Positions 1 to 64,000 of a stretch of 64,000 nucleotides of DNA are shown piece after piece. Origin of the DNA: Chthoniobacter flavus (lineage in GTDB: Bacteria > Verrucomicrobiota > Verrucomicrobiia > Chthoniobacterales > JACTMZ01); the NCBI GenBank assembly GCA_945871065.1, contig CAMBUL010000005.1, positions 1,011-65,010 of the forward strand. Direction: 5' to 3'. Positions within the stretch are counted from its first letter, which is position 1. Each line of letters starts with the position of its first letter. Position numbers and translations under genes: made by a program. The notes beneath the pieces were generated by a model. It worked only from the letters and a program-made list of their open reading frames with translations, searched no databases and was not told the origin of the DNA.

Positions 1-249
1 CTGCCCCGCCTCGATCTTCCAGCGCCCCAAATCGCAGCCGCGGTAGACCGCATCAACCTCCAACTGCCTCAGCCATAAGCCAAACAAACCAAGTCCACAA
101 CCAAGGTCCACCACCGGCCCACCGGTTCTGGCCACCACCGCCCGCCCCGCTTCGAAAACCGGATCACTCCCCAACTTTCCCCGCACATAACCGCGCAGCC
201 AACGACTTCCCCCCACCGCATCGGCAATTGTCTCGGCCACCGCGTTCAT
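1..249 (-). CDS. class I SAM-dependent methyltransferase (N-terminal part only; gene runs off the left edge)
   Basis: Not in the ORF track because there is no stop in the window. The reverse-strand ATG at 249 overlaps the stop of the upstream gene (ATGA). The translation MNAVAETIADAVGGSRWLRGYV...GGPVVDLGCGLGLFGLWL carries the motif-I glycine loop (VVDLGCGxG). Confidence 0.55.
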   Translation of the reverse strand, partial: MNAVAETIADAVGGSRWLRGYVRGKLGSDPVFEAGRAVVARTGGPVVDLGCGLGLFGLWLRQLEVDAVYRGCDLGRWKIEAGQ

Positions 250-1604
250 CGGGCACAAGCCTCCCGGATCGCCCCCGCATCCACAACCACCCCGCGCGAC
301 AAGCACGCCGCCGCCTGACCCGCCGCCTGGCCCGTCGCCATGCTTGTGCCGATCACCCGCAGCGCAGCTTGGGCCTCGTGCGTGGCAGAGAAACATCTTC
401 CGGCCAGAAAAACATTGTCCGCATCTTGCGAACGCAAGGCCCGCAAAGGAACGCCGCACGCCGCGCCATTGTCCGGATAAACCAAACGCATGGCCGCCCC
501 CGCCTCGTGCCACTCGAGGGGCCAGAACGAAAAACAAACCGTATCCTCCGGCACCACACCGGACAGCACCTCATTCGCGGTGATAACATGCCGCCCCATC
601 ACCCGCCGGCTCTCGCGGATTCCGATGCGCTCCGGCCAACTGCATCCCTCTGCCTTCTCAAAACCCGCGGCTTCCCGACGCAAGAAATCGGTCAGCATCT
701 CGGCCGACTCCCGCGCCTCCACGGTCAATCGCCGCACCTGCACCTCATCGCAAGGATCGTAGTCCCCACCCCCCGCCGCCAAATCGAGCGTGACCCGCAC
801 CATGCCATCACGACAAGTCGGCCGCACCGCCGCACCGAGCGCCCCGGCGCCGAGACGCCCGTCCCGCACCGCGGCCACGAGTAAGGCAGACCAAGCCAAC
901 CGCGCCGCCGGCGCCAAGGCCGCACTGGCCACCGGCTGGAGACCGAAAATGTAAGCCGGGCGCTGAAGTTCCTGCCGGAGAGCAGACTCGGCAGAAAGGC
1001 TCACCGCCGCAGCCAGATTACCATCGCCGGTGGCCTCCACGAAGGCCGCAGCTTCAATCGTGACCCGTCCGGCCTGCGTGGTGAGGTGCAGGGATTTCAC
1101 CCTCCTCCCCTCCACTTCGCCCCCGGTCACCCGCGCATTTCTCATCACTTCAATGGTCTTGGCTTCCGTCACCCAGTCCTCGCACAGGTGGGCAAAAGCT
1201 TCCGGTTCCTGGAGCAAGACATCGAGCCGGCCGAAACGTCGCGGACCGCAGGCCCCGCCGGACGCGACAAGCCGCCGGGCAAATTCCATGGCCAGGCCCG
1301 TTTGCAACGGCTCGGCCCCGGGGCCCGCCCCGCAGCGATAAAGTCCGCAAATACTGTGCACCTTCGCCGCCCGCACATTCCCGCCCAGACCCGCTTCGCG
1401 CTCGACGAGCAAGACCCGCGCCCCGGACCGTGAGGCCGAGACGGCCGCCGCCACCCCGGCCGGACCTCCCCCCGCCACGACCACATCGAAAGAGCGCGTC
1501 TTCACAGCATCCGCCTCCGGCCGAAGATGATCACAGTCATGGTAAAAATCGCTTGGTCCACTTAGCCTCCCGGCAGTACGCATCATGCGAACGTCGCCCT
1601 CCAC
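246..1604 (-). CDS. FAD-dependent oxidoreductase
   Basis: 452-aa ORF with an N-terminal dinucleotide fold, VVVAGGGPAGVAAAVSASRSGARVLLVEREAGLGGN. The start is uncertain (M at 1604, 1586 or 1583) because the ORF overlaps the divergent gene at 1585. Confidence 0.75.
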   Translation of the reverse strand: MEGDVRMMRTAGRLSGPSDFYHDCDHLRPEADAVKTRSFDVVVAGGGPAGVAAAVSASRSGARVLLVEREAGLGGNVRAAKVHSICGLYRCGAGPGAEPLQTGLAMEFARRLVASGGACGPRRFGRLDVLLQEPEAFAHLCEDWVTEAKTIEVMRNARVTGGEVEGRRVKSLHLTTQAGRVTIEAAAFVEATGDGNLAAAVSLSAESALRQELQRPAYIFGLQPVASAALAPAARLAWSALLVAAVRDGRLGAGALGAAVRPTCRDGMVRVTLDLAAGGGDYDPCDEVQVRRLTVEARESAEMLTDFLRREAAGFEKAEGCSWPERIGIRESRRVMGRHVITANEVLSGVVPEDTVCFSFWPLEWHEAGAAMRLVYPDNGAACGVPLRALRSQDADNVFLAGRCFSATHEAQAALRVIGTSMATGQAAGQAAACLSRGVVVDAGAIREACAR

Positions 1605-2391
1605 GATCCAGTTGGAAAATCCGGAACTGGCGCCCGCGCCGGGGCCGGTCCGCCATCACGTGCCCTATTGGCGGCAGGCCGCCGCCCACCTCTACTTCAT
1701 CGCCGCAGGTCTGCAACTCACTCTCCGTGCCGCACGGCGCGGGCGCCGCACGGCTTACGGCGAGCGGTTGCACCTCCATCGGCGTTTTGCCCGCTACATC
1801 GCGCTCCTCGAGCGCTGGGGCATTATCCAATTGGAATTCTCGGGATTCGAACAAGCCGCAGGATGGAAAGGCTCCGTCATCGCGCCGAATCATCCATCCA
1901 TCCTCGACGCCATCATCCTTTGCTCCCGCCTCCCCGGTCTCGACTGCGTGATGAACTCCCGCCTGCTCCACGATCCCGTCATGTCGGGCACCGCCCATCT
2001 CTGCGGCTTCATCCGCAACGACACCCCGCTTTCCATGGTCCGCGATACCCGCGATCGCCTTCTAGCCGGCCACAATGTCCTCATCTTCCCCGAAGGCACG
2101 CGCACCAAGGGATGCCCCGTTGGTTCCTTCCGCCACGGATTCGCCCTGGCCGCGGCTCGCGCCGGAGCGCCGGTGCGCACCATCCTGATCGAATGCGACT
2201 CCGATTATTTCGGACGCAATTTCAACTTCTTCCGTCCCGCCCCGTGCCCCATCCGCTACCGCCTGACCGCGTCGCAGGTTTTTTTCCCGCAGATTGACGA
2301 AGATGCCCGGGCAACATCCGCGGAAATCGAAGAATTCTTCCACGCCTCTTTGCTGCGCGACGAAAACGGCGTGCGGCGTCGCGCCTCATGA
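1585..2391 (+). CDS. 1-acyl-sn-glycerol-3-phosphate (lysophospholipid) acyltransferase, PlsC family
   Basis: HX4D motif (NHPSILD) and FPEGTRT motif. The stop overlaps the next start (ATGA). An alternative GTG start near 1660 is possible. Confidence 0.8.
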   Translation: MRTSPSTIQLENPELAPAPGPVRHHVPYWRQAAAHLYFIAAGLQLTLRAARRGRRTAYGERLHLHRRFARYIALLERWGIIQLEFSGFEQAAGWKGSVIAPNHPSILDAIILCSRLPGLDCVMNSRLLHDPVMSGTAHLCGFIRNDTPLSMVRDTRDRLLAGHNVLIFPEGTRTKGCPVGSFRHGFALAAARAGAPVRTILIECDSDYFGRNFNFFRPAPCPIRYRLTASQVFFPQIDEDARATSAEIEEFFHASLLRDENGVRRRAS

Positions 2392-3158
2392 TGCCCGATC
2401 CGCACCGCGGGGTCATCATCCCCAGCTACAACTCCGGACCGCTGCTCGAAAGCACGGTGCGCGCGGTGCTCGAGACTTGGCGCCCGGTCGTGGTGGTGGT
2501 GGACGGCTCGACGGATGGCAGCGAGCAAAGGATTCGCGACCTGGCTGCGCGGCAAAAGGACCTCCGTGTCATCTCCCATCCGGTGAACAAGGGGAAAGGC
2601 GCCGCCGTTTTGACCGGCTTGGAATTCGCACAGTCGGAAGGCTGGACCCACGCCGCCGTCTTTGATGCCGATGGACAACATGAAACCTCCGACCTGCCCG
2701 GTTTTATGGAGGCATCCCGCCTGCACCCTCAGGCCATGATTCTCGGACGCCCCGTGTTCGGTCCCGACGCTCCAACCGTGCGGGTGGTCGGCCGCCGCGC
2801 CGGCAATTGGTTCGCCAACCTCGAGACCTGGTGGGGTGGCATCGATGACTCCCTCTTCGGTCTGCGCGTTTACCCCGTCGGTCCGGCTCTGGAAACTTTG
2901 CGTTCGATCCGGGGCGGACGACGGTTCGATTTCGACACCCAACTCGCCGTGCGACTTTATTGGCGCGGTGTGCCGCCGATGAACCTGCCCACCCGCGTGC
3001 ATTATCATGCCGCCAACCTCGGCGGGATTAGCCACTTCGACTACCTGCGCGACAACCTCCTCCTCGCCCGCGCGCATGCCGGACTCCTTCTCCAGTCGTT
3101 TTTACTCGCCCCGCGGCTTGCCCGCTACCGCCCGCGCCGCCCACTCGTCGCCCCATGA
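2388..3158 (+). CDS. glycosyltransferase family 2
   Basis: GVIIPSYNSGPLL, VVVVDGSTDGS and DAD (FDADGQH) motifs. Start and stop overlap on both sides by 4 nt. Confidence 0.8.
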   Translation: MMPDPHRGVIIPSYNSGPLLESTVRAVLETWRPVVVVVDGSTDGSEQRIRDLAARQKDLRVISHPVNKGKGAAVLTGLEFAQSEGWTHAAVFDADGQHETSDLPGFMEASRLHPQAMILGRPVFGPDAPTVRVVGRRAGNWFANLETWWGGIDDSLFGLRVYPVGPALETLRSIRGGRRFDFDTQLAVRLYWRGVPPMNLPTRVHYHAANLGGISHFDYLRDNLLLARAHAGLLLQSFLLAPRLARYRPRRPLVAP

Positions 3159-3928
3159 AGGCGGAACTCCGGCGTCGCCTCGGCTTCACGCTTTCCGGCC
3201 TTTGCGCCGCAGGTGCGGCTGTTCACGCCCTCCGCGGGAATCCGGCCCGCGCCCATCGCTGGGGCATGCTCGCCACCGCAGCTTTTCTTGGCCCGACCCT
3301 CATTCCGAACTGTCCTTGGAATGGACCCGTCCTCCGGCATTTGCGCACCCGCGAGCGTGAAGTCTGGCTGACTATCGATGACGGACCCGACCCGCAAGAC
3401 ACCCCGGAAATTCTCGACGTGCTCGCCCGTCATGACGCTCGTGCCAGCTTCTTCGCCATCGGCCACAAAGTGTGGCGCTACCCCGCAGCGGCCCGCGCGG
3501 TGGTTGCGGCCGGTCACGAGCTGCACAACCACACATGGTCGCACCCCGCCGGTTCATTCTGGGCCGCCTCGCCTTCTTGCGCCCGCCACGAGATGAGCGC
3601 CGCAAGCAACGCCATCCGCCAAGTCACCGCGCAAAATCCGCGCTTTTTCCGCGCCCCGGCCGGATTGGCCAATCCATTCGTCCATACCGCGGCGGCAAAA
3701 GCCGGCCTCCGCGTTGTCGGATGGTCCGCGCGCGGTTTCGATGGCGTGCCGCACGAACCGGATGTCGTGGTGGACCGCATTGTCCGACGCCTCCACGCCG
3801 GAGCGATCATCCTCCTCCATGAAGGCCCCGTTTCCGGACTCCGGCCCGGCACCCGCGCCCGCACCCTTGAACGCCTGCTTGGCAAATTATCCGCCCTCGG
3901 CTATGGCACCGCCTGCCCGTCTGCCTGA
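3155..3928 (+). CDS. polysaccharide deacetylase (NodB homology domain)
   Basis: LTIDDGPDP and HNHTWSHP metal-binding motifs, preceded by an N-terminal hydrophobic segment. Confidence 0.8.
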   Translation: MKAELRRRLGFTLSGLCAAGAAVHALRGNPARAHRWGMLATAAFLGPTLIPNCPWNGPVLRHLRTREREVWLTIDDGPDPQDTPEILDVLARHDARASFFAIGHKVWRYPAAARAVVAAGHELHNHTWSHPAGSFWAASPSCARHEMSAASNAIRQVTAQNPRFFRAPAGLANPFVHTAAAKAGLRVVGWSARGFDGVPHEPDVVVDRIVRRLHAGAIILLHEGPVSGLRPGTRARTLERLLGKLSALGYGTACPSA

Positions 3929-3979
3929 CCAGCACGGCCTTTACTTGACCACTGAAATTCCTAAATTGGGAATCTCGCG

Positions 3980-4249
3980 ATGGCTGAAGTAACAATTGAC
4001 CTTCTCAAAGAACTGCTGGTGGAAAACTGCATGGTTAAAGTCGACCCGGAGACCATCCAAGCGGACACTCCGCTTTTCGGGCCGGAAAGCATCGGGCTCG
4101 ACTCACTCGATGCCCTGCAAATGGCCATCGCGGTTGAAAAACAATACGGGCTCGCCATCGGCGACCCCGCCACAGCCCGCGACGCCCTGCAGAGCCTCGG
4201 CGTCCTCCACGGCTGGATCACCCAGCGGCTCGCCGCCCAGGCCTCATGA
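3980..4249 (+). CDS. acyl carrier protein
   Basis: 89 aa with the phosphopantetheine site GLDSLDALQMAIAVE. Confidence 0.85.
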   Translation: MAEVTIDLLKELLVENCMVKVDPETIQADTPLFGPESIGLDSLDALQMAIAVEKQYGLAIGDPATARDALQSLGVLHGWITQRLAAQAS

Positions 4250-5514
4250 CTCCGCACCGTCAGTCCTACGATGTCGCCATCATCGGCGGTGGCCCGGCCG
4301 GCAGCGCCGCCGGCACCAGACTCGCGCGCGCCGGGCTCCGCGTCACCATTCTCGAAAAGGCAAAATTCCCCCGCTTCTGCGTCGGCGAATCCCTCCTGCC
4401 GCACGGCAATGACCTGCTCAAGGAAATCGGCGTCTGGGACAAACTCGAGCAAGCCGGCTTTCTCCGCAAATACGGCGCGGAATTCAGCACACCCGACGGC
4501 GAACGGCAAAACCGCCTCTGGTTCGGCGAGAACCTCGCCCCGCAGCACGAATACACCTACCAAGTGGAACGCGCCTCTTTCGACCAACTCCTTCTTGAGC
4601 ACGCGCGTGAAAACGGCTGCACCGTGCAGGAGGAAACGCGCGTCACGGCACTGCACGATGCACCCGGCGCGCCGATCACTCTCCACGCCGAAGGACCGGC
4701 GGGACGGACCGAGCTGACCGCTCGTTGGGTCGTCGATGCCAGCGGGCGCTGTGCCTTCGCCGGTTCCCGGGCAGGACTGCGCCGTCGCGGCACGCAAAAA
4801 GTCCGCCGCGTCGCCATCTACGCACATTTTGCAGGCGCCACCCGCCACGAAGGCAAAGCCGAAGGTCATATCACCATCATCCGCACCGCCGGCGGATGGT
4901 TCTGGCTCATTCCTCTGGCCGGTGACCGGATGTCCGTCGGCCTCGTTCTCCCCGCCGGAGAAGTCAAAGGGGAAGGCGATTATAATGACCTCTTCGCTGC
5001 CGCCGTGGCCGCCGCACCCGCTGTCGCCCAACGTCTGGACTCCGCCCGACGCATCACTCCGCTGCGCGCCACCGGCGACTACAGCTGGAAGTTTTCTTCC
5101 TTCGCCACGCGGCGCGTCTTGCTCACCGGGGACGCCGCCGGTTTCGTTGATCCCATCTTTTCCTCCGGAGTCATGCTCGCCCTGCAGTCCGGTCTCCGCG
5201 CGGCCGACCTCCTGGTCAAAGCCGACCGTTGCGGCCGCTCCCTGCGGCCTTGGGAGCGGTGGGCTTATACCCGGAGCGTCACCGGATGGATGAACCGCTA
5301 TGCCCGGCTCATCCGCTCCTTCTACGACCGGGCGGGTTTCGAAGTTTTCATGAGCCCGCAACCCGTCCTGCAACTGCCCCGCAGCGTGGCGCGCCTCGTA
5401 GGCGGGCAGACCGATCCCGGCCTGGCCGACCGTCTCCGCCTCCGTCTCTTCGACACCGTCTGCCGCCTGCAACGCCGCCTCAACATCGCCCCGCCTATCC
5501 CTTCGCTGCGCTGA
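4246..5514 (+). CDS. flavin-dependent halogenase
   Basis: Three motifs are present: GxGxxG (IIGGGPAGSAAG), the Lys-containing KFPRFCVGESLLP, and WxWxIP (GGWFWLIPL). This is the motif set of FADH2-dependent halogenases. Confidence 0.75.
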   Translation: MTPHRQSYDVAIIGGGPAGSAAGTRLARAGLRVTILEKAKFPRFCVGESLLPHGNDLLKEIGVWDKLEQAGFLRKYGAEFSTPDGERQNRLWFGENLAPQHEYTYQVERASFDQLLLEHARENGCTVQEETRVTALHDAPGAPITLHAEGPAGRTELTARWVVDASGRCAFAGSRAGLRRRGTQKVRRVAIYAHFAGATRHEGKAEGHITIIRTAGGWFWLIPLAGDRMSVGLVLPAGEVKGEGDYNDLFAAAVAAAPAVAQRLDSARRITPLRATGDYSWKFSSFATRRVLLTGDAAGFVDPIFSSGVMLALQSGLRAADLLVKADRCGRSLRPWERWAYTRSVTGWMNRYARLIRSFYDRAGFEVFMSPQPVLQLPRSVARLVGGQTDPGLADRLRLRLFDTVCRLQRRLNIAPPIPSLR

Positions 5515-5580
5515 CCGGGCCTTCGGCGCCGCCACTCACGCCAGTTTCCAAGTCCAGTCTCCCGTCTCCCGACCCGCTCC

Positions 5581-8500
5581 ATGGCTCTCCTCCGCTCCCT
5601 GCCGGGCACGCTTTTTCTCGTTGCCGTGGCCGGAGCTGGCCTCTGGGCCGCCCTCACCATCCGCTTCGAAACGGAACTGCTCCCCGCCCTTCCCCCGGAA
5701 CTGCCGAGCGTGCGCGGCCTCGCAGCTTTCACCCGCTTGGCCGCCGGCGAAAACGAGGTCTTTGCCGTAGCCGACCCTCGTCTGCCGCTGGAGGAACGCA
5801 CCCGCTTGCTGGCCGCCACCCGTGCCGCCTTGACCGCCCTGCCCTCCGTCGCCTCCATCACCACCCCGGCGGAACAATTCGAAACCCAGTCCGGCACCCT
5901 CGCCGCTTGGCTTCTGCTCCAAGCAGACTCATCCGTCCTCGCCGGTGTCAACGCCTCGCTGGCGCCCACCGCGGTGGCACAAAGTCTGCAGAGCCTCCCT
6001 GCACAGCTGGCCGGAGCCATCGATCCCTTCGCCATCGTCAGCTTGCAACTCGATCCGCTCGGTCTCCTGCCCGCGACAATCGATCCGCCTGACCAGCCCG
6101 CTCCCGCTTTTCTTGTCATAACGCCTTCGTCACCGCTCGCGGACAGTGCCGCCGATGACGCCTTCATCACCGCCTTGCGTGGCGCCATGCCCGCTGACTC
6201 CTGCGGAAAAGTTTTACTCACCGGACGCCCGGTTTTCAACGCCGACATCTCCCGCCAAATGCGGGGCGACATCATCCTTATGGTGGTCGCCGCGGTCTTC
6301 CTGCTGGCTGTCGCCTTCTGGATTTTCTACCGCACGCTGCGCCCGCTCGGATGGATCATGTTCCTCCAATTGTTCGCCCTACTGGCCGGGCTCGTCGCGG
6401 CCCGTGTCTTTTTCGGCAGCCTCAATGTTATCAGCATCGGATTTGCCTCCATCCTCCTCGGCGTCGGCATGGACTACAGCATTCTGGTTTACCACCACTT
6501 CGGCTCGCCGCATCGCGATGATCAGTCCGTCTGGCGCACCTTGCGACGCGCCATTTGGTTCAGCGCGCTCATCACGGCCGCCGCATTCTACTTTCTCGCC
6601 CTCACCTCGTTCCCCGCGCTGCAGCAACTCGGCGTCCTCGTCGGCACCGGGCTCCTCGTTTCAGCCCTCCTCGCTACATGGCAGCTGCAGATCATCCTTT
6701 CCGCCCGCCCCCCGCACGCCCCACCGATTCTCTTCCGTGCCAGCCGCAGCACTGCCGGATTGGTCGAGCGCCACCGCGGCCTGCTCGCCGGCGGGGCGGT
6801 CTTCCTCGCGCTTACCATCCTTTGGCTGCAACCTTGGTCGTCCTCCTCCGGATTTTACCAACCCGGACTCGACCGCCTCCGCCCCGTCGGCAGCGATGCT
6901 TACACCGCCCAAGAGTGGCTGCAGGAACTTGATCCCGCCGCCAACGATGCGGTCTATGTGCTGCGGGGGGAAAATCATGACGTCGTCCGCGGCGCCGCGG
7001 CCTCCATGGCGGCGCGATTCCCGGACACCGATCCCGCTGCCCTTCTCGCCCGCATCCCCTCGGAATCACAACGTGTAGCGAACCTGCAGGCCTGGAACCC
7101 GGACACCACAACACGTCTGGCCGAAGCCTTCCAGCTTGCCGGTCTCGGTCCCGAATGGTCCGGCCCCACGCTGCAATTCACCACCGCGCTCGACGCCGCG
7201 GCGCGCGGGGACGACCGCGCCTTTGCCGCTCTCCATCCCCTACTCCGCACCACTGCGGGAAAGGATGCTGACGGAGCCTACGCCGTCATCCGCATCCCCG
7301 CCGCGGCCACCACCCCGGTGCCGGAAGATGGTTGGAACATCGCTGACGCTGAAATCCTGCCGGTCAGTTGGATCTCGCTCACTAGGGAAATCACCACCCT
7401 CGCGCAGCACGACTTTTACCGGCTCAGCATCGCCATGCTTGCGGCCATCGTTCTGCTCTGCGCCTTGGCCCAGCGATCCCTCCGCATGGTCGCGCTCAAC
7501 CTGCTCGCCATCGTTCTCTCCGCCACCCTCTTTCTCTGGTTGCTGCGGCTGACCGGCACCTCCCTCAGTCCACTCTCTCTCATCAGCCTGCCCCTGCTGG
7601 TCGGACTCGTCGTCGACTACAGCCTGCACGTCCTCATGGCGCTGAAAAACCAACGCGGCGACCTGGTCAAAACCTACGATCATCTCGCTGCCCCCATCCT
7701 GCTCACCGGCATCAGTGCCTGCATCGGCTTCGGTGCGCCCGCCCTGACCGGACAGCCTGCCCTGCAAAATTTCGGTTTGGTCATGGACTTCGGCATCATC
7801 GCAGCTGTTGTCGCCTGTCTGGCTTTGTTGCCGGTATTTTTCCCCCGCGGCACCAACCGCGATTATCGCGATCACGGATTCTACCGGTTTTTCTACCGCA
7901 AACGCGGATTCGAATGGATTCTTCTCGGTTGGAGATTCCTCGGACGCCGCGGCGCGTGGCTCATTTCGCGGACGCTCGGACTTTTTTACGCCTTGACCCA
8001 TCCCGCCACTGTGCGCGCCGTGCGCGACAATCTTGCCATGCTCGATCCGGCTCAGGCCGGCTTTGCCTCCGCCTGCCGCCTCTTCATGAATCAATCGGAA
8101 AATTTTTCCACCTACGGCCGTCTCTCCACGCGCCCAACCTCGGAGGTGGTCGACATGCTGGGTTTCCGTCAGGGCTTCGAGCACCTGCAGCGGGCACGTG
8201 ATGGCGGCCAAGGCTGTCTGCTCGTCACCGGGCATCTTGGTTTTTTCGAACTGGGCGGACTCGTCATGGCCCAACTCGGCTTTCCCATGACCGCCCTCAC
8301 CCTGCCGGAACCTTCGACCGCGTTGACCGAATGGCGCGCCGACTTCCGCGCGCGCTGGGGCGTCGAAACCATCGTGGTCGGCAATGATTCGTTCTCCGTC
8401 CTCGACATCGTGCGCTCTTTGCAAAACGGCGCCTTTGTCGCCTCACTGGCCGACCGTCCCTACGATGGCAACAGCGTGGCCGTTGACCTGCCGCACGGAC

Positions 8501-8754
8501 GCATCCGCTTCTCCACCGGCCCCGTCTTGCTCGCCCTGCTCGCCGGCTGCCCGATTGTTCCCGTCGGCATCACCCGCCAACCCGACGGTCTTTACCACAT
8601 TGAAGCGCGTGCCTACATCGAACCGCATTGGCAACCCGAAGGCCGCACCGCCACCCTCGAGCTCTACACGCGCGAGGTGGCAGCCGCGCTCGTTCCTCTC
8701 TTTGCCGCCTACCCCGAGCAGTGGTATCACTTCACTTCCTTGCGCTGCGAATAA
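5581..8754 (+). CDS. MMPL/RND-type exporter fused to a C-terminal LpxL/HtrB-type (lipid A biosynthesis-like) acyltransferase
   Basis: 1057 aa with two MMPL half-repeats (GVGMDYSILVYHHF and GLVVDYSLHVLMAL) and many TM segments. From about residue 770 (nt ~7890) there is an LpxL-like domain (LTHPATVRAVRDNLAML; LLVTGHLGFFELGG = HX4E). Confidence 0.75.
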   Translation: MALLRSLPGTLFLVAVAGAGLWAALTIRFETELLPALPPELPSVRGLAAFTRLAAGENEVFAVADPRLPLEERTRLLAATRAALTALPSVASITTPAEQFETQSGTLAAWLLLQADSSVLAGVNASLAPTAVAQSLQSLPAQLAGAIDPFAIVSLQLDPLGLLPATIDPPDQPAPAFLVITPSSPLADSAADDAFITALRGAMPADSCGKVLLTGRPVFNADISRQMRGDIILMVVAAVFLLAVAFWIFYRTLRPLGWIMFLQLFALLAGLVAARVFFGSLNVISIGFASILLGVGMDYSILVYHHFGSPHRDDQSVWRTLRRAIWFSALITAAAFYFLALTSFPALQQLGVLVGTGLLVSALLATWQLQIILSARPPHAPPILFRASRSTAGLVERHRGLLAGGAVFLALTILWLQPWSSSSGFYQPGLDRLRPVGSDAYTAQEWLQELDPAANDAVYVLRGENHDVVRGAAASMAARFPDTDPAALLARIPSESQRVANLQAWNPDTTTRLAEAFQLAGLGPEWSGPTLQFTTALDAAARGDDRAFAALHPLLRTTAGKDADGAYAVIRIPAAATTPVPEDGWNIADAEILPVSWISLTREITTLAQHDFYRLSIAMLAAIVLLCALAQRSLRMVALNLLAIVLSATLFLWLLRLTGTSLSPLSLISLPLLVGLVVDYSLHVLMALKNQRGDLVKTYDHLAAPILLTGISACIGFGAPALTGQPALQNFGLVMDFGIIAAVVACLALLPVFFPRGTNRDYRDHGFYRFFYRKRGFEWILLGWRFLGRRGAWLISRTLGLFYALTHPATVRAVRDNLAMLDPAQAGFASACRLFMNQSENFSTYGRLSTRPTSEVVDMLGFRQGFEHLQRARDGGQGCLLVTGHLGFFELGGLVMAQLGFPMTALTLPEPSTALTEWRADFRARWGVETIVVGNDSFSVLDIVRSLQNGAFVASLADRPYDGNSVAVDLPHGRIRFSTGPVLLALLAGCPIVPVGITRQPDGLYHIEARAYIEPHWQPEGRTATLELYTREVAAALVPLFAAYPEQWYHFTSLRCE

Positions 8755-8755
8755 C

Positions 8756-9373
8756 ATGAATCCCGCCGGAATCTTTCTTCTTTTTGCCGTATTAAGCGCA
8801 ACCGGTCTGGCCAGCGACCTTGCACCGTCCGACACGGTCGTTTTGGAAAAACGCTTTTTCGCCGCCCAGCAAAAAACCCGCACCCTCGAGGCCGCCTTCA
8901 CCCAGACTATCTCGGCGCCCGGTCTCGCAAGTCCCACCATCAGCCGCGGACAGCTTTTTTACCGTGGACCTGACGACCTTCGCATTTCTTATCAAGTCCC
9001 GCCCGGGGAACTCATGCAACTCGACGCCGGAACCTTCACCACCATCCGCACGGGCCGCGCTCCCCTTGCTCGCCCGGCCGGTCATCCCTCCGCCCGGGCG
9101 CTCGGAGCCCTGCGCGACATCCTGCGCGGGACTCGCCCGCCGGGGGATATGCAAGTGTCCGTCACACGTCAGGCTGGGAACTACCTCGTCGTCCTTGTTC
9201 CCTCAACCCCGAGCAACTTCCAACCAGAACGGATCGAGAACACGATCGATGCAGACACCATGCAACTCCGCTCCATGAGCCTGACCTTGCCGCACGGCAC
9301 CGTCATGCGGTTCGATTTTTCCGCGGTCCGACGCAACCATGTTTTGCCCGCCGCCACTTTCCGTCTTCCATGA
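8756..9373 (+). CDS. LolA-like outer-membrane lipoprotein carrier protein
   Basis: An internal ATG at 8756, one nt after the exporter stop, gives a signal peptide (MNPAGIFLLFAVLSATGLASD). Size (~205 aa) and position next to the MMPL exporter match the LolA-like partner of APE-type clusters. The call is weak on motifs alone. Confidence 0.5.
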   Translation: MNPAGIFLLFAVLSATGLASDLAPSDTVVLEKRFFAAQQKTRTLEAAFTQTISAPGLASPTISRGQLFYRGPDDLRISYQVPPGELMQLDAGTFTTIRTGRAPLARPAGHPSARALGALRDILRGTRPPGDMQVSVTRQAGNYLVVLVPSTPSNFQPERIENTIDADTMQLRSMSLTLPHGTVMRFDFSAVRRNHVLPAATFRLP

Positions 9374-9786
9374 ACATACCGCTCACCCCGCACGGACCAG
9401 GCTTCCGGTTCATCGACCGCTTCGTGAAACATGATGCCACCAGCGGCACGGGTTGGAAAACCCTCGACCCCGACTTGCCGTTTTTCGCCGACCATTTTCC
9501 CGGACGCCCCCTCATGCCTGCCGTGCTCCTTGTCGAGTGCGCCGCCCAAGCCGCCGGCGTTCTCTGGATGCAGGATTCCGCGCAACCCGAGACGCCGCTT
9601 TTCCTCGCCGGCATCGACCAATTCCGTGTCCTCGGGCCCGTCGCACCCGGGGAGACCCTTGAAACACACATCACCTTGGTCAAGGAACTCGGCGCTCTCG
9701 CCCAATTCGAAGCCGAGTCCCGCGTGGCCGATCGCCCCGTAGCCCGCGGACGATTCATGATGAGTCGGCAATTGGCCGGCGCGTGA
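9370..9786 (+). CDS. 3-hydroxyacyl-ACP dehydratase (FabZ/FabA-like hotdog)
   Basis: FFADHFPGRPLMPAVLLVECAAQAAG active-site region; 4-nt overlap with the upstream gene. Confidence 0.75.
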   Translation: MNIPLTPHGPGFRFIDRFVKHDATSGTGWKTLDPDLPFFADHFPGRPLMPAVLLVECAAQAAGVLWMQDSAQPETPLFLAGIDQFRVLGPVAPGETLETHITLVKELGALAQFEAESRVADRPVARGRFMMSRQLAGA

Positions 9787-9836
9787 GCAAGAGAAAATGC
9801 CTCCTCATCGCCCCTGCGGTGGGTTGAAATAAAGAA

Positions 9837-11054
9837 GTGTCCGCCACCCCGACTCCCCAAATCGCGATCACCGGCCTCGGCTGCGTCACCGCCTTGGGCG
9901 GAGATGCGACCTCGACCTGGGAAGCACTCCACACCGGTCGTTCGGCACGTGGCCCCCTGACCGCCATCGCCGTCGACGGTTGCCGCGTCACCGAAGGGGC
10001 AGAAGCAAGCCTCCCCTCTTGGCCCTCGTGGCCGGAAAAACGCCTGCGACGACTCAGCCGCTCGACCCGTCTCGCCCTGCCGGCCGTCCGTCAGGCCCTA
10101 AGCGAAGCCCGCTTGCTCGATGCGAATGACCGCTGCCTGCTGCCCCGACTCGAAATGTCGGTCAGCACCACGGCCTGCGGCATGGAAAAGGGCGAAGAAT
10201 TCCTCCGCGCACTCTGGAGCAAGACCCGCACCGGCCAATCCGCGCGCGTCGCCCAATACCAGTCTCAAGCTCAGACCGGCGCGATTCATGATCTCTTCGG
10301 TTTCGACGGACCGGTCATGACAGTGGCCAATGCCTGCGCCGGTGGCGGCAATGCCATCGGCCACGGCGCGGACCTTATCCGCAGCGGGATGACGGATATC
10401 GTCCTGGCCGGCGGCTACGAGGCGCTGAGCGAACTCGTCTTTGCCGGTTTTGACGGACTCCAGTCTCTTGCACCAGAGGCCTGCCGTCCCTTTGACCGCG
10501 GACGCCGTGGACTCATGCTCGGCGAAGGCGCCGCCTTTCTTGTGCTGGAAAATGCCGGCCGTGCGCGTGCGCGCGGCGCGAAGATCCTTGGGTATCTCGC
10601 TGGCTACGGCCAGACCACAGACACCCACCACCTGACCCGACCTGCCCCCGACGGCGCTCCGCTCGAACGCGCCATGCGGCGCGCACTCGAACAAGGCCGG
10701 ATCAACGCGTCCCAAGTCGGCTACGTCAACGCCCACGGAACCGGGACACCTTTCAACGACGGAGCCGAAGCACAGGCTTTCCACCGCGTCTTCGGTGCCG
10801 GCCAAACCAAACTCAGTTCGACCAAAGCCGCTCTTGGCCACACCCTCGGCGCGGCCGGTGCCATCGAGGCCGTTCTTTGTCTGTTTGCCCTGCAAAGCGG
10901 ACAACTCCCGCCGCAGATCAATCTTCTCGATCCCGAACCCCTCGTCGCCACGGCCCTCGTCGGGGTTGGCGAAAAAGCCGACCTCTCCGCCGCAATGAGC
11001 GTGAACCTCGGGTTCGGCGGATCCAACGCCGCAGTCCTTTTCACCCGCGCATGA
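9837..11054 (+). CDS. beta-ketoacyl-ACP synthase (KAS I/II type)
   Basis: GTG start. The Cys-His-His triad is seen in context: ANACAGGGNAIG, NAHGTGTPFND, LGHTLGAAGAIE. Confidence 0.85.
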   Translation: MSATPTPQIAITGLGCVTALGGDATSTWEALHTGRSARGPLTAIAVDGCRVTEGAEASLPSWPSWPEKRLRRLSRSTRLALPAVRQALSEARLLDANDRCLLPRLEMSVSTTACGMEKGEEFLRALWSKTRTGQSARVAQYQSQAQTGAIHDLFGFDGPVMTVANACAGGGNAIGHGADLIRSGMTDIVLAGGYEALSELVFAGFDGLQSLAPEACRPFDRGRRGLMLGEGAAFLVLENAGRARARGAKILGYLAGYGQTTDTHHLTRPAPDGAPLERAMRRALEQGRINASQVGYVNAHGTGTPFNDGAEAQAFHRVFGAGQTKLSSTKAALGHTLGAAGAIEAVLCLFALQSGQLPPQINLLDPEPLVATALVGVGEKADLSAAMSVNLGFGGSNAAVLFTRA

Positions 11055-12019
11055 ACCTTTCCCTCCTCTCCGCGGGCGGCGTCACGCCCGCTGGTCTCGG
11101 AACCGATGCGATCACCGCGCCCTGGCCGGTCACCGCCACGCACTCCCACGGGGGCGTCCCCGTGCAAGCTGGCCTGATCGAACAAAAAGATCCCTCACTC
11201 CTCCGCTGGCAACAGGAACCCCGCCTCCGCCGCGCCAGCCCGATCACCTACTTCATGATCGAGGCCGTCGAGCAGGCCCTTCAAGGCGCTCCGCACCTTG
11301 ACCGCGATCGCACCGGGGTCGTTGCCTCTTTTTTCCTCGGTTGCCTCGTTTACAGCGTTCGTTTCTACCGCCAGATCACCGAGGAAGGACGCCGCTTTGC
11401 CAGTCCTGTCCTCTTTCCCGAAACGGTTTTCAACAGCCCTCTCAGCCATGTGGTCGCCACGCTCGGCCTCGGGGGGCCGGTCTATTCGCAGATCGGGGAC
11501 AAAACCTGCTGGGCCTCCTCCCTCCGCACCGCGCAGTGTTGGCTCGCCAATGGCGACTGCGACCACGTGATCGTCCTCGCCGCCGAGGAGTTTGATCCGC
11601 ACGAAGTCGACGCCTTGCATTCCGGAGGTCTCCTGCGTGGCGGCCTGCAACCGTGTGAGGGCGCCATCGCTTTGTTGCTCGGTCCCTCCGCGAGCGGCCC
11701 CACGATTGGGGCCATCGCCGATGGCTATGACTTTCGCACCCGACAAGAAGTGTTGGAAGCCGCCGAACGTTGTCTCGCCGAATTCTCGCCGCCCACCCCC
11801 CTGCTCGATACCGCCACCGGATGGACCCGCACCGCCGCAGCCAAAATAGGCCGCTCCATCATCGGACCAAAAGCCACGCTTACGGAAGGCTTCACCCTCT
11901 CGGCGGCCGCCGACACCATGCGTGCGCTCGACATCGTGGCCTCCGGGCAATCTCCCGAAGTCATTGTCCCCGTCTGGGGCCTGACCCGGCAGGTCGCGGC
12001 CTACCGCGTTACCGCGTAA
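11051..12019 (+). CDS. ketosynthase-like partner protein (chain-length-factor-like; lacks the HGTGT and GH motifs)
   Basis: The ATG at 11051 overlaps the KS stop (ATGA), so the long upstream extension in the ORF track (10877) is rejected. Thiolase-like N-terminal half (RASPITYFMIEAVEQAL, PVYSQIGDKTCWASS), but no C-terminal His motifs are visible. Confidence 0.6.
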   Translation: MNLSLLSAGGVTPAGLGTDAITAPWPVTATHSHGGVPVQAGLIEQKDPSLLRWQQEPRLRRASPITYFMIEAVEQALQGAPHLDRDRTGVVASFFLGCLVYSVRFYRQITEEGRRFASPVLFPETVFNSPLSHVVATLGLGGPVYSQIGDKTCWASSLRTAQCWLANGDCDHVIVLAAEEFDPHEVDALHSGGLLRGGLQPCEGAIALLLGPSASGPTIGAIADGYDFRTRQEVLEAAERCLAEFSPPTPLLDTATGWTRTAAAKIGRSIIGPKATLTEGFTLSAAADTMRALDIVASGQSPEVIVPVWGLTRQVAAYRVTA

Positions 12020-13590
12020 TCCAAGACCTCGGGCCCCGCAACGACGGCGGGTTCTTCCACCACCTCTTGCTTTCTTCGTCCCCACGAACGCCATCCCTCG
12101 GTCAACTCCAGCCACGCCCAACCGGCCAACCCGCCCGCAATAACTTTGAGCAGATAAGGCACGCGGAAATTGAACCCCGGGAAAAGATCCCGCTGCCGCG
12201 CGTTGCTCCGCCCGAAGGTGCCGTTCCTCCGGCGCTCCCGCGCCATGGCGGCAAAGCGCCGGTTGTAGCCTCGCATCAAGGCAAAGAAAGGACCCGCCTC
12301 CCGCGCCGCATAGGGCGGCTCGGCGAAACCCTCCGTTCCATCGGAAAACACCGGACGCGCGACAAACAGATAGTAAAGACCGATATCCAGCCGGAAAGCC
12401 AAACGCATAATGTCATAGTCGCCCAAGTAGTCGTATTTGTCCTCGTAAAGCGCCTCGAACATGCGGCGGTAGCTCGTCGTAAAATCCCCGTTGTGCTTGG
12501 CCAGCAACGGAGCAAGGTCCTCGCCAGCCCGCCAAGCCCGGATCAAGCGCACCGCGCCGATCGCCGTGAAAGCAATCCAATCCATGCCCGGACTGTAAAG
12601 CGGATCGAGAAAGGCCGACGCGTCGCCAGTCAGGACAAAGCCGTCCCCCGCCTGCAGCCGCGAGCAATAGGGCAGATTGCGCCGGAAATGGACGTCACCG
12701 CCGACGAACTCCGCACCTGCCATCATCTCCCGGGCCGCAGGGTGCCGGCCGAGAAAATCACGCAACTTTTCCCCGACCGGCATCTTGTCTTCCGGCCAAT
12801 CGGCGCAACGCTGGTCCAAGACCACGCCGATACTCGTGTCGCCGCCTTTCAACGCGATCCACCAAGCCCACCACCCGTCACCCGCGATGTGGTTTGTCGC
12901 GGTGCCGCGGATACCGACATACGAACCCTGCCAACCCTCGTGCCGGCCGGTCAGCTCCGCCGCATCCCAGTCCCCGGCCCCGCGCCAACGTGACCACGCG
13001 GAAAGCGTGCGATGACGCGTGTTGGGCTCGAGCCAATCGTTGGCTCTGGCCAGCATGGCCTTGATCCCCGAGGCATCCACCACCCAACGGGCCCGAACCG
13101 TTCGCGCACCGGCCACCGTCTTCACCTCGAGGGTCTGATAACCGCCGGAAGCCAAGGCAACGGACGCCACCGTAGCCGGACGCCAAACCTCCGCACCCGC
13201 TTCTTCCGCCCGCCGGAGCACTTCTTCGTCCACCACCGAGCGGTCGATGAGGAACGATGGAACGGCGGACAAATACCGCCCACCGATTTCCGAACAGTCA
13301 CCGAGATCCTGCGTCTCGCGGTTGGCGAACCAAAAGCGCAGACCGTTCTTGGTCAGCTGCGTCTGCGTGAGAAACTGCGTCAGCCCGAGCACGCGGCACA
13401 AAAAATAGGCACTCACTTCGACCGTTGCCTCACCGACGCGACGCTTGAAAGCCTCGTTCTTCTCGATCACCACAATCCGCAGAGCGGGATCCTCGCGCCG
13501 GAGCAGAAGCGCCGCCGCCGCGCCACTCAGCGCACCGCCGATCACCGCGACGTCACACTCGGTGATCGCCTCTGCCGCTGTCTCTTTCAT
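12001..13590 (-). CDS. FAD-dependent halogenase-like oxidoreductase (tryptophan-halogenase family-like)
   Basis: VAVIGGALSGAAAAL dinucleotide fold, KRRVGEATVE (GEAT motif) and a degenerate WxWxI(P->A) motif (GWWAWWIAL). The start was taken at M 13590; the ORF extends to 13629. Confidence 0.65.
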   Translation of the reverse strand: MKETAAEAITECDVAVIGGALSGAAAALLLRREDPALRIVVIEKNEAFKRRVGEATVEVSAYFLCRVLGLTQFLTQTQLTKNGLRFWFANRETQDLGDCSEIGGRYLSAVPSFLIDRSVVDEEVLRRAEEAGAEVWRPATVASVALASGGYQTLEVKTVAGARTVRARWVVDASGIKAMLARANDWLEPNTRHRTLSAWSRWRGAGDWDAAELTGRHEGWQGSYVGIRGTATNHIAGDGWWAWWIALKGGDTSIGVVLDQRCADWPEDKMPVGEKLRDFLGRHPAAREMMAGAEFVGGDVHFRRNLPYCSRLQAGDGFVLTGDASAFLDPLYSPGMDWIAFTAIGAVRLIRAWRAGEDLAPLLAKHNGDFTTSYRRMFEALYEDKYDYLGDYDIMRLAFRLDIGLYYLFVARPVFSDGTEGFAEPPYAAREAGPFFALMRGYNRRFAAMARERRRNGTFGRSNARQRDLFPGFNFRVPYLLKVIAGGLAGWAWLELTEGWRSWGRRKQEVVEEPAVVAGPEVLDYAVTR

Positions 13591-13652
13591 GCCTTGAGGA
13601 GAATATGTGTCTCGACGTGAAGCACGCAATCGTGCAATTCCCCGCCCTCCGC

Positions 13653-14618
13653 ATGCGCAAACACTGGCTCCTCATCCTCCAAGTCGCGCTATCCTTCTTC
13701 CTGCTCTGGAGGATCTTCGGCCACCCCACCCTGCGCCAGGAAGCGGCGCGGTTGCTCGGGGAGGCCGATCTCGTCTGGCTGCTGGGCGGGCTCTTCACCG
13801 CCTTACTCACCGAGTTTCTCTGCTCCGTGAGGTGGTGGCTCATGCTCCGGATCTTCGGCGTACCCGTCGGATTCGGCAGAACCTGCGCCTTCGCCGGAGC
13901 CGGACTTTTCTTTTCCCTCGGACTCCCCGGTTCCGGCGGGGGCGATGCCTTCCGCATTATCTATGTCATGCGTCTTCATCCGACGCGCAAACTCCGAGCC
14001 GCTCTCTCGGTGCTGGCCGACCGCCTGTGCGGACTTTTCGCCTTGCTGCTCACCGTGGTCTTTCCCGTCTTGCGCTATGCGCAATTCGCGGCGCATCCCG
14101 AATCCTACGCGATCCTTGCCGCCGCCGGTACCGTGCTGGTTATCGCCGCCTTGCTTGTCCTCCTCTGGTGGTTGACCACCTGGCCCAGCCTCCACCAAAA
14201 GTGGATTCATCTCGCCCCGGCCAAGATTCGCCCCCAAGCCGTGCGACTCGGGCACATCTTCGCGTGGATGGGTCGTCGCCCTCAACCGGTTTTCGCCGCG
14301 ATCGCGCTCTCCTATGGCGCCCTCTTGGCCCATTTCACGACCTATTGGTTCAGCGTCCGCGCCTTCGGCCTGCCGCTTTCGCCCGGCGACATCTTCGCCA
14401 TCATGCCGCTGGTCGACACCCTCACCATGCTGCCCGTGACCCTTTACGGCATCGGACTACGGGAAACGCTCTTCGAATATCTGCTGGGCGGACTCTTCGG
14501 CGTCGCCCCGGGGGCCGCCACGCTGGCCTCCCTTGGGGGCTTCTCCCTCCAAGCCGCCGTCGCCCTCCTCGGGGGTCTCCTTATTCCCTTCACCGCTCCG
14601 CGAAAAACAACTGCTTAA
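13653..14618 (+). CDS. flippase-like / lysylphosphatidylglycerol-synthase-TM-like integral membrane protein
   Basis: Polytopic hydrophobic protein (about 8 TM segments by eye). The start was taken at ATG 13653 (MRKHWLLILQVALSFFLLW); the ORF begins at 13605. The family call is from general resemblance only. Confidence 0.5.
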   Translation: MRKHWLLILQVALSFFLLWRIFGHPTLRQEAARLLGEADLVWLLGGLFTALLTEFLCSVRWWLMLRIFGVPVGFGRTCAFAGAGLFFSLGLPGSGGGDAFRIIYVMRLHPTRKLRAALSVLADRLCGLFALLLTVVFPVLRYAQFAAHPESYAILAAAGTVLVIAALLVLLWWLTTWPSLHQKWIHLAPAKIRPQAVRLGHIFAWMGRRPQPVFAAIALSYGALLAHFTTYWFSVRAFGLPLSPGDIFAIMPLVDTLTMLPVTLYGIGLRETLFEYLLGGLFGVAPGAATLASLGGFSLQAAVALLGGLLIPFTAPRKTTA

Positions 14619-16075
14619 ACGCGTCGGACTTTGCCGCTGGCCGTGCGTGGCAACTCACTCACCATCTGGTAGCGCACGGGAATTTTATACCCGGCCAACC
14701 GCCTGCGGCAATGAGCCGACAACTCGCCATCAGTCGGCGGAAAGGTCCCGTCGACCGGCAAAATGTCCGCCACCGGTAACATGCCCCACCGCGCATGCTC
14801 CTCGCCATGAACCCGCGCATCAACCACCCCCTCATGCCGGCGCAACACTTCCTCGATCTCCTCGGGGAAGCACTTGCTCCCGCCGACATTGATCACGGAC
14901 TTCAGCCGGCCGACCAACCGGATACTGCCGTCCGCTTCCTGCCGCGCCAGATCACCCGTGTGAAACCACCCGTCGGCCATGACCTCCTGCCGCGGACACC
15001 ATGGTGACAAATAGGCGTCAAACATACCCGGGCCGCGCAGACACAATCCACCTTCCCTGCCGTTCCCTTCCAACCGCAGTTCGAAATCGTCCGGCCGGCC
15101 GACCACCATGGAGTCTTCACCCGACGTGCTCAACAACGGCAAGCCCGCTTCGATGATGCCGAAGCCCTGCGCCAAGCGGACTCCGTAGCGACGGACAAAA
15201 GCTCCGGCCGTTTCCGGCGCCAACGGCGCGGCGGTCGAAACCGCCAGACGCAACCCGGGCCAATCCCGCTCGGACGCCTCGGCCGCGAGCAACGCCGCTT
15301 GGAACGGCGATCCATAAAAGACCGTCGCCCCGTATTGGCAGGCGGCTGTCAGCAAATCACCGGCCAAGGATCCCTCCGGCAGCACCACGGTCGCGCCTTC
15401 GCGCAAATACAGCAAAATCGACACCGCGAAATGATGCGCCATCGGCAAGGTCCACAACACACGGTCGGTTCCGCCGATCCCCAAGCGCCGGTTCGCGGAA
15501 TCCAAACGCTCGCGCAATGTCCCATGCGATAGCACCACCCCCTTGCTCGCGCCGGTTGTTCCGGAGCTGAAACGAATAAAAGCGGGACAAACGCTCTCGA
15601 AATCCTCCACCGGAAAACATGGCTCTTCCGCCGCCAGGCGTTCCCACCGCAGACCACCGCCGATCTCATGGCGCTCCGACTCGTCGGCCGCCCGCTCCTG
15701 ACCTCCCTGCGAAAGCACGCCGTGCAACGCCGTCGTTCGGGCCAACATCGAGCGCTCGTCCGCCGGCAGTTCCCCGGCCACCGGCACCGCGCACCCCCCA
15801 GCCCTCATCACCGCCAACATGAGCACCGCATGCTGCACTCCATCCGGACAACGCACCCCGATCCGCGCCACACCCTCGGCGGGGAACCCCGGCAACCGCA
15901 CTATCACCGTCGCCCACCTCTCCACTTCGGCCACCAGACGGCCGAAGGATAATTCTCCGTCACGCCCGACAAAGGCCGCCCGCTCTGGCTCCTCCGCCGC
16001 CCGGGCGAAAATCGCCTCCACAATGCTGTCCGATAACGCTTTCACGGATCGCACAGACTGAACCGTCCGCGCCAC
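14615..16075 (-). CDS. AMP-dependent synthetase/ligase (acyl- or aryl-adenylating enzyme)
   Basis: Adenylate-forming motifs FSSGTTGASKGVVLSH, GWFHTGDLA, YKIP and SGKVRR. Confidence 0.85.
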   Translation of the reverse strand: MARTVQSVRSVKALSDSIVEAIFARAAEEPERAAFVGRDGELSFGRLVAEVERWATVIVRLPGFPAEGVARIGVRCPDGVQHAVLMLAVMRAGGCAVPVAGELPADERSMLARTTALHGVLSQGGQERAADESERHEIGGGLRWERLAAEEPCFPVEDFESVCPAFIRFSSGTTGASKGVVLSHGTLRERLDSANRRLGIGGTDRVLWTLPMAHHFAVSILLYLREGATVVLPEGSLAGDLLTAACQYGATVFYGSPFQAALLAAEASERDWPGLRLAVSTAAPLAPETAGAFVRRYGVRLAQGFGIIEAGLPLLSTSGEDSMVVGRPDDFELRLEGNGREGGLCLRGPGMFDAYLSPWCPRQEVMADGWFHTGDLARQEADGSIRLVGRLKSVINVGGSKCFPEEIEEVLRRHEGVVDARVHGEEHARWGMLPVADILPVDGTFPPTDGELSAHCRRRLAGYKIPVRYQMVSELPRTASGKVRRV

Positions 16076-16090
16076 CGCTTCAATCCGCGA

Positions 16091-17392
16091 CTACTGCGCC
16101 CCCAGCAAGTCGGCCCGTATTGCGGACCACATCAAGGCCCGTTCGTCCGCGGACAAAACACCGTCCCGCCAGCAGAGCGAGGCCGTCAACCGCCCCTCCC
16201 GCTCGCTGAAAAACAGTCCTGTCCCCGGCGGTTGCGGCACCGAAGGCACATGCCAACCGTCCACGATCGAGCCACCGCAAAACTCCCGTACCCCCGGCAG
16301 AAATTCTCCGGTGTGGGCGTGATAAAAGGAAGCCAGCTGCCCGGAAGCCTCGCGCCGCAAAAATCGCCGGTAAAGCGGCGCCGGCAAGCGACGCATCCAG
16401 TCGATCATGACGAGAAACGCCCCATCGAACTTGTCACGCGTCATCGCCGCGAATTGTCCGTGTAACGCCCGCGCCGTGTCCTCCACCGAGGCCGGATCCG
16501 GCAGCGGCCGCGCGAAAAACAACTGCGACACCTGATTTTGAAAGATCGGCCCGCGCGCTCCCCTCTTCCGTCCCTGCACCGAAATCGTACATTCCAGCGA
16601 GCCGTTCTCTTGTCCCCGCGCCCGGAACACGGCGGCGTGCGCCCGCATCGTGACCGCGAGAAACCACGGCAAGGCGAAGATCCCGCCCGTCACCGGATCG
16701 GCCCGCCGTTTCATGGCCGCCGTTTCCTCACGGGAGAATCGCACCGCTTCGAAACAAGCCCGGCCCGCGCGCGCCGGCGCCCCGCCCAAAGAAACCACCC
16801 GCTCGGACCGCAAAGACCAATACCGCTCGAGAAAAGGCCGCACCGCGCGAAATTCTTGCCACCATGACCGGTGGCGCGCAAAGGGCAGCGCATGGGAATT
16901 CACCTCCGGCTTGGCCGGCACCTCTTCACCCAACCGCGCCACCTCGGCCAAAACCAATTCCACTCCGCGCGCATCGAGCAGCAAATGACTCCAACTCATC
17001 AGCACGACGAAACCTTCGCTCGCCGGCCACACGTCGAAGCGCAGTCGGCCCGGCCACTGGCCTTGCAAACGCTCTTCGGCCAACCCGCGCCAGTCTGCGC
17101 CGGCGGGATGAATTTCGACCGCCACCTCGGCCGTCTGGTCGCCACGCCACACGGGCACCGCTCCCGGCAGTCCGCGCTGCAACTTGGCGCCAAGGATGGG
17201 CTGACTCTCGGAAAACCTCGCCGCGGCCTCCCTCAAACGCTCCACCTCGAACCCGCGTCCCACCTCCAACACAGTCACCCCGACATGACGGCCCTGCCCG
17301 GACCGCTCCATCAGATCCTCGAGCGCCAGCAGGTAGCAGTCGCACCCGCCCAAGGGCGCGCGCAGCTTGGCGCGGGACGGACTCGGCGTCAT
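16091..17392 (-). CDS. condensation-domain-like acyltransferase (HHxxxDG-superfamily, variant SHLLLDA)
   Basis: 433 aa with MSWSHLLLDARGVE at the position expected for the HHxxxDG catalytic motif of NRPS C / PapA5 / WS-DGAT type enzymes. The start overlaps the ACP stop by 4 nt. Confidence 0.55.
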   Translation of the reverse strand: MTPSPSRAKLRAPLGGCDCYLLALEDLMERSGQGRHVGVTVLEVGRGFEVERLREAAARFSESQPILGAKLQRGLPGAVPVWRGDQTAEVAVEIHPAGADWRGLAEERLQGQWPGRLRFDVWPASEGFVVLMSWSHLLLDARGVELVLAEVARLGEEVPAKPEVNSHALPFARHRSWWQEFRAVRPFLERYWSLRSERVVSLGGAPARAGRACFEAVRFSREETAAMKRRADPVTGGIFALPWFLAVTMRAHAAVFRARGQENGSLECTISVQGRKRGARGPIFQNQVSQLFFARPLPDPASVEDTARALHGQFAAMTRDKFDGAFLVMIDWMRRLPAPLYRRFLRREASGQLASFYHAHTGEFLPGVREFCGGSIVDGWHVPSVPQPPGTGLFFSEREGRLTASLCWRDGVLSADERALMWSAIRADLLGAQ

Positions 17393-17646
17393 GCCGGCGC
17401 GGCGCAGCGCCGCACCATGGCAGCCAGACTGGAAGCCGTGGAAAAATTATCCCGGGTCACCGCGGATTCCGGCACCCTCACCCCGAAGCGTTCCTCGATC
17501 GAAATCATCAATTGCATGATACCCATCGAATCAAGACCCGCCGCGAACAAATCGGTCTCCACCGTCAGCGGTGCGCCGCCCTCAAATAACTTCTCGCGCA
17601 CCAAGCCCAACAGAGCGTCCTCAAGATTCGCGGGTAATCCGTGCAT
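17389..17646 (-). CDS. acyl carrier protein
   Basis: 85 aa with the phosphopantetheine site AGLDSMGIMQLMISIEERFGV. Confidence 0.8.
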   Translation of the reverse strand: MHGLPANLEDALLGLVREKLFEGGAPLTVETDLFAAGLDSMGIMQLMISIEERFGVRVPESAVTRDNFSTASSLAAMVRRCAAPA

Positions 17647-17666
17647 GGTTTCCTTGCTCGCCGATC

Positions 17667-17699
17667 AAGCAAAAGGCCCGCGAGATAAATCCGCGGGCC
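17667..17699 (-). terminator. intrinsic terminator after the pentapeptide-repeat gene
   Basis: 8-bp GC stem GGCCCGCG (17675-17682) / CGCGGGCC (17692-17699) with a 9-nt loop, followed on the minus strand by TTTTGCTT. Confidence 0.5.
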
Positions 17700-17719
17700 C
17701 TGCTTGGAATTGGCAAAAA

Positions 17720-18277
17720 TTATTGCGCTGCTTTGGCCCCCGCCTTGACCGGGTCGAAGCCCGCCGGGAACTTGGTCTTCGCATCGTAGATGGCGTCATC
17801 CCATTCCAGATCGACCATCGGTTGCTTCATTTTCGAAAGATCCGCACCCCGCAGGTCGGCCCGCTGGAAATTCGCCCTTTTGACATCGACCAGATTTTTC
17901 GACCCGCGCAAATCCGCCCCGCGGAAATTCACCGAGTTAATGTGCGCGCCCGCAAAGTTCACGCCCTCGAGGTTCGCGCCATTCATCGTGCAACGGTAGA
18001 AATTCGTCCCCGGACCAAAAACCGCACCTTTCATGTTCGCTCCGGCCAGATCGCACTGCTCGAATGATGCATCGGTGAACTTCATGCCTTGGAAGTTCGT
18101 GCCGTTGAGCCGCGACTGGTGGTAATTGCCGGTCACCTTAGGCTTGCCGGTGAAATCGTGGCCCGAAAACCACTCGCGGACGTATTTGGGGATATCCAGC
18201 GGATTTATCGGTGCTGCTGCCTCTGCCCAAGGGGCGAGGGCAACCACGGAGAGGAGGACGAGAGGGATGGCTTTCAT
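17720..18277 (-). CDS. secreted pentapeptide-repeat protein
   Basis: The internal ATG at 18277 gives a signal peptide (MKAIPLVLLSVVALAPWAEA). Tandem A(D/N)LxG-type pentapeptides follow (ANLEGVNFAGAHINSVNFRGADLRGS...). Confidence 0.8.
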   Translation of the reverse strand: MKAIPLVLLSVVALAPWAEAAAPINPLDIPKYVREWFSGHDFTGKPKVTGNYHQSRLNGTNFQGMKFTDASFEQCDLAGANMKGAVFGPGTNFYRCTMNGANLEGVNFAGAHINSVNFRGADLRGSKNLVDVKRANFQRADLRGADLSKMKQPMVDLEWDDAIYDAKTKFPAGFDPVKAGAKAAQ

Positions 18278-18385
18278 AAGATCTGTTGATCGCACGACAA
18301 CACCCCGCGCGCAACCCATTTCACGGCCGACACAGTTTGCCCACCCCTCTGGGTGGGGCCCACAAAGCATCGAGCTTTCTTCCGA

Positions 18386-19411
18386 TCAGCGGAGCAGCCA
18401 GGTGGCCACGCCAAAGTAAAAGAGCAGCGTGCAAATGTCTGTCAGCGCCAGAGTGAGCGGGCCGGCGGCCACCTTCGGATCAAGCTTCAGAGCGTGAAGG
18501 ACGGTCGGCACAGTCAGACCCAGAAAACACGCCATGCAAAGGGAAAGAAAAATGCTTCCGCCGATCACAAATCCCTCCAATCCCGTGCCGCGCCACGCCC
18601 AGGCAATAAGGCCGACCAAAGCTCCGCAGGCAAGGCCGAGAAGCAACGCCGTTCCCGCCTCACGCCGAAGCGTCCTTGCATACCACTTAAACGAAGGCTC
18701 GGCGGCGCGCAGAACCTGGATAGTGACCGCCACGGACTGGATACTCACACTTTCTCCGAGGCCGAGCACCAGCGTCAGAAAAAAAGCCAGGATCAGGCTC
18801 TCCGCCAGCGTCACTTCGAAAAAACCCGCCAGCACCGCACAAATTGTCCCGCTCACAATCGTGGCCAGCAGCCACGGAAAGCGGTAGCGGAACGCCTGCC
18901 ATGGTGAAGCATCGCGCACCTGCGAAATGCGGAAGCCGATCGATTCGAACAAGGCGTCCGTTTCCTCCCGCTCCGCCATATCGAACGCCTCCTCGGCCAG
19001 CAGCCCCACATCAACCACGCCCAGAATGCGCTTGTCTTTGTCCACCACGGGAAAAGCCAACAACTTGTGGAGGACAAAAGCCTCGCACCCTTCCATGATG
19101 CTGGCCGTCGCGGGAATCGTCAGCACCTTGTGCACCATGATGTCCCGCAAATGCACATCCGGCGCCGAGGTCAGCAAGCGCCGCGTCGGGAGCACGCCGA
19201 CCAAGCGCTCCTCTTCATCCACCACGTAAAAATACACCACCTTCTCCCCCAGCGCCTCACCCCTCCCGCGGATGAAGGCCAGCGCCTCACCCACCGAATC
19301 GTCTTGGTGCAGCGTAGCCACGTCCGGTCGCGCGACCGTGACAATCGGCTCATTCAAATGCTCGGGACCGGAAAACACTCCACGAACTAAAACATCTACC
19401 CTTGTACCCAC
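18386..19411 (-). CDS. mgtE: MgtE-like magnesium transporter (CBS pair + MgtE membrane domain; no N-domain)
   Basis: CBS-pair region followed by MgtE-type TM helices (FPWLLATIVSGTICAVLAGFF...). At 341 aa it is shorter than canonical MgtE. Confidence 0.75.
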   Translation of the reverse strand: MGTRVDVLVRGVFSGPEHLNEPIVTVARPDVATLHQDDSVGEALAFIRGRGEALGEKVVYFYVVDEEERLVGVLPTRRLLTSAPDVHLRDIMVHKVLTIPATASIMEGCEAFVLHKLLAFPVVDKDKRILGVVDVGLLAEEAFDMAEREETDALFESIGFRISQVRDASPWQAFRYRFPWLLATIVSGTICAVLAGFFEVTLAESLILAFFLTLVLGLGESVSIQSVAVTIQVLRAAEPSFKWYARTLRREAGTALLLGLACGALVGLIAWAWRGTGLEGFVIGGSIFLSLCMACFLGLTVPTVLHALKLDPKVAAGPLTLALTDICTLLFYFGVATWLLR

Positions 19412-19485
19412 GCGACCCTATTCGGTCGCCCGGAGACACCAGCCACTCGGTCAGACGTGGCGTTGTTGTCATCCGCCCCCGCCCC

Positions 19486-20721
19486 TCAGCGCGCCATCCT
19501 TACGCCCCTCAAGACGATCAGCCCCCCGACAAAAAAGACCAACGTCGAGAGCACCGCCACGCGCAGATCGAACACATCGGCCAGCACGCCCATGAACAAC
19601 GGCCCCACCACCGCCGCCAATTTTCCGAAGACTCCCCAAAACCCGAAAAACTCCGCCGCCCGTTCCCGCGGCGAGAGCAACGACACCACCGCGCGGCTCC
19701 CGGCTTGGCACGAACCGATGGCCAGCCCGGCCAAGTTGCCGACCAGAAAAAACATTTCTTTCGTTTGGCAAAAATAAGCCCCCACCGCGACGAGACACCA
19801 AAGCAAGAGCGCCGCGGTCAACATATTGACCGAGCCCGCACGATCCTGCCACCAACCGAAAGCCAGCGCGCCCAGAGCACTGCTGATCTGCAGGGAGGCA
19901 AAGAGCACCAGATTCTCCCTCGTGGTGAAACCCAACACCTCTGCCGAATAAATCGCGGCGAACGCCACCACCGCCCCCAACCCGCTCATGTAGAGCAGGA
20001 AGGCCCAGAAAAAACGGAGCAAATCCCGGTGCTGCGGCAAATCCCGGGCCGCCCGCAACACGCCTTCCCACCCCAGTTGCCACCACCTCGCCGCGTGGGG
20101 CTCCGGTTTTTTGCGCTCCCTCAGAAGCAGCAGCACCGGCAAGGTCGCCGCCACCATGAACAACGCCGTGACGACGAAGACCCACCGCACGCCGTCCGGG
20201 GCAACCGACAGTACCAACATGGCTAAGCCCAGCGCACCCAGCCCGCCGAGATATCCGAAACTCCAACCATAACCCGAAATACGTCCGCAATTTTCCGGCG
20301 TGCTCAGTTCGCTGAGGAAACTCGCGCAGAAATTTTCCCCGAAGGAAAATGCCGCGTAGGCCACGATGACCAACCCCGCCGCCAGCGCCAGCGTCCCCGG
20401 TCCCGTCAGCCAAAGCGCCGCGGTCCCCGCCGAGCACACCCACATCATGGAGAGAAGAAACTTCTTTTTCGATCCGGTGACATCCGCCAGCACCCCCAAG
20501 GCCGGACCGAACACCATGACCACCACCTGCGAAGCCGCCAGGATCACGCTCCACAAGGTATTCGCCCCCACCCATCCCGCCGCCACGACCCCGGTGAAAT
20601 ATGGACCATAGACCACGGTAATCACCACCGTGATAAACGCCGAGTTGGCAAAGTCGTAACAACACCACCCGAAAATCTCCCGCCGCCGCGCCGGTTCGCT
20701 CATGCGCTGCGGATTGTGCAC
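19486..20721 (-). CDS. MFS transporter (UMF1/Atg22-like family)
   Basis: 411 aa, about 12 TM segments, with an N-terminus FGWCCYDFANSAFITVVITVVYGPYF typical of this family. Confidence 0.75.
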   Translation of the reverse strand: MHNPQRMSEPARRREIFGWCCYDFANSAFITVVITVVYGPYFTGVVAAGWVGANTLWSVILAASQVVVMVFGPALGVLADVTGSKKKFLLSMMWVCSAGTAALWLTGPGTLALAAGLVIVAYAAFSFGENFCASFLSELSTPENCGRISGYGWSFGYLGGLGALGLAMLVLSVAPDGVRWVFVVTALFMVAATLPVLLLLRERKKPEPHAARWWQLGWEGVLRAARDLPQHRDLLRFFWAFLLYMSGLGAVVAFAAIYSAEVLGFTTRENLVLFASLQISSALGALAFGWWQDRAGSVNMLTAALLLWCLVAVGAYFCQTKEMFFLVGNLAGLAIGSCQAGSRAVVSLLSPRERAAEFFGFWGVFGKLAAVVGPLFMGVLADVFDLRVAVLSTLVFFVGGLIVLRGVRMAR

Positions 20722-20735
20722 CAGCGTATGGGCGC

Positions 20736-21338
20736 CTAAAACCCGTTTTCGATCACGACTTCGTCGTAAGAGAGTTGACCAGGACGTGGCCAGGAATCCT
20801 GCGTCTTTTTGCCGATGGCGATCATGAAGGAGATGACGTGGCCGGCGGGCAGCTTGAGGATCTTGCCGACCGCGTCATAATCGAAACCATCCATCGGGCA
20901 GGAATCATAACCCATCGCCTTGGCGGAGAGCATGAGGGTCTGGCCGGCCATGCCGCAGGAACGCATCACTTCATCGCGCTGCACTTGGGGTTTGCCCTCG
21001 TAATATTGATCGATCGCCGGCACGAGAAAATCCTGCACCGGTTGCGGCGCGTTGCGCCAGTAGCGGGCCGGATCCTCCTTCCAGGCATCGAGATTCCCGC
21101 AAAGGACAATCAACAGCGAGGCGTCAGTGACCTGCGTTTGGTCCCAAGCCACGGCACGGATTTGTTTGCGAATTTCCATGTTACGCACCACAACGAAGCG
21201 CCAATTTTGAATGTTGAAAGCCGTGGGGGAAAGCATGGCCAACTCGAGAAGCTCGCGCTCTTCGTCGGACGTCATCCGGTGGTTGGGGACGTAATGTTTA
21301 ATCGCGCGGCGCGCCTTGATCGCTTCGATAGTGTTCAT
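20736..21338 (-). CDS. NAD(P)H nitroreductase family protein
   Basis: 200 aa with the nitroreductase-fold signatures RRAIKHY, PTAFNIQNWRFVVV and a C-terminal FMIAIGK. Confidence 0.8.
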   Translation of the reverse strand: MNTIEAIKARRAIKHYVPNHRMTSDEERELLELAMLSPTAFNIQNWRFVVVRNMEIRKQIRAVAWDQTQVTDASLLIVLCGNLDAWKEDPARYWRNAPQPVQDFLVPAIDQYYEGKPQVQRDEVMRSCGMAGQTLMLSAKAMGYDSCPMDGFDYDAVGKILKLPAGHVISFMIAIGKKTQDSWPRPGQLSYDEVVIENGF

Positions 21339-21451
21339 CGTCGGCCAGACTGCCCCAGCCCTCCGCGGAACTCAATCCCGTCCGCGCTTCTCCCCGGAGG
21401 ACCGAATCGTGCTGCGGGAGGACCCGAAGAAGGTAGCCGCGCCAAAAATCA

Positions 21452-21480
21452 TTGCAGCGGGACCCAATGCGCGCTTTAGT
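21452..21480 (+). promoter_or_regulatory. candidate sigma70-type promoter for tRNA-Val
   Basis: TTGCAG (21452-21457), a 17-nt spacer, then TTTAGT (21475-21480), ending 16 nt before the tRNA 5' end. Pattern match only. Confidence 0.3.
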
Positions 21481-21496
21481 TTCTACCCGACCCCAT

Positions 21497-21571
21497 GCGC
21501 GGTTAGCTCAGTGGTAGAGCACCTCCCTGACACGGAGGGGGTCACAGGTTCGAACCCTGTATCGCGCACCA
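21497..21571 (+). tRNA. tRNA-Val (anticodon GAC), CCA encoded
   Basis: Cloverleaf folded by hand: acceptor GCGCGGT/ATCGCGC, D stem GCTC/GAGC, anticodon stem CCTCC/GGAGG with loop CTGACAC, variable GGGTC, T stem ACAGG/CCTGT with loop TTCGAAC, discriminator A, then CCA. Confidence 0.95.
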
Positions 21572-21581
21572 CTTTTGTCGC

Positions 21582-22229
21582 ATGGCCCTCTTCGTCACCA
21601 AAAACGGTCAGACCTTCGGGCCCCACGCTCCGGAGGAGGTGGCCATGTTCGTCGCCACCGGGGATTTCCTGCCCGAGGATTTCTGCTGGCAGGAAGGTTG
21701 GGTCGAATGGCGTCCTATTTCTTCCGTTCTTCCGGAACGCCCCGCTCCCGCCGAACCACTGGCTCTGGCTTCAGCGCCTCCCCTGGCCAGCCCGCCGCCG
21801 CCCCAGACTTCCGGACAAATCCCGGGCGACATCACGATCATCGGCACCCTCAAGCTGCCGGACGAGCGCACGGTCACCTGCCGCGTCGAGGGGGAAATCC
21901 ACAGTCCTGCCACGGTCATCATTCCGCGCGAAAACCACGTTAAGGCGCGTATTCAGGCGGAGTCCGTCCTTATTTTCGGCACGGTGGAGGGCGACATCCA
22001 CGTCACCGGACGCGCCGTGCTGAAAAGTTCCTCCACCCTGCACGGCGACATTCATGCCGCGCGGGTTCTGGTTGAAGAAGGAGCTACTTTCAACGGAAAG
22101 TCGCACGTCGCGGGCAAGAGGAGTGCATCAAGTCAGTCCGACAAGACAACGTCCTACTCGTCGCGTAAAAAAGCTACCAGCCCCGCGCCGTCAAACGCAG
22201 GCGCAACGTCTCCCTCGCGCCGGGACTGA
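21582..22229 (+). CDS. GYF_2-domain / bactofilin fusion protein
   Basis: The N-terminus (FVTKNGQTFGPHAPEEVAMFVATGDFLPEDFCWQEGWVEWRPISSV) looks like a GYF_2 (DUF4339) domain. A Pro-rich linker follows, then a bactofilin-type beta-helix repeat region (GTVEGDIHVTGRAVLKSSSTLHGDIHAARVLVEEGATFNGK) and a Ser/Lys-rich tail. Confidence 0.7.
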   Translation: MALFVTKNGQTFGPHAPEEVAMFVATGDFLPEDFCWQEGWVEWRPISSVLPERPAPAEPLALASAPPLASPPPPQTSGQIPGDITIIGTLKLPDERTVTCRVEGEIHSPATVIIPRENHVKARIQAESVLIFGTVEGDIHVTGRAVLKSSSTLHGDIHAARVLVEEGATFNGKSHVAGKRSASSQSDKTTSYSSRKKATSPAPSNAGATSPSRRD

Positions 22230-23064
22230 GCCTCCGCAGCCCCATGCCGTTGTGCACCGCGTCGGGTAGAGCGGACCAAGGCTCCACGCAGTAAAAGTCT
22301 GACTGCCTCGACTCCGTCCATGTCGTCACGGCATACCACGGATTCTCGCCTCCCTCCTCGGTCTGCCAATCGAAGACCACTTCGCGTCCGTTTTTTTGAT
22401 TCCGCAGGGTCACACCCCCGGCCGGTGGCCCGAGATGGAAAAGATCGACCAGATCCGGGGCGGAGAGCGCGCCGCCATCCTCCGGGGCAGGGGCCGGAAC
22501 GATGCGTCCTTCCGCGTCTTGCCGCGCCCATGACTGGAAGGCTCCCTCGAGAAACCAGTCGGCCCGGTCCGCGGCGGGCATTGCGAAGTAAAAATGATTC
22601 CCCACGCTATAAGGCATGGAATCCGTCCCGGTATTTTCCACCGTGAAAGCGACCGACAGAGCCTCTGCTTGCAGCGCGTACTCCACGGTGAGGACGAAAG
22701 GAAACGGCCAAGCTTCGGCCATGCTCCGATCCCATGCGATGCGCATGGTGATGCGATCGACTTTCTGACTGACGACGTCGAACCGAGCGGCCCTGACCAA
22801 TCCGTGCATTGGTGCCGGACGGACCCGGCCTGCAAGGTCCCGCCAAAATCCGATTTTTCCGTCCTGAAAAGTGCGGGCGATGAGGGGAAAGAGGAGCGGA
22901 TTACCTCCCCGGATTTTGGACGGGGCCGACCAGTCCGCGCTCTCGGGCCAATGCAACACAGGACGGCCGGCAACGGACCATCGCATGAGGCGCGCGCCGG
23001 CCGACGGCGCCAATTCCGCCACCGCTGAGGCACTGCGCAGGGTCAGCACAGCAGGAACAACCAC
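22174..23064 (-). CDS. aldose 1-epimerase (galactose mutarotase-like) family protein
   Basis: GGNPLLFPLIARTF and mutarotase-like beta-sandwich sequence. The start was taken at GTG 23064, 2 nt after the upstream stop; the ORF-track extension to 23349 overlaps the YihY gene and is rejected. Confidence 0.65.
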   Translation of the reverse strand: MVVPAVLTLRSASAVAELAPSAGARLMRWSVAGRPVLHWPESADWSAPSKIRGGNPLLFPLIARTFQDGKIGFWRDLAGRVRPAPMHGLVRAARFDVVSQKVDRITMRIAWDRSMAEAWPFPFVLTVEYALQAEALSVAFTVENTGTDSMPYSVGNHFYFAMPAADRADWFLEGAFQSWARQDAEGRIVPAPAPEDGGALSAPDLVDLFHLGPPAGGVTLRNQKNGREVVFDWQTEEGGENPWYAVTTWTESRQSDFYCVEPWSALPDAVHNGMGLRRLSPGARETLRLRLTARGW

Positions 23065-23066
23065 GC

Positions 23067-23972
23067 TTAAGCCCTCCCCTGCTCCGCCTTGGCGGCCATT
23101 CGGGCCCGGCTGAATCCTTCCGTAAAGTAGGCGCCGATGACCAGCACCTGCGCCGAGAAATACATCCAGAACAGCAGGATCATGAATGACGACATGGCGC
23201 CGTAGAACGACTCTGCGCTGAGCCATCCGAGGTAAAGACCCATGCCCAGCTTGCCGATGGCGAAGAGCAGCGCCGTGCCGAACGCTCCGAGCCAAACGTA
23301 ACGCCAGAGGACCTTCGCCTCCGGGAGCGACTTGAAAATCAGCGCACACACCGCCGTCACCATGACAAGAGTGACGCCGAATTCGAGGGAGAAGAGGAAG
23401 GTGCTCGAGTAGGGCAATTCTTCCGGAACGTATTTTTTCATCGCGGCGAGCACGGTGGTGCCGATCAAAGAAACAATGAGGAGCAGCCCCGCAACCAGCA
23501 CGCCGGCCACGGAGACGAGGTAGTGTTCAACCCACATCCACCAAGACGCCTCCCTTAAATGTGACACCCGCCAGATGAAATTCATCGATTCCTTCAACTG
23601 ACGCATCACGCTCGAGGAGGTGTAAAGGAGAACGATCACCCCGATCGACGCGGCCAACCCCGAATCCGCCCGCGAACGCACGCCAACGAGCAAACCTTCG
23701 ATCGTCACCGCGGTTTCCGGGCCGAACATCTCGGCCAGCTTGTCCCGCAATTCCTCGTTGGCCGCCGCCTCGCCGAAAACCCAACCGGCCATCGCCGTGG
23801 CGATGAGGAGGAGCGGCCCGATGGAAAAAACCGCGTAATAAGTAAGGGCCGCACCGTGCGTCATTCCGCCCTCCATGACATAGCGGTTGAAGGCCTCGCC
23901 CAGAATACGGAAGACACCTTTCCGCTTTTCCGATTGGGTCCGCCCGACTGGCTGGTCGACAACTTCCATCAA
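23067..23972 (-). CDS. YihY/BrkB family inner-membrane protein
   Basis: 301 aa with GAALTYYAVFSIGPLLLIA and 6 hydrophobic helices typical of YihY/virulence factor BrkB. Confidence 0.75.
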   Translation of the reverse strand: MMEVVDQPVGRTQSEKRKGVFRILGEAFNRYVMEGGMTHGAALTYYAVFSIGPLLLIATAMAGWVFGEAAANEELRDKLAEMFGPETAVTIEGLLVGVRSRADSGLAASIGVIVLLYTSSSVMRQLKESMNFIWRVSHLREASWWMWVEHYLVSVAGVLVAGLLLIVSLIGTTVLAAMKKYVPEELPYSSTFLFSLEFGVTLVMVTAVCALIFKSLPEAKVLWRYVWLGAFGTALLFAIGKLGMGLYLGWLSAESFYGAMSSFMILLFWMYFSAQVLVIGAYFTEGFSRARMAAKAEQGRA

Positions 23973-24041
23973 GTCCCCCAGTTTAGCGGCTCTCCGGCTT
24001 CTGGCCAGCCGCCTGTTGTCCCCCAGTCGACCGACCCGGCA

Positions 24042-25370
24042 TCACTTTCCGATGCAGAAGCTTCCGAATATTTTATCGAGCACGTCTTCGGTCTCCACCG
24101 CACCGGTGATTTCCCCGATGGCGGCCAGCGCCGAGCGCAATTCCAACGCCGTGAGTTCCGGCGGATCGGCGCGCTGCAAAGACCGCCGCGCTTCCCCGAG
24201 ATAATTTTGTGCCGCGGCCAGACAGTGCCGATGCCGCTCGTTCACCGCGATGACCTCACCGCAACGATCCAGCGTGGACAGATCGGTCCGCGCGATGACC
24301 GCGGCAACCAGATCCTCCAAGCCGCGCCCGTCGAGGCAGCACATGGCCACTTCGTCCGCGCCCGGCACCCACTCGGGCCGGAGGTCGATCTTGTTGAGTA
24401 CCCGAATTTCCCGCGCATTCGGCCGCGCAGCTTCCGCTTGGGCCGTGACATCAACAACCCGCAAGGAGACATCGGCCAGCTCAAGTTCCGCCCGAGTCCG
24501 GCGCATGCCCTCCAGTTCGAGAGGATCCGAGGACTCCCGCAATCCGGCCGTGTCGACCACGCGAAAAGGAATGCCGCGCAGGGTAAGACTTTCCTCGATC
24601 GTGTCACGGGTGGTTCCGGGGATTTCGCTGACCATGGCGCGGTCGTAACCAACGAGAAGATTGAGCAGGCTCGACTTGCCGGCGTTGGGTTCGCCGTGAA
24701 TGACCAGACGCACACCTTCGCGCAGCATGCGCCCTTCGTCGGCCGTGGAAAGCAGGTGCGCCACCGCGCCGTGGAGACGATCGACCCGTTCAAGCAAAGC
24801 CCTGCCGCCCTCCGCATCGATACCTTCTTCCGGAAAGTCGATGAAAGCCTCCAGGTGCGCCACCGCGGTGATCGCGTCCCCGCGTAATGCTTCCACCGCA
24901 CGGCCAAGGCGACCCTCCAATTGCCCAGCCGCCGCCCGGGCCGATGCCTCCCCACGGGCGGCAATCAAATCCATGACCGCCTCAGCCTGCGTGAGATCCA
25001 TTTTTCCGTTGAGAAAGGCCCGCCGCGTGAACTCGCCCGGCGGGGCCGGGTGTGCCCCCGCCGCCAGCACGGCACGCAACACGGCAGCGGCCACCACGCT
25101 CCCGCCATGGCCGCTGATCTCGACCAAATCCTCACCGGTGTAACTGCGCGGCGCCCGGAAGACGGTGAGAAGAACCTCGTCGAGCACTGCACCATCCTGT
25201 TCGACCCTGCCCCGCTGCACGCAACCGGGCGCACTCTCGGGAAGAGATCGCCGACCGCGAAAGACCCGCCCAGCAATTTGCAACGCACCCGGTCCACTGA
25301 CCCGCACAACCGCCAGGGCGCCGGCACCAGCCGGGGTAGCGAGGGCGGCAATGGTGTCCAAACCGGACAT
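24042..25370 (-). CDS. mnmE: tRNA modification GTPase MnmE (TrmE)
   Basis: 442 aa with G-domain motifs (GEPNAGKSSLLN, DTAG) and the canonical C-terminal CIGK. The start overlaps the hisC stop by 1 nt. Confidence 0.9.
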   Translation of the reverse strand: MSGLDTIAALATPAGAGALAVVRVSGPGALQIAGRVFRGRRSLPESAPGCVQRGRVEQDGAVLDEVLLTVFRAPRSYTGEDLVEISGHGGSVVAAAVLRAVLAAGAHPAPPGEFTRRAFLNGKMDLTQAEAVMDLIAARGEASARAAAGQLEGRLGRAVEALRGDAITAVAHLEAFIDFPEEGIDAEGGRALLERVDRLHGAVAHLLSTADEGRMLREGVRLVIHGEPNAGKSSLLNLLVGYDRAMVSEIPGTTRDTIEESLTLRGIPFRVVDTAGLRESSDPLELEGMRRTRAELELADVSLRVVDVTAQAEAARPNAREIRVLNKIDLRPEWVPGADEVAMCCLDGRGLEDLVAAVIARTDLSTLDRCGEVIAVNERHRHCLAAAQNYLGEARRSLQRADPPELTALELRSALAAIGEITGAVETEDVLDKIFGSFCIGK

Positions 25371-26494
25371 CAGCGCACCGCGACCAAGGCGCCGCGGTCG
25401 ACAGCTCCCTCGGCGTCAAGTTGACGCAGGGCCGCGATGAAGGCCTTGTTTTGAGGCATCGTGCCGACCGAAACACGGATCCATTCGGGCAGACCATAGC
25501 TACCCATCGCGCGGACAATCAGTCCGCGACGCAGGAGAGTCTCGAACACCTTTTTTCCGTCACCCACGCGGACGAGGACAAAATTGGCGTGGCTCGGCAC
25601 AAATTCGAGGTTCATCTCGAGGAACTGCGCCTGGAAAAAATTGCGCCCTTCGCGCGTGACCCGACGCGTCGCGTCCATGTGCGCTTGATCATGCAACCCC
25701 GCCAAGGCTCCCGCCTGCGCGATGCCGTTGGCATTGAACGGCTGCCGCGCCTTCTGCAGCACCTCGATGATTTCCGCCGCGGCCAGACCGTAGCCGATGC
25801 GCAAATTGGCCAATCCTTGAATTTTGGAAAACGTCCGTAGCACAACCACATTGCGCCCGGCCCGCACGTATTGAAGCACATCGGGCGGCTCGTCGAGAAA
25901 TTCGTAATAGGCCTCGTCGAAGACCACCATGACATGCTCCGGGACGCGCTCCATGAAACGGTCGATGTCCTCTTGGAAGACCATCGTGCCTGTCGGGTTG
26001 TTCGGATTGGCAATGAAGACTTCTTTGGTCCGCGGCGTGATCGCCCCCAGCATGCCATCAAGATCGGCGATGAAATCCGGATCGGGCACGTCGACAACCT
26101 TCGCGCCGAAGAGTTGAGCCATCAGCCGGTAAACGGCAAAGGAATGCTTCGCCACCACCACCTCGTCGCCGGGCTGCAAATAAGCATGCCCCAAGAATTC
26201 GATGATCTCGTTGGAGCCATTGCCCAGAATGACATTGGCCATGCTAAGCCCCAACTGCTCGGCCACCGCCTCGCGCAGGTAATAGCCTCCGCCATCCGGG
26301 TAAAAGTGTGCTCGATCAATCGTGTCGATCATCGCCTGGCGGGCGGCGGGAGACGGACCAAGCGGGTTCTCGTTCGAGGCCAGTTTGATGATCTCGCCGG
26401 GCGCAAGACCCAACTCCCGCGCCAAGTCCTCGACCGGCTTCCCCGGTTCGTAAGCGACCAGATCACGGAGTTGCGGGTTGGCATATTTCCACAT
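25370..26494 (-). CDS. hisC: histidinol-phosphate aminotransferase
   Basis: 374 aa class-II aminotransferase: KLASNENPLGPSP, the PLP-Lys region VVLRTFSKIQGLANLRIGY, and IRVSVGT. Confidence 0.85.
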   Translation of the reverse strand: MWKYANPQLRDLVAYEPGKPVEDLARELGLAPGEIIKLASNENPLGPSPAARQAMIDTIDRAHFYPDGGGYYLREAVAEQLGLSMANVILGNGSNEIIEFLGHAYLQPGDEVVVAKHSFAVYRLMAQLFGAKVVDVPDPDFIADLDGMLGAITPRTKEVFIANPNNPTGTMVFQEDIDRFMERVPEHVMVVFDEAYYEFLDEPPDVLQYVRAGRNVVVLRTFSKIQGLANLRIGYGLAAAEIIEVLQKARQPFNANGIAQAGALAGLHDQAHMDATRRVTREGRNFFQAQFLEMNLEFVPSHANFVLVRVGDGKKVFETLLRRGLIVRAMGSYGLPEWIRVSVGTMPQNKAFIAALRQLDAEGAVDRGALVAVR

Positions 26495-26559
26495 GCTCCT
26501 TAGATTAGCGGATCCACTGCGGGTTTGCGAGCGCTTCGCTTCGGCCCCAAGATGAACAG

Positions 26560-27000
26560 GTGCGCATCGCGGTCATTGCCGACACCCACAACCACCTTCC
26601 CTCCTCCGTGCGGGCCCATCTCGCCGGAGCGGACGAGATTTGGCATCTCGGTGACATTTGCCGCGAGGACATCCTCCAGGAGCTGCGCGGGCTCGGACCT
26701 CCGGTGCATGCCGTGCGCGGCAATTGCGATCCGCGCGGGCTGGGTCCGGAGAGCCTGATTCTGACCCGCGGAGGCCACACCTTTTTCCTCACCCACGAAC
26801 CGGTCTCGGTGGTGCCATCCGGCGCCCAATTTGCTTTGCACGGGCATACCCATGTGCCCCGCGACGAAACAGTCGGCACGGTGCGGTATCTCAACCCCGG
26901 CACCATCGGCAAGCCGAACCATGGTGCACCACCGTCTTTCGCCTGGCTGGAAATCGGGAGCGATGGACCGCCCTGTTGGAAAATCGTCGCCGTTTCCTGA
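26560..27000 (+). CDS. YfcE/MJ0936-family metallophosphoesterase
   Basis: 146 aa with the motifs MRIAVIADTHN, HLGD, GNCD and HGHTH. Confidence 0.8.
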   Translation: MRIAVIADTHNHLPSSVRAHLAGADEIWHLGDICREDILQELRGLGPPVHAVRGNCDPRGLGPESLILTRGGHTFFLTHEPVSVVPSGAQFALHGHTHVPRDETVGTVRYLNPGTIGKPNHGAPPSFAWLEIGSDGPPCWKIVAVS

Positions 27001-27046
27001 CGCTGGGGATTGAGCCCGGACCGGATTGGCCCCATAGTTAAAGCTC

Positions 27047-27727
27047 ATGAAGGTTCTTCTTGTTCCCATCCTCTTCCTTACGGCAGTCGGAGCGATGCGA
27101 GCTCAGGAGCCGGCACCTGCGGCGACTCCTTCGCCGAGCCCTTCAGGGCAGGAAATCGACGCCGGCGCCAAAGCGTCGGACCCCGCCGCTTTGGCGCCGG
27201 CCCTCCGCGAAGAGGTGAATCTGGCCGACACCGCTGATTCGGAATCCATGGAAATTCCCCCGCCGCCCGATGCCACCGACCCGGATACGTCAGGCCAAAT
27301 CACCGGTCAGCTGCCCGGCGATGAGGAAGTGCCCCAGCGACCGCCTGTCACCGGAACGGTGGAAGTCACTGCGCAAGACAATGGTAAAGTTGTCTCCGCC
27401 GAGCCGGGCAACCTCGTCCGCATCACACTCGAGTCGAACCCCAGCACGGGCTACAATTGGGAATTGCGCGACTTCGATTACGGCGCGGCGGATTTTTATG
27501 CCAGCGACGTGGTGGCACGAAAAGGTGGCAATGTTTTCGTCGGCGCTCCCGGTAATACAGTTTTTACCCTGCAGGCGGTCAAAGCGGGAACTCAGCAGAT
27601 CACCGCGGTTTACCGCCGGCCTTGGGAGGCGCCTGACCAAGTCGCAGCCACTTTCCGCTTCCAGCTGGAAGTCGCGGGCGACAAGGCGGCGCCCCTCGCA
27701 ACCCCCGAGACCTCGCCCGCGCCGTGA
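27047..27727 (+). CDS. secreted chagasin-family (I42) cysteine-peptidase inhibitor with a long low-complexity N-terminal region
   Basis: Signal peptide ([21 protein letters not shown]), then an acidic/Pro/Ala-rich region of about 90 aa, then a chagasin-like domain with [10 protein letters not shown] and the RPWE loop. Confidence 0.7.
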
Positions 27728-28509
27728 ATCCGCCCCTGGTTATTGCGGGACGCACTTTTTCGTCACGTCTCCTCCTCGGCACAGGCAAGTTTGCCTCGAA
27801 CGAGCTCATGCGCGACACGCTCGAGGCCAGCGGCACGGAGATCGTCACCGTCGCACTGCGCCGGGCCGACTTGAGCGGCACCAGCGATCCTTTCGCCAAC
27901 ATTCTTGATTTCATCGATCCGGAAAAGTACCTCCTTCTCCCCAACACGAGCGGCGCCATGAACGCGGAGGAAGCGGTCCGCCTTGCCCGCCTCGCCGCCA
28001 CGGCCGGACTGCCCAAGTGGGTCAAACTCGAGATCCACCCCGACCCGCAGTATCTGCTGCCCGACCCGATTGAAACATTGCGCGCCACCGAAATCCTCGC
28101 TGCCGAAGGTTTCACCGTCCTCCCTTACATCAATGCCGACCCCGTCCTGGCCAAACGCCTCGAGGATGCCGGGGCCGCCACCGTCATGCCGCTCGGTTCG
28201 CCCATCGGGAGCAATCGCGGCCTCGAAACCCGCGCACAGATCGCCATCATCATCGAACAAGCCCGCGTCCCCGTCATCGTGGACGCCGGACTAGGCGCCC
28301 CAAGCCACGCGGCCGAAGCTCTCGAACTTGGCGCCGATGCCGTCCTGATCAACACCGCCATCGCCGTGGCCGAAGACCCGGTCGGCATGGCCCGCGCTTT
28401 CAGAATGGCGGTCGAGGCCGGCCGGATGGCCCGCCAAGCCGGGCTCCCCGCTCAGGAGGACACCGCCGTTCCGACTAGCCCGCTTACCTCCTTCCTCCGC
28501 CATGTTTAA
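27724..28509 (+). CDS. thiG: thiazole synthase ThiG
   Basis: 261 aa with [24 protein letters not shown] and [13 protein letters not shown]. The GTG start overlaps the upstream stop. Confidence 0.9.
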
Positions 28510-30655
28510 GGCTTCTTCCCCGCCCGAGACAACGCTCTGCCCGGGGACCACCAGATCAAGCGCCAGCCATGGCCGCCGGGTTCTTGCCGCTCTTCTTTTT
28601 CCGTTTTTCCTCCTCACTTTTTCTTCCTCCGCCCAACTCTACCAAGGTCAAAAATTGGTCGAAGCCACCCTTTTGGCCGACACCACGGCGATTGTCCCCG
28701 GGCAAACCTTCCGGCTCGGCCTTCTTCTCCGCATGGCTCCCGGCTGGCACACTTACTGGGAAAATCCCGGTGACTCTGGCCTCGCCACCGAATTCGAACC
28801 GCAACTTCCCCCCGGCTTTACGGCCGGCCCCACCGGATGGCCGCTCCCGAAGCGCATCATCGAGCCCGGCGACATCCAAGTCTACGCCTACAAAGGCGAA
28901 GTCCTTCTCGTCCGCTCGATCACCACGCCGGCCGCCGTGGACGCCGCGGAAATCAGCATCCCGGTCAAAGCAACATGGTTGGTCTGCGAAGCAGTCTGCA
29001 TCCCGGGCAAAGCCGACCTGCAACTGACCCTCCCGGTGGCCTCTTCGGCCGAACCAGCCAACCCCGGGCTCTTCGCCAAATTCACCGCACAGCTTCCGTC
29101 CGCGGGCCAGCCACCTTTCGCCATGGCGTGGACCGCCACACCCACCGGTTGGAACCTCGGCCTGCGCGACACCGGTGCCGCGGCGCGGGCCGATTTCTTT
29201 CCTTACGCCGACGACAAACATCCGGTCGGCCACACGGCACCGCGCGATTTGGTCGCAGGCGCCGCCGACCTCGCCATTCCGGCCGCCGGCTCCCCGCCAG
29301 TGCGCGGCATCGTGGTGCTCGAAAACGGGGCACGCAGCGGCTGGGTCGTTGCGAGCGAAACGAACGCCCCCGCCGCAAAAGGCACACCTGCCACGCCCAA
29401 GACCGGCCTCTGGACCTACCTCCTCTTCGGCTTGATCGGTGGCTTCATCCTCAACCTCATGCCCTGCGTGCTGCCGGTCATCTCGCTGAAAATTTTCGGC
29501 TTCATGCGCCAAGCGGGAGATTCGCGCGCCAACATCCTCAAGCACGGCCTCGCCTTCACCGCCGGCATTTTCCTTTGGTTCCTCGGACTCGCCGCCGTCA
29601 TCATCGCCCTTAAGTCCGCCGGGAGCGAAGTCACCTGGGCCTTCCAATTCCAGAACCCGTGGTTCAATTATGTCATAGGAGCAGTCATCTTTGTTTTTGC
29701 CCTGAACCTCTTCGGCGTCTTCGAAATCGTCCTGCCCGGACGTGCCACCCAAGGCATGGCCGAAGCCGGCAGCCATGGCGGGTTGGCCGGTTCCTTTGCC
29801 CAAGGAATCCTCGCCACCCTACTGGCCACCCCCTGCACCGCACCCTTCCTCGGCACCGCGCTCGGCTTTGCCTTCAGCCAGACCTCCGCGGTCATTGCCG
29901 CCATGTTCGCTGCTATCGCGGCCGGGATGGCTTTCCCTTACCTCCTGCTCTCCGCGCAACCGGGCTGGATGCGATACCTGCCCAAACCCGGAGCCTGGAT
30001 GGAACGCCTCAAGCAGTTCATGGGCTTCCCCCTCCTCGCCACCTTGCTCTGGTTGCTTTACGTCGTCGGACAGCAACGCGGCACCGAGGCTGTCATCTGG
30101 GCTGCGGCCAGCTACCTTTGCCTCGGACTCGCCGCGTGGCTCTACGGCGCATTCCTCGGACCCGTCTCCTCAACCCGGGCCAAGACCCTCGCCACGCTGG
30201 GAATCCTGCTCTCACTCTTTCTCGGCCTCGGCTATTTCACCGGCAACCTCTTCGCCCGTTCCGCCGCCATGATGCCGGACAAATCCGCCGCCACACCAAC
30301 GGACGGCATCCCATGGGTCCCGTTCTCCGAAGCCGAACTGCAGCGTCTGCTTGCCGAGGGACGGCCCGTCTTCCTCGACTTCACGGCCGACTGGTGCATC
30401 ACCTGCAAGTTCAACCTACGCACCGCCATCGATACCAAAGCCGTGCGCGAGGCGTTCGAAAAGCTCGGCATCGTGCCCATGCTGGCCGACTGGACGAACA
30501 GCAACCCCGAGATCACCCGCAAGCTGGCACAATTTGACAGGGTCGGCGTTCCGTTCTACCTCTTCTATGCGCCCGGCAAAGCAGACGACCCGATCATCCT
30601 TCCGGAACTGCTCACCGAGCAAATCCTTCTCCGCGCCATCGGCGCACAACCCTGA
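28502..30655 (+). CDS. dsbD: thiol:disulfide interchange protein DsbD-like (N-terminal periplasmic domain, DsbD TM core, C-terminal thioredoxin)
   Basis: 717 aa. The TM core has [13 protein letters not shown] and [11 protein letters not shown], and the C-terminal thioredoxin has [11 protein letters not shown]. Confidence 0.8.
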
Positions 30656-30665
30656 AACAACAACC

Positions 30666-31268
30666 ATGAATATCATCATTAAAACCACCGTCGCCCTCGC
30701 CGTCGCCGCCGGCACGGGCCTCGCCGCGCCGGAAGTCGGACAACCCGCCCCCGCATTCACCCTCACCGATTCCAACGGCCAATCCCACAACCTCGCGGAC
30801 TTCAAAGGCAAGTTCGTCGTCCTCGAGTGGCTCAACCACGGCTGCCCCTTCGTCAAGAAGCACTATGACAGCAATAGCATGCAGAAATTGCAGAAGCAAT
30901 ACACCGGCAAGGACGTTGTCTGGCTTTCCATCGTCTCCTCCGCTCCCGGTAAACAAGGCCACATGAGCCCCGCCGAAACGAACCAAGCGAAAGAAGAAAA
31001 AGGTTCCGCCGCCACTGCAGTCCTCCTCGACGAGGATGGCACGGTCGGCCAACTCTACGGCGCCAGGGTCACACCCGAACTTTACGTCATCAACCCCGAG
31101 GGCGATCTCATCTACTCCGGAGCGATCGACGACAAGAAGTCCGTGGACCCCGCCGACGTTGAAGGCGCCACGAACTACGTCAAACAAGCCTTGGACGAAG
31201 CCTTGGCTGGCCAGCCCGTCTCGACCCCGAAAACCGAACCCTACGGCTGCTCGGTCAAATACAATTGA
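30666..31268 (+). CDS. thioredoxin-fold redoxin / peroxiredoxin-like protein
   Basis: The internal ATG at 30666 gives a signal peptide (MNIIIKTTVALAVAAGTGLAAP). AhpC/TSA-like GQPAPAFTLTDSNGQSHNLADFKGKFVVLEWLNHGCPFV follows. Confidence 0.75.
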   Translation: MNIIIKTTVALAVAAGTGLAAPEVGQPAPAFTLTDSNGQSHNLADFKGKFVVLEWLNHGCPFVKKHYDSNSMQKLQKQYTGKDVVWLSIVSSAPGKQGHMSPAETNQAKEEKGSAATAVLLDEDGTVGQLYGARVTPELYVINPEGDLIYSGAIDDKKSVDPADVEGATNYVKQALDEALAGQPVSTPKTEPYGCSVKYN

Positions 31269-31308
31269 TCGTCACTGCCTCCCCCCGCACCAGCAGGTGG
31301 CGGTCAGC

Positions 31309-32436
31309 TCAGGGCGCGGGAACAGCGGCCGGAGTCAACTGCAAGATGGTCCGGTCCGGACGGACTGCTTCATGGATGGCCACCGGCTTGGCCGGAACGC
31401 GGCTGTCCGGCGCATAAGCAATCCGGCCCGTCACCCCCGCCAAAGCTCGACCGTTCTGCACGCGGTTCGTCAATTTGCCATCCGTGCCCTGCAGGGCCGC
31501 GATGAGCAAACGAGTCGCATCGTAACCCAAGCCGGAAAATGCCCCGGGCACTCCGCCCCGGAAGGCGCGGCGGAAATCGGAGAGCACAGCCGGCCCGGCC
31601 GCCCCCGGCCCCGTCGCGGGAAACGCGTGCGTGGTGAAAAAGACATTACGAGCAAGCGCGTTGCCGCGCCACGCGGAAGGATTGTCATAGCCGTCGCCAC
31701 CGACCACCGGACCGCGGAATCCCGCCGCACGGAGCTTGGCAATGACCGTCTGTGCATCGGAGGCGGTTTCCATCGAAAGAAAGACTGCATCATTGCCGGC
31801 CAAACCGCTCGGCAGCTCAAGTTCGCCGTTTGGACGAACGGCGACCACGTCCGTGATTGTGCCCCCGCGGTTTTCGAACGCAGCGGAGAAGTAGCGTTGG
31901 AGCAGACGCGTGTAAATGCGGCGCGGTTCGTAGAGCACAGCCACCCGACGGGCACCCTTGTGGTGCCACAGCCACTCGGCCGCGGCGGCGGCCTGCACGT
32001 TGTCGCCGAAACACGCCAGAAAGAACCCCCCGCCGACCTGCTTGGGTAACAACGGCGAGGTGGCACCCGAGGTGATGAAAACTTTTTTCGCGCGGCGTGC
32101 TTCCCGGCCGGCCGCGAGGGCCAGCCCGGAATCCGACAGTCCAACAAACCCCGCCACGTCGGGAAACTTGTCGACGATCATCCGCACCGAGGCCGCGACC
32201 GACTCGGCGCTGCTCGCGGTGGGAAGATGGATCAATTCGACCTTTCTTCCGCCTATGCCGCCAGAACGGTTGCAGAGGGCCACGGCTGTGCGGGCACCGG
32301 CAAGGGACGGCAGATCGAGGGGGGCCAGTTCGCCCGAGTCGCAATAAATCGCCCCGATGCGGATGGGCTCCCCCGCAGCCAAAGAAGACACTGCCGCCAG
32401 CAATGCGGCTCCAATGGAAAAGAGTTTGATCATCAT
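31309..32436 (-). CDS. ABC transporter periplasmic substrate-binding protein (LivK/branched-chain amino acid type)
   Basis: 375 aa with a signal peptide and a type-I periplasmic binding fold (IRIGAIYCDSGELAPLDLPSLAGARTAVALCN...). Confidence 0.7.
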   Translation of the reverse strand: MMIKLFSIGAALLAAVSSLAAGEPIRIGAIYCDSGELAPLDLPSLAGARTAVALCNRSGGIGGRKVELIHLPTASSAESVAASVRMIVDKFPDVAGFVGLSDSGLALAAGREARRAKKVFITSGATSPLLPKQVGGGFFLACFGDNVQAAAAAEWLWHHKGARRVAVLYEPRRIYTRLLQRYFSAAFENRGGTITDVVAVRPNGELELPSGLAGNDAVFLSMETASDAQTVIAKLRAAGFRGPVVGGDGYDNPSAWRGNALARNVFFTTHAFPATGPGAAGPAVLSDFRRAFRGGVPGAFSGLGYDATRLLIAALQGTDGKLTNRVQNGRALAGVTGRIAYAPDSRVPAKPVAIHEAVRPDRTILQLTPAAVPAP

Positions 32437-32550
32437 GCCGCGGGGAGTTTAGCGCCCACCCTTCGCAGGGCAAGCAAGGGTACCGGCGCCGCATTCGCCC
32501 TGCCTGCCCGGCAGAGACTCGGCCACCACGGCAAACCCCGCAACCGCCGG

Positions 32551-33279
32551 TTACAAGCCCTCTTTGCCGAGGATTTCGAGGTAGGAGCGCTGGAGCGGTC
32601 GCGAGGCATTATCCGGCGCAAAACTTTCGATGCGCATTTGTTTGAGCATCCACCGACCGTCAATGCGCTGGCCGGATACCACCTCGAAACGGCGCGAGAG
32701 GTGTCCTTGCCAGTCAAAGCCTTCGATGCGCAGCAGCGCACCGCTTGCCTCGTCGAGCCAAACGCGGACGATGGCGAATTCCGATCCTCGTTTGCGCGGA
32801 CGGAGTTCAATTTTCCAGGCAGGCCGCGTGCGGACCGTTTCCTTCCCGAGTAGTCGTGCGTCGGGCCAGTAAAGGAACCCCAACGAAAGATCCTCCACCG
32901 TGACACGGGTGCCCTCTGCCACCGGCTCGCGCATGCCGCGTTGCAAGGGACGGCCTTGGGCATCGAAAACCCCGGAGGTTTCTTCATCCAGCCGCACTTC
33001 ATAAACGCGGGACGGATTCTCGAAGGCGAAACGCATGCGGCCGAAGTCGACCGTCAGCGTAAAAGGCGTGGCATCGGCACCACGGCGCAACCTGCCGCTC
33101 ACCACGGCCTCCTGTTGCGTGGAGGCCAGACGCGCGACCTTGAGCAGGTCTTGCGGATCGGGGCCGTCCGCAGCCGCAATACGGAAGGACGCCATAAGGA
33201 GCAAAACCGCCGCGACCAGAACGGCTCCCGAGCCCCTGCCCTCGACTTGCCGCTCTGAACTCTTCCTGCCTTGTTTCAT
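32551..33279 (-). CDS. putative outer-membrane lipoprotein-sorting (LolA-fold) protein
   Basis: 242 aa with an N-terminal hydrophobic segment. The beta-rich sequence resembles LolA-fold sorting proteins, but the call is low-confidence and by eye. Confidence 0.4.
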   Translation of the reverse strand: MKQGRKSSERQVEGRGSGAVLVAAVLLLMASFRIAAADGPDPQDLLKVARLASTQQEAVVSGRLRRGADATPFTLTVDFGRMRFAFENPSRVYEVRLDEETSGVFDAQGRPLQRGMREPVAEGTRVTVEDLSLGFLYWPDARLLGKETVRTRPAWKIELRPRKRGSEFAIVRVWLDEASGALLRIEGFDWQGHLSRRFEVVSGQRIDGRWMLKQMRIESFAPDNASRPLQRSYLEILGKEGL

Positions 33280-33969
33280 CGGTTTCTTCGTCGGACACTA
33301 CCACATGTGGCACCCAGTCTCGACCAGCAACTGTTTTTTCTGCTTAACGCGGACCGCGGGCGCCCCTGGGCAGACACCCTTTGGGCCGTCTTTTCCAGCT
33401 TGGACTTTTGGCTGCCACTGCTCCTTGTCGCCGGGCTGCTCCTCGTCTGGCGCGGCGGCTTTCGGGGGCGCGCCATGCTCGCTTGCCTGCTTCTTTCCAT
33501 CGGAATCATGGAAGGCGGTATGATCAACCCGCTAAAAAAAATCATCTCGAAACAACGCCCCTCCCACGTTCTGTCCGAGGCGCGCGTAGTCAAACTGGAG
33601 GAAACCACGCCACGCTGGCTGGCGGCCATCCGACCGCCCGTCGTCCGCGCCGGCAATCCCGCGGAAGCCCCCGCCGTCGGCAAGTCCCTGCCTTCGGGAC
33701 ACACCTCGAACATGTTTTGCTTCGCCACGGTGCTGGCCGTCTTCTACCGCTGGCGCGGTGCGTTGTTCTTTGTCCCCGCGACCCTCGTCGCCCTCTCGCG
33801 CGTCGCCACTGGGTCACACTGGCCTTCCGACATTTTGCTCTCCGCCGCCGGATCGGTTGTTGTGACGCTCATCCTTCTCGCCCTTTACAACCGGTTGTGG
33901 CGCACCCTGGCTCCGCGTTTGGTCCCCACGCTGGCCGCCCGCCACCCTCGCCTCACCGCCCCCGCATGA
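33271..33969 (+). CDS. PAP2-family lipid phosphatase
   Basis: All three PAP2 motifs are present: KKIISKQRP, PSGHTS and SRVATGSHWPSD. The protein is polytopic. Confidence 0.8.
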   Translation: MFHRFLRRTLPHVAPSLDQQLFFLLNADRGRPWADTLWAVFSSLDFWLPLLLVAGLLLVWRGGFRGRAMLACLLLSIGIMEGGMINPLKKIISKQRPSHVLSEARVVKLEETTPRWLAAIRPPVVRAGNPAEAPAVGKSLPSGHTSNMFCFATVLAVFYRWRGALFFVPATLVALSRVATGSHWPSDILLSAAGSVVVTLILLALYNRLWRTLAPRLVPTLAARHPRLTAPA

Positions 33970-35450
33970 AAACCCGCGGCCTGCTTTTACTCTCGCTGGC
34001 TTTGCTCACTTTGCTGCGCTGGACGTGGCTGGCCCCGCAAGAACTTCCACCCTCCGGAGCCTATCTGGCATTGTGCGGTCACTCCCCCTCTGTCGCTTAT
34101 TTCGATGGCCCGGGCGCCACCGCCGTGGGCGTCGCTCTCGGCACACGGTGGGCCGGGGCAAGCGCGCTGGGTGCGGCACTGCTTTGGCCGGTCTTCGCCG
34201 CGCTGGCCACCCTGGCCATGTACCTTCTGGTCGCTCCACTCATGGGACGGCCGGGGGCAGCGGCTGCCGCGGTCTTGCTTAATCTCTTGCCCGCTTTCAA
34301 TGCGGCGGCGTTGTACCCAACGTGTGCCATGCCTGTGACCATGTTCGCGCTCGGCTTTGCCGCCTGCGCCTGGCGGGCTCTTGAGACTTCCGCCATCCGA
34401 TGGTGGTTGGGGGTGGGAACGTGTGCCGCCGGTGGTCTGCTCTTCGGTTACCTCGCTTCGTTCTTTCTGCCGGCCTTGGCCGTAATCATGCTCGCCTCGC
34501 ATCGCTGGCGCCCCCAATTCCTCGAACCCGGTTTCTGGCTCGCCCTCATTTTGCCTCTCGCCGTCCTCGCCTCGTTGATCGTTTGGAATATGGAACATGG
34601 ATGGGTCCATTTCATCGGCGGCACTTGGCAAACCGCCACCACGCTCGACCTTCGGCGCGTGCCTCAAGCTCTTGCCTCAGCGGCCTTCGGCGCCTCGCCT
34701 TTCGTACTGCCAGCCCTCGCGGTCGGTCTGTGGTTTGCCCTCAGGCACCTGCCTCACGCCCGTCCCGGAAAATTCCTCGCCTTGCCCGCTTTCTTGGCCG
34801 CTCTCATCGCCGCATACCTTGCCCTCCAAGGTTCTCCCGCGGAGGCTGCCGGTCTGGTGGCCACCGCGCTGGCTATTCCCCTCGTGGTGCGTCTGCCGGC
34901 GCCGCCTGCCGTGGTTGCCGTCCTCTTCTTCGGCGCCGCGCTGTGGACCGCTGGAGGACTCGCGCTGAGGCAACCCTCTCCCCCAGCCGTGACGGCCGGG
35001 GTGGTTCGCGAAATCGAGGCTCTGCGCACCGCCGGGACAACCGATCCCGCCGCCCCCGTCTTTCTCGTCGCACGCGACGCCGCTCTCGCCTCGGCACTGG
35101 CCCTGTATTTGCCCGACACCTCGTTCGTCCCGGCCGGGCACCCTCCTGTCTATGTCGTCGAATCGCCCTATGCGGACAGCCAATTCGCCCTCTGGCCGAA
35201 GTATGACCAATTCGTAGAGGCACCGCAACCGGGGGTCGAGGCGGCCCAGGATCCTTTCACCGAGCAGGACGGAATCAATCCCTTTCTGTGGCGCTCTGCG
35301 CTCTACGTCACGCCGCAAAAGGCCGAAGACCTTCCCCAGGCCATCACTGCGGCTTTCGCCAACAACCGGCTCCTTGCCGAGATCACCACCCCTTCGGGCC
35401 AGATCCTGCGGGTTTATCTCTGCTCGGAATACGAGACAATGCCATTGTAA
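33966..35450 (+). CDS. ArnT/PMT-like (GT39/GT83-type) GT-C membrane glycosyltransferase
   Basis: The ATG at 33966 overlaps the PAP2 stop (ATGA), so the ORF-track extension to 33381 is rejected. About 12 TM segments plus a C-terminal soluble domain. The first-loop region ELPPSGAYLALCGHSPSVAYFDGPG resembles the DEAYY...GYFDHPP region, but with SG in place of DE. Confidence 0.6.
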   Translation: MKTRGLLLLSLALLTLLRWTWLAPQELPPSGAYLALCGHSPSVAYFDGPGATAVGVALGTRWAGASALGAALLWPVFAALATLAMYLLVAPLMGRPGAAAAAVLLNLLPAFNAAALYPTCAMPVTMFALGFAACAWRALETSAIRWWLGVGTCAAGGLLFGYLASFFLPALAVIMLASHRWRPQFLEPGFWLALILPLAVLASLIVWNMEHGWVHFIGGTWQTATTLDLRRVPQALASAAFGASPFVLPALAVGLWFALRHLPHARPGKFLALPAFLAALIAAYLALQGSPAEAAGLVATALAIPLVVRLPAPPAVVAVLFFGAALWTAGGLALRQPSPPAVTAGVVREIEALRTAGTTDPAAPVFLVARDAALASALALYLPDTSFVPAGHPPVYVVESPYADSQFALWPKYDQFVEAPQPGVEAAQDPFTEQDGINPFLWRSALYVTPQKAEDLPQAITAAFANNRLLAEITTPSGQILRVYLCSEYETMPL

Positions 35451-35491
35451 GCGTGACGATGCCGCCCCCAGCCGGTAGTAGTTTCCCTCCC

Positions 35492-37084
35492 ATGTCCAAG
35501 CCCAAAGTTCTCGTTTCCGACCCCATTTCGCAAACCGGCGTCGACGCCCTGGCGGAGGGCGGTCTTCTCGATGTCACCTTTTCACCCGGTCTGCCGCACG
35601 AGGAACTGCTCAAAATTATCCCGGAATTTTCCGCCCTTGTCGTCCGCAGCCAGACCAAGGTCGGGGCTGACGTCATCGCCGCGGCGAAAAACCTTAAAGC
35701 TATCGGCCGCGCCGGGGTCGGGGTGGACAATGTGGACGTCGACGCCGCCACGCAGCGCGGCATCGTCGTGATGAACACCCCGGGCGGAAACACGGTCTCC
35801 ACTGCGGAACACGCCTTTTCCCTCCTCGTTTCTGTCGCCCGCAAGATTCCGCAGGCCGATGCCAGCGTGAAGTCCGGCAAGTGGGATCGTAAAAGTTTTC
35901 AAGGCGTCGAACTCAACGGCAAGACACTGGCCATCCTTGGCATGGGCCGCATCGGCGCCGAAGTGGCCAAACGCGCCCTCGCCTTCGGGATGCGCGTGCT
36001 CGCTTATGACCCCTACCTCTCCGCGGCGCGCGCCAAAACCCTGCAGGTCGAATTGGTCGAAAACCTCGAGGACGCCCTCCCGCAGTCCGATTTCGTCACC
36101 ATGCACATGCCGCTGACCGACGAAACCCGCCACATGCTCGACGCCAAGCGTCTCGCCCTCCTCAAAAAGGGCGCCCGCATTGTCAACTGCGCGCGCGGCG
36201 GGCTGATCGACGAGCAGGCGCTGGCCGAATCCCTTGCCTCCGGCCACGTCGCCGGCGCGGCGATCGACGTCTTCGAGCAGGAGCCTCCCGACGCGGCCAA
36301 TCCGCTGCGCAACGCGCCCAACATCGTCTTTACTCCTCACCTCGGGGCCTCCACCGCGGAAGCCCAGGAAAGCGTGGGCATCGAAATAGCACACGCCATC
36401 CGCGCCGCGCTCCTCGATGGTACAATCAACAACGCAGTCAATGCCCCGAGCGTCGACGCCAAAACACTCGCCGTACTCGGACCCTACTTGCGGCTGGGCG
36501 AAAAACTCGGACGCTTCGTGGCCCAGATCGCGCCGAAACGCTGCGGTACCCTGCGCATCGTTTACAGCGGCAAAGCCCGCGACCTCGACACAACCCCGAT
36601 CACCCGTTCCGTACTCAAAGGATTCCTCGCCAACATCAGCGGCGATGAGGTCAACGAGATCAATGCGCCGGGACTAGCACACAACCTCGGCCTCCAAGTC
36701 GTGGAGTCACGGGTCAGCGACAGCGCGGAATTCAGCGATTTGATTGAGGTCACCGCCGAGGATGGCAACCATCGCGCGGCGGCTGCCGGCACCTTCTTCG
36801 GGCAAAAACCGCGCGTGGTCGTCATCAACGGCCGCCACGTCGAGGCCCAACCCGAAGGCGTTCTCCTCCTCCTCGAAAACAAAGACCGTCCGGGTATCGT
36901 CGGCCATATCGGCACGCTCCTCGGCAAACATCAGGTCAATATCGCAAGCATGTCGCTCGGGCGTGACCAGGCAGGCGGCACCGCCCTCACCGTCCTCAAC
37001 CTCGACTCCGCGCCCGACGAGAACGTGATGAAAGATCTCCTCTCCGACCCCGATATCGTCAGCGCGCGGATCCTCAAACTCTGA
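35492..37084 (+). CDS. serA: D-3-phosphoglycerate dehydrogenase (long form with ASB and ACT domains)
   Basis: The internal ATG at 35492 gives MSKPKVLVSDPIS. GMGRIGAEVAKRA NAD-binding site, catalytic region RGGLIDEQAL...HLGAST, and a C-terminal ACT domain. Confidence 0.9.
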   Translation: MSKPKVLVSDPISQTGVDALAEGGLLDVTFSPGLPHEELLKIIPEFSALVVRSQTKVGADVIAAAKNLKAIGRAGVGVDNVDVDAATQRGIVVMNTPGGNTVSTAEHAFSLLVSVARKIPQADASVKSGKWDRKSFQGVELNGKTLAILGMGRIGAEVAKRALAFGMRVLAYDPYLSAARAKTLQVELVENLEDALPQSDFVTMHMPLTDETRHMLDAKRLALLKKGARIVNCARGGLIDEQALAESLASGHVAGAAIDVFEQEPPDAANPLRNAPNIVFTPHLGASTAEAQESVGIEIAHAIRAALLDGTINNAVNAPSVDAKTLAVLGPYLRLGEKLGRFVAQIAPKRCGTLRIVYSGKARDLDTTPITRSVLKGFLANISGDEVNEINAPGLAHNLGLQVVESRVSDSAEFSDLIEVTAEDGNHRAAAAGTFFGQKPRVVVINGRHVEAQPEGVLLLLENKDRPGIVGHIGTLLGKHQVNIASMSLGRDQAGGTALTVLNLDSAPDENVMKDLLSDPDIVSARILKL

Positions 37085-37257
37085 TCCGGGCGGCGACCTG
37101 AGCTAAACGCCAGCGGGGAGCCTCTGCCCTGCGATGACCTGCGGGTTCCTTCCGCTTCCGAACGCGCTCTGGTGAAAGAGCACACCGCCGACCCCGCTAG
37201 CCCTCGGGGCTGGCCTGTCATCCGCCGTGTGCTGAGCTTGACCGACTTTTTACGGTC

Positions 37258-38532
37258 TCAGGTTTCAAGGTTCGTCTTCACTTCCTCCGCTGCCCGCCGC
37301 CCGCTGTCGATCGCACCGTGCACCGTGCCGCTGTGGCCCCCAAGATCCGTCGCCTCACCGGCAAAGAACAGCCTCCTACCGAGCGGCGCCGCCAGGGCCT
37401 CGCGGTGACGCGGTTCCGTGTGCGCCAACGGAAAGCTGTAGAGTCCGCGCACATACGGCTCCGCCGTCCAGTCCTCCACATGAGCGTCCAGGCAATGATC
37501 CGAGGCAATGCGCCCGCCAAAAATACGGTCCAATTCCCCGAGGGCAAACTCCACCCGGTCCACTTCAAGCTGACGCAGAAAATCGGCCCGTGCGCCACTG
37601 ACAAAGGTCGTGAGCACATGCGCCCGGCCCCCGCGCCCCTTCCCCGGCGTCCAAAACTGCGGCCAAAAAGTGTCAGCGTGTAAAAAATACATATCCTCGG
37701 GCCAGAAGCGGTGGTCGAATTTCAGGACAATCTTCATTCCCCCATCCATTCCGATGCTGGCGACCGCTTCACGCTTCTCGGGGGGAAGGACCGGGAAGAA
37801 TTCCGGCGGCGTATCGCGCAGCACCGCGACCGAACCGGTGTAGATCACCGCGTCGGCTCGCAAATCCTCCCCTCCGGCCAACCGGACCAAGGCCTGCGGA
37901 CCGCCCCACTCGATGCGCGCCACGACGGCGCCGAAGCGGATCCGGTCGCGCACTTGATCAAGGAGCGGGTCGAGTAGTCGCACGTATGGCTGGCGCACCG
38001 TGTAATTTTCCTCGCGCGATTGCCAATTCGGCTCGTATCCGGCAAACCCACGCATCCCGAGACGATCCAGGGTCGTCCCATGCTCCACCCCGAGCCGCGA
38101 ATCGAGGTAATGCCAGGCGCGGCCCGGCACGTGCCGTGCCACCAAGCATTGTTCAACGGTCCAGGCCGGCCCGGAAAAGTTGCTTACCTTGGCAATGAAG
38201 TCGAACGCCTCGCGAAGGTCCTCTCCGGCCCGCGCCTCTCCTAGGGAGACAAGCTTTCCGTCATAGCGGATGTAGTCGTGCGCCGTCTCATGCCGGATCA
38301 AGTCCGCACCGGACGCCTCGACCAAAGGCACGAGGCAATTTTCCAGCCCGTGCACTTCTTCGGCCCCCAGCTCGATGTCGAAATCGGCAAAGCCCTCGAG
38401 ATGGCGAATCCGGCCACCCACGCGACCGCTGGCCTCGAGCACCGTGACCTCCAAACCGTCGGAAACCAGACGCTCCGCCGCGGCCAACCCCGCGGCTCCG
38501 GCGCCAATAACAATCACAGATCGGACACTCAT
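37258..38532 (-). CDS. flavin-containing amine oxidase family protein
   Basis: VIVIGAGAAGLAAAERLVSDGLEVTVLEASGRVGGR and C-terminal FFAGEAT motifs. Confidence 0.75.
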   Translation of the reverse strand: MSVRSVIVIGAGAAGLAAAERLVSDGLEVTVLEASGRVGGRIRHLEGFADFDIELGAEEVHGLENCLVPLVEASGADLIRHETAHDYIRYDGKLVSLGEARAGEDLREAFDFIAKVSNFSGPAWTVEQCLVARHVPGRAWHYLDSRLGVEHGTTLDRLGMRGFAGYEPNWQSREENYTVRQPYVRLLDPLLDQVRDRIRFGAVVARIEWGGPQALVRLAGGEDLRADAVIYTGSVAVLRDTPPEFFPVLPPEKREAVASIGMDGGMKIVLKFDHRFWPEDMYFLHADTFWPQFWTPGKGRGGRAHVLTTFVSGARADFLRQLEVDRVEFALGELDRIFGGRIASDHCLDAHVEDWTAEPYVRGLYSFPLAHTEPRHREALAAPLGRRLFFAGEATDLGGHSGTVHGAIDSGRRAAEEVKTNLET

Positions 38533-38648
38533 GCACAGTCCCTCGGACCGGACCTTCTGCCAACAAATCTGGCGGACGGCAGGAGGGCAAACACATTCGT
38601 GACGATTGTGCTTCCCAAGAGTAGATCTCTTCTGTTCAGTGCCGCCCG

Positions 38649-39749
38649 ATGAGTTCTTCCCGCCCCCTTTGGCGTGACGAGTGGCCCTTGCTCATTGTCT
38701 GGGCCTCCGCACTGGCTTGGTTGCTGCAGGGCAAGGCCTGGATCGACGGTCTCTCCTCCCTTCTCGGCGCCGCTGGTTTCCTCATTTGGGTCTGTCTGGC
38801 CATTTTACTCTCCGCTTTCGCGGTGGTGCGACATGCCGACGTTCTCGCCGAGCGTTTCGGCGAACCTTACGGCACGATGATCCTCACCTTCGCCGTGATC
38901 AGCCTCGAGGTCTTCATGATCTCCGCCCTCATGCTGGAGGGTGGACAGCCCACTTTGGCGCGCGACACGATGTATTCGGTCATCATGATCGTTCTGGCCG
39001 GGCTGGTCGGTATTTGTCTCCTGCTTGGCGGGATCAAATTCCACGAGCAGTCCTTCAACCTGCGTGGCGCCAGTTCTTATCTCTCCATGATCATCCCTTT
39101 GGCTGCCATCGGGCTCGTCCTCCCCGATTTCACCCGATCGTCACCATACCAGGTATTTTCTCCGCCGCACGCCATGGCGCTGGTCATTCTTTCCGTCGCC
39201 ATCTACTCCGTCTTTCTTCTCATGCAAACGAGCCGCTACCGCGGTTTTTTCACCGTTCCCGCCGAGACGGAAGGACTGCACCCGCACGTCGAATCTTCAC
39301 GCTCCAACTTTCTCCACGCTGCGTTGCTCGTCATCTACATGATCCCCGTGGTCCTTCTCGCCAAAAAGTTGGCCGGCGTTCTCGACTTCACCACGGAGGC
39401 CAGCGGTTTGCCCGTCGCCTTTGGGGGCCTGATTGTCGCCACCCTCATCCTCGCCCCCGAAGGCCTCTCCGCGATACAATCCGCGCTTAACAACCAACTG
39501 CAGCGCTCGGTCAACATTCTCCTCGGCTCGGTTCTGGCCACCATCGGCCTGACCATTCCTGCTGCCCTGGCTATTGGGCTTTTCACCGGACAAGAAGTCA
39601 CCCTCGGCCTCGCGCCGGCCGAAGTCACCATGCTTTTGATCATCCTCGCCGTTTCCATGCTCACCTTCGGCCAGGGACGAACCAACATGCTGCAAGGTGC
39701 CGTCCACCTGCTCGTCTTCGGAGTTTATCTGTTCCTGATCTTCGATTGA
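38649..39749 (+). CDS. chaA: calcium/proton antiporter (ChaA-like, CaCA family)
   Basis: 366 aa, about 11 TM segments, with two alpha-repeat-like regions (GTMILTFAVISLEVFMISALM and GGLIVATLILAPEGLSAI). Confidence 0.7.
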   Translation: MSSSRPLWRDEWPLLIVWASALAWLLQGKAWIDGLSSLLGAAGFLIWVCLAILLSAFAVVRHADVLAERFGEPYGTMILTFAVISLEVFMISALMLEGGQPTLARDTMYSVIMIVLAGLVGICLLLGGIKFHEQSFNLRGASSYLSMIIPLAAIGLVLPDFTRSSPYQVFSPPHAMALVILSVAIYSVFLLMQTSRYRGFFTVPAETEGLHPHVESSRSNFLHAALLVIYMIPVVLLAKKLAGVLDFTTEASGLPVAFGGLIVATLILAPEGLSAIQSALNNQLQRSVNILLGSVLATIGLTIPAALAIGLFTGQEVTLGLAPAEVTMLLIILAVSMLTFGQGRTNMLQGAVHLLVFGVYLFLIFD

Positions 39750-39756
39750 TCCGGGC

Positions 39757-39790
39757 AAAAAAAAAGACGCCCCGTAGGGCGTCTTGCATT
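39757..39790. terminator. bidirectional intrinsic terminator between convergent genes
   Basis: 9-bp stem AAGACGCCC (39764-39772) / GGGCGTCTT (39777-39785) with loop CGTA. It is flanked by A9 on the left (a T9 run for the minus-strand transcript) and TTGCATTTT on the right. Confidence 0.7.
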
Positions 39791-39821
39791 TTGGCTGCGG
39801 CGCCAAACCGGCGCCGGTGCC

Positions 39822-40295
39822 TCAAACCACCAGAAGCGATTTATGAATCTTGGCGACGATCTTGTGGATCTGACGATTGTGTCCGTCGGAAACAAGGGGC
39901 TTGTGTCCGTCCCCGGGAAACAAAAAGACGAACAGACCATCCCGCATGGCAAGCAAAGCATCAGCCGCCGCCGGGGCATAGAATTGCAAATCCGCGGCCA
40001 CGTCATAGGCAGCATCCGCACTCAGCTTCTCCGCCGGTGCCCACTCGATCACCTCGCCGCCGCCCAGGATGTATTGCAGGTCGACATATTCCCGGTGCGT
40101 CTCCCACTTGAAACTCTCGCGGGCCCCCGTCTCCCGGCGGAGCACTCTGACGAAAAGTTTGTCGCCGGCAAACTCCACTCTGGTGTCGCCTCCGACATCG
40201 CGGCAATTCCGCAGCCAGGCAAACAGCGGCGCCGGGTCCACACCACGGAAGAGCGGGGCGTAGTGAGGAAGATTGTTATGCGTGTCGAGGATCAT
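39822..40295 (-). CDS. YhcH/YjgK/YiaL family (DUF386) protein
   Basis: The internal ATG at 40295 gives a 157-aa protein (MILDTHNNLPHYAPLF...HREYVDLQYILGGGEVIEWA...PGDGHKP) typical of this cupin-like family. Confidence 0.65.
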   Translation of the reverse strand: MILDTHNNLPHYAPLFRGVDPAPLFAWLRNCRDVGGDTRVEFAGDKLFVRVLRRETGARESFKWETHREYVDLQYILGGGEVIEWAPAEKLSADAAYDVAADLQFYAPAAADALLAMRDGLFVFLFPGDGHKPLVSDGHNRQIHKIVAKIHKSLLVV

Positions 40296-40302
40296 AAAAT
40301 AG

Positions 40303-40722
40303 TCAGAACTGTCGCTCGGGATGATGCTTCCGCACCGTGTCGAGGACATGCCAATAGCTTGTCCGGCTCGCCGGTTTGATTTGCAGCCGGTCACGACCGA
40401 TCATCCGGGCGACAGCTGCCAGCGGCGTCACGACCAGAAAGTAAACCGCGGCCAGGGCAAGGTGCCCGATGGTCCAGGACACGGCATAAACAAAGCCCAT
40501 CCAAAGGAGATAAGCCGGCAGGCCGGCTTTCGATCCGGTCACACCAGTCAAAAAAGCGAAAGCCCCGAAGCCCCAAAGAAACTTTGCCAATCCTTCGCCG
40601 CCGCGGAAAATACCCCACTCAAGAAAATAAAATAGCGAACCGACCAGGCCTAGAGCCGCCGCCAGAAGAACAGCCCACTGCCGCATCTCCCGCGGCGAAG
40701 GACTCCAATTGATGATGATCAT
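40303..40722 (-). CDS. SxtJ-like small membrane protein
   Basis: 139 aa with 3-4 TM segments, positioned after a carbamoyltransferase and a DUF5989-type gene, as in sxtI-sxtJ-sxtK-like triads. The family call comes from context and general resemblance. Confidence 0.5.
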   Translation of the reverse strand: MIIINWSPSPREMRQWAVLLAAALGLVGSLFYFLEWGIFRGGEGLAKFLWGFGAFAFLTGVTGSKAGLPAYLLWMGFVYAVSWTIGHLALAAVYFLVVTPLAAVARMIGRDRLQIKPASRTSYWHVLDTVRKHHPERQF

Positions 40723-40764
40723 AATCTCCAGTTCACCGCTGCGTTCACCGAGACCCGCTTTTTC

Positions 40765-40923
40765 TTAAAACAGGGTGTAAATGAAAGGCGCTGCTTTTGT
40801 CCCACCAAGGATGATCAACGCACCGACGAGCAGCAGGACAATGATGATGGGGGCGATAAAATACGCTTTATTCGACAGGATGAAATCGAACAACTCGGCA
40901 ATAAAGGAGCGGCGACGGGCCAT
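40765..40923 (-). CDS. DUF5989 / SxtK-like small membrane protein
   Basis: The internal ATG at 40923 gives 52 aa (MARRRSFIAELFDFILSNKAYFIAPIIIVLLLVGALIILGGTKAAPFIYTLF) with the characteristic single TM and PFIYTLF C-terminus. Confidence 0.6.
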   Translation of the reverse strand: MARRRSFIAELFDFILSNKAYFIAPIIIVLLLVGALIILGGTKAAPFIYTLF

Positions 40924-41031
40924 GTTCGGGGAAGTGTTCAGTTTTCGGTATCGGGTGTCCAGTACACGATGAACTATCGGCGCTGAGATGCCTGCGGTGG
41001 TTGCCACGCCAACCCCTTCTCCCCTCGCCAC

Positions 41032-42858
41032 TCAGTCGCGGGCCAGAAACCGACGCCGATACTCCTCTGCTCCCGGCATCCTGGGTTGCCCGTCTTTCCT
41101 CATCAAGCAATCGCCGACCACAAGGACATCCATGTCCGTGAACATGAAACAACGGTAGGCATCACCCGGGGAATGCACGATCGGCTCACCGCGGATGTTG
41201 AAACTTGTGTTAACCAGCAGGGGGCAGCCGGTGCGACGCTCGAAGGCGCTGAGAATGGCGTGGAAGCGGGGGGAGCGGTCCGCGCTGACCGTTTGCACCC
41301 GGGCTGAATGGTCGACGTGAGTGACGGCCGGAATATCGCTGCGCGCCGCTTTGAGCCTTTCGAAACCGTGGAGTTTGTCGTTTTCCGGGGCAAGACGCGC
41401 ACGCCGGTCCGGGCGGACCTGCGCGACAAGGAGCATGTAGGGACTCTCCGCGGTCATCTCGAAATACCCGGACTGGCGGCCTTCCAGCACCGCGGGGGCA
41501 AAGGGACGGAATGACTCTCGGAATTTGATGGCCAGATTCATGCGCCTTTGCATATCCGGATCGCGCGGATCACCGAGCAGAGAACGATGACCGAGTGCGC
41601 GGGGACCGAATTCCGCGCGACCGGAGAAGTGACCCACGATCTTCCCCTGAGCCAACTCGGCCGCGATTTCTTCGGCCAGATCTTCCTCCTTGGCATAAAC
41701 CTCGTAGGCCGCGTGCACGGCATCGAGTTCCTCCCGCACCGCTCGTGAGGTGAATTCCGGCCCGAGATACGACCCCCGCTGGGAATCCTCCCGCTTGGGG
41801 CGGCGTGGATTATCCTGCACTTGGTACCAGCACCACAATGCGGCACCAAGTGCTCCTCCGGCATCGCCGGCCGCCGGCTGGATCCAGATGTTCTCAAAAA
41901 GCTCTTCACGGAGAAGGCGGCCATTGGCGACGCAATTAAGGGCGACTCCACCGGCCAGACAAAGATTCTGCAACCCGGTCGCGCGGCGGACATGACCCGC
42001 CATCTTGAGGACAACATCTTCGGTCACCACCTGTATGCTCGCCGCCACATCCATGTGGCGCTGAGCCAACTTTTCGTCCGGCTTCCGGGGCGGCCCGCCG
42101 AAAAGCGCGTGAAAGCGGGCATTGGTCATGGTCAGGCCCTCGCAATAATTAAAAAACCGCTGGTCCAACCGGAAAGAACCATCGTCCTTGATCTCGATGA
42201 GATGCTCGCGAATCAGGTCGGCAAAGCGCGGTTCGCCATAAGGAGCAAGGCCCATGAGTTTGTACTCACCCGAATTGATCTGGAATCCGCAATAAGAGGT
42301 GAAAGCGCTGTAGAGCAGCCCGAGAGAATGGGGAAAGCGGATTTCAGCGCGCAGTTCAATCCTGTTGCCCCGCCCGACCCCCCAGCTGGTCGTCGTCCAC
42401 TCCCCCACCCCATCCATCGTGAGAATGGCTGCCTCCTCGAACGGGCTGGGAAAAAAGGCGCTCGCCGCGTGCGCCTCGTGGTGGCTGCTGAAATAAATTG
42501 GGCCCGCGTAGTCGCCGCCCAAACCCTTGTCGATTTCTCGCGGCAGGTGCAGCTTGGTTTGCAACCACTGCGGCATGGCCCGAAAAAAGGAGAGGAGCCC
42601 GCGGGGGGCAACGGCGAGGTAAGTCTCGAGCAAGCGCTCGAACTTCAGCAATGGCTTCTCGTAGAAAACCACCGCATCCAAATCACCGTTCGTGATTCCG
42701 CCGGCTTCGAGGCAATAGCGAACCGCGCTTTCCGGAAACCGCTCATCGTGCTTCTTCCGCGTAAATCGTTCCTCTTGAGCTGCGGCCACAATCTCCCCGT
42801 CGCGCACCAGCGCGGCCGCGCTGTCGTGGTAGAAGGCGGAAATACCGAGGATATTCAT
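41032..42858 (-). CDS. carbamoyltransferase (NodU/CmcH family)
   Basis: The internal ATG at 42858 gives MNILGISAFYHDSAAALVRDGEIVAAAQEERFTRKKHD, the hallmark N-terminus. About 608 aa with the C-terminal YrdC-like-less carbamoyltransferase domain (NTSFNIRGEPIV). Confidence 0.85.
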   Translation of the reverse strand: MNILGISAFYHDSAAALVRDGEIVAAAQEERFTRKKHDERFPESAVRYCLEAGGITNGDLDAVVFYEKPLLKFERLLETYLAVAPRGLLSFFRAMPQWLQTKLHLPREIDKGLGGDYAGPIYFSSHHEAHAASAFFPSPFEEAAILTMDGVGEWTTTSWGVGRGNRIELRAEIRFPHSLGLLYSAFTSYCGFQINSGEYKLMGLAPYGEPRFADLIREHLIEIKDDGSFRLDQRFFNYCEGLTMTNARFHALFGGPPRKPDEKLAQRHMDVAASIQVVTEDVVLKMAGHVRRATGLQNLCLAGGVALNCVANGRLLREELFENIWIQPAAGDAGGALGAALWCWYQVQDNPRRPKREDSQRGSYLGPEFTSRAVREELDAVHAAYEVYAKEEDLAEEIAAELAQGKIVGHFSGRAEFGPRALGHRSLLGDPRDPDMQRRMNLAIKFRESFRPFAPAVLEGRQSGYFEMTAESPYMLLVAQVRPDRRARLAPENDKLHGFERLKAARSDIPAVTHVDHSARVQTVSADRSPRFHAILSAFERRTGCPLLVNTSFNIRGEPIVHSPGDAYRCFMFTDMDVLVVGDCLMRKDGQPRMPGAEEYRRRFLARD

Positions 42859-42960
42859 CAGATAGCAAAAATAGAGAGGGCCGGAAAACCGCGGCAAATC
42901 TACGGACAACCCTTCATCCGGGAGATTCTTTGCGGCCTGCCGGCCCCTTGGGTTGCCAAA

Positions 42961-43827
42961 TTACTCCACGATGCGGCGCAGATACTGCCCGTAGAAAGAC
43001 TTACCGAAACGGTTAGCGCGTGCGGCCAGCTGGTCTTTGCTCAGCCACCCCTGATGGAACGCGATCTCCTCCAAGCAGGCGATCATCAGGCCCTGGCGCG
43101 ACTGGATAGCATGAACGAACGACGCGGCATCGAGCAACGACTCGGCCGTGCCTGTGTCCAGCCACGCTGTGCCACGGCCGAATTTCTCCGCGCGCAGTGA
43201 TCCTTCATCCAAGTAGCAGCGGGCGAGCTCGAGAATTTCGGTTTCACCTCGATTCGACGGCTTGAGCGATGCGGCAAACTCCGGCGCACGACCGTCGAAA
43301 AAGTAAATTCCCGGCACGGCGTAGCCGGACCGGGGATGCGGCGGCTTCTCCTCGAGCGAGAGGACCTTGCCGGCGTCATCCAGTTCGATCACCCCGTAGG
43401 CCCGCACGTCGGACACATGGTAAGCGAAAAGAGTCCCGCCTTGCGCCGCGGCAGCCGACTTGACGCTTTCGCTCAGTCGCGCGCCATAGAAAAGATTGTC
43501 GCCCAAGACCAAACAGGAAGGAGAACCGGCGAGGAATTCCTCCCCGATAGCGAAGGCTTGGGGCAGCCCCTCCGGCTTGGCCTGCTCAGCGTAGGTGAAC
43601 TCGACGCCGAAGGCCGAGCCATCACCGAGCAATTCTTTGAAGCGCGGCAAATCCCGCGGCGTCGAAATGACCAGAATTTCCCGCATCCCGCCGAGCATGA
43701 GCACGCTCAATGGGTAGTAGATCATCGGCTTGTCGAATACCGGGAGAAGTTGCTTGGAGATGGAGGAAGTGCACGGGTGCAACCGCGTGCCACTGCCCCC
43801 GGCCAGAACGATTCCTTTGCGTTTCAT
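42961..43827 (-). CDS. rfbA: glucose-1-phosphate thymidylyltransferase
   Basis: 288 aa with KGIVLAGGSGTRLHPCTSSISKQLLPVFDKPMIYYPLSVLMLGG. Confidence 0.9.
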   Translation of the reverse strand: MKRKGIVLAGGSGTRLHPCTSSISKQLLPVFDKPMIYYPLSVLMLGGMREILVISTPRDLPRFKELLGDGSAFGVEFTYAEQAKPEGLPQAFAIGEEFLAGSPSCLVLGDNLFYGARLSESVKSAAAAQGGTLFAYHVSDVRAYGVIELDDAGKVLSLEEKPPHPRSGYAVPGIYFFDGRAPEFAASLKPSNRGETEILELARCYLDEGSLRAEKFGRGTAWLDTGTAESLLDAASFVHAIQSRQGLMIACLEEIAFHQGWLSKDQLAARANRFGKSFYGQYLRRIVE

Positions 43828-43880
43828 TTCTCTAAGTTTTCCGTGGTTCAGTGTTCAGTTTTCAGCCAAGCAACTTCTGG

Positions 43881-43904
43881 AGGGCGAGCGTCCCCGCGAG
43901 CCGC
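43881..43904. repeat. 24-nt direct repeat, copy 1 (AGGGCGAGCGTCCCCGCGAGCCGC)
   Basis: Identical to 44598-44621. Extending to 43877/44594 gives 27 of 28 matches. Confidence 0.9.
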
Positions 43905-43916
43905 GACACGAGTTCA

Positions 43917-44318
43917 TCATAGCAACTTGTATGCCGCCACCGAAAGACCGGGCACCGCGGTAAAATGCGCCGGGTTTCGCGTCAAGACCGGCGCGTCCAG
44001 CACCGAGGCGGACGCCGCGATCCACAGATCAGGATAGTCGGGGGCTCTGCCCTTCCGGGCCATGGTCACCCAAAGATCGCAGTAGCGATCGATAGTGCGT
44101 TGATCCAGCGCCAAGCGGAGGAAGCCGCGGTAAAAAGATTCGAGAGCTTCCCGGCCGACGCCTTTGTGCAGCGCCCCGCGAGAAAACTCGGCTTCCGTGA
44201 TCCAAGGCACCACCAACGATGCGCCCCGCGCCTTGCGCACCAGCTCCTCCAACCGCTGCGGCGTCCGGCGATGACGCCACAGGTCGATCAGCACGGTGGT
44301 GTCAGCAATCAGGTCCAC
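43917..44318 (-). CDS. vapC: type II toxin VapC (PIN domain ribonuclease)
   Basis: 133 aa with PIN acidic residues in MDLIADTTVLIDLW... and a C-terminal ...LTRNPAHF. It overlaps the upstream antitoxin gene by 10 nt. Confidence 0.8.
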   Translation of the reverse strand: MDLIADTTVLIDLWRHRRTPQRLEELVRKARGASLVVPWITEAEFSRGALHKGVGREALESFYRGFLRLALDQRTIDRYCDLWVTMARKGRAPDYPDLWIAASASVLDAPVLTRNPAHFTAVPGLSVAAYKLL

Positions 44319-44533
44319 GCCGAAGGAATGTGTTGCCGCCCGGCATTGAGAGCCTGCTCGAGATCGTCGAAATCGGTGGCGGACATGGAAGGCAATTTTT
44401 CGGCCGCCTCGAAAGCCGCCTCGATCGTCCCCTTGGGCGGGATCATCCGCTCGATCACTTCAGAAAAGGTCCTCCCGTCCTTCCAAGAAGCCAGCCTGTG
44501 GTAGGCACTTTCAGTCAGAGAAATCGTCTTCAT
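44309..44533 (-). CDS. vapB: VapB-type antitoxin (PF02697-like, MKTISL..SAYHRL..SFSEVI pattern)
   Basis: Internal ATG at 44533. The 74-aa product MKTISLTESAYHRLASWKDGRTFSEVIERMI... lies immediately upstream of and overlapping vapC. Confidence 0.65.
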   Translation of the reverse strand: MKTISLTESAYHRLASWKDGRTFSEVIERMIPPKGTIEAAFEAAEKLPSMSATDFDDLEQALNAGRQHIPSAWT

Positions 44534-44597
44534 CTGTGTGACACAGAACACAAAACACAGCCTGCGTCAATCCAAAGCGGCTCTCAAACTCCCCTGT

Positions 44598-44621
44598 AGG
44601 GCGAGCGTCCCCGCGAGCCGC
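44598..44621. repeat. 24-nt direct repeat, copy 2
   Basis: Identical to 43881-43904. Confidence 0.9.
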
Positions 44622-44723
44622 CTGATCTGCAGCCTTTGGTTCTGATCGATTGCGCCTCCACCCTCTGCAGAGCCGACAAAAGCCGCAGACCATTTGTCGG
44701 CGAGCGAAACAGGTGCAACGTCT

Positions 44724-44870
44724 CTTACACGCTTCGCCACTCGCTCAATGGCATCATAATCACAGGTTCTGCTCCCCAGCGGGAAACCACAACAGGCTGC
44801 CCCTCTTCAGCAACCATGTCCGAAAGCCGGTCAAAGCTGCTGGTATTTTCCGCGTATGAAAATTTTTTCA
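44724..44870 (-). pseudogene. Phd/YefM-like antitoxin remnant (48 codons, GTG start, no cognate toxin)
   Basis: Hand translation of the minus strand gives VKKFSYAENTSSFDRLSDMVAEEGQPVVVSRWGAEPVIMMPLSEWRSV*. It resembles the N-terminal half of Phd/YefM antitoxins and is below the 60-aa cutoff of the ORF track. Confidence 0.35.
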
Positions 44871-45018
44871 CGAACTGGCGAGCTGAATCAGAAATTTTTG
44901 ACCACAGATATCACGAATGTCACTGATGGTAAGAACAAACTCTGGTTCCACTCTTCCAACCCCCGTCTGACACCATTCGTGCAATCAGTGTCATACGTGG
45001 TCAACTTCATCTGACCAC

Positions 45019-45561
45019 TCAAAGATACTCCGCCATCTCGTAAAGCTGCGGATCCCGCCGCGGCGGCAGCCGGCGACGCAAGGCCCCCGCGGCGCCTTTT
45101 TCTCCCTCGCCCTTCCCCATCCCGAAATCCCCCATCGAATCCTCGTCGAGCACATCGCCGTATTCCGCTTCGAGCTTTTCCGGATCCTCGCCTTTTTCCA
45201 TGCGCGCCAGCATTTCAAGCATCGGCTCGGGCATTTTTTCGCCGGTGATGTCCATCATCTTGCGCATCATGCGCCCCAGTGCGCGCGGGTCCGGATTTTC
45301 CTCATCCATACCGGACATTTCGCCGGCCAGCTTCATCATTTCCGCTTCCTGCCGCGGATCGAGATCCGGCATGCCTTCGCCACCGGGTTCCTCTGTCTTT
45401 TCTTTGGCCCGTCCCGTGATGGCAAATGGTGAGAGCACACGATCCATCTTTTGCCCTTCACCCTCGGGACAGCGCGGCACGACATCCGGACCGACCAGCT
45501 TGCGAGCGTAGAAGCTATAAATCTTGTGCGTATCAGCGGAGTAATATTCGTAAATGGGCAT
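45019..45561 (-). CDS. hypothetical acidic Met/Glu-rich protein with a degenerate FmdB-type zinc-ribbon N-terminus
   Basis: MPIYEYYSADTHKIYSFY...PRCPEGEG resembles the MPxYEYxCxxCG start of the FmdB family, but the first Cys pair is missing. The rest is low-complexity. Confidence 0.4.
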   Translation of the reverse strand: MPIYEYYSADTHKIYSFYARKLVGPDVVPRCPEGEGQKMDRVLSPFAITGRAKEKTEEPGGEGMPDLDPRQEAEMMKLAGEMSGMDEENPDPRALGRMMRKMMDITGEKMPEPMLEMLARMEKGEDPEKLEAEYGDVLDEDSMGDFGMGKGEGEKGAAGALRRRLPPRRDPQLYEMAEYL

Positions 45562-45570
45562 GGGGACGAC

Positions 45571-45663
45571 TAGGGATGTAGGAGGAGACCTGAAACCTGA
45601 GTGATATTGCAGCGGCCGGAGGCCGATAACTTCTTACTCAAGTCTCCGACTCAAGTTTCAGCC
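45571..45663. repeat. ~90-nt intergenic repeat element, copy A
   Basis: Colinear with 55201-55290. Matching blocks are AGGGATG.AGG; GAGACCTGAAAC.TG.GT (16 of 19); a central GC hairpin; and a 26-nt block ACTCAAG.CTC..ACTCAAGT.TCA (21 of 26). Confidence 0.7.
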
Positions 45664-46029
45664 TTGGTTCCTTTGTTTCGTGTTCTTCGACATCGTGACA
45701 AAGATTCGAATCAGCTCATCGGCTTCAGTCCAGACTTTTTCGAGTTCGTCTGAATTCAGCCCGCAATCGTCCCGGAGCAATTCCAGCCAATACTGCGTCT
45801 CGTCGGCCTCTTGGGCGCACAACTCGATCTTGGCAACAAACTCGCTGTCGCTGCGCGCTTTCGAGGCCTCACGGTAATTCGCTCCGACCGAGGTCCCAGC
45901 TCGAAGCATCTGCTTGCCCAGAACGCGCAGTTCCTCCCTCTTTTTATCAAGCGAAACAAAGAACCGCACGACCGAACCCCCGAACCGTTTGGTACGGACC
46001 CGCATTTCATCACTTTTAGACGCGCTCAA
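45658..46029 (-). CDS. four-helix-bundle protein (23S rRNA intervening-sequence protein / Avd-like family, TIGR02436-type)
   Basis: GKQMLRAGTSVGANYREASKARSDSEFVAKIELCAQEADETQYWLELL matches the family signature. The start may instead be the M at 46005. Confidence 0.8.
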   Translation of the reverse strand: MSASKSDEMRVRTKRFGGSVVRFFVSLDKKREELRVLGKQMLRAGTSVGANYREASKARSDSEFVAKIELCAQEADETQYWLELLRDDCGLNSDELEKVWTEADELIRIFVTMSKNTKQRNQG

Positions 46030-46038
46030 CTGCCTTGC

Positions 46039-46064
46039 ACTCAGCTTTCCGACTCAAGTCTCCG
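46039..46064. repeat. 26-nt block of the intergenic repeat, partial copy C
   Basis: ACTCAGCTTTCCGACTCAAGTCTCCG matches 45636-45661 at 21 of 26 positions and overlaps the rmlB stop codon. Confidence 0.6.
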
Positions 46065-47130
46065 CCTTCTCCGCCAGTCCTAATCTTTCCCGCCCGTAGC
46101 TGCGTTCCTCAACCGCCTGGCACCACGTGTTGCTAGCTAGATACCATTCGACCGTGCGGCGGATGCCGGATTCGAAGGACTCGGACGGATTCCAACCCAA
46201 TTCGCGGGTCAGTTTGGAGAAATCCATGGCGTAGCGCAGGTCGTGGCCTGGCCGGTCGGTGACAAAAGTCTTCAGCCGAGTATGCGGGCCAGCCGGATCC
46301 GGACGCAACTCGTCGAGGAGCGCGCAAATCGTATCAACCACATCGATGTTCATCTTCTCCGCCGCACCCCCGATATTGTAGGTCTCCCCGAAGACCCCAC
46401 CTTGCAGCACCGTCCAGATGGCCCGGCAATGGTCTTCGACAAACAGCCAATCACGGATGTTCTCTCCTTTGCCGTAGATGGGCAGCGGCTTACCCTCGAT
46501 CGCATTGCGGATGATCAGCGGGATAAGCTTTTCCGGGAATTGGTAAGGCCCGTAGTTGTTCGAGCAATTCGTCGTCACCACCGGCAGCTTGTGCGTGTGG
46601 AACGCCGCCCTCACCAAAAAGTCACTCGCTGCTTTGCTCGCCGCATAGGGACTGTTCGGTGCGTAGGGGGTATGCTCCGTAAAGGCCGCGTCTCCCGCCT
46701 GCAGGGTACCGTAAACCTCGTCCGTGGAAACATGGAGGAACCGGAACTTCGTCTTCCGCTCATTTCCGAGGTCCTTCCAGTAGCCGCGCACCGCATCGAG
46801 CAACCGCTGAGTTCCAAGAACATTCGTAGTGATAAACGGCTCCGGCGAGTCAATCGAACGATCCACATGCGACTCGGCGGCGAAATTGAGGACGGCGTCA
46901 ATTTGGTTTTCGCGCAATAACTTGGCCACGAGCGCGGCATCTCTGATGTCGCCTTCGACAAACACGTGCCGCGAATCCCCGTCGAGGTCGGCCAGCGAAC
47001 CGCGGTAACCCGCGTAGGTGAGCAAATCTAGATTGACCAGTTTTCCAACTTTCCACCCGGGGGATTGCAAGGCCAAGCGGACAAAGTTTCCTCCGATAAA
47101 TCCGGCGCCGCCGGTGATGAGGAGATTCAT
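46054..47130 (-). CDS. rfbB: dTDP-glucose 4,6-dehydratase
   Basis: The internal ATG at 47130 gives MNLLITGGAGFIGGNFV. YAASKAASD (YxxxK) is present, and similarity to RmlB is visible end to end. The last ~7 codons run into the repeat block. Confidence 0.9.
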   Translation of the reverse strand: MNLLITGGAGFIGGNFVRLALQSPGWKVGKLVNLDLLTYAGYRGSLADLDGDSRHVFVEGDIRDAALVAKLLRENQIDAVLNFAAESHVDRSIDSPEPFITTNVLGTQRLLDAVRGYWKDLGNERKTKFRFLHVSTDEVYGTLQAGDAAFTEHTPYAPNSPYAASKAASDFLVRAAFHTHKLPVVTTNCSNNYGPYQFPEKLIPLIIRNAIEGKPLPIYGKGENIRDWLFVEDHCRAIWTVLQGGVFGETYNIGGAAEKMNIDVVDTICALLDELRPDPAGPHTRLKTFVTDRPGHDLRYAMDFSKLTRELGWNPSESFESGIRRTVEWYLASNTWCQAVEERSYGRERLGLAEKAET

Positions 47131-47180
47131 AAGAAAAGCAACATGTGGATCCGTGACGAGACAGGTCAACCAACGCGGTC

Positions 47181-50100
47181 CTAACTTACCGCAGCCAAAC
47201 GAAGCACACGCCACGCGGCTTCGAGTGAGATGGCCGTGGACATCTTCGAGTCTCCCTCGCGGCGCTCGGTGAAGACGATGGGGACTTCTTTAATCGTGAA
47301 GCCCTGCTTCCACGCGGTGTGGTGCAGTTCGATCTGGAAGGCGTAGCCTTCGGCTTGGACCTTGTCCCAATCGAGATCGCGCAGGACGTCGGCGCGGATC
47401 GCTTTGAATCCGCTCGTCGGGTCGCTCATGGGGAGTGCGGTCAGTGTCCTCACATAAAATCCACCGAACGTGCTGATGAATAGCCGGCTCTGCGGCCAGT
47501 TGAGCACCGAGATGCCGCCGAGGTAACGCGAACCAACCGCGAGGTGGGACCCCTGCTCTAGGGCCTCGAGCAGCTTGGGAATGTCTGTCGGGTCATGCGA
47601 GAGATCGGCGTCCATTTCGACTGCCGCCTGGTAACCGTTTTTGACCGCCCATTGGAATCCACGGCGGTAAGCCGTGCCCAACCCCGCCTTACCTTTACCC
47701 TCGAGCAGGAAAATGCGCTTATTGAACTCGGGGCGGGCGCGAACCACGCCCGCGGTGCCGTCCGGCGACCCGTCATCAACGACCAGAACGTCCGCCTGAC
47801 GCGGGAGTCCGAGGACTAAGTCAATCGCCTTGTTAATCGACTCGCGCTCGTTGTAGGTCGGAATAACCACCACCACCTTGTCAATAGTCCCGACCGGCGG
47901 GGTGATCAGGAGAGTCTGCTTGTTCGCTCCGGTCCACCAATCCTTCCACCGCTTAGGAATGAAAGGCAAGGGCATGATGAGCAACATGCCGAGCACACCG
48001 GCCCACGAAAGGCCGGAAATCCAAACGGCAAGGTCATACCAGCGCGGAGGCGAGAAGACGAATTCGATCGCGCCATTGGTCCGCCCGAGGGGCACGGCCA
48101 TAAGTCCGCCAAAGGCTTTGAAAATCGGAATCTGCGTACCGTCGGAGTAGGCGCGCCAATCCGGGTGCCATGCTTCGGTCACCACCAACCATCCTTCGCG
48201 CGTTCCGAAGGGATCGAAGGACATTCTGGACGGATCTTTCCGCGGCGTGCTGAAGGACACGCGCTGGAACGGAGCGCCCGGACCCTGCGCGTATTTCTGG
48301 GCAATTTGGATTCCGTTTTGCGTCGACCCCGTGCCGGCAAGGAACGGAAAATTGCGTTCGTTCGGTCCGAGTTCGAGCGGCACCGCATTGATTCGTCCTG
48401 CTGCATCAAGAAAGCCCGGCGCCAGCGCCTCCGTGTCCGGGTCCATCGCAATGTATTCCCGCGCGACAAAGGCCGGCGCCAGCGAGTCCTTGTTCTCCAG
48501 CACCCGGATGTATTCCGAGTCGAACCCCGTCGGATAAGCTTGGGCGAAGGCGTTCTGAATCTCCGGTGGCGTGAACGGATCCTTCTTGTCCAGCAGCACA
48601 TGCGAAATCCCCGCCACCCGCATATAAGTCTGCATGGCCCCCGGCGACGAGTTGGCCCCATTGACCAGCCCCCGGATCCCCCGCATCTGGAAATGGCTCC
48701 ACGCTGCCTCGCTATTGATCCCCCGCCCCGACTGCATCGGCGTGCGCAGGTAAAAATACCGTCCGGACATCGGATAGACGCGGCCTTCGATGAGTGATGT
48801 CTTTAAGAAGTCCTGTGAACGATCGAAATCAGTAAAGGTCTGCGCCGGGAGGCCTGGCGCAAAAAACTTCGAAAAATAAGCCGAAGAATCGAGCAAAAGG
48901 ATCACGCCGAGCAGACCAGCGACAACGAGCCGGTCACGCTTCTCGATCAACGAAACAAAAAGCTGCTGCAAAGCAAGCGCCCCCGCCACCGCACCAGCAA
49001 AGAAGCCTACCTCCCAGAAGCCCCACGGTGCACGGATGTCGCGATACATCGGTAACTTCTCCAGCAGCACAAACCCCGGTACGAAAAGGTAGACTAAGAT
49101 GAGCACTGTGGCCCAGATCCCGCGCCGCGGACCCGCCGGCAAAAGGGCATAGATGAGAAAAAACGGGATGAAAGTCATCAACCACATCAACGCCGCAATC
49201 CAATCCGGCGCTTTTTGTGAGCCCTTGAGAAATTCCTGCACCCCGGTGAAGACCGAAAACGGCCCCTGCGAAAGCCACAGCGCCAGCAGCGTCATCCCGA
49301 CAAACAACCGCAGCAGCACGCCATTACGCGTCGCCAGCCACTCCGAGTGCCTGCGCGACCACCAGAACACGGCCCCTACCGCGAACAATGTCACCAATCC
49401 GAGATAAAACTGTCCGCGATCCGCCACAAAATCCGGCCGCATATTGGCGAACAAGCCATTGGCCCGATCGAGCACGGAGGTAAAGTTCTTCAAAGAAAAT
49501 GCCTGCTGCCAGCCAGCGAAGTTGTCGAAAGAAAACGCCGAGACCCACTGGTACTCTCGCGTCAGAGGCAGCAACAGGATAACCGCCATCAAACAAACCA
49601 ACACCAGAGAAACCAGCGTGCCTCTGACGAGAGCGACCCGTCGCTCCGGCTGATCGAGCAAAAGCCAAACAAAGAAGACAGCCGCCATTGGCGCGAACAT
49701 GAAAGTCAGCTTTGCATACGACAGCATCATCGCCGACCAACCGAAGGCCAACCACGCAGAGGCCCGCCAGGAACCCTCCCCGGCAACTTTGAGGAACGCC
49801 CACAAAATCAGCGGCGGGAAGATGTAGGAGTAGCTCCCCATCCAATGCTCGAAGTTGCCGATACGGACGAGCATCTGGCCGCTTAAGACATAGAAAACGG
49901 CGGCAATAGCTCCCGTCCACTCGTTGGACGTGAGCCTCCTCGCGAAGAGGAACATCGTCAGCGCCGCGAGCGGAATGATGAGCAATGCGGCAATTTTGAT
50001 GCCCGCCGGGTCCCCAAAGACAGCCGAACTCATAATACCACAGATCAACGGAACTGCGCAGAGCGCGAAGTTCGCCATGGAATGCCCCTGCATGAAGTTG

Positions 50101-50312
50101 GCGCTCCACCACGGGATGCCGTCGGTCGTCCGGAAGTTGTGCACGACTTCGTTCAAAAACCGTCCCCCCCCCCCATACAACTCCTCTTGAGACGGAGTCT
50201 GCGACAACCAACCGAAGCCTAAGACCACGCAATAGAGCGCCACAAATGTGGCAAGGAAGATCTTGGCCGAGTTTGCCCCAGCGTGCGCTTTGGGTGTGGA
50301 TTTAACTAACAT
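47181..50312 (-). CDS. fusion: YfhO-like GT-C polytopic membrane glycosyltransferase domain + C-terminal polyprenyl/dolichyl-phosphate mannosyltransferase-type GT2 (Ppm1/DPM1-like)
   Basis: 1043 aa. Residues 1 to ~790 comprise many TM helices, a ~280-aa soluble segment ending with the YfhO-type pattern TEAWHPDWRAYSDGTQIPIFKAFGGLMAVPLGRTNGAIEFVFSPP, and a last TM. Residues ~800-1043 carry VVVIPTYNERESI, VVDDGSPDGT, EMDADLSHDP, GSRYLGG, DPTSGFK, GYAFQIE and PIVFTERREGDSKM. Confidence 0.75.
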   Translation of the reverse strand: MLVKSTPKAHAGANSAKIFLATFVALYCVVLGFGWLSQTPSQEELYGGGGRFLNEVVHNFRTTDGIPWWSANFMQGHSMANFALCAVPLICGIMSSAVFGDPAGIKIAALLIIPLAALTMFLFARRLTSNEWTGAIAAVFYVLSGQMLVRIGNFEHWMGSYSYIFPPLILWAFLKVAGEGSWRASAWLAFGWSAMMLSYAKLTFMFAPMAAVFFVWLLLDQPERRVALVRGTLVSLVLVCLMAVILLLPLTREYQWVSAFSFDNFAGWQQAFSLKNFTSVLDRANGLFANMRPDFVADRGQFYLGLVTLFAVGAVFWWSRRHSEWLATRNGVLLRLFVGMTLLALWLSQGPFSVFTGVQEFLKGSQKAPDWIAALMWLMTFIPFFLIYALLPAGPRRGIWATVLILVYLFVPGFVLLEKLPMYRDIRAPWGFWEVGFFAGAVAGALALQQLFVSLIEKRDRLVVAGLLGVILLLDSSAYFSKFFAPGLPAQTFTDFDRSQDFLKTSLIEGRVYPMSGRYFYLRTPMQSGRGINSEAAWSHFQMRGIRGLVNGANSSPGAMQTYMRVAGISHVLLDKKDPFTPPEIQNAFAQAYPTGFDSEYIRVLENKDSLAPAFVAREYIAMDPDTEALAPGFLDAAGRINAVPLELGPNERNFPFLAGTGSTQNGIQIAQKYAQGPGAPFQRVSFSTPRKDPSRMSFDPFGTREGWLVVTEAWHPDWRAYSDGTQIPIFKAFGGLMAVPLGRTNGAIEFVFSPPRWYDLAVWISGLSWAGVLGMLLIMPLPFIPKRWKDWWTGANKQTLLITPPVGTIDKVVVVIPTYNERESINKAIDLVLGLPRQADVLVVDDGSPDGTAGVVRARPEFNKRIFLLEGKGKAGLGTAYRRGFQWAVKNGYQAAVEMDADLSHDPTDIPKLLEALEQGSHLAVGSRYLGGISVLNWPQSRLFISTFGGFYVRTLTALPMSDPTSGFKAIRADVLRDLDWDKVQAEGYAFQIELHHTAWKQGFTIKEVPIVFTERREGDSKMSTAISLEAAWRVLRLAAVS

Positions 50313-50327
50313 GCTGTTGCGGCTTCT

Positions 50328-51164
50328 TCAGAGGCTGGTAAGGAAACCTGTCAAAGTGTCCGAAGACGGTGAAAATCTCCAGCGAGAACAGTCGGATGGC
50401 GCGGCAATGCCCAAAGTTCCGAAATTCGGTACGGGATCAAAAAGGTCGGATCCTCCGAGTTTGTCCGCGTGGACCAAGCTCTCGGAGACCCCCAGCACTG
50501 AGGCCAACCTACGGGCTGCAGCGAAGTAGGAAAAATCGCGGTCTCCCGAGATGTGGAAGGTTCCGGACCGGAAATTCCGAGCCAACTCCGCAAGGGCTAC
50601 GCAGACCTCGACGAGTGGAACAGGGGAAAAAGGGAGCTCTGAAGACGCGGAGACATTGCGCCCCGCGAGCAAACTTTCTTTCCACGTCGCAAAACGCGGC
50701 CCGAGCGTCTCGACCACTTTTGTCAGGCGAACGCAGGCGAATTGCGGCCCCTTTAGCTTCTCCTCCATGCGGGCTTTTTGCCGCCCGTATTCGCAACACG
50801 GCCTCAAGGAATCGCCAGCCGTCGGGAACGGTAGCCTGCCGTCCGAAACCAAGTTCGTGGAAAGCGCAATGACCGATCCTCCAGCAGCGGCGATTTTTTG
50901 CGCGATTTCAACCGCACCCTCGACATTGATCCTCGAGGTTCCCATTGGATCATCCGCGCACTCCCTCAAACCGCCAATTCCTGCGCAGATGACGGCCGTC
51001 TTCACATTTTGCGGAACAGCAAAAGATTCCGGCTGCTCCAAGTCCAGAATGACCGCATCGCGTCGCTGTTTGCGGCTGGTGCCAACCACGGTTTCGCCCG
51101 CCTCAGCCAAAAACCGGCACAGGGCACCGCCGATCAGCCCATCAGTTCCGACGACGAGAATCAC
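50328..51164 (-). CDS. NAD(P)-dependent sugar epimerase/reductase (extended SDR, RmlD-like)
   Basis: MILVVGTDGLIGGAL Rossmann start and YGRQK (YxxxK); 278 aa. Confidence 0.65.
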   Translation of the reverse strand: MILVVGTDGLIGGALCRFLAEAGETVVGTSRKQRRDAVILDLEQPESFAVPQNVKTAVICAGIGGLRECADDPMGTSRINVEGAVEIAQKIAAAGGSVIALSTNLVSDGRLPFPTAGDSLRPCCEYGRQKARMEEKLKGPQFACVRLTKVVETLGPRFATWKESLLAGRNVSASSELPFSPVPLVEVCVALAELARNFRSGTFHISGDRDFSYFAAARRLASVLGVSESLVHADKLGGSDLFDPVPNFGTLGIAAPSDCSRWRFSPSSDTLTGFLTSL

Positions 51165-52333
51165 AAGGCGTCGAGCAGTTTGACCGCGTGAAAACGCGCA
51201 GCGGCGTCGCGATATTTTCCGGCTAACCGCTTGGAAACTGCCGGCGCCATACCGACGAAGACATCCGAGCCTTCCGCAGCGTCACCCGGGGATATAATCG
51301 GGATGCCGAGATGCTTTGCCCCGATGCGGCTCGGATCTTCATCGACGAAAAACTCCACCTCCATATCGGGAGCTCCCGCCAGCCATGTGCCCGCCACTGC
51401 CGTGCCGAAAATGCCGAAGTTGGCGGCGTTCTGACGGAGGGCTTGCGCTTGGTGCCTCACCCCCCGCAACCAGGACAGTCGTTCATCCAGTCGCGATTCG
51501 ACCTCCTCGTCCGCTTTGTTACTCGCAGTGCAATCGCCGCCCGCTCTGGCCAGAAGGGTGAGCTCTTTCGGAACCACTTGACCCGGGGTCACAACCGGCT
51601 CCCATCCCGCCCTACGCGCCACCCGCTCGAGAATCGCGGGGGTAAAGTGGGTGGCGTGATCGGCGATCGCCAAAGCGAAAGGGTTCTCCGACCAGTCCGG
51701 CACCTGAACGAGCAACAGCGCGCCATTGCGCGCACGGCGTCGCAATGCCTCGAGGCACGCCACCGGGTCCTCGATGTGTTCTAACACGTGAACCATCGAT
51801 ATAGCGTCATATTCACCCGATAACTTATCGAACCGCGCCGTCTGGAGCCCCTTGAACCGCGGTAACTGCTGCAACATTCGCGCGTTGCGGTCGTCGAACT
51901 CCGTACCGCTCAGGCTCCACTCCTGGAACTGACCTGTAAACTCGCGCAAGAAAGCTCCCCGCCCGCAACCGACATCCAGCACCTCGCCTCGGGGCGACAA
52001 AAGACCGAGCGAAGCCAGCCATCCGATGATAACGCGCGACCGCGCACTCATTCCATCGCTATCAAGTACTTTTTGTTCCTCGCCACCTGCTGCGGCATAA
52101 GTGTCGTAGTCACGGTAAATTTTTTCCACGCTCCCACGCCATGCTTCGTTGATTGGCGCCTGCACCGCGCTGCAGGCAGGGCACACGAAAATCCGCACCT
52201 TTTCGTTCCATGGCCGGCAATCCGAGGTCACTCCCGATTCAAGCGAGTAAATCGCCGCGGTTGTTCCGGCTTCTGCCGAGCAGTGGTGACACTTCAAGGT
52301 TTCGCAATCCATCGCCTTCCTTCCGTCATCCAA
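51161..52333 (-). CDS. class I SAM-dependent methyltransferase with N-terminal zinc ribbon and C-terminal extra domain (NDP-sugar C-methyltransferase-like architecture)
   Basis: CHHCSAE...CPACSAVQ zinc ribbon, LDVGCGRGAFLREF motif I, and a ~120-aa C-terminal domain. Confidence 0.7.
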   Translation of the reverse strand: MDDGRKAMDCETLKCHHCSAEAGTTAAIYSLESGVTSDCRPWNEKVRIFVCPACSAVQAPINEAWRGSVEKIYRDYDTYAAAGGEEQKVLDSDGMSARSRVIIGWLASLGLLSPRGEVLDVGCGRGAFLREFTGQFQEWSLSGTEFDDRNARMLQQLPRFKGLQTARFDKLSGEYDAISMVHVLEHIEDPVACLEALRRRARNGALLLVQVPDWSENPFALAIADHATHFTPAILERVARRAGWEPVVTPGQVVPKELTLLARAGGDCTASNKADEEVESRLDERLSWLRGVRHQAQALRQNAANFGIFGTAVAGTWLAGAPDMEVEFFVDEDPSRIGAKHLGIPIISPGDAAEGSDVFVGMAPAVSKRLAGKYRDAAARFHAVKLLDAL

Positions 52334-53336
52334 GAAACTCGCCCGCGCGTTCCATTACGCTCCCAGCTTTGGTAATCTGCCGCTCGATTGCTCCCGCACC
52401 TGTTTCTTCGCCGGCAAAGCGGCGCCGCTTTGCGGCGTCATTAGCCGCCGGTCCGAGCAAAATTACCGCCCACTTCGCGGCGAAGAACGGCAGCCATGCG
52501 CGAACCCGGTCGTGCAAATCCGGCCACGCCCTGAGTTCCGCGCACAACCCCGGAAGCAACTTCCAATCCACCGGCTTTTCCGGTTGAAGAAAAATATCAG
52601 CGACCGTTTTCACGGGGTCGTCCCACCCCGAATACTCGAAATCGAAAAACACGATGGTGCCGTCCGCGCCGCGGATGGCGTTGTGCAAACCGAAATCTCC
52701 AGGCGAAAAGATATGTCTACGGTCCATGGAGCGAAACTCTGCTTTGCTATTGGCCGCAAGAGATTGTCGGACCCGCGTAACAAAAGGAGCCAAGCTTGAA
52801 TCGAGAAAATGCGTCAGGACAGGGGCTTGAGACGCGGTGTTTTGGAGCTTGGCAATGCGCCGCTCGAGCAATTGGAAGTGCTCGGCTGTGGAGAAACACG
52901 CTTCGCTTGCCATGAAGGGAACCCCCTCCGCCGGAATCGGTTCGTTGACTCCGGCCAAGAAGCCCGCGACAGCAGCAATCTCTTTATCTCCGATTGATTC
53001 GCCGACCGGTTCGCCCTCGATCCAGCTAAGCAGCGAGACTCCGAGCTGGTGATCACAGTCCAGCAAATGCGGAGCGGCTACATCCCGCTTCGCGACGATT
53101 TCGTAAAAGGCACGCTCTGCGGCAAAACGATCGCGGCGGTCCTCGTAGCCACGATAGTAGACCTTGAGGGCCGCCGATCCGCTCTGGCCGCGAAGTTTGA
53201 AGATCCTGTTGTTTCGTCCCCCTGAGACCCTTTCGGGCTTGGAGTACCCTTTGCTTTCCGCCCAGGCCGCCACTCCCGGCGAAAGATCATCAATTGCTAT
53301 CACTGGTCTAGCAAAAGCCTCGCGACATCTTCCCAA
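52326..53336 (-). CDS. aminoglycoside/choline-kinase-like phosphotransferase (APH family)
   Basis: Catalytic-loop-like SPGDFGLHNAI and FFDFEYSGWDDP. An alternative GTG start at 53303 would overlap the HAD stop as GTGA. Confidence 0.7.
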   Translation of the reverse strand: MGRCREAFARPVIAIDDLSPGVAAWAESKGYSKPERVSGGRNNRIFKLRGQSGSAALKVYYRGYEDRRDRFAAERAFYEIVAKRDVAAPHLLDCDHQLGVSLLSWIEGEPVGESIGDKEIAAVAGFLAGVNEPIPAEGVPFMASEACFSTAEHFQLLERRIAKLQNTASQAPVLTHFLDSSLAPFVTRVRQSLAANSKAEFRSMDRRHIFSPGDFGLHNAIRGADGTIVFFDFEYSGWDDPVKTVADIFLQPEKPVDWKLLPGLCAELRAWPDLHDRVRAWLPFFAAKWAVILLGPAANDAAKRRRFAGEETGAGAIERQITKAGSVMERAGEFLG

Positions 53337-53884
53337 GCGCCAACTCTCTCCGTCCCTCCAAACTCCCCTGCCCCCGATGGACTGAAGTGCAACTTCCTCG
53401 TTTTGGCCGGGAAATCAGGCCGGCCGAGGAACTCGGGCAAATCATCGATGAACACGTCACAACCTAGGGCAGTGATTCGCGCGGCTTTGTCGGCGGCAGT
53501 CTCCTCGAGAAAAACAGAAGCCAATCGATCAATACCCCGATCACGAACCCATTTTTGGGCCGCGGCATGCAGATCGACCGGATCGCCAAGAAACGGCTGC
53601 TTGGTTCGGTGACTGACAATACAGAGTGCGTGGCCGCGATCGCGCGCGCAGGCCATGAATTCAAGCGCGCCCTCGAACGGCTGTGCTCTATCCATTCGCG
53701 ACCCATAGGCCTTTCCCTGCATCAATGTCCACTCGTCCTCGCGATTTTGCTGCCTCAAATAATCCCGAATAGCCTGTTTACCGGCCGAAGCCACATGCCC
53801 AGGCAGCTCAAGCTCCGAGGCGAGACGCTCGAACACCCCGTCGTAGCAGACAATGGTATTATCAAGATCGATCCCGATCAGCAT
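53300..53884 (-). CDS. HAD-superfamily hydrolase/phosphatase
   Basis: DxDxT motif at the N-terminus (MLIGIDLDNTIV), SHRT, and a C-terminal FIDD. Confidence 0.7.
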   Translation of the reverse strand: MLIGIDLDNTIVCYDGVFERLASELELPGHVASAGKQAIRDYLRQQNREDEWTLMQGKAYGSRMDRAQPFEGALEFMACARDRGHALCIVSHRTKQPFLGDPVDLHAAAQKWVRDRGIDRLASVFLEETAADKAARITALGCDVFIDDLPEFLGRPDFPAKTRKLHFSPSGAGEFGGTERVGAWEDVARLLLDQ

Positions 53885-54651
53885 TGTCCGTAAAGGGTCT
53901 TGGAGATCCGACGAATGGCGACGTTTTGCAGCGAGTGAGCAACCGACGCCAGATTTCGCATGGTCAGTGCTTTGGATTCGCCCGTCAGTCGCTCGTTCCC
54001 GTAGACCGGCACTTCCTCGTAGGTCAGGTTTTTGGAGAGCAAGCGAGTCAGTAGGTCCGCCTGGAATCCAAAACCGTGCGAATTCGAGTGCCAGCGGCGG
54101 ACGTAATCGGTGCGCGTGACAAGCAGCCCGTTGTAGTAATGCATCCGATAGCCGCTGATCGCGTTGACCAAAGCCGTGTAGGTTTTCGAAAGCAACCGAC
54201 GAAAGATGCCACGTCCACGAATCTCCACCGTGTAGGGAACCACGACTTCGGTCTTCCCCACCGCCTTGAAGATGGTTTCGAGCGTCTCGACTGGTTCGAC
54301 ATTGTCACCGCAGATCATGCGATACCACTCGCCCTTGGCTCGGAAGGCCGCCTCAGCATAGTTGTTGGCCACGCCCTCATTGTGTCCGTTGAGTAACAGG
54401 CGCACAGGCAACTCTGGATGCTCAGCCATGAACTTCCTGACGCGCGGCACAGTCTCATCCTTCGATGCGTCGTCGACAACGATGATGTCGAATGACGGCA
54501 CCGTCTTCCGCAGGGCTTCAACCAGCGTTTCAAGGGTGCCAATGATGTTGTCTTGCTCGTTGTAGCAGGCGACAAAAAGACTCAAAAACACAGGAGGCTT
54601 CAGCGCTGCCGCCGCAGGCGTCGCTTCTTCCTTGGGACCGAAGGGTATCAT
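53878..54651 (-). CDS. glycosyltransferase family 2
   Basis: LSLFVACYNEQDNI and IIVVDDASKDET; 257 aa. Confidence 0.8.
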   Translation of the reverse strand: MIPFGPKEEATPAAAALKPPVFLSLFVACYNEQDNIIGTLETLVEALRKTVPSFDIIVVDDASKDETVPRVRKFMAEHPELPVRLLLNGHNEGVANNYAEAAFRAKGEWYRMICGDNVEPVETLETIFKAVGKTEVVVPYTVEIRGRGIFRRLLSKTYTALVNAISGYRMHYYNGLLVTRTDYVRRWHSNSHGFGFQADLLTRLLSKNLTYEEVPVYGNERLTGESKALTMRNLASVAHSLQNVAIRRISKTLYGQC

Positions 54652-55193
54652 GGCGCCGAATCAAACTCGCTTTCGCGTCGTAGGACGAACTTTTTCAAGC
54701 CGAAAACCATCTTGGCGACTGGAACCAAGCGCGGGTTCACCAGCTTCCAGCGTCCATTTTCCCGGATGACGTCCCCACCCTCGAGCAAACGCTGGAGCCG
54801 CGCCTCTTTGATCAGCTCGTCGTCGTAAACCGCGCGCAATTCCTCGCGGGTGATGAATCCGCCGCGGTCGTCGCACTCCTTGAAGATGCGGATGCGGATC
54901 GACGCGTGCCCCAGGTTGATAAAGTTGTAAAAGCAGTACGCCAGCATCACGTAAATGGCCGGATTGGCGACGAGCGCCAGAGCCCAGCGGTCCAAATTGC
55001 GCGGAAATACCAGCAGCAACACTGCCTGAAGAGCAAGCACAACCAGCAGACCGACGACAAGTCCGACGACAACCGAGCCAAAAAACTGCTCACCGCGGCG
55101 CAGACGCAGAACGACCGCCTGGACCACGACCATCACCGCCAAAGCCACAATCGGGCTCAGCAAATAAAACCATTCGGGAAAAATAGCTGACAT
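54648..55193 (-). CDS. hypothetical membrane protein (3-4 TM + ~70-aa cytoplasmic C-terminal domain), paralog of 55303-55827
   Basis: The start was taken at ATG 55193 (MSAIFPEWFYLL); the ORF extends to 55235. It is colinear with, and weakly similar to, the neighbouring gene product. Confidence 0.5.
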   Translation of the reverse strand: MSAIFPEWFYLLSPIVALAVMVVVQAVVLRLRRGEQFFGSVVVGLVVGLLVVLALQAVLLLVFPRNLDRWALALVANPAIYVMLAYCFYNFINLGHASIRIRIFKECDDRGGFITREELRAVYDDELIKEARLQRLLEGGDVIRENGRWKLVNPRLVPVAKMVFGLKKFVLRRESEFDSAP

Positions 55194-55200
55194 TGTGGAA

Positions 55201-55290
55201 GAGGGATGAAGGCTGAGACCTGAAACTTGGGTCAAATAAAGGCAGCTGGAGGCTGGAGCAACTCACTCAAGCCTCAAACTCAAGTCTCAT
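55201..55290. repeat. ~90-nt intergenic repeat element, copy B
   Basis: See copy A. It lies between the two paralogous membrane-protein genes, 8 nt upstream of the start codon at 55193. Confidence 0.7.
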
Positions 55291-55302
55291 CCCTTTCTTT
55301 TT

Positions 55303-55827
55303 TTACCCCCCGGATTTGATCGGGCCGAAGACAATCCGCCGGTAGCCTAGGATGACCCGGAAAAATAGATATCGTCCCGCCGACAAACGGTAACCGCTCT
55401 GTTCCTCAATGAAGACGTTGTCTGTCACCAACGCCTTCACGCGCGCCCCTACGAATGGCCGCTGACGGAAGAACTCCTCGATTTCGTCATGCGAAATCCC
55501 TTCGGAGCCCCTCCGATGCAAGTGACGCGTGAGACTCAGCGTCGGACTATCTCCCTCCATTGCGGAGTAAGTGATCACGTAGCAGAACGCAGCCACCCAG
55601 TAGAACAAAGCGAAATAGAGCCATGCAAGCCAAGGTGCGGTTCCCTCATCACCAAACCCGATCCAAGACGAATGCATCGCGACCGCCACCGTCGCCCCGG
55701 CAAAAAACACCATAAAGATCATCAGCAACGCCTTGAGCTGATGCACCGGCACCCGCAACCGCCACAGGCCTAGGTGAAAGAGAAATGCAGCCAAAAGTGT
55801 GGCCACCATCAGAAACAAGACAATCAT
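55303..55827 (-). CDS. hypothetical membrane protein (4 TM + ~70-aa C-terminal domain), paralog of 54648-55193
   Basis: 174-aa ORF with strongly hydrophobic N-terminal two-thirds. The C-terminal part (ISHDEIEEFFRQRPFVGARVKALVTDNVFIEEQSGYRLS) aligns by eye with ITREELRAVYDDELIKEARLQRLLEGGDVIRENGRWKLV. Confidence 0.5.
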   Translation of the reverse strand: MIVLFLMVATLLAAFLFHLGLWRLRVPVHQLKALLMIFMVFFAGATVAVAMHSSWIGFGDEGTAPWLAWLYFALFYWVAAFCYVITYSAMEGDSPTLSLTRHLHRRGSEGISHDEIEEFFRQRPFVGARVKALVTDNVFIEEQSGYRLSAGRYLFFRVILGYRRIVFGPIKSGG

Positions 55828-56268
55828 ACTTTAGTGCATGTCTCTCACGGAGGCACGGGGAGCGCAAAGGCAGGATTCACGGAGGCGAAGCCTTTAACAA
55901 CGCGCGTCAGCGACTAGGTCCACGATGCTACCCGTTTCCAAGCTTTCGGGCGGCCGTAGGTTTCTTCATCCAACGGGAGGGTTTTCATCACGAACATGCA
56001 GACACGAACAGCAGCACGAGCTAAGATGATTCTGGAGGCAATGCTTTCGACTGACTTCGCGCCAAACTCGCCACGACGTGGCAGTGACCCAAACCTGGCT
56101 CTGCCAGACTCTTCCTGTTCCAGCGCCCGCGTGAGCCCCCGTGGGACTGTCCCCCTTCATGGCAGAGTGTAGGTCAACTGGCAGAAGCCAGCCACCAACG
56201 TCAGGCTGGTCGCAAGGAAGACCGACATTCTCGGACCGGGTCTGCTGACGTCCTACGGACGGAGCGAA

Positions 56269-57333
56269 TTACCCACCACTTTTTGAGGTCGTGGATGGAT
56301 CCGGATTCAGGCAACCGGCGTGGGAACTGGCGGTCCCCCCATAGACAGCTTCCACGATGTAGAGAGGACGCAATTTGACCGCCTCATACATTCGTCCGGT
56401 GTATTCGCCGATCACTCCTAGCGCGAGGAGCTGCACCCCGCCGAAGAAGATAACGGTAATCATCATGGCCGGGAAACCAGGAATGAAAAAGCCCGGGTTA
56501 ACCAATTTGATCACAAAGACAATGCCCGCGGCCACGAGCGCGAGGAGAAGGATTCCCAGCGCGAGACAGGTAACGAGCCGCAATGGCACGATGGAGAAGG
56601 ACGTGATCGCGTCGATGGCGAAAGAGATCATTTTTGCGTAGGGATACTTCGACAGCCCGGCAAAGCGGGATTCCCTGTCATAGTAAACCGGCACTTGCAC
56701 CCCGCCGATCCATGCGACCATGCCGCGGATAAACCGGTGCTGTTCTCTCATGCCCCGCAGCACCTTGACCACCCGGCTGTCCATCAGCCGGAAATCACCC
56801 GTGTCCTCAGGGATATGGGTCTTGGTGAGACAGCGCATGAGGCGGTAAAAGGCTCCGGCGGTGAACAACTTCAAGCCCGTCTCCCCACTGCGGTGACGAC
56901 GTTTCCCGTAAGCAACGTCGGCCCCCTTCTCCCACTCTGCCACCATCTCAACAATGACCTCGGGCGGGTCTTGGAGGTCGGAATCGATCAGAACGACAAT
57001 GTCACTTTCCGTGAGATCAAGGCCCGCAGTGACTGCAGCTTGGTGGCCGAAATTGCGCAGGAGATTAACGACTCGAATGCAAGGATCGGCGGCCGCAAGT
57101 GATTTTGCGACTGCCAACGTGCCGTCTCGACTGCCGTCATTAACGAGCAGTATCTCGTGCCGACAGCCGAGAGCAGCGAGCACCTGCTTGGTCCTGCGCG
57201 CGAATTCCGGCAAGCTTTCCGCCTCATTATAGCAAGGCACGACGACGGAAAGTGTCGCCTCGCGTATTGCTCGAGGTGCGCTGTTCAAGGGCGGGAGGGG
57301 CGCGGCCGGCGGCCGACGATGGCGACGTTCCAA
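56269..57333 (-). CDS. polyprenyl-phosphate glycosyltransferase (GtrB/ArnC-like GT2 with two C-terminal TM helices)
   Basis: LSVVVPCYNEAESL, LVNDGSRDGT and DSDLQDPPE, plus C-terminal TM helices (FSIVPLRLVTCLALGILLLALVAAGIVFVI; VIFFGGVQLLALGVIGEY). Confidence 0.8.
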   Translation of the reverse strand: MERRHRRPPAAPLPPLNSAPRAIREATLSVVVPCYNEAESLPEFARRTKQVLAALGCRHEILLVNDGSRDGTLAVAKSLAAADPCIRVVNLLRNFGHQAAVTAGLDLTESDIVVLIDSDLQDPPEVIVEMVAEWEKGADVAYGKRRHRSGETGLKLFTAGAFYRLMRCLTKTHIPEDTGDFRLMDSRVVKVLRGMREQHRFIRGMVAWIGGVQVPVYYDRESRFAGLSKYPYAKMISFAIDAITSFSIVPLRLVTCLALGILLLALVAAGIVFVIKLVNPGFFIPGFPAMMITVIFFGGVQLLALGVIGEYTGRMYEAVKLRPLYIVEAVYGGTASSHAGCLNPDPSTTSKSGG

Positions 57334-58481
57334 CTAAGCGGACGAAGAAAAGGCAGCCACTGGAACAGTTTCCGATCGATCGCTTCGAGGGGCCGGTAGA
57401 TCCGCGCCCACTGGTCGGCCTCATCAATAACCTTTTTCCAGTAGCGCTCCTTGTTCGGGCTTCTGCCTTGCCCCACCGCCATCCAGATGAAGACGAGAAG
57501 CGTCGTGAGCCAGAACCAGCGAACCTCGGCCTGCTCGAACCGGCTAGCGATGGCGCGAACATCACGCAGGCGGAGGGGGTGTTCGTCCGGAGTTCGCACC
57601 TTGGTGGCCAAGGCGCGGTACAGGTTGATGACCGGGTTATATGCCACCGGGTCCCAACTGACAAAGACACCGCCGAGTTTAAGATGTGGAAGCAGTTGAT
57701 CCATCATAGCTTCGATGTCTGCGTGGTGAAGTGTGTTCCCGGTGTAGATGATGTCGAACTGACGATCATGAGGCAGCCCAAGGTCTTCCACCGCGGAGAC
57801 ATGAGTGCGGAGGTTGACTCCGTTGAGTCCTGCGAGCTTTTGAGCCGTGGCGCACATGCCCGGAGAGATGTCGGTCGCAGTCACAGCCGCCCCTTCCAAG
57901 GCGAAATAGACGCTTGCCTCGCCCAGGCCGCAGCCGACATCAAGAAGTTCACGACCACCGAGATCCCCAAGCACGGAACGGATGTGGCGCATCTCCGGAG
58001 CTGTGCATGCCTCGTTGCGACGCCGGATATCGATGGAGGCCACATCCTCACTAGCGGCCCACTCATCGTGAAAATTCTCCTCGGCCAGCTTTCGCCGCTC
58101 GTCGCACGCGGCAGAAGCGCCCCTAGTCGGGAGCCCGGACGCTTTCAGCATGCTTAGAAGCTCCGAATCGAAGAAACTTCGATTAGCCTCCATAACGCGA
58201 TCATCTGCGAAAAGCTGGCCGACAGCCTCTTGATTGACGGCATGCGTGGCCGAGTCACCCCGGGTGTAGAAGCGGGCGGACTTGAGAGTGACGATATGTT
58301 CACCCGGCTGGGGAAAGGTCCAACAGACGCGAACCTGTCTTGGGGCGGGTTGGTCGAAGGCCAACGCCGACATCCAGCGAGCGACTGAATCCGCTTCATT
58401 CCGTGGCAGCCTGTGCTGCAGACGCCAACCGGCAGCGGATAGCTGGTGGACGGCACTTTCGTACAGAATTTTTTTGGGCAT
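57285..58481 (-). CDS. class I SAM-dependent methyltransferase with C-terminal membrane segment
   Basis: LLDVGCGLGEASVYFALEGAAVTATDISPGM motif I/II and a C-terminal hydrophobic stretch RWFWLTTLLVFIWMAVG. Confidence 0.7.
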   Translation of the reverse strand: MPKKILYESAVHQLSAAGWRLQHRLPRNEADSVARWMSALAFDQPAPRQVRVCWTFPQPGEHIVTLKSARFYTRGDSATHAVNQEAVGQLFADDRVMEANRSFFDSELLSMLKASGLPTRGASAACDERRKLAEENFHDEWAASEDVASIDIRRRNEACTAPEMRHIRSVLGDLGGRELLDVGCGLGEASVYFALEGAAVTATDISPGMCATAQKLAGLNGVNLRTHVSAVEDLGLPHDRQFDIIYTGNTLHHADIEAMMDQLLPHLKLGGVFVSWDPVAYNPVINLYRALATKVRTPDEHPLRLRDVRAIASRFEQAEVRWFWLTTLLVFIWMAVGQGRSPNKERYWKKVIDEADQWARIYRPLEAIDRKLFQWLPFLRPLSWNVAIVGRRPRPSRP

Positions 58482-58486
58482 GCCGG

Positions 58487-59722
58487 TCAGTGGGTCGCAG
58501 CCATTTCCAAGGAGCGGCTTTGGCCTGGCAACTCGATGCGTTCCCTCCTCTCGTTGCGGATCCGCTCCGCGATTTCAACCAGCTTCTCGTAGGTGAAAGG
58601 CCATTTCTTGACCGGCGGTGCGGCGAGGAAAAGCTTCACGCGATCCCACTTGGCGGCAAGGTAGCGCATGGCGATCGTCATCTCGGGATAACTGCCGAAC
58701 ATGCATCCTTGGCAGGCCTTCGTCACCCGCAACACCTCGTCACGAAAAACCTTGTCACGGTAGATCTTGGGGAAATCGGCGTCGTAAGTGTGGATCTGCG
58801 AGGGGATGCGGTGGTCGCAACAAGGAGCAAAGTCCCCGTTTGGCAGGACGGCAAAATAAAGATTTGGGCTGTCGCAGACCCCCGCATTCTTCTGCCTCCA
58901 AGTTGTGGGGTCTCCAGCCGCGAAGCGCTTGACGTCATCAAGGTATTGGTCGCTGTCGTAGAGCAGGAACCCTTCGTGCCGCATGGCACGCACTCGCTCT
59001 ACCAAAGTGTTGACATAGGGCAACTCGTCAGGGCGCCATCGTTTGGTCTGGTCGAAAGAACGGAAGCTCATGGGTTTGTCGAAAGTCGTGAGATGGATCG
59101 GCACCAGCGAGGTGAACCAACTGATCTGGGTGCCGAACCGGATGACATCCTCGACGTCGCCTAGGTTGTCGCGCTGGAGCACGCATCCCAGGGAGGCGAA
59201 ACTTCCCTCCTTTGGCAGGAACTGGGTGAAAGAAGCCATGGCTTGGAGCGCGTCATGCCAGGATTTCGTGAATCCACCATTGATTTCATCCTGATTGCCC
59301 GGCCAGAGAGAATCCAAGGATATCGAAATGTCGCGGCCGCCAGCTTCTATGACTTGCTGTATGCGTTCATGCGTGGCAAGGCCGTTTGTCTGCATGCGAA
59401 CATGGACTCCCCTGCTGGTGAACGCACGGATGATCTCGGGCAGATCAAGGCGTGTGAAGGGTTCTCCTCCAGTGAGCAAGACCATCGCCACCCGCATGCG
59501 GGCGAAGTTGTCCGCGATGCGTTTGATCTCATCCAAGGTGCATTCCCGGACGTCGGAATTTGCGTAAATGATGTTGCATTGCTGGCAGGTCAGGTTACAG
59601 CGGGCCGTGATGTAAAACTGGACATAGACCGGGGCGTCCTGAACAAGGGCGGCACGGGCAAGCGTGAGCTTTGAGGAAACAGGGAACATTGGAGGCACTA
59701 CGGTCGCATCGCGAAACGCCAA
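58487..59722 (-). CDS. radical SAM protein with Cys-rich C-terminal (SPASM/twitch-like) extension
   Basis: CNLTCQQCN (CxxxCxxC), GGEPF, and later cysteines (GVCDSP...FAPCCDH...KACQGCMFG). Confidence 0.8.
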   Translation of the reverse strand: MAFRDATVVPPMFPVSSKLTLARAALVQDAPVYVQFYITARCNLTCQQCNIIYANSDVRECTLDEIKRIADNFARMRVAMVLLTGGEPFTRLDLPEIIRAFTSRGVHVRMQTNGLATHERIQQVIEAGGRDISISLDSLWPGNQDEINGGFTKSWHDALQAMASFTQFLPKEGSFASLGCVLQRDNLGDVEDVIRFGTQISWFTSLVPIHLTTFDKPMSFRSFDQTKRWRPDELPYVNTLVERVRAMRHEGFLLYDSDQYLDDVKRFAAGDPTTWRQKNAGVCDSPNLYFAVLPNGDFAPCCDHRIPSQIHTYDADFPKIYRDKVFRDEVLRVTKACQGCMFGSYPEMTIAMRYLAAKWDRVKLFLAAPPVKKWPFTYEKLVEIAERIRNERRERIELPGQSRSLEMAATH

Positions 59723-60576
59723 GTCAACACTGACTGCTCGTCGGGATTCAAAGCCTCACACATGCTGAGCAGCAGCGCCGGCCCCGCCACGATCGGCACT
59801 AGAAGAAGACCGACCGCGTCACGCGCCGCTGAGACGCGCGAGATGCCACGCTTCAAGCGGTAGTAGATATAGTTGTGCCCGGGCATGACGAGGTTAAGCA
59901 GACCTTGAATCCATCCAAACACATTGTAAGGCCAGGAGATCGTAGCGCCTGTGCGCACAAACCCATGGCGGGTGAAAAGTCGATTCAATGAGTCAGGCGT
60001 GAACTGTTGAAGGTGTCCCGGCGGGTCATAGAAAGCATATCGCCGGCCAAGCCAGCGGCACTGCCAGGAAGCAGCATTCGGAACCGAAACAATCACGCAC
60101 CCTCCTCTGGCTAGACGGGTGGAAAGAGTTTCGACCAACTTTTCCAAGGCCGCTGCGGGGAAGTGCTCCAAACTATGCCAAGCCGTGGCGACATCGATGG
60201 GCCCGTCGACGCCGTCGAGACCACCCACAATCTCCAAACCCTGCCGGCGAGCGAAATCCACGGACGGCAGGGATATCTCCACTCCGCAAACACGCTTGAA
60301 GCGGCCGGCCACCGCGATGAGGAAGCGACCCGCGCCGCAGCCGACATCAACCAGAGAGCCATGGCCGCCGTCTGAGAAAGTGGAGAGGACATGGGCTTGG
60401 AATTTCTCCAACCATGAGGGCCGGGAGGCGGTTGGCGACCCAAGGTCGTCATTCACCATAAAGACCTGCTCCTGCCCTGCGACAAGCACTTCGTGGCCGC
60501 AGTTCTCACAGCGCCGGTAGCCGGGAGTTCGCTCGGAAAATCCCGCGCTCCCACAGATGAAACAACCGGTAGTCAC
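59698..60576 (-). CDS. class I SAM-dependent methyltransferase with N-terminal zinc ribbon
   Basis: CFICGSAG...CENCGH and LVDVGCGAGRFL. Confidence 0.7.
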   Translation of the reverse strand: MTTGCFICGSAGFSERTPGYRRCENCGHEVLVAGQEQVFMVNDDLGSPTASRPSWLEKFQAHVLSTFSDGGHGSLVDVGCGAGRFLIAVAGRFKRVCGVEISLPSVDFARRQGLEIVGGLDGVDGPIDVATAWHSLEHFPAAALEKLVETLSTRLARGGCVIVSVPNAASWQCRWLGRRYAFYDPPGHLQQFTPDSLNRLFTRHGFVRTGATISWPYNVFGWIQGLLNLVMPGHNYIYYRLKRGISRVSAARDAVGLLLVPIVAGPALLLSMCEALNPDEQSVLTWRFAMRP

Positions 60577-60579
60577 GGA

Positions 60580-62280
60580 TCAGCGCAAACCGCTCATCAG
60601 CCTTTTCCAAAGCGCCACCGACCATGCGCGAGGTAGCAACCTCGCTGCCAAGGCCATGCCATGGGCTCGAGCAGATACCACCACAGTGCGACTTGCACGC
60701 GGTAATTCTCGCATAATGCGATCGGCGACCTCGCCTGGCTGCATCAATTTTTCCGAATCGAGGCGGCGCACCCCGGCTGTCGCTTGAAAGTTGGTCTGCA
60801 TGCCACCGGGACAAATAGTCAGGATTTCCACACCGCTGCCCGAAATTTCGGCGGCCCAAGCCTCGCCAAGCAGGAGCAGGGCCGCGTTTGACGCAGCGTA
60901 GGATGCCATGCCCGGCAACGGCTGGAACGCAGAGGACGACGAGATAAACACGATCCGCCCGAAGTGCTGGCGTTTCATCGCAGGCAGCGCGGCTTGCGCA
61001 AGGGCCAACCGCGCTTCCAAGTTGACCCGAAACAGCCGGGCGTGGTCCGCCGTCGTTGACGCGTCCACAGTTCCGCGCAGGCCGAGGCCGGCACAAGCGA
61101 TCAACTCGCTCACCGGAAACTCAGTCCACGAGGGAGAATGAAGAAACTCCTGAATCTCTTTCTCGCTCGCGAGATCCAGCACATAGGTGCGAGCATGCGG
61201 GTGCGCGGCTTGCAATTCGGCGATGCCGGCCGCATCGCGGTCGACGAGCAGAATGCGGCGGCGAAGCGGTGCCAGGCGCTCAGCCATCGCCCGCCCCAGT
61301 CCCGAGGCTGCACCGGTGATCACGCACTGGCCAGGCACATCGGTAAGCGGGGCATGCCGGGCCCTCTCGCGGGCAACCACCTCCAGCAATGCTGACCGCG
61401 CCGGCACGCGCAGCTGCCAGCCCAAGGCCCTTAGCGGCGCATCATCCGCCGTAAGCGCCGGCCGGAGCAGCGCTTTCAGTTTGAAGGGAAGCATCCCGGC
61501 CATGGGTTCAAGCCATCCCATCGGCAGCCTGAATGCATCGGGACTCGCCATTTCGAAGACCTCACTCACAGCTACCGGCTCGCCAGAGCAGAAAAATGTG
61601 CGCCCCGCCGCTTCCGGGTGAGTGGAGACGGCGATCACTCCCGCCGCAAGGTCGGTCACATGCACGACGGAGAAGCGACCTGGCCACGCAAACTTCGCGG
61701 GCAGTGCGTTGCGCAGCGCCATCTGCACGAACACAGAAAAATGACTATCGGCGCGCATTTCGCCGCCAACAACCATGCCTGGGCGAACGATGGAAAAAGG
61801 CAACCCAGACACCCGGAAGAGTCGCTCGCACTCGGCCTTGGAGCGCCCGTAAAAAGATGCGGGATGCAGCGGCGAGTCTGCCGACAAAGGGACCCTGCAA
61901 TCATCGCCCGAAGGCCGGTCCACCGCGCCGATGCTGGACACGAGAACAACGCGTTGCAGCTCGGGGCCGGCTGCCTTAGCCGCCTCGAGAATCTTCAGGC
62001 CCCCTTCCACATTGTGCTGTGCCTCCGCACGACTCGACCCGAAGGCAGCGTTCGCCGCGCAGTGAATGATGACCTGAGAACCACTTGCGGCACGCATCCA
62101 ATCACCAGGCAAAGTTACGTCCCCGACGACCTGCTTGACACGAAGCTCGGCAAGCTCCGCGTCAGGCCGGCGAACCAAGCCAGCGACCTCGTGCCCGGCG
62201 GAGCGCAACTGGAGGCAAATAGCGCGACCAACAAACCCGGCTGCTCCCGTGATGAAGAATTTCGGCAAATGTCGGGACAT
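60580..62280 (-). CDS. two-domain SDR fusion: N-terminal extended SDR (epimerase/dehydratase/3beta-HSD-like) + C-terminal classical SDR with YxxxN in place of YxxxK
   Basis: The N-domain has FFITGAAGFVGRAI and YGRSK. The C-domain has CVITGAASGLGRAMAERL, ISSSSA and YAASNAAL. Confidence 0.75.
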   Translation of the reverse strand: MSRHLPKFFITGAAGFVGRAICLQLRSAGHEVAGLVRRPDAELAELRVKQVVGDVTLPGDWMRAASGSQVIIHCAANAAFGSSRAEAQHNVEGGLKILEAAKAAGPELQRVVLVSSIGAVDRPSGDDCRVPLSADSPLHPASFYGRSKAECERLFRVSGLPFSIVRPGMVVGGEMRADSHFSVFVQMALRNALPAKFAWPGRFSVVHVTDLAAGVIAVSTHPEAAGRTFFCSGEPVAVSEVFEMASPDAFRLPMGWLEPMAGMLPFKLKALLRPALTADDAPLRALGWQLRVPARSALLEVVARERARHAPLTDVPGQCVITGAASGLGRAMAERLAPLRRRILLVDRDAAGIAELQAAHPHARTYVLDLASEKEIQEFLHSPSWTEFPVSELIACAGLGLRGTVDASTTADHARLFRVNLEARLALAQAALPAMKRQHFGRIVFISSSSAFQPLPGMASYAASNAALLLLGEAWAAEISGSGVEILTICPGGMQTNFQATAGVRRLDSEKLMQPGEVADRIMRELPRASRTVVVSARAHGMALAARLLPRAWSVALWKRLMSGLR

Positions 62281-62430
62281 TATTCAGGCGTAAGCCTTGC
62301 TACTGAGAAGACTCCGGCTTTTGCTTAGACCCAAGGGGTCAAAATTGACCGAAATCCGCAAGTCCGACTCTCCAATGCCAATCAAGTGTGCTGAACCAGA
62401 CCGGCGGCGAACAAAACAAAGAGGGACCAC

Positions 62431-63969
62431 TTAAGGTGATCCCCGGGGACAAAAAAGCTTGTAGATCATATAGGACTCATCCGTGGAGCCACGCGCTGCA
62501 CCAAGCAAACTTCCTACACTCGAAGGAAGCGAAAGTTCGTATGGAGTGACCAGAATGATGTCCCGCTGATGCTTGGCCATGACATCGCTGACGACTTGCG
62601 ACAACTCTTGCGGCGAAAGCGGTGTCCCCCTGCGCTTCGCGTCAACTTTCGTGAAGGAGCCCATCTCGCCCCTGCTGGCGATATACACTTCTCTTCCGAG
62701 GTAGCCGGACAAGGGAATCATGAGATAATCGGGGTCACCAACGACCACGGTGTCTGGGCCGCCTGTTTCGCTTATGATCCGGGCCGCATCTCGGCTGCCG
62801 GAAAAAGGAACGAGGTGCTCTTGCGCAAGCAAAAGCGCCGCGACAGAAACATGAACAGCGAGGACAGCAGTCAGCACCGACCCGGCCCCTGCTCGAAGCC
62901 ACTCCCTCCAACGAGCACCATCCTCAGCCAATCGACCCATCGCCGAGTCGCGCAGGTAAATCCAATAAGAGAGCACGGCTAGGATGAAATACGGGCCATG
63001 GTAACGCATCGCCGTCCAAGGAAGGTGGCAAAGCAACATCCCGACTCCCAACAAGCCGATCAGAAACAGGAACAACGCGGTTCTCGATGTCGCAATCACG
63101 CAAGCGATCAAGGCTGCAACTCCTATACTAAGAAAGACTTGGAGCCAAGGCCACGGGTCGAGAACCTGTGAATTCCATCTGCCGAAAATCGGAACTGGTA
63201 ACCAGGCACGGATAGGAAACGCGAGACTCTCGCCCAATCGCGCTAGATGCGAGTCTGTGCGGAGGTCCTGCCCGAGAATAATCGGGGTGATCTCGGGCGG
63301 CGGAATCATCGTGGTCACGGCCGCCACGAAACTGACGATGACGACAGCGGTTCCTAGCCACAGTTGGGGATCCCTTAAACTTGATCGAGTCAATCGTCCG
63401 TTTCGCCATGAATCAAAGGCAAAAGTCAGCGCGAGAGCACAGCCCAAGGCCAGCCCAAAGGGATTGGTTTGGAACAGCAAAGCGACAACCACGCAGAAGA
63501 GCAACGGACGCCACTTACGCGAACACAAAACCACGCAGCAGCCGATGCTGAGCGCAAGGATGACGGAATAATCCCGAAGTATCGTCCCATACTCGTAAAG
63601 GGTAAAGTATCCGAATGAAAAAAGGATTTTCTGAAGTCTGCTGAGAGGTGCGTAACGACACAGCAGAAAAACTCCGATGGTGGAGATGAGAACAATGGCG
63701 AACTTGAAAAGCAACAGGCTGTCGTCAAGTTGAACAAGAATCCAAGCGAAAGAGAAATACGCCAGCCGGCCAATGTATTTGATGTGCTCAAAAAATTCTG
63801 CGTAGCCAGATGTGTGTTTGCTAACGACGAGGGGCATCCACTCGTCGCGCCACATCACGTGTCTGGTGGCAAAAAAAAGATTAACTACAAAAAAGACGCC
63901 CGCCGTGCACCAGGCGAAAAGGGCTCCAGCTGGATCCTGCTCTTGTTTGGCTTTTGGTTTGTTTATCAT
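62431..63969 (-). CDS. polytopic membrane protein, possible GT-C-type glycosyltransferase or polymerase
   Basis: 512 aa with about 11 TM helices followed by a ~110-aa C-terminal soluble domain. No diagnostic motif was recognised, and the gene is visibly more A/T-rich than its neighbours. Confidence 0.45.
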   Translation of the reverse strand: MINKPKAKQEQDPAGALFAWCTAGVFFVVNLFFATRHVMWRDEWMPLVVSKHTSGYAEFFEHIKYIGRLAYFSFAWILVQLDDSLLLFKFAIVLISTIGVFLLCRYAPLSRLQKILFSFGYFTLYEYGTILRDYSVILALSIGCCVVLCSRKWRPLLFCVVVALLFQTNPFGLALGCALALTFAFDSWRNGRLTRSSLRDPQLWLGTAVVIVSFVAAVTTMIPPPEITPIILGQDLRTDSHLARLGESLAFPIRAWLPVPIFGRWNSQVLDPWPWLQVFLSIGVAALIACVIATSRTALFLFLIGLLGVGMLLCHLPWTAMRYHGPYFILAVLSYWIYLRDSAMGRLAEDGARWREWLRAGAGSVLTAVLAVHVSVAALLLAQEHLVPFSGSRDAARIISETGGPDTVVVGDPDYLMIPLSGYLGREVYIASRGEMGSFTKVDAKRRGTPLSPQELSQVVSDVMAKHQRDIILVTPYELSLPSSVGSLLGAARGSTDESYMIYKLFCPRGSP

Positions 63970-64000
63970 GCTCGTCGCGAAGCGCGTGAACAGTCCTATA

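Follow-up and report, generated by a model that had tools for sequence, protein, structure and literature searches.

What kind of compound is made by a conserved cluster of 19 genes, spanning ~22 kb, in an uncultured freshwater Chthoniobacterales bacterium (Verrucomicrobiota)? The window, that is, the whole 64-kb stretch of DNA analysed, had been read from sequence alone as carrying a halogenase-bearing aryl-polyene (APE), flexirubin or xanthomonadin-type cluster cut by its left edge. Gene content and homologies, both direct observations, support the predicted class of a halogenase-bearing aryl-polyene/xanthomonadin-type lipid-pigment cluster; the most likely product is a halogenated aryl-polyene pigment lipid exported to the outer membrane. 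All 17 genes described in the sequence-only reading carry the stated domains (Pfam and NCBIfam), and each of its five 4-nt start/stop overlaps (at 2388, 3155, 4246, 9370 and 11051) reads ATGA. A sixth such overlap joins the 433-aa gene to the second ACP gene (17389-17392). The LolA-like gene had to be corrected: it starts at 8756, not within the MMPL gene. The cluster genes in the window are:

1..249, minus strand: SAM methyltransferase, 5' part, 83 codons of a 229-aa gene (Methyltransf_23/25/31 matches; L001 4256-4945, minus strand)
246..1583, minus strand: FAD-dependent oxidoreductase, 445 aa (PF12831, 263 bits)
1585..2391, plus strand: PlsC/LPLAT-type acyltransferase (AT1), counterpart of ApeD (PF01553; 27% identity to E. 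coli ApeD, E 9e-22)
2388..3158, plus strand: GT2 glycosyltransferase, counterpart of the ApeJ N-terminal domain (PF00535)
3155..3928, plus strand: NodB-type (polysaccharide) de-N-acetylase (PF01522, 110 bits; NodB model 124 bits, below cut-off)
3980..4249, plus strand: ACP1, ApeE/XanC-type carrier, translationally coupled to halogenase 1 (PF00550)
4246..5514, plus strand: flavin-dependent halogenase 1, Trp_halogenase-type (PF04820)
5581..8754, plus strand: MMPL/RND exporter fused to an LpxL-like acyltransferase, 1057 aa (PF03176 and PF03279, Lip_A_acyltrans)
8756..9373, plus strand: LolA-like periplasmic lipid carrier with signal peptide (PF03548 and the flexirubin LolA2 model, both weak)
9370..9786, plus strand: FabA/FabZ-like dehydratase (DH), the only hot-dog dehydratase of the cluster (PF07977, 59 bits; weak ApeI-like domain match; weak match to the ApeI protein, E 1e-3)
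9837..11054, plus strand: ketosynthase (KS), catalytically complete by motif (PF00109 and PF02801)
11051..12019, plus strand: KS-like partner, 322 aa, inactive by motif, chain-length-factor-like (weak N-terminal PF00109 match only)
12001..13590, minus strand: halogenase-like flavoprotein 2, 529 aa, convergent with the KS partner (PF04820, 66 bits)
13605..14618, plus strand: LPG_synthase_TM membrane protein, MprF flippase-domain type (PF03706, 102 bits)
14615..16075, minus strand: AMP-forming ligase of the ANL family (PF00501 and PF13193)
16091..17392, minus strand: stand-alone condensation-domain-fold (C-like) protein, 433 aa, of an uncharacterised family (AlphaFold2 and Foldseek)
17389..17646, minus strand: ACP2, carrier protein of the ligase/C-like module (PF00550, 47 bits)

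The contig left of position 1 was recovered through a metagenome contig, L001, that shares 12,384 of 12,391 bases with the window (99.94% identity). It supplies the rest of the methyltransferase, identical in translation over the part present in the window, and downstream of it a 137-aa lipoprotein gene; beyond these come genes with no relation to the cluster, for an unknown, an entericidin-like peptide and the Prc protease, and this flank holds no ketoreductase (KR), thioesterase (TE) or starter gene. Thus, the cluster is indeed cut by the left edge, the methyltransferase being incomplete in the window, but the loss is slight, with two cluster genes left of position 1. We consider it probable that the locus, read together with the pathway proposed below, is a complete or nearly complete biosynthesis and export cluster for a xanthomonadin-type aryl-polyene lipid in its Chthoniobacterales host.

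The KS pair, the matches to Ape proteins, the conservation of the gene set and the pig and arc gene lists all agree with the aryl-polyene/xanthomonadin class proposed earlier. Comparison of gene lists gives most genes a single counterpart in the Xanthomonas pig and Azoarcus arc clusters (PMC3949708 Table 1, Table S4), whose lists share with ours two halogenases, an ACP beside a halogenase, an exporter, LolA, an acyltransferase, a GT, a deacetylase and a methyltransferase (PMC3949708, PMC3838355). From the E. coli APE cluster, ApeJ (both domains), ApeD, ApeE and ApeM find matches. The APE lipid is an APE esterified to GalNAc-phosphate-glycerol, ApeJ acting as glycosyltransferase and acyltransferase and ApeD as glycerol acyltransferase (bioRxiv 10.1101/2020.12.19.423268). 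The GT2 protein aligns with E. coli ApeJ residues 9-238 (38% identity over 236 aa, E 4e-51), its best NCBIfam match being the polyprenyl-phospho-GalNAc synthase PpgS, under that model's cut-off; it likely transfers N-acetylhexosamine(-phosphate). The C-terminal domain of ApeJ (residues 261-545) corresponds to the LpxL-like part of the fusion protein (~residues 776-1051; 25% identity, E 2e-8), while the MMPL part (~residues 1-760) is 33% identical to ApeM. This fusion of exporter and acyltransferase is a real difference from known clusters. It forms one reading frame in 15 related loci; both parts occur in 13 without forming a single frame, and the LpxL-like part occurs alone in 26. The NodB-type deacetylase has a counterpart, ArcN, in Azoarcus but none in the E. 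coli APE cluster. The LolA-like protein begins MNPAGIFLLFAVLSATGLA and is called as a 205-aa gene in L001.

The chain-building enzymes raise the question of whether the locus might instead make an envelope lipid with no aromatic starter. Here the FabF-like KS pair, the FabZ-like DH and the ACPs would yield an unusual, possibly halogenated, fatty acyl chain, which the PlsC, LpxL-like, GT2 and NodB enzymes would attach to an aminosugar-phospholipid or lipid-A-like anchor, with export by the MMPL and LolA proteins. Many of the enzymes are of lipid-A or phospholipid type, FabZ is the best model for the DH, and the KS is slightly nearer to E. coli FabF (34% identity, 178 bits) than to ApeR or ApeO (32% each). 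On sequence comparison, this lack of any greater similarity to ApeO or ApeR than to FabF counts against the aryl-polyene reading. Nevertheless, KS, DH and ACP1 all score below NCBI's curated cut-offs for the housekeeping families (FabF equivalog, 315 bits against 494; FabZ, 87 against 113; AcpP, 19 against 70), and ACP1 resembles ApeE (34% identity, E 7e-10) more than AcpP (E 1e-3). It is ApeJ, ApeD and ApeE, not LpxL or AcpP, to which the homology is specific. Furthermore, the catalytic motifs, observed directly, distinguish the two KS proteins: the KS keeps the Cys-His-His triad (NACAGG, HGTGT, GHTLGA), and in its partner Lys replaces the active-site Cys and both His residues are lost, an inactive partner being a hallmark of type II PKS-like systems. 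This partner lacks BLAST similarity to E. coli ApeC, a point against the aryl-polyene reading; its homologues (n=561) are mostly unnamed, and among 47 related loci with a length of 14 kb or more it adjoins the KS in 46. A single hot-dog dehydratase is present here, against two in the APE and pig clusters, which likewise counts against that reading.

The absence of KR, TE and starter synthase, remarked on before, is real and holds alike for the entire window, for the left flank and for related verrucomicrobial loci. The only KR candidate in the 64-kb window is an SDR fusion of a sugar cluster 43 kb away, and none occurs in the 4.7-kb left flank or within ±10 kb in ~80 verrucomicrobial relatives; TE and chorismatase are likewise missing from the window, the flank and these relatives, and Pfam yields no ammonia-lyase candidate in window or flank. 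The lack of KR, chorismatase and ammonia-lyase would suit an envelope lipid. By analogy with Xanthomonas, where the cluster depends on a KR of its own for which FabG1 is no substitute (PMC6859482), the missing KR counts against the aryl-polyene reading.

The halogenases point the other way. Halogenase 1 carries GGWFWLIPL, which fits the WxWxIP motif, and a Lys within FLRKYG; the solved structures closest to it belong to named halogenases, CmlS, ChlB4 and PltA among them (E 1e-54 to 1e-39). The second protein, whose nearest PDB entry is the halogenase 3e1t (E 2e-20), retains the Lys (LTKNG) and has Ala in place of Pro in its motif (GWWAWWIAL), with orthologues of 55-98% identity in ~20 loci. 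Both flavoproteins fall in the phenol/pyrrole-type halogenase family, which requires an electron-rich ring, an argument against a purely fatty chain. Xanthomonadin I is dibrominated. Two halogenases had been listed as a departure from textbook clusters, but they are no anomaly, since XCC4001 and XCC4013/XanB1 make a pair in the Xanthomonas cluster as well (PMC3949708, PMC3838355). With the gene list matching the xanthomonadin and arcuflavin clusters, we judge the envelope-lipid explanation unlikely.

The condensation-like enzyme, by comparison, was rightly flagged as anomalous. The adenylating-enzyme operon is not the add-on it had seemed; it belongs, with the upstream FAD oxidoreductase and methyltransferase, to a conserved module (ligase, ACP, condensation-fold protein, PF12831 flavoprotein and methyltransferase) that is a real difference from known clusters and sometimes occurs without a nearby PKS. 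The core interrupts this module in the window: FAD oxidoreductase and methyltransferase lie to its left, and ligase, C-like protein and ACP2 to its right. In three related loci (L089, L095 and L096) orthologues of the FAD oxidoreductase (39-42% identity) lie between the C-like gene and a ligase 50-51% identical to ours, and flippase-type orthologues, there paired with a patatin gene, adjoin the module; in L095 and L096 the methyltransferase directly follows the ligase. This link between methyltransferase and ligase also speaks against an envelope lipid. The top NCBIfam matches of the ligase, however, are fatty-acid-CoA ligases, in favour of such a lipid; in the PDB it comes closest to oxalate-, feruloyl-, o-succinylbenzoate- and benzoate-CoA ligases, and it has no BLAST match to ApeH. 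We infer that it loads a carboxylic acid onto ACP2. Profile matches of the FAD oxidoreductase to the PDB are confined to the dinucleotide-binding motif.

Do core and module serve one pathway? They could be independent neighbours, an APE-like core at 1-12 kb and, at 12-17.6 kb, a minimal ligase-ACP-condensation module plus flippase making another exported lipid. Indeed, ACP, C-like, FAD oxidoreductase and ligase genes occur with MMPL and LolA genes in L087-L090 and by themselves in L096, mostly accompanied by genes for a flippase-type protein and patatin, and KS and partner are absent from these five loci, in sequence of at most 10 kb per side and far shorter in L087, L088 and L090; many KS-partner loci also lack the module within 10 kb. 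Yet core and module sit together in 15 loci or more, in no fewer than four arrangements, the module here flanks the core on both sides, and the MMPL protein fused here to the core's acyltransferase shares 46% identity with that of the loci lacking a PKS. In L095, KS, partner, ACP, halogenase, MMPL/LpxL fusion, LolA, two ACPs (a tandem duplication of ACP2), C-like protein, FAD oxidoreductase, ligase and methyltransferase run in one direction, uninterrupted by other genes; the dehydratase is absent. Moreover, Azoarcus splits a single pigment pathway over two loci (PMC3949708). Two separate systems therefore seem quite improbable to us. Conservation of the block is itself a direct observation: from FAD oxidoreductase to ACP2 it is collinear in seven loci of Chthoniobacterales genomes (L007-L010, L012, L013 and L091), the gene set is conserved as a unit, and the core is conserved across Verrucomicrobiota. 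A module-type ligase (39-95% identity) occurs in 18 loci, nearly all with a C-like gene; a ligase of 23-29% identity occurs in 21 loci without one, and resembles ApeH in each of three loci where this was examined. No locus carries both ligase types, which counts for the aryl-polyene reading.

The C-like protein has no Pfam or NCBIfam match. Its AlphaFold2 model (pLDDT 86, pTM 0.88) best matches AzeD, a stand-alone dehydratase (8s6l; Foldseek TM 0.78, E 8e-21); NRPS C, Cy and E domains and TRI3 rank next. Trp134, His136, Asp140 and Gly143 are invariant, His136 and Asp140 forming H-x3-D. In eight relatives the protein is fused to ACP2, an observed association; ACP2 is 32-53% identical to the N-terminal domain of these fusions. 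PapA5-type enzymes of the condensation fold esterify carrier-bound acyl chains to hydroxyls, and the weak profile match of the C-like protein (E 0.01) is to chain 8s6l_A, AzeD deposited under a PapA5-type name. Such an activity would suit a flexirubin-type cluster, with an aryl polyene esterified to a dialkylresorcinol by the condensation-fold protein, as would the weak LolA2 match (39 bits against a 125-bit cut-off) and the existence of xanthomonadin-DAR hybrids (PMC3949708). Against this, Pfam reveals nothing in window and flank that could serve as a DarA/DarB-type resorcinol synthase, a tyrosine ammonia-lyase or a 4-coumarate ligase, and the C-like family is found in metagenome and MAG proteins only, none from cultured flexirubin producers; we regard a flexirubin as highly improbable.

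Returning to the xanthomonadin-type aryl-polyene lipid, a pathway may be proposed by analogy with the characterised E. coli/Xenorhabdus APE and Xanthomonas/Azoarcus systems. The ligase would activate a carboxylic acid and load its dedicated ACP; the acid is most likely a hydroxybenzoate, presumably drawn from primary metabolism because neither chorismatase nor ammonia-lyase is encoded. KS and inactive partner, with ACP1 and the single FabZ-like DH, would build the conjugated polyene by iterative Claisen condensation, reduction and dehydration, ketoreduction being provided in trans by housekeeping FabG or an unlinked paralogue. Halogenase 1, coupled to ACP1, and halogenase 2 would act on the carrier-bound intermediate, and the methyltransferase on the aryl head group. 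The PlsC-type acyltransferase, GT2 and NodB-type deacetylase would assemble an acylglycerol-phosphate-aminosugar anchor, as in APE lipids, onto which the LpxL-like domain would move the polyene from its ACP; therefore no thioesterase would be needed. The condensation-fold protein would act on an ACP2-tethered substrate: for transfer of an acyl group to an anchor amine or hydroxyl, which we favour, the chances are roughly even, and on-carrier dehydration of the AzeD type is a more doubtful possibility. The flippase-type protein, MMPL domain, LolA-like carrier and probably the 137-aa lipoprotein would then take the lipid to the outer membrane. Clusters of this kind are well known; what distinguishes this one is the absence of an own ketoreductase and the presence of an uncharacterised module of ligase, carrier protein, condensation-fold protein and flavoprotein.

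Open reading frame listing together with Pfam and NCBIfam scans recovered every gene named in the sequence-only reading, and the five four-nucleotide overlaps it reported are all ATGA. The cluster lies at the left end of the window and has the following content:

1-249, minus strand: first 83 codons of a methyltransferase
246-1583, minus strand: PF12831 FAD oxidoreductase, upstream of the ten-gene run
1585-12019, plus strand: ten genes, namely a PlsC-type acyltransferase (AT1), GT2, a NodB-type deacetylase, an ACP (ACP1), a Trp_halogenase-type flavoprotein (halogenase 1), a 1057-aa MMPL and Lip_A_acyltrans fusion, a LolA-like protein (start 8756), a FabA/FabZ-like dehydratase (DH), a KS and a 322-aa KS-like protein, in this order
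12001-13590, minus strand: second halogenase-like flavoprotein (halogenase 2)
13605-14618: LPG_synthase_TM / MprF-flippase-type protein
14615-16075, minus strand: AMP-ligase, in an operon with the next two genes
16091-17392, minus strand: 433-aa protein with no Pfam match (the C-like protein)
17389-17646, minus strand: second ACP (ACP2)

The divergent starts of the FAD oxidoreductase and the acyltransferase (1583/1585) are 1 nt apart and those of halogenase 2 and the flippase-type protein (13590/13605) 14 nt apart, leaving no space for intergenic promoters. In L091, a related locus, the gap between the first pair measures 77 nt, and so the start codons in the window may be over-extended. Start-codon choice is also the probable cause of the failure of the exact-protein look-up to match a 452-aa ORF (the FAD oxidoreductase), a 717-aa DsbD-like ORF and a 1043-aa ORF. 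Scans for promoters/terminators and for Rfam families were uninformative for the cluster; the sole RNA gene found was a tRNA-Val(GAC) at 21497-21571.

An exact-protein look-up with the acyltransferase located the same locus on metagenome contigs. The near-identical contig L001 matches the window at 12,384 of 12,391 bases and reaches 4.7 kb further left, where it carries the remainder of the methyltransferase and a co-directional gene for a 137-aa protein whose lipobox is LLTAC; the genes beyond these are unrelated (an unknown, an entericidin-like peptide and a Prc protease). The cluster had been described as truncated on the left. It is indeed cut by the window edge, but only slightly: L001 adds the rest of the methyltransferase and the 137-aa gene, and since its flank then gives way to unrelated genes, the cluster is barely truncated. 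The 137-aa protein (L001 3832-4245), a predicted lipoprotein of no Pfam family, is encoded in the same direction as the FAD oxidoreductase and the methyltransferase and, as an analogue of LolB/ApeN, could be a candidate outer-membrane acceptor of the export route. On the right, HSP20 and other unrelated genes follow the ACP in L091. The pentapeptide-repeat and MgtE genes of the window were considered as cluster members and rejected: the former occurs only in the closest relatives, the latter is missing from all the loci, and L091 carries different genes in their place. GC content is about 0.64-0.66 up to 38 kb and about 0.58 beyond. As to the organism, the KS-like protein is 94-95% identical to MAG proteins labelled Chthoniobacterales or Chthoniobacter flavus, and all but a handful of 80 related genome loci carry a Verrucomicrobiota label.

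To these 80 loci we compared 20 cluster proteins by tblastn. The gene set had been proposed to form a unit, and the block from the FAD oxidoreductase to ACP2 is collinear in seven relatives (L007-L010, L012, L013, L091). Of the 47 loci that measure at least 14 kb, 46-47 contain KS and partner, with the KS-like partner adjoining a KS in 46; ACP1, the LpxL-like acyltransferase and the DH are found in 42, and the remaining parts vary more. The MMPL-LpxL fusion is a single frame in 15 related loci, and both parts are present unjoined in 13; another 26 have the LpxL-like part without MMPL and 6 the reverse. In L073, a Verrucomicrobia MAG, the KS and KS-like partner form one 751-aa ORF (8609-10864), which is either a true fusion or an assembly/frameshift artefact.

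The core enzymes were compared by BLASTP with the APE cluster and fab genes of E. coli CFT073. The KS retains the Cys-His-His triad; in the translationally coupled partner Lys replaces Cys and both His are absent, indicating a KS with a chain-length-factor-like partner. To tell cluster-type from housekeeping KS, curated HMM cut-offs and gene context were used, and KS, DH and ACP1 each fall short of the housekeeping cut-off: the KS scores 315 bits against an NCBI curated FabF cut-off of 494, the DH 87 against 113 for FabZ, and ACP1 19 against 70 for AcpP. The KS is equidistant from FabF, ApeR and ApeO (about 32-35% identity), with 9s5h as its best PDB match. Its partner has no BLAST similarity to ApeC and thus is probably xanthomonadin-style and not ApeC-style. 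By published description its size and architecture match the "hypothetical" partner of about 320-340 aa in Xanthomonas (XCC3998/3999) and Lysobacter (ORF17/16). The partner in L066, a locus labelled betaproteobacterial, is 40% identical to that of the window; this locus also has an ACP, MMPL, LolA, DH and ligase and, about 9 kb beyond them, a FabG-like KR.

Several further components have counterparts in E. coli. Of the two ACPs in the cluster, ACP1 is 34% identical to ApeE; the exporter (PF03176) is 33% identical to ApeM and is accompanied by a LolA-like carrier (PF03548). GT2 matches the N-terminal domain of ApeJ (38%, E 4e-51) and the LpxL-like domain its C-terminal domain (25%, E 2e-8), the two domains of ApeJ being found here on separate proteins; AT1 matches ApeD (27%, E 9e-22). 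The single DH is FabA-like, with weak Pfam and BLAST matches to ApeI, and the cluster has no second DH, where the APE type has an ApeI/ApeP pair. BLAST with the E. coli APE proteins revealed no counterpart of ApeQ, ApeK, ApeP, ApeN, ApeG, ApeA, ApeB, ApeC or ApeH; the ligase present belongs to another ANL subfamily than ApeH and has no BLAST match to it. Against the APE core as defined by Grammbitter et al. (KS, CLF, ACP, DH, KR, MMPL transporter), the locus has the active KS, inactive partner, dedicated ACPs, MMPL and LolA-like export proteins and ApeJ/ApeD anchor enzymes of the family; it does not have a cluster-encoded KR (ApeQ), the thioesterase ApeK or an ApeH-type ligase. With regard to the flexirubin type, Pfam families gave no candidate for darA/darB or tyrosine ammonia-lyase in the window or flank, and the LolA2_flexi model scores 39 bits against a cut-off of 125.

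The absence of a KR, a TE and a starter enzyme, previously remarked for the visible part of the cluster, extends to the whole window and the left flank in L001 and, for the KR, to the verrucomicrobial loci save a weak match in L057. In tblastn searches for SDR/KR with E. coli FabG and ApeQ, L001 gave no match and the window only a weak one at 60.8-61.3 kb. That SDR (60580-62280) was rejected as the missing KR, being an epimerase and SDR fusion in a lower-GC polysaccharide cluster 43 kb away. Among the related loci, KR matches were confined to L057 (FabG, E 7e-4, about 3 kb from the KS partner) and L066. Pfam annotation of the window and flank identified no thioesterase, chorismatase or ammonia-lyase, and none of the scanned ORFs had a chorismatase/FkbO-type match that would mark a XanB2-like supplier of 3-/4-hydroxybenzoate. 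In Xanthomonas the FabG3/XanH KR is essential and FabG1 is no substitute (PMC6859482), and so the systematic absence of a cluster KR genuinely sets this locus apart.

The rest of the window consists of housekeeping genes (19-40 kb) and a lower-GC polysaccharide cluster (41-62 kb), according to Pfam. The latter (41032-62280, mostly minus strand, GC 0.56-0.60) is of polysaccharide / O-antigen type, with a carbamoyltransferase, RmlA-like nucleotidyltransferase, dTDP-glucose 4,6-dehydratase-like and RmlD-like proteins, several GT2s (one of 1043 aa), four methyltransferases, a radical SAM enzyme, an APH-type kinase and, at 60580-62280, the 566-aa fusion of epimerase/NAD_binding_4 and SDR/KR domains. 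Between the two regions lie genes for a PIN-domain protein and a 23S rRNA-intervening-sequence-protein homologue (43917-44318; 45658-46029). A second envelope-lipid group at 32551-35450 comprises a LolA_like lipoprotein-sorting protein (32551-33279, minus strand), a PAP2 phosphatase (33271-33969) and a PMT_2/ArnT-like glycosyltransferase (33381-35450).

In halogenase 1 the WxWxIP motif reads GGWFWLIPL and the conserved Lys is in place; its nearest solved relatives include CmlS, ChlB4 and PltA. Several of these relatives use carrier-protein-bound substrates. Halogenase 2 retains the Lys and has the motif GWWAWWIAL, its nearest solved relative being the halogenase 3e1t. The presence of two such enzymes had been taken as a departure from textbook clusters. 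This does not stand: the Xanthomonas cluster also carries two, XCC4001 and XCC4013 (XanB1), listed as halogenase-type in PMC3949708 Table S4 and as H and XanB1 in PMC3838355, and two are thus normal for the cluster type. Two halogenase-type genes, one adjoining an ACP, are rather a xanthomonadin-type feature that the locus shares. The pigment made by clusters of that type is yellow, brominated and membrane-bound.

We extended the comparison to Xanthomonas, Lysobacter and Azoarcus through published gene lists (PMC3949708 Table 1 and Table S4, PMC3838355, PMC3691225). Both the Xanthomonas pig and Azoarcus arc lists contain a KS with a KS-N-terminal-like partner, a GT, an exporter, a LolA-like protein, acyltransferases, a DH, an AMP-ligase and an ACP adjoining a halogenase, to which arc adds a methyltransferase and a polysaccharide deacetylase (PMC3949708); in Xanthomonas the product is a brominated aryl polyene of the outer membrane (PMC3949708, PMC3838355, PMC3691225). 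The pig cluster (XCC3998-XCC4015) and its Lysobacter enzymogenes homologue resemble ours in the "hypothetical" KS-N-terminal-like partner of about 330 aa, and pig also in a dolichyl-P-mannose-synthase-like GT, the two halogenase-type flavoproteins with an ACP directly beside one, the exporter, LolA-like protein, acyltransferases, FabA/Z-like DH and AMP-ligase. In contrast, pig has the FabG3/XanH KR, the XanB2 chorismatase and two DHs, where the present cluster has none, none and one. Peculiar to the latter are the exporter-acyltransferase fusion and six extra components: the NodB deacetylase, methyltransferase, PF12831 flavoprotein, condensation-fold protein, second ACP and MprF-flippase-type protein. 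The hosts also differ, Verrucomicrobiota here and Proteobacteria for pig.

The APE clusters of E. coli CFT073 and Xenorhabdus doucetiae (apeA-R) share the LolA-like carrier, full-triad KS, inactive partner and counterparts of ApeJ, ApeD, ApeE and ApeM, and the analogy makes it likely that the same logic applies, with the polyene passing from ACP to an aminosugar-phosphoglycerolipid before export. However, APE has two KSs and ours one, the ApeJ domains are here spread over two proteins, one fused to the exporter, and the E. coli cluster has neither halogenases nor a deacetylase. Azoarcus sp. BH72 arcuflavin (arcA-X) has in common with the window the methyltransferase, polysaccharide deacetylase, exporter, LolA-like protein, acyltransferases, DH, halogenase, GT, KS and KS-like partner, along with an AMP-ligase, hypothetical protein and ACP trio; its pathway occupies two separate loci, a division also seen in some relatives of the window cluster. 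Unlike ours, it includes a KR (ArcH), a chorismatase (ArcB) and DAR genes. ArcU of Azoarcus was tried as an equivalent of the C-like protein and rejected as unsupported: it appears to correspond to XCC4011 of Xanthomonas, a protein with a membrane-protein annotation to which it shows a weak alignment, and the C-like family search returned metagenome and MAG proteins only, none from Azoarcus.

The 433-aa product had been called condensation-like, and this holds: the AlphaFold2 model (pLDDT 86, pTM 0.88), Foldseek matches and the family alignment agree on a two-lobed C-domain fold with His-x3-Asp, and W134, H136, D140 and G143 are invariant in the family. Its profile search retrieved 1227 cluster representatives at E <= 1e-3, 371 of them at E <= 1e-30. 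The homologues are all metagenome or MAG proteins, without names in the searches; the named ones sampled are from Verrucomicrobiota, and more distant ones are titled "NRPS condensation-like uncharacterized protein". Against the PDB, the single sequence gave only noise and the profile one weak match (E 0.01), chain 8s6l_A, deposited under a PapA5-type name. The model has 295 PDB matches at E <= 1e-3, those listed being dominated by C/Cy/E domains and relatives. The best is AzeD of Pseudomonas aeruginosa (8S6L, C_standalone clade; TM 0.78, E 8e-21), a stand-alone dehydratase, followed by NRPS C, Cy and E domains and then the acetyltransferase TRI3. Both AzeD and the C-like protein are discrete proteins that keep the second His of HHxxxDG but have another residue in place of the first; with a sequence identity of about 14%, their likeness rests on structural rank and the substituted His. 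AzeD acts after ketoreduction and extends a conjugated system (bioRxiv 10.64898/2026.07.17.738954). Its substrate is a free, off-loaded alkaloid intermediate, whereas the C-like protein is coupled to an ACP, with which it forms a single polypeptide in relatives.

Such fusions, with the ACP2-like domain first, occur in eight homologous proteins of 542-584 aa (P0305, P0307, P0308, P0311, P0313, P0315, P0364, P0438), one of them annotated [quoted passage not shown]; the ACP part is 32-53% identical to ACP2. These natural fusions argue that the C-like protein works on an ACP2-bound substrate. It would then either pass the acyl group carried by ACP2 to an amine or hydroxyl on the anchor or, as AzeD does with a free intermediate, dehydrate one bound to ACP2.

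The genomic surroundings of the C-like gene place it in a larger unit. In relatives (L087-L090, L095, L096) ACP, C-like, PF12831 flavoprotein and AMP-ligase genes, sometimes with a methyltransferase gene, form a conserved operon, often with a flippase-type protein and a patatin beside it and MMPL and LolA upstream. In L089 and L096 no KS is found within 10 kb of this module, and in L095 the operon comes straight after the KS, partner, ACP, halogenase, MMPL/LpxL and LolA genes. In the window the module is split by the core, with flavoprotein and methyltransferase on the left and ligase, C-like protein and ACP2 on the right. The L095 run (JGI 3300005515, 1797-14638) reads in one direction throughout, its second part being ACP, ACP, C-like, FAD oxidoreductase, ligase and methyltransferase; a third halogenase-like gene follows a deacetylase gene, and no FabZ-like DH, PlsC acyltransferase or GT2 was found in the 21 kb covered. 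In L089 (13992-15843), L095 (14604-16458) and L096 (18588-20445) the LPG_synthase_TM gene beside the operon forms a pair with a gene for a patatin-like phospholipase; the window has no patatin gene, and halogenase 2 takes the corresponding position. For the flavoprotein, single-sequence and profile comparison with the PDB detected only the FAD-binding motif, and a single-sequence AlphaFold2 model was unusable (pLDDT 35).

The distribution of ligases bears on the role of this module. The module-type ligase occurs in 18 loci; another ligase, 23-29% identical to that of the window, occurs in 21, none of which has the C-like gene. In the three loci examined this other ligase is similar to E. coli ApeH, whereas the window ligase is not. 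The pattern is compatible with the module standing in for an ApeH/XanA2-type starter ligase, but the division of the loci by ligase type could equally reflect lineage. We also put forward, as a long shot, that the module is not a mere loader but a portable "on-carrier" route, replacing the missing dehydratase or starter-forming functions by new condensation-family chemistry. Two forms can be envisaged. In the first, by analogy with AzeD, the C-like protein may be an ACP-dependent dehydratase of that kind; by taking over the dehydrations that form the polyene, it would account for clusters that have a single hot-dog DH or, like L095, none. In the second, the C-like protein and flavoprotein may start from a non-aromatic acid (for example shikimate or a cyclohexene-carboxylate), turn it into the aromatic head group on ACP2 and in this way do the work of the XanB2 chorismatase.

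If the APE lipid pathway (bioRxiv 10.1101/2020.12.19.423268) and work on xanthomonadin are taken as guides, an aryl acid would be adenylated and loaded on an ACP, and the KS pair and DH would elongate this starter to a polyene with a KR acting in trans. The two halogenases and the methyltransferase would decorate the product. AT1, GT2 and the deacetylase would supply an acylglycerol-phosphate-aminosugar anchor, onto which the LpxL-like domain would then move the polyene, a direct transfer that would need no thioesterase. Export would involve the flippase-type protein, MMPL, the LolA-like carrier and perhaps the 137-aa lipoprotein.

One of the most widespread bacterial biosynthetic cluster families is thought to produce aryl-polyene lipids, which protect cells against oxidative and light stress. 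To our knowledge, their biochemistry has been worked out in Proteobacteria and Bacteroidetes only. Genome-mining papers list "arylpolyene" clusters in Verrucomicrobia, including Ca. Udaeobacter, without analysing them. The kind of cluster is thus already known; what is new is the architecture and the extra module. The locus offers a version from Verrucomicrobiota, in abundant uncultured freshwater Chthoniobacterales, that is conserved and has clear boundaries. The parts it shows to be dispensable in cis are the ketoreductase, thioesterase, starter synthase and second dehydratase, and it points to an unstudied module of four to five genes around a stand-alone condensation-fold protein that has no Pfam model. 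Should the C-like protein not be the missing off-loading, dehydrating or head-group-forming enzyme, the locus would still be a known cluster type, correctly called, in a new phylum; should it be, condensation-family chemistry would be extended. In either of the two forms envisaged for the module, the C-like protein would represent a new functional class of condensation-family enzymes in a widespread BGC family, and Verrucomicrobiota would possess a KR-less, TE-less route to aryl-polyene lipids.

Follow-up and report, generated by a model that had tools for sequence, protein, structure and literature searches.

Does the small gene trio on the minus strand at positions 14615-17646 of this 64,000-nucleotide stretch of Chthoniobacter flavus DNA (the window) belong to the lipid cluster beside it, and what chemistry could it contribute? 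A sequence-only reading had proposed that the three genes, coding for a stand-alone ACP, a condensation-like protein and an adenylating enzyme, form a minimal load-and-transfer module. We compared this proposal with the predicted structures and families of the proteins and with the arrangement of their homologues in other genomes.

Gene arrangement

The features of the region are listed below; matches to Ape proteins were obtained by BLASTP with the set from E. coli CFT073.

246..1604, minus strand: FAD-dependent oxidoreductase (PF12831, E = 7e-78)
1585..12019, plus strand: polyene-lipid cluster core (Pfam, BLASTP against Ape proteins, NCBIfam), with the ten features that follow
1585-2391, plus strand: PlsC-type acyltransferase (BLASTP match to ApeD)
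2388-3158, plus strand: GT2 (BLASTP match to ApeJ, 38%)
3155-3928, plus strand: polysaccharide deacetylase (Pfam)
3965..4246, plus strand: ACP2, the ApeE-like carrier of the polyene core
4246-5514, plus strand: Halo1, halogenase-like (Pfam)
5581-8754, plus strand: MMPL fused to an LpxL-like acyltransferase (MMPL similar to ApeM, LpxL-like part to the ApeJ C-terminus; BLASTP)
within 8384-9373, plus strand: LolA (NCBIfam LolA2_flexi)
9370-9786, plus strand: FabZ/ApeI-like dehydratase (Pfam)
9837-11054, plus strand: KS (BLASTP match to ApeR/ApeO)
within 10877-12019, plus strand: CLF-like protein (Pfam)
12001..13629, minus strand: Halo2, flavin-dependent halogenase-like (PF04820, E = 3e-18)
13605..14618, plus strand: LPG_synthase_TM flippase-like membrane protein (PF03706, E = 4e-29)
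14615..16075, minus strand: putative acyl/aryl-CoA-ligase-like ANL ligase, 486 aa, GTG start
16091..17392, minus strand: C433, predicted stand-alone condensation-fold enzyme of 433 aa, motif W134-S-H136-LLL-D140-A-R-G143
17389..17646, minus strand: ACP1, stand-alone carrier of 85 aa, phosphopantetheine serine in GLDSMG
17672..17705, minus strand: G+C-rich hairpin with UUUUGCUU after it, in the interval between ACP1 and the pentapeptide-repeat gene upstream

The list of open reading frames confirms the arrangement that had been read from the sequence: the order is ACP1, C433, ligase, with a 4-nt overlap (ATGA) between the ACP1 stop and the C433 start and a 15-nt gap (16076-16090) between the C433 stop and the ligase GTG. 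The ATGA overlap suggests that C433 is translationally coupled to ACP1. All three are genuine genes rather than chance ORFs in 64% G+C DNA, given the Pfam matches of ACP1 and the ligase and the 163 full-length homologues of C433 (40-97% identity). The hairpin folds at -30.1 kcal/mol (z = -5.2), a value equalled in none of 200 shuffles, and probably marks the upstream limit of the transcription unit.

At the other end, the LPG_synthase_TM gene converges on the ligase gene, their 3' ends overlapping by 4 nt, and is syntenic beside the cassette in loci L001, L006-L012 and L014. Halo2, whose translation contains the motifs WAWWIA and FLDPLYSPG, has counterparts that directly adjoin the cassette and point away from the ACP gene in L054, L056, L057, L065, L072, L074, L077, L080 and L081.

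A predicted condensation-fold enzyme

Because neither Pfam nor NCBIfam gives a match for C433, even at E = 10, its fold was assigned by structure prediction and Foldseek. The AlphaFold (AF2) model (pLDDT 88.4, pTM 0.89) has 304 matches in the PDB at E ≤ 1e-3, and all of the 50 listed are condensation-superfamily proteins. The best match is AzeD (8s6l; E = 6.6e-21, TM 0.76), canonical condensing C domains match nearly as well, and among the 50 listed the most similar in sequence is AmbE C(modAA), at 20% identity. The model thereby clearly places C433 in the condensation/CoA-dependent acyltransferase fold superfamily, in keeping with the condensation-like label that it had been given.

The stretch SHLLLDA (residues 135-141), which had been put at the HHxxxDG position, is laid by the family profile over the PHxxxDG of AzeD and the equivalent stretch of Cy/C domains. 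H136, D140 and G143 are invariant in 80 homologues, H136 and D140 being the predicted catalytic His and Asp. The serine replacing the first His had been likened to some ester-forming relatives; the position is hypervariable, with 12 residue types (S/C/L/R/Q/N/F/A/D/T/K/H) in the same 80 homologues, and the serine is therefore uninformative.

The family of C433 is large, comprising 1160 clusters at 50% identity, and has no characterised representative. Distant members clear the threshold of Pfam Condensation (PF00668; P0266, 38.7 bits vs 30.6), and one of them, P0262, has a weak, sub-threshold match to Pfam WS_DGAT. Natural ACP-C fusions are found in P0136, P0137, P0145 and P0187.

Carrier proteins and ligase

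ACP1 matches PF00550 (E = 2.4e-12) and contains GLDSMGI, in agreement with the DSM site noted before. By sequence, the PDB entries that match it best are of D-alanyl carrier proteins (E = 7.5e-9), along with aminoacyl carrier proteins, and its partial NCBIfam matches are to PRK07081 and DltC. Helix II reads DSMG in ACP1 but DSLD in ACP2, ApeE, ApeF and AcpP, which share an acidic residue that ACP1 lacks. By these features ACP1 appears to be DltC/PCP-like and not FAS/ApeE-like; its similarity to ApeE is marginal. ACP2, on the other hand, shares 34% identity with ApeE of E. coli (E = 7e-10) and matches NCBIfam PRK09184 (E = 2e-12); phmmer relates it to ACP1 at E = 3.9e-6.

The third gene product matches PF00501 (E = 4.5e-46) and PF13193 (E = 1.7e-16), as expected of an adenylate-forming ligase, the type of which had been judged impossible to read by eye. 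Its NCBIfam matches all lie under cut-off, fatty/aryl CoA-ligase models scoring 206 bits vs 128 bits for amino-acid adenylation. CoA ligases of 491-514 aa from the PDB align with it colinearly, and it retains the A10 lysine near the C-terminus (...SGKVRR). We considered and rejected an ApeH-like identity, as similarity to E. coli ApeH is confined to one 65-residue stretch (E = 0.003). The ligase thus seems to resemble acyl/aryl-CoA ligases more than NRPS A domains or ApeH. A search for an ApeH-like starter ligase in the window and in all 85 related loci gave none; the cluster and the loci examined contain no ANL enzyme other than the cassette ligase. Nor did the window yield an ApeK-like thioesterase.

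The trio had been placed outside the usual APE core, and we agree: a ligase that is not ApeH-like, a DltC/PCP-like ACP1 and a separate ApeE-like ACP2 together indicate that it is probably a side branch, accessory to a xanthomonadin/flexirubin-like cluster.

Conservation of the cassette

Of 78 species-level loci, 57 have an ACP gene directly upstream of the C homologue and in the same orientation, and almost all of the others come from one derived clade. Enough downstream sequence is available for 57 loci, and 32 of these have an ANL ligase gene no more than 3 kb further on, the loci without one belonging mostly to the orphan clade; L005, L044 and L045 have ACP-C-flavoprotein with no ligase within reach. 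In 28 of 62 loci the gene directly 3' of the C homologue is 39-49% identical to the flavoprotein at 246-1604 of the window. Contrary to the earlier treatment of the trio as a unit, these counts and the fusions show that the conserved unit is the ACP-C pair and that the widespread order is ACP-C-flavoprotein(PF12831)-ligase. The window's flavoprotein is likely a relocated fourth member of the cassette, its orthologue directly following the C protein in most other lineages. Its model (pLDDT 89) has only generic similarity to group-A flavoproteins; the nearest structures include the aromatic hydroxylases OxyS, PgaE and PnpA, with a TM of only about 0.4.

Co-occurrence with polyene clusters, which had been proposed as a check, holds for many loci and fails in some. 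Within flanks that are short, 32 of 47 ACP-C-ligase or ACP-C-flavoprotein loci carry at least one marker (KS, CLF, MMPL, LolA, halogenase, GT2, deacetylase or acyltransferase), and the linkage spans Verrucomicrobiota, Bacteroidota, Nitrospirota and Desulfuromonadales-like genomes. The order KS-CLF-ACP-C is seen in L082 and L084; in L082 a gene for a PLP decarboxylase, an amine-generating enzyme, comes after that of the C protein. In L048, however, the same trio lies between nuoD and ftsZ-ftsA-ftsQ-ddl-murCB, with no polyene gene, KS included, within 10 kb (Pfam check). In its sister L050 the trio is likewise away from recognisable polyene genes (tblastn), and in one lineage the C protein stands alone after trpA. 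Gammaproteobacterial loci have no KS within 10 kb of the cassette, which is preceded by LolA and sometimes also by MMPL. No polysaccharide deacetylase was seen near the cassette in these loci or in Nitrospirae L084.

Proposed role and alternatives

The analysis demonstrates that the three genes are real, to which folds and families their products belong, that ACP and C are conserved as a pair and sometimes fused, and that the ligase and ACP1 are not the equivalents of ApeH and ApeE. We propose, and give the idea an even chance, that the trio is a dedicated acyl-loading and acyl-transfer branch of the xanthomonadin/flexirubin-like polyene-lipid cluster; activate, tether and transfer, as suggested earlier, remains the best-fitting logic. 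We infer the direction of transfer, the on-carrier tailoring and the identities of acid and acceptor as follows. The ligase would adenylate a carboxylic acid, acyl or aryl rather than an alpha-amino acid, and thioesterify it onto the phosphopantetheine arm of ACP1, where the acyl group could be modified by the PF12831 flavoprotein (246-1604) and the neighbouring halogenase-like flavoproteins. With acyl-S-ACP1 as donor, C433 would pass its cargo to an oxygen or nitrogen nucleophile, most plausibly one on the lipid head group. APE lipids contain HexNAc, on which GT2 and the polysaccharide deacetylase would yield a free amine, and such a hexosamine amine is the leading acceptor candidate. The PLP decarboxylase of L082 may be counted toward an amine acceptor, while the lack of a nearby deacetylase in L084 and the gammaproteobacterial loci weakens this proposal.

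In NRPSs, a T domain placed just in front of a C domain serves as its donor, and the coupling of ACP1 to C433, the upstream ACP in most loci and the ACP-C fusions all argue for loading and transfer. The condensation fold with its invariant His and Asp, the distant relatives that pass the Pfam Condensation threshold and the ligase that follows in 32 loci point the same way. So does the carrier type, as DltC/PCP-like carriers work with adenylating and C enzymes and ACP2 is separately available for chain elongation. In Xenorhabdus APE lipids the polyene and a conjugated fatty acid are attached by ApeD and the LpxL-like part of ApeJ (bioRxiv 10.1101/2020.12.19.423268). Both have homologues in the window (BLASTP), so that C433 would be an additional transferase. 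Against this reading stand the closest structural neighbour, AzeD, which is a dehydratase of a free substrate and not a transferase, the three loci without a ligase within reach, and a modelled flavoprotein fold that points to no specific function.

Could the cassette ligase instead be the polyene starter loader, given that no ApeH-like ligase was found? The ligase would then be a functional analogue of ApeH/XanA2 that charges ACP1 with an aryl starter, tailoring of the ring on the carrier would fall to the flavoprotein and halogenases, KS/CLF would extend the chain on ACP1, and C433 would off-load the (halo)aryl polyene as an ester or amide, replacing a thioesterase. The cassette ligase as sole ANL enzyme, the missing ApeK-like thioesterase, the halogenase-like genes directly flanking the cassette in many loci, the KS-CLF-ACP-C order and the (distant) hydroxylase neighbours of the flavoprotein fit such a scheme, as does a cluster with two ACPs and one ligase, E. 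coli likewise having two ACPs (ApeE, ApeF). We nevertheless consider it unlikely, though the likeliest of the alternatives, because the DSMG of ACP1 is unlike an elongation ACP, the characterised system's chain-attaching LpxL-like and PlsC-like transferases are already in the window, and the L048 trio sits alone among cell-division genes.

It is improbable that C433 is no transferase and dehydrates, epimerises or cyclises an ACP1-bound or free intermediate, like AzeD, C(modAA), E or Cy. The top structural match to AzeD, the first motif His missing in both and the identity to AmbE C(modAA) favour this, and the AzeD authors consider the functions of other stand-alone C proteins open (bioRxiv 10.64898/2026.07.17.738954). 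However, C433 and AzeD share no significant similarity in sequence (profile E = 0.14, 15% identity), the structural fit to canonical condensing C domains is nearly as good, and the C433 family is paired or fused with an ACP, whereas AzeD uses a free substrate. Least probable of all, in our judgement, is a self-contained small pathway (e.g. to an N-acyl amine, an ester metabolite or a lipid) that lies beside the polyene cluster by genome arrangement only. The surroundings in L048 and L050, the gammaproteobacterial cassettes and the solo C protein after trpA agree with it, but the linkage recurs across four groups of genomes, and even the "isolated" gammaproteobacterial cassettes follow LolA.

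Comparison with known systems

The E. coli and Xenorhabdus APE clusters contain a ligase and ACP pair, ApeH/ApeE, and their KS, CLF, DH, GT2, LPLAT, MMPL and LolA have homologues in the window; the likeness to our trio ends at the short stretch of ApeH and the marginal similarity of ApeE to ACP1, and the E. coli system has no C-fold protein, PF12831 flavoprotein or deacetylase. XanA2 and XanC of xanthomonadin are a 3-hydroxybenzoate:ACP ligase and its ACP (PMC6859482). The ligase uses ATP to load an acid onto the ACP, and its aryl-polyene cluster includes a halogenase; by description this is the closest known chemistry to the window cluster as a whole, and no C-fold partner is described in the literature for the Xanthomonas or Lysobacter clusters. 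AzeD, a dehydratase of a free intermediate without a dedicated carrier, is the founding member of the "C_standalone" clade, which had 35 homologues (bioRxiv 10.64898/2026.07.17.738954). It resembles C433 in being stand-alone and in keeping the catalytic His, but differs in sequence and in family size (35 homologues vs about 1160 clusters).

The loading and transfer that we favour for the trio has parallels elsewhere. The stand-alone PapA5 and WS-DGAT have the same condensation fold, with no significant sequence match to C433, and transfer carrier- or CoA-bound acyl groups to lipid alcohols. In vibriobactin synthesis, the stand-alone adenylating enzyme VibE, of the DhbE aryl-acid type, loads an acid on the stand-alone carrier VibB (ArCP), and the stand-alone C enzyme VibH passes it to a free nucleophile. 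The three-part logic and the fold classes are the same as in the trio; to our knowledge there is no detectable sequence relation beyond the superfamily, VibH retains HHxxxDG, unlike C433, and the context is a siderophore NRPS rather than a type II PKS lipid cluster. In C-1027 (SgcC1/SgcC2/SgcC3/SgcC/SgcC5), flavoenzymes halogenate and hydroxylate an acid that is bound to a free carrier, and the ester is then formed by a stand-alone C enzyme. SgcC1 is an amino-acid A domain, unlike our ligase, and the flavoprotein here is of the PF12831 family, with on-carrier tailoring presumed; as a set, the C-1027 genes nevertheless parallel the ligase, ACP, halogenase-like proteins, flavoprotein and C433 of the window.

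Organization of the trio

The three minus-strand open reading frames lie exactly where the sequence-only reading had placed them, and the arrangement that it described is present: the stop codon of ACP1 overlaps the start codon of C433 (ATGA), and a gap of 15 bases lies between the C433 stop and the start of the ligase gene. The genes of this trio, and the neighbor toward which the ligase gene runs, are as follows.

17389-17646, minus strand: ACP1, carrier protein of the trio, 85 aa (PF00550, E 2.4e-12)
16091-17392, minus strand: C433, the 433-aa middle protein, with 163 full-length homologs
14615-16075, minus strand: ANL ligase, 486 aa, GTG start (PF00501, E 4.5e-46; PF13193, E 1.7e-16)
13605-14618: flippase-like membrane protein (PF03706), with which the ligase gene is convergent

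Because ACP1 and the ligase match Pfam families and C433 has these homologs, the three reading frames are evidently real genes. Between the trio and the upstream pentapeptide-repeat gene lies a strong hairpin and U-tract at 17672-17705 (-30.1 kcal/mol, z -5.2).

C433 has the fold of a condensation enzyme

The Condensation search proposed for C433 failed at the level of family profiles but succeeded at the level of the fold. No family was matched in Pfam even at E = 10, NCBIfam gave nothing useful at E = 1, and a profile of 32 homologs found only weak sequence matches in the PDB (E 0.14-1.1). Three of these six matches belong to the condensation superfamily, and each of the three aligns with C433 at SHLLLDA. 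The AlphaFold2 model, which was built on the homolog alignment (pLDDT 88.4, pTM 0.89), predicts two CAT-like lobes arranged in the pseudo-dimeric, V-shaped fold of the superfamily. According to Foldseek the model has 304 matches in the PDB at E<=1e-3, and each of the best 50 is a C, Cy, E or C(modAA) domain, TRI3 or AzeD; these 50 align over their full length, with the stand-alone C protein AzeD ranking first (E 6.6e-21, TM 0.76). The relationship to the CoA-dependent acyltransferase superfamily, on which the sequence-only reading depended, was thus found by fold.

The gathering threshold of the Pfam Condensation family PF00668 is 30.6 bits, which C433 fails; a Saprospiraceae homolog scores 20.9 bits, and the distant member P0266 passes with 38.7 bits. 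Since C433 falls below the threshold and P0266 above it, the family is, as judged from sequence, a divergent Condensation branch mostly missed by current models. The confident model, the Foldseek matches and the distant members that reach Pfam Condensation together make the assignment of the condensation fold secure. A WS_DGAT (PF03007/PF06974) or PapA-type relationship, which had also been suggested, found no significant profile match with C433; the family member P0262 has sub-threshold WS_DGAT matches, and the AzeD entry 8s6l, a PDB profile match to C433 at E 0.14, was deposited as “phthiocerol dimycocerosyl transferase”.

In the catalytic motif HHxxxDG the second His and the Asp are essential, and C433 retains both while lacking the first His. 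His-136, Asp-140 and Gly-143 are invariant in the 32 homologs and also in a set of 80, C433 has an alanine at the Gly-141 position, and the motif aligns to PHxxxDG of AzeD. The serine at the first-His position had been likened to that of ester-forming relatives. However, twelve different residues occupy this hypervariable position among the 80 homologs, and the serine of C433 is therefore uninformative.

Could C433 belong to the “C_standalone” clade of AzeD? That clade is defined by sequence clustering with AzeD and by a free substrate used without a carrier. C433 shares 15% identity with AzeD, has a profile E-value of 0.14 and possesses a dedicated ACP, which is sometimes fused, and membership was rejected. 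Stand-alone status and loss of the first His are all that the two proteins have in common.

An exhaustive profile search placed 1160 representative clusters (50% identity) in the C433 family at E<=1e-3; at E<=1e-30 there are 376. Nearly all of the named sources are metagenome-assembled genomes, among which Verrucomicrobiota (Chthoniobacterales, Terrimicrobiaceae) predominate; the others are Gammaproteobacteria, Burkholderiales, Planctomycetota, a Saprospiraceae, a Nitrospirae and a “Pelobacter” genome. The Saprospiraceae homolog, used as a query aimed at characterized flexirubin producers, returned 11 matches, all from uncultured organisms, two of which carry the JGI name “NRPS condensation-like uncharacterized protein”. 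A tblastn search of 72,556 plasmids with C433 gave no match, and our searches, these plasmids included, found no characterized member and no cultured, annotated example of the family.

The trio derives from a four-gene cassette

To 80 species-level loci we mapped the proteins of the window and an ACP HMM. An ACP lies within 500 nt upstream of the C protein on the same strand in 57 of the 78 loci with enough upstream sequence, and 17 of the 21 loci without one fall in one derived clade. Four family members are natural ACP-C fusions with an N-terminal PP-binding domain. The carrier is thus directly upstream of C433 (ATGA) or fused N-terminally in relatives, as in carrier-dependent C enzymes. Downstream of the C protein, the commonest order is a flavoprotein followed by a ligase (19/57 loci); the flavoprotein is the next gene in 28/62 loci, and a ligase follows directly, as in the window, in 14/62. 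The window carries this flavoprotein too, at the end of the cluster away from the trio.

246-1604, minus strand: FAD-dependent oxidoreductase (PF12831, E 7e-78), 39-49% identical to cassette copies elsewhere

In a neighbor-joining tree all deep branches carry the ACP-C-flavoprotein-ligase order, and the window, with its ACP-C-ligase order, belongs to a derived clade. The trio derives from a conserved four-gene cassette; at the center of this cassette is a stand-alone condensation enzyme with a carrier dedicated to it, from a branch that is unannotated and uncharacterized. Of the sequence-only reading of the trio, the observation of the genes stands, and the interpretation in part.

Further arrangements were seen in individual loci. 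A monophyletic orphan clade (L003, L004, L020, L022-L026, L028, L029, L037, L039, L041, L053, L055) has the C protein, with its catalytic His and Asp, but no ACP, flavoprotein or ligase; about 14 closely related Terrimicrobiaceae genomes of the clade share the synteny mnmG-trpA-C433-(cNMP-binding protein)-squalene/phytoene synthase-like gene. One MAG (CAYRTN01) has two separate ACP-C-flavoprotein-ligase cassettes in one bin (L064 and L066). The flavoprotein in L057 (11323-12725) and L080 (11444-13945), and the ligase in L080, were recovered in several tblastn pieces, which points to frameshifts, pseudogenes or assembly errors. In the “Pelobacter” MAG (L082, 9725-14335) the genes after the ACP-C pair encode an uncharacterized 210-aa protein, a group II PLP-dependent decarboxylase and a LOG-like protein; the decarboxylase might supply an amine acceptor. 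In Nitrospirae GWC2_57_13 (L084, 500-17200) the four cassette genes are interleaved with four B12-binding radical SAM genes in an operon that also encodes KS/CLF and a GT2+DUF2062 protein, which suggests a methylated or otherwise modified polyene lipid as the product.

Relation to the polyene cluster

The genes between the flavoprotein and the trio include an aryl-polyene-type set.

1585-12019: PlsC-type acyltransferase (1585-2391, plus strand), GT2, polysaccharide deacetylase, ACP2 (3965-4246, plus strand), halogenase-like protein, MMPL fused to an LpxL-like acyltransferase (5581-8754, plus strand), LolA, FabZ/ApeI-like dehydratase, KS, CLF-like protein

Homologs of KS, CLF, DH, ACP, GT2, LPLAT, MMPL and LolA are thus all present, and comparison with the aryl-polyene (APE) cluster of E. 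coli CFT073 identified Ape homologs in the GT2, the acyltransferase, the KS, the MMPL and the LpxL-like part. The LpxL-like (Lip_A_acyltrans) part is fused to MMPL in the window, whereas in E. coli it is fused to the GT2 ApeJ. The visible cluster (246-17646), whose left end coincides with the edge of the window, has one KS/CLF pair only and contains no KR, thioesterase, methyltransferase or ApeH homolog; an ApeH homolog was likewise not found in 85 related loci. The second carrier, ACP2, is ApeE-like with a DSLD motif, and its gene is flanked by those of the polysaccharide deacetylase and the first halogenase-like protein.

The proposed tie between the trio and polyene clusters holds in part. 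At least one polyene-cluster marker was found in 32 of the 47 loci scored as ACP-C-ligase or ACP-C-flavoprotein, across phyla and despite limited flanks. The cassette is, however, separable from polyene genes: in Terrimicrobiaceae M30B24 (L048, 9700-12750, on a 659-kb contig) the trio lies by itself, flanked by nuoD on one side and the ftsZ-ftsA-ftsQ-ddl-murCB genes on the other, with no polyene genes within 10 kb. Gammaproteobacterial loci have the order LolA-ACP-C-flavoprotein, with or without the ligase, and no KS within 10 kb. The polysaccharide deacetylase occurs in Verrucomicrobia and Saprospiraceae loci; none was observed in those of Nitrospirae or Gammaproteobacteria, and a strict link between it and C433 was not established. 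A compact Terrimicrobiaceae-type cluster without halogenases (L021) encodes a PlsC-type acyltransferase fused to a PAP2 phosphatase domain (19965-21272).

Ligase, carriers and flavoprotein

The ligase has the AMP-binding N domain, the AMP-binding_C domain and the A10 lysine (C-terminal SGKVRR, read from the translation) of ANL enzymes. Every NCBIfam match is below its cut-off, with fatty/aryl CoA-ligase models scoring best (206 bits); identity as an NRPS A domain, which had been one of the options, fails, with TIGR01733 at 128 bits against a cut-off of 317. A hand alignment (DR...LPMAHHF) places a histidine of the A4 region LPMAHHF at the position of PheA Asp-235, within the LPxxH motif typical of CoA ligases. 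An amino-acid-activating enzyme of the proline-to-pyrrole or D-Ala type, considered on account of the DltC-like carrier, was set aside, as CoA-ligase models outscore the A-domain model and the motif is LPMAHH. The best PDB relatives, all with similar E-values, are oxalate-, feruloyl- and o-succinylbenzoate-CoA ligases and benzoate/4-chlorobenzoate ligases; the ligase is colinear over all 486 residues with CoA ligases of 491-514 aa, and no FAAL is among its 60 best PDB matches.

Direct comparison with the E. coli CFT073 cluster ruled out that the ligase and ACP1 are orthologs of ApeH and ApeE. By BLASTP the ligase is essentially unrelated to ApeH (WP_001077063; E 0.003 over 65 residues), and ACP1 matches ApeE marginally (E 4.5e-4), which upholds the placement of the trio outside the usual APE core; ACP2 matches ApeE with 34% identity (E 7e-10). 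We conclude that the ligase is a putative acyl- or aryl-acid-activating ANL enzyme, neither an NRPS A domain nor of the ApeH type.

The closest solved relatives of ACP1 are D-alanyl and aminoacyl carrier proteins. Helix II has DSMG in ACP1 and DS(L/I)D in ACP2, ApeE, ApeF and AcpP. From what is established about carrier-protein docking, this suggests that ACP1 works with adenylating and C enzymes and not in chain elongation. The cluster has two ACPs of different types. The OlsH/OlsI ornithine-lipid system, to which a weak ACP match had pointed, is GH3-based and unrelated.

The flavoprotein model is confident (pLDDT 89) but resembles known structures via its FAD-binding domain only (TM 0.36-0.46), and the matches, spread over aromatic hydroxylases, geranylgeranyl reductase and fumarate reductases, are generic and indicate no specific chemistry. 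The starts of the flavoprotein gene and the divergent acyltransferase gene overlap by 20 nt as listed (1585-1604); the true flavoprotein start is probably further in, because its first 31 residues are modeled with low confidence and homologs have 419-445 aa. Halogenase-like flavoproteins directly flank the cassette in many loci, and in the window one (12001-13629) is two genes away.

Proposed function and significance

Loading, tethering and transfer is the best-supported reading of the trio. The ligase would load an acid onto ACP1, the flavoprotein and the halogenases may modify the tethered acyl group, and C433 would pass it from ACP1 to a nucleophile, the transfer activity being a prediction. 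The Xenorhabdus APE lipid is APE-O6-GalNAc-phosphate-diacylglycerol, and its known acyl transfers are carried out by ApeD and the bifunctional ApeJ (bioRxiv 10.1101/2020.12.19.423268). Because homologs of both are already in the window, C433 would be an extra transferase. The deacetylase of the cluster would expose a hexosamine amine, an attractive acceptor for C433, but this acceptor is a weak candidate because some loci have the cassette and no deacetylase was observed in them.

In the main rival explanation the cassette would provide the polyene starter or chain and release it at the end, a reading favored by the lack of any other ligase and of a thioesterase. Such a role fits poorly, however, with a DltC-like ACP1 and with the isolated trio of L048. 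It is also conceivable that C433 has a non-transferase role like that of AzeD. If load-tether-transfer holds, it would constitute a new tailoring step, and probably new head-group chemistry, for outer-membrane pigments, and the use of stand-alone C enzymes would extend to pathways of the type II PKS and lipid kind.

Few bacterial gene clusters are as widespread as those of the aryl-polyene type, and to our knowledge the lipid product has been solved for E. coli and Xenorhabdus only. We found no description of a condensation-fold protein in aryl-polyene, xanthomonadin or flexirubin clusters in the searchable literature. The C433 family is large (~1160 clusters), is unrecognized by Pfam and NCBIfam, and has its own carrier and usually a flavoprotein and a ligase; the ACP/C-protein pair or fusion is small, soluble and readily tested in vitro. 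We tentatively propose, while considering it rather doubtful, that the family is an unrecognized class of ACP-dependent stand-alone condensation enzymes that serve type II PKS/lipid machinery rather than NRPSs. To the head group of outer-membrane polyene glycolipids they would attach one more acyl or aroyl group, which a PF12831 flavoprotein and halogenases would have modified on a DltC-like carrier of its own. This addition could, for example, be the N-acylation of a hexosamine that has been de-N-acetylated, following a logic like that of LpxC/LpxD or NodB/NodA. The lipids so made would constitute a structurally new class of APE lipids, in Verrucomicrobiota and in other phyla.

Follow-up and report, generated by a model that had tools for sequence, protein, structure and literature searches.

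A mosaic surface-glycan locus of a freshwater Chthoniobacterales that probably glycosylates outside the inner membrane from lipid-linked sugars

We analysed a 64-kb stretch of DNA (the window) from an uncultured freshwater member of the Chthoniobacterales (Verrucomicrobiota). According to the ORF annotation of the window, the region 39822-63969 holds 25 plausible genes, every one on the minus strand, as the first-pass annotation had claimed, and the run closes on two features:

39764-39785, minus strand: intrinsic terminator (9-bp stem with 6 G-C pairs, 4-nt loop, T-run)
39822..40295, minus strand: DUF386 (YhcH/YjgK/YiaL) protein (PF04074 3e-28; TIGR00022 76.6 bits, cut-off 45.5)

The strong bidirectional terminator reported there is indeed present: its G+C-rich stem is followed by T9 on the minus strand and by a weaker GCATTTT tail on the plus-strand side, 3' of a convergent Na/Ca-exchanger gene, so that the run and this gene share it. 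No other terminator-like site stood out (23 seen, 23.7 expected). The DUF386 gene is the last of the locus, a terminal position kept in relatives. Past the window end the same strand continues with a Zn-ADH gene, seen in the identical contig L003, which is a conserved flank in relatives. The locus has a G+C content of 58%, against 63.5% in the rest of the window; the remaining 39 kb show mixed gene orientation, and GC skew is negative throughout the window. After start codons were refined against relatives, about 10 of the 24 junctions were overlaps or gaps below 20 nt, and several spacers of about 90-120 nt emerged. The tight junctions claimed earlier thus hold for these ten or so, and of the sizeable gaps those at 62281-62430 and 55828-56268 were confirmed, but that at 44534-45018 is not empty: it contains a 48-codon Phd/YefM antitoxin remnant (44725-44871). 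Pfam and NCBIfam searches recovered the families previously listed, namely RmlA, RmlB, an RmlD-like SDR, two polyprenyl-P GT2s, a carbamoyltransferase triad, three methyltransferases, a radical SAM enzyme, a kinase and a weak HAD match. They added a third ArnC/DPMS-like GT2 (53878-54651), VapBC (43917-44533), a 23S_rRNA_IVP gene, an FmdB-like Zn-ribbon gene and DUF386. The glycosyltransferases of the run, with membrane proteins and some of the tailoring enzymes, are as follows:

47181..50312, minus strand: 1043-aa GT-C + GT2 fusion (DPMS 5mlz sequence match, AlphaFold, Foldseek)
53878..54651, minus strand: GT2-257, soluble ArnC/DPMS-like GT2 (Glycos_transf_2 4e-17)
54648..55193, minus strand: mem181, 3 TM helices and a basic cytoplasmic domain (topology prediction, homolog set)
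55303..55827, minus strand: mem174, 3 TM helices and a basic cytoplasmic domain of ~85 aa (hhalign paralogy to mem181)
55621..56268, minus strand: cassette/core boundary (441-nt non-coding gap and the mem174 5' end)
56269..57240, minus strand: GtrB323, GtrB-type polyprenyl-phosphate glycosyltransferase (full-length match to Synechocystis GtrB 5ekp, E 1e-85)
57285..58481, minus strand: SAM methyltransferase, 398 aa (Methyltransf_25/12/11 ~1e-15)
58487..59722, minus strand: radical SAM enzyme with a Cys-rich C-terminal (SPASM/twitch-like) region (PF04055 75.6 bits)
59698..60459, minus strand: SAM methyltransferase, 253 aa (Methyltransf_23 1e-20)
60580..62280, minus strand: two-domain oxidoreductase, extended SDR (epimerase/reductase-like) plus classical SDR (Epimerase 1e-33, 9-225; adh_short 3e-38, 320-501)
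62431..63969, minus strand: mem512, 512-aa polytopic membrane protein with an ArnT-like GT-C fold (AlphaFold, Foldseek)

No gene of the locus is more conserved than that of the fusion. In the predicted layout, the N-terminal ~780 aa of this protein fold as a GT-C transferase, with a multi-TM core and a periplasmic beta-rich domain (500-755); one extra TM helix (757-779) then leads to the GT2 domain, a polyprenyl-phosphate-hexose synthase domain of Ppm1/DPMS type (810-1040). This C-terminal domain matched DPMS 5mlz at E 1e-26 in a PDB sequence search, and Foldseek with the AlphaFold model (pLDDT 80.8) returned DPMS, ArnC and GtrB for it, and AftD (3e-9) and STT3 (2e-7) for the N-terminal domain. 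Among homologs, D901-A-D903 is nearly invariant. A YfhO Pfam match to the fusion (23.1 bits over 53 residues) fell below the cut-off. Stand-alone DPM1-like proteins share 44-53% identity with the GT2 domain, as do Lnt-GT2 fusions of Ppm1 type (LNT_N+CN_hydrolase+GT2), which have the architecture of M. tuberculosis Ppm1 (PMC3485146); here, GT-C is joined to GT2 instead. We found no description of a GT-C + Ppm1/DPMS-like fusion in the literature searched, and the architecture is common to ~35 clusters at 50% identity. The second GT-C-like protein that had been claimed is mem512, which has no Pfam, NCBIfam or PDB sequence match; its AlphaFold model (pLDDT 91) gave ArnT 5f15/5ezm as top Foldseek matches (E 9e-6, TM ~0.5), followed by AftB, STT3 and Emb. 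The GT-C fold is thus found in both proteins, and in each an acidic motif that follows TM1 is invariant (E43/E44 in fusion homologs; H37, W40, R41, D42 and E43 in those of mem512).

GtrB323 also matches ArnC (E 2e-40) and has two C-terminal TM helices (residues 226-277). GT2-257 has no predicted TM segment; it aligns over the whole catalytic domain with ArnC (residues 22-234 against 9-218, E 2e-6) and matches DPMS at E 2e-5. All three GT2s, that is GtrB323, the fusion C-domain and GT2-257, fall in the polyprenyl-phosphate branch, so that the combination of polyprenyl-P-sugar GT2s with GT-C proteins seen in the first pass stands, as two complete pairs and a third GT2 that has no GT-C to go with it. 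There is a 4-nt overlap between the stop of mem181 and the start of GT2-257, and mem181 homologs (n=112, all unnamed, all from Verrucomicrobia/Chthoniobacterales, 0/112 with a Pfam domain) invariably adjoin GT2-257 homologs. A conserved YSAxExDSPTLSL motif marks mem174, which lacks a Pfam or NCBIfam match and is a paralog of the mem181 family by full-length hhalign comparison (probability 96.8%, E 3e-10). Among the enzymes accompanying GtrB323 and mem512, the two-domain SDR has a PRK07201-like architecture, the radical SAM enzyme carries a CNLTCQQC motif and matches SPASM-type rSAM families only below cut-offs, and the 253-aa methyltransferase starts at ATG 60459 within an ORF reaching 60576 (253 aa also in L003).

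Sugar-nucleotide and further tailoring genes, and the Zn-ribbon gene, lie on either side of the fusion gene:

42961..43827, minus strand: RmlA, glucose-1-phosphate thymidylyltransferase (TIGR01207 430.8 bits, cut-off 360.65)
45019..45561, minus strand: FmdB-like Zn-ribbon protein (Zn180), 180 aa, acidic tail (TIGR02605 17.9 bits, below cut-off)
46054..47130, minus strand: RmlB, dTDP-glucose 4,6-dehydratase (TIGR01181 474.5 bits, cut-off 365)
50328..51164, minus strand: RmlD-like SDR (RmlD_sub_bind 6e-19)
51161..52312, minus strand: SAM methyltransferase, 383 aa, Cys-rich N-terminal region (Methyltransf_23 2e-18)
52326..53303, minus strand: APH-family (protein-kinase-like fold) small-molecule kinase (PF01636 5.6e-11)
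53300..53884, minus strand: HAD-like phosphatase, weakly assigned (HAD 20.9 bits, below cut-off 27; NT5C 17.9 bits)

The claimed dTDP-sugar genes are partly confirmed. RmlA and RmlB are genuine, exceeding the NCBIfam equivalog cut-offs, and an RmlD-like SDR is present, but it is not an RmlD equivalog (TIGR01214 62.8 bits, cut-off 224) and RmlC was not found; we therefore rejected a rhamnose pathway. The 383-aa methyltransferase has no informative PDB match, the kinase no NCBIfam or PDB relative, and the HAD-like protein carries an N-terminal DLDNT motif (DxDxT). The rml genes could alternatively supply glycosyltransferases encoded elsewhere in the genome. The Zn-ribbon gene is kept between rmlB and rmlA, syntenic and 75-99% identical in relatives. 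That no regulator is visible is true of the window, but in two relatives the gene immediately upstream of the fusion encodes a NusG paralog; the conserved Zn-ribbon protein is also worth recording here.

The other genes of the run are accessory or passenger elements:

40303..42858, minus strand: accessory carbamoyltransferase triad
40303-40722, minus strand: SxtJ-like membrane protein (SxtJ 8e-7)
40765-40923, minus strand: DUF5989 protein (DUF5989 3e-17)
41032-42858, minus strand: NodU/CmcH-type carbamoyltransferase (Carbam_trans_N 2e-104, Carbam_trans_C 2e-70)
43917..44871, minus strand: toxin-antitoxin passengers by Pfam (VapC PIN toxin 43917-44318, VapB 44309-44533, Phd/YefM remnant 44725-44871)
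45658..46029, minus strand: 23S rRNA intervening-sequence-type four-helix protein, passenger (PF05635 1e-16)

Comparison with 62 related loci contradicted the claim of one super-locus: the run is a mosaic rather than a single conserved unit, in which a conserved core is combined with cassettes that may be exchanged or lacking and with selfish genes that have inserted. Across freshwater Chthoniobacterales the core comprises the two small paralogous membrane proteins, GT2-257, the fusion, rmlB, the Zn-ribbon gene, rmlA and DUF386. Relatives show the gene order mem174-mem181-GT2_257 ... fusion-rmlB-Zn180-rmlA-DUF386 again, with identities of 57-100%, and its part from the fusion to DUF386 is maintained to ~63% identity. 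Conversely, the 8 kb at 55.6-64 kb, with the GtrB homolog, the ArnT-like GT-C, SDRs, the radical SAM enzyme and methyltransferases, have been replaced in L004, a 97%-identical strain whose collinearity ends at window position 55620, and are missing from other relatives; mem512 thus belongs to a strain-variable cassette. The 441-nt gap upstream of mem174 holds no ORF and no Rfam feature. Identity of GT2-257 tracks the adjacent tailoring gene set: it lies at 50-100% in loci with HAD/APH and at 26-27% in those with TPP/MT21 genes instead. The triad occurs in L004, L005, L012, L015 and L020 and not in L001, L006 and L010. VapBC, variably present among relatives, is bracketed by a 28-nt direct repeat (43877-43904 and 44594-44621), and the 23S IVP gene, missing in L005 and L006, by 30-nt repeats (45636-45665 and 46039-46081). 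One could regard cassette, core, rml block, toxin-antitoxin modules and carbamoyl triad as independent transcription units, without common function and co-oriented because they lie on the leading strand. The window-wide negative GC skew, the three sizeable gaps, the independent presence or absence of modules and the insertions' own repeats agree with this. We hold it very unlikely given the mixed orientation of the other 39 kb, the overlapping or closely spaced junctions, the order kept from fusion to DUF386 and the position of the sole convincing terminator at the very end of the run.

We searched the locus proteins with Pfam, NCBIfam, PDB sequences and folds and detected no Wzx, Wzy, Wzz, ABC exporter or initiating phosphoglycosyltransferase, as initially reported, nor were any seen among the annotated ORFs of the rest of the window. 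The locus likewise contains no GT-B or other cytoplasmic polymer-building glycosyltransferase and no recognised flippase (GtrA, Wzx, SMR-type ArnE/F), and the 10-kb flanks in relatives contain no PGT, Wzx, Wzy, Wzz, ABC or polymer-building GT genes. Wzx, Wzy, WaaL or a PGT may be encoded elsewhere in the genome, outside the 64-kb window. The run would then be an ordinary O-antigen/EPS nucleotide-sugar and tailoring locus, with initiating transferase, cytoplasmic GTs and flippase/polymerase or ABC exporter at another site and the GT2/GT-C pairs as minor side-chain decorators. Canonical RmlA and RmlB, methyltransferase, carbamoyltransferase and kinase genes typical of O-antigen tailoring, the lower G+C and the strain-level cassette exchange between conserved flanks, as in O-antigen loci, all suit this reading, and the DNA inspected amounts to 64 kb of a genome. 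We nevertheless consider it unlikely, since the polymer-building and export genes are missing from locus, annotated window and relatives' flanks alike and the most conserved gene is itself a GT-C/GT2 enzyme. The absence of export and PGT matches together with the GT2/GT-C content makes periplasmic transfer from lipid-phosphate donors the best reading.

The acceptor might instead be protein, the fusion being a self-supplying enzyme like a protein O-mannosyltransferase (cf. Pmt/Ppm1 or Pgf). Its GT2 domain is Ppm1/DPMS-like, and in actinobacteria PPM is reported to supply Pmt-dependent lipoprotein glycosylation (PMC3460810). In addition, GtrB323 scores best in NCBIfam against PgfS, from a streptococcal protein-glycosylation system (237 bits, below cut-off), and the gene next to a distant fusion homolog (L031) encodes a TMEM260-like GT-C with TPR repeats. 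However, the structural matches of the fusion N-domain are AftD and STT3, not PMT, the beta-rich domain on its periplasmic side is similar to the carbohydrate-binding modules that have been discussed for AftD and YfhO (PMC8035078), and close linkage to genes for dTDP-sugar tailoring is more usual in a glycan locus. Protein glycosylation thus appears improbable.

We therefore favour, as a probable though far from certain account, a surface-glycan locus for multi-component transmembrane glycosylation via lipid-linked sugar donors, acting outside the inner membrane and not through Wzx/Wzy or ABC export. A GT2 at the cytoplasmic face would transfer sugar from a nucleotide sugar to polyprenyl phosphate, the lipid-phosphate-sugar would be flipped across the membrane, and a GT-C would move the sugar onto a presumed acceptor in the periplasm. 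Firstly, the extra TM helix of the fusion would place its GT-C part facing the periplasm and its synthase domain in the cytoplasm; polyprenyl-phosphate-mannose is the most likely donor, judging from 33% identity to DPMS and 44-53% to uncharacterised DPM1/Ppm1-like proteins. Secondly, GT2-257, apparently translationally coupled to the mem174/mem181 paralogs, probably loads a locus-specific 6-deoxyhexose, which RmlA, RmlB and the RmlD-like reductase with the adjacent methyltransferase, kinase and HAD genes would provide. The paralogs may be either the membrane partner of GT2-257, as GacJ is of GacI, or a heterodimeric flippase like ArnE/ArnF. Thirdly, the strain-specific GtrB homolog would work with the ArnT-like GT-C, with SDR, radical SAM and methyltransferase tailoring genes aboard. 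VapBC, the IVP gene and the carbamoyltransferase triad are accessory or passenger elements, and the operon structure of the whole is putative. Counting against this scheme, no flippase was recognised in the locus, and there are two GT-Cs for three donor synthases, and one for two in cassette-less relatives. Precedents exist for a split GT-A with a membrane partner and, in Gram-negatives, for three-component systems (PMC8035078, PMC11127046). The most notable gene of the locus is that of the fusion, a natural one, which would unite the donor-making and donor-using parts in a single protein.

Listing and translating the open reading frames of 39822-63969 yielded 25 plausible genes, and all 25 lie on the minus strand, as stated in the first-pass annotation, which had described one uninterrupted super-locus of envelope glycan genes ending at a strong bidirectional terminator. 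With start codons refined against the gene calls on related contigs, about 10 junctions are overlaps or gaps of less than 20 nt, which bears out the many tight junctions reported there. The G+C content of the locus is 58%, versus 63.5% in the remaining 39.8 kb of the window, whose genes lie on both strands. The features under discussion are as follows.

39764-39785, both strands: terminator, a 9-bp G+C-rich hairpin followed by nine T on the minus strand and by a weaker T-tail on the plus strand
45019-45561, minus strand: Zn180, a 180-aa protein with an FmdB-like Zn-ribbon
47181-50312, minus strand: the fusion, a 1043-aa protein with an N-terminal GT-C part and a C-terminal Ppm1/DPMS-type GT2 domain (residues 810-1040)
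51161-52312, minus strand: MT383, a methyltransferase
53878-54651, minus strand: GT2-257, a GT2 protein
54648-55193, minus strand: mem181, a small membrane protein
55303-55827, minus strand: mem174, a small membrane protein
56269-57240, minus strand: GtrB323, a GtrB-type GT2
62431-63969, minus strand: mem512, a 512-aa membrane protein

The hairpin closing the run thus has T-tails on both strands, as claimed, and its plus-strand side is the 3' side of a convergent Na/Ca-exchanger gene. Other terminator-like sites did not exceed background (23 found versus 23.7 expected). Promoter-like and terminator-like sites showed no enrichment over shuffles, so that operon boundaries cannot be set from sequence; the run may alternatively, though with little probability, consist of several independent transcription units, a reading that, like the two rivals raised below, was weighed on 64 kb of one MAG. 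Two of the gaps previously listed as non-coding, 62281-62430 and 55828-56268, are indeed empty, with no credible ORF and no Rfam match (none was found in the whole of 39-64 kb), whereas 44534-45018 contains a truncated Phd/YefM antitoxin gene. Since this gene, a VapBC module and a 23S-rRNA-IVP-type gene are interspersed among the glycan genes, the run cannot be called uninterrupted. VapBC is bracketed by a 28-nt direct repeat (43877-43904 and 44594-44621, 96% identical) and looks like an inserted cassette; at this and the neighbouring junctions, relatives carry VapBC, Phd/PIN or nothing. Copies of a 30-nt repeat of the ACTCAAGTCTCCGACTCAAG type, together with a 52-nt companion, flank the 23S_rRNA_IVP gene (45572-45665 and 46039-46081), and another copy of the repeat lies in the mem174/mem181 spacer (55202-55294); a small mobile element may have left this footprint.

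The central idea of the first-pass annotation, namely polyprenyl-phosphate-sugar modules served by GT-C-like membrane proteins, was upheld: homology places GtrB323, the C-terminal domain of the fusion and GT2-257 in the polyprenyl-phosphate branch, and both large membrane proteins have a GT-C fold. Firstly, GtrB323 matches the structurally characterised polyisoprenyl-phosphate glycosyltransferase GtrB (5ekp) over its full length (E 1e-85), as well as ArnC (E 2e-40), and ends in two TM helices. Its cassette partner mem512 has no match in Pfam, NCBIfam or PDB sequences; an AlphaFold model built, like that of the fusion, from an alignment of database homologs (pLDDT 91) has a GT-C fold, with ArnT the closest Foldseek match, followed by AftB, STT3 and Emb. 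An R41-D42-E43 motif after TM1 is invariant in the homolog alignment; mem512 and the N-terminal domain of the fusion are both polytopic and of GT-C fold, and each carries an acidic motif in its first extracytoplasmic loop. We rejected mem512 as an ArnT/PMT_2 (GT83/GT39) member, there being no match at the sequence level and a likeness of fold only. Comparison of its family with the PMT_2 protein encoded in the window gave an hhalign probability of 1.3%, and hhalign likewise found no relation to a 583-aa membrane protein from the cassette of a close relative (L004), which has at least eight hydrophobic segments and a C-terminal soluble domain. The PMT_2-family GT-C gene (~33966-35450) follows a PAP2 phosphatase gene (33271-33969) on the other strand (33271-35450, plus), 4.4 kb past the locus terminator, and abuts serA, an adjacency also seen in the relative L005; the pair is possibly a further lipid-phosphate-sugar consumer or a lipid A-type modification pair.

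Secondly, the C-terminal 230 residues of the fusion match the catalytic domain of Pyrococcus DPMS (5mlz), with E 1e-26 by sequence and 33% identity in the Foldseek structural alignment, and the DAD motif (D901-A-D903) is nearly invariant among 47 homologs. By homology, the domain is of the DPM1 catalytic type and has a DXD motif, and like GtrB323 it qualifies as a membrane-associated GT2 for polyprenyl-phosphate-sugar. The N-terminal ~780 residues have a GT-C fold (pLDDT 81 for the whole model; Foldseek AftD 3e-9, STT3 2e-7) with an invariant E43-E44 after TM1 in the homolog alignment and a beta-rich domain at residues 500-755. One additional helix, 757-779, stands ahead of the GT2 domain, which is the layout needed for a GT-C site in the periplasm and a synthase in the cytoplasm. 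A match to YfhO (PF09586) scored 23.1 bits, below the cut-off of 28.5, and covered residues 705-757 only, with faint precomputed matches in homologs; we therefore claim only the GT-C fold for this part and not YfhO membership. Across relatives, the GT2 domain is 85-97% conserved versus 63-85% for the GT-C part.

When 1.84 billion cluster representatives were searched exhaustively with HMMER, about 35 of them (clusters at 50% identity) showed the full fused architecture, with 30-47% identity to the fusion, and many ~780-aa GT-C-only relatives were recovered as well. The nearest other relatives of the GT2 domain (44-53% identity) are stand-alone DPM1-like proteins of ~250 aa and LNT_N+CN_hydrolase+GT2 proteins, the latter having the architecture of M. 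tuberculosis Ppm1, whose C-terminal domain alone makes polyprenyl-phosphate-mannose (PMC3485146). Because of this kinship, we infer that the sugar handled by the fusion would be mannose. The DPM1-type catalytic domain with its DAD motif is common to the fusion, Ppm1 (Rv2051c) and Pyrococcus furiosus DPMS, and Ppm1 resembles the fusion in having its soluble synthase domain anchored to a large membrane domain (PMC3485146). The membrane partner differs: the fusion has a GT-C transferase, which presumably consumes the product, whereas Ppm1 has an Lnt-like domain and archaeal DPMS has TM helices of its own. Full-text searches within an open-access library turned up no account of a GT-C naturally joined to a GT2. 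Exact-sequence look-up returned no contig for the fusion or for its 100%-identical database twin, and its genomic context was taken from mem512 and homologs. DPM1-like GT2 domains close to that of the fusion are also joined to GT4 (Glycos_transf_1) or GT9 heptosyltransferase domains in metagenomic proteins (P0423, P0430, P0436). In a distant fusion-bearing genome (L031), the fusion gene is overlapped at its 3' end by a gene (12915-15812) for a 965-aa TMEM260-like GT-C with TPR repeats, which hints at protein O-mannosylation in that lineage.

Thirdly, GT2-257, an addition to the first-pass annotation, lacks a TM helix and aligns over its catalytic domain to ArnC and DPMS. The mem181 gene overlaps its start by 4 nt. 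Both mem174 and mem181 have three TM helices and a basic C-terminal domain of ~85 residues, have no family assignment in Pfam or NCBIfam and are confined to this lineage; BLASTP did not match one to the other, and profile comparison identified them as distant paralogs (hhalign probability 96.8%, E 3e-10). This arrangement agrees with the variant in PMC8035078 that combines a cytoplasmic GT-A with a separate membrane protein. It resembles GacI/GacJ of Streptococcus pyogenes, a soluble GT-A with a small membrane partner, in that the TM-less GT2-257 is encoded beside small membrane proteins and translationally coupled to them. In contrast to GacJ, mem174 and mem181 contain no Pfam domain, have no homology to known partners that could be detected, and are paralogs of each other, both with a basic cytoplasmic domain. 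No locus protein matched the GtrA, MOP or SMR families in Pfam or NCBIfam, and the mem174/mem181 pair is a candidate flippase; these paralogs, always beside the TM-less GT2, could represent a new partner or flippase family. It is conceivable, if improbable, that the fusion works as a self-contained make-flip-use machine, in which polyprenyl-phosphate-mannose from the tethered domain would pass directly to the GT-C site of the same polypeptide, translocation being ensured by the GT-C membrane domain itself or by mem174/mem181. In the latter case the pair would be a new family of lipid-phosphate-sugar flippase, and either case would provide a tractable handle on the still unidentified polyprenyl/dolichyl-phosphate-mannose flippases.

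As in the first-pass annotation, the 25 proteins of the locus include no Wzx, Wzy, Wzz/PCP or initiating phosphoglycosyltransferase; none was found in the flanks of relatives or elsewhere in the window as annotated, and neither the locus nor the annotated window ORFs contain the ABC or ABC-2 domains of a Wzm/Wzt-type exporter. The two large membrane proteins without annotation have a GT-C fold, and the locus holds no GT-B or other polymer-building glycosyltransferase. Export and polymerisation genes may instead lie elsewhere in the genome, although their families are absent from the locus, the annotated window ORFs and the relatives' flanks alike. Multi-component transmembrane glycosylation, including its three-component form, is known from the Gtr, Arn, CsbB/YfhO and GacI/J/K/L systems (PMC8035078, PMC11127046). 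In GtrA-GtrB-Gtr*, CsbB-GtcA-YfhO and ArnC-ArnE/F-ArnT, a GT2 makes the polyprenyl-phosphate-sugar at the cytoplasmic face and a GT-C passes the sugar to an external acceptor; GtrB323 is clearly homologous to GtrB, and mem512 is ArnT-like in fold. Unlike in those systems, no GtrA, Wzx or ArnE/F-type flippase was recognised here, one pair is fused in a single polypeptide, and two to three modules stand together with dTDP-sugar genes. A further rival is that the GT-Cs use protein rather than glycan acceptors. The best-supported reading, from homology and predicted folds, is that this is probably a mosaic surface-glycan locus working via lipid-phosphate-sugar donors and GT-C transferases; the pre-existing polymer or lipid that the first-pass annotation took as the acceptor gained no support from the analysis.

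The tailoring genes announced by the first-pass annotation are largely present. Pfam and NCBIfam identify three SAM methyltransferases, a radical SAM enzyme, a two-domain SDR, an APH-family kinase and a carbamoyltransferase with DUF5989 and SxtJ-like partners, the HAD-like protein being weakly assigned; PDB sequence searches with the kinase and MT383 were uninformative. RmlA and RmlB score above their equivalog cut-offs (TIGR01207, 430.8 versus 360.65; TIGR01181, 474.5 versus 365.1). These two steps are shared with the RmlABCD pathway to dTDP-L-rhamnose, but no RmlC-type protein occurs among the locus genes and the RmlD-like SDR falls far under the RmlD cut-off (62.8 versus 224 bits), contrary to the rhamnose pathway previously implied; the product of the dTDP branch is more likely another 6-deoxyhexose, methylated or carbamoylated. 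The carbamoyltransferase triad, an O-carbamoyltransferase with two small proteins of unknown function, is shared with SxtI-SxtJ-SxtK of saxitoxin clusters (PMC2684587), whereas here it lies within a glycan locus and is accessory, being carried by only some relatives. Besides GT2-257, the genes newly recognised are VapBC, the 23S-rRNA-IVP-type gene, Zn180 and a terminal DUF386 gene. Zn180 adds to its Zn-ribbon an acidic, Met/Glu-rich tail, always lies between rmlB and rmlA, and is 75-99% conserved, above most enzymes of the locus; it possibly has a regulatory role. A separate lipid or aryl-polyene-like cluster occupies 246-17400 of the window, with two halogenase-like flavoenzymes, a ketosynthase, an acyltransferase, a GT2, a polysaccharide deacetylase, an LPG_synthase_TM protein, an AMP-binding enzyme and an MMPL::lipid-A-acyltransferase-like fusion (5581-8754, 1057 aa).

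The window belongs to an uncultured lineage of freshwater Chthoniobacterales known from MAG contigs, with relatives from such lakes as Mendota and Loclat, and comparison with relatives replaced the single super-locus by a mosaic. The flanks are conserved, with Zn-ADH on one side (a same-strand gene visible on the identical contig L003, which extends 884 nt beyond the window end) and serA and amine oxidase on the other. L004, at 97% nucleotide identity, is collinear over 38911-55620; upstream of 55620 it carries a different cassette (methyltransferase, DPMS-like GT2, epimerase and the 583-aa polytopic protein), and its fusion gene is separated from rmlB by an additional 1.8-kb insertion that includes a Phd/PIN toxin-antitoxin pair. 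A further relative (L006/L011) lacks a cassette at the corresponding position. Among 62 GTDB loci, the recurrent order is mem174-mem181-GT2_257, a variable tailoring block, then fusion-rmlB-Zn180-(VapBC)-rmlA-(carbamoyl triad)-DUF386, and the mem512/GtrB cassette occurs only in L003 and, reduced, in L019. Across relatives, the identity of GT2-257 varies with the tailoring genes next to it. In more distant genomes the fusion has other surroundings, and Terrimicrobiaceae have the GT-C part alone. The idea that E1-alpha/beta, TPP-enzyme and Zn-ADH genes upstream in relatives supply the locus with a branched-chain sugar was downgraded: in most relatives the ADH and a UbiE-like methyltransferase form flanks conserved at 77-91% and resemble housekeeping genes. 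In a 63-65%-identical lineage, a NusG paralog (NusG N-terminal and KOW domains, 186 aa) and a 240-aa unknown protein are encoded directly upstream of the fusion gene (L001, 8601-9973; L017, 3403-4768), suggesting operon-specific antitermination there; we rejected such an antiterminator as the regulator of the locus, since it is present only in L001, L002 and L017 and has no counterpart in the window.

The type of system is already known. What appears new or undescribed is the fusion of donor synthase and GT-C, the TM-less GT2 with a paralogous 3-TM pair, and the grouping of two to three such modules with genes for dTDP-sugar tailoring, within an island that varies between strains of an uncultured phylum. 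By uniting a polyprenyl-phosphate-mannose-synthase-like domain with a GT-C, the fusion links donor maker and donor user in Rosetta-stone fashion, and it offers a compact system in which to study donor hand-over and flipping. Envelope glycans of Verrucomicrobia are little known, especially in the abundant uncultured freshwater Chthoniobacterales. Our analysis suggests that lipid-phosphate-sugar donors and GT-C enzymes are the main means by which these bacteria assemble or vary a surface glycan, and that near-identical strains exchange whole modules, a pattern expected under phage or grazer pressure.
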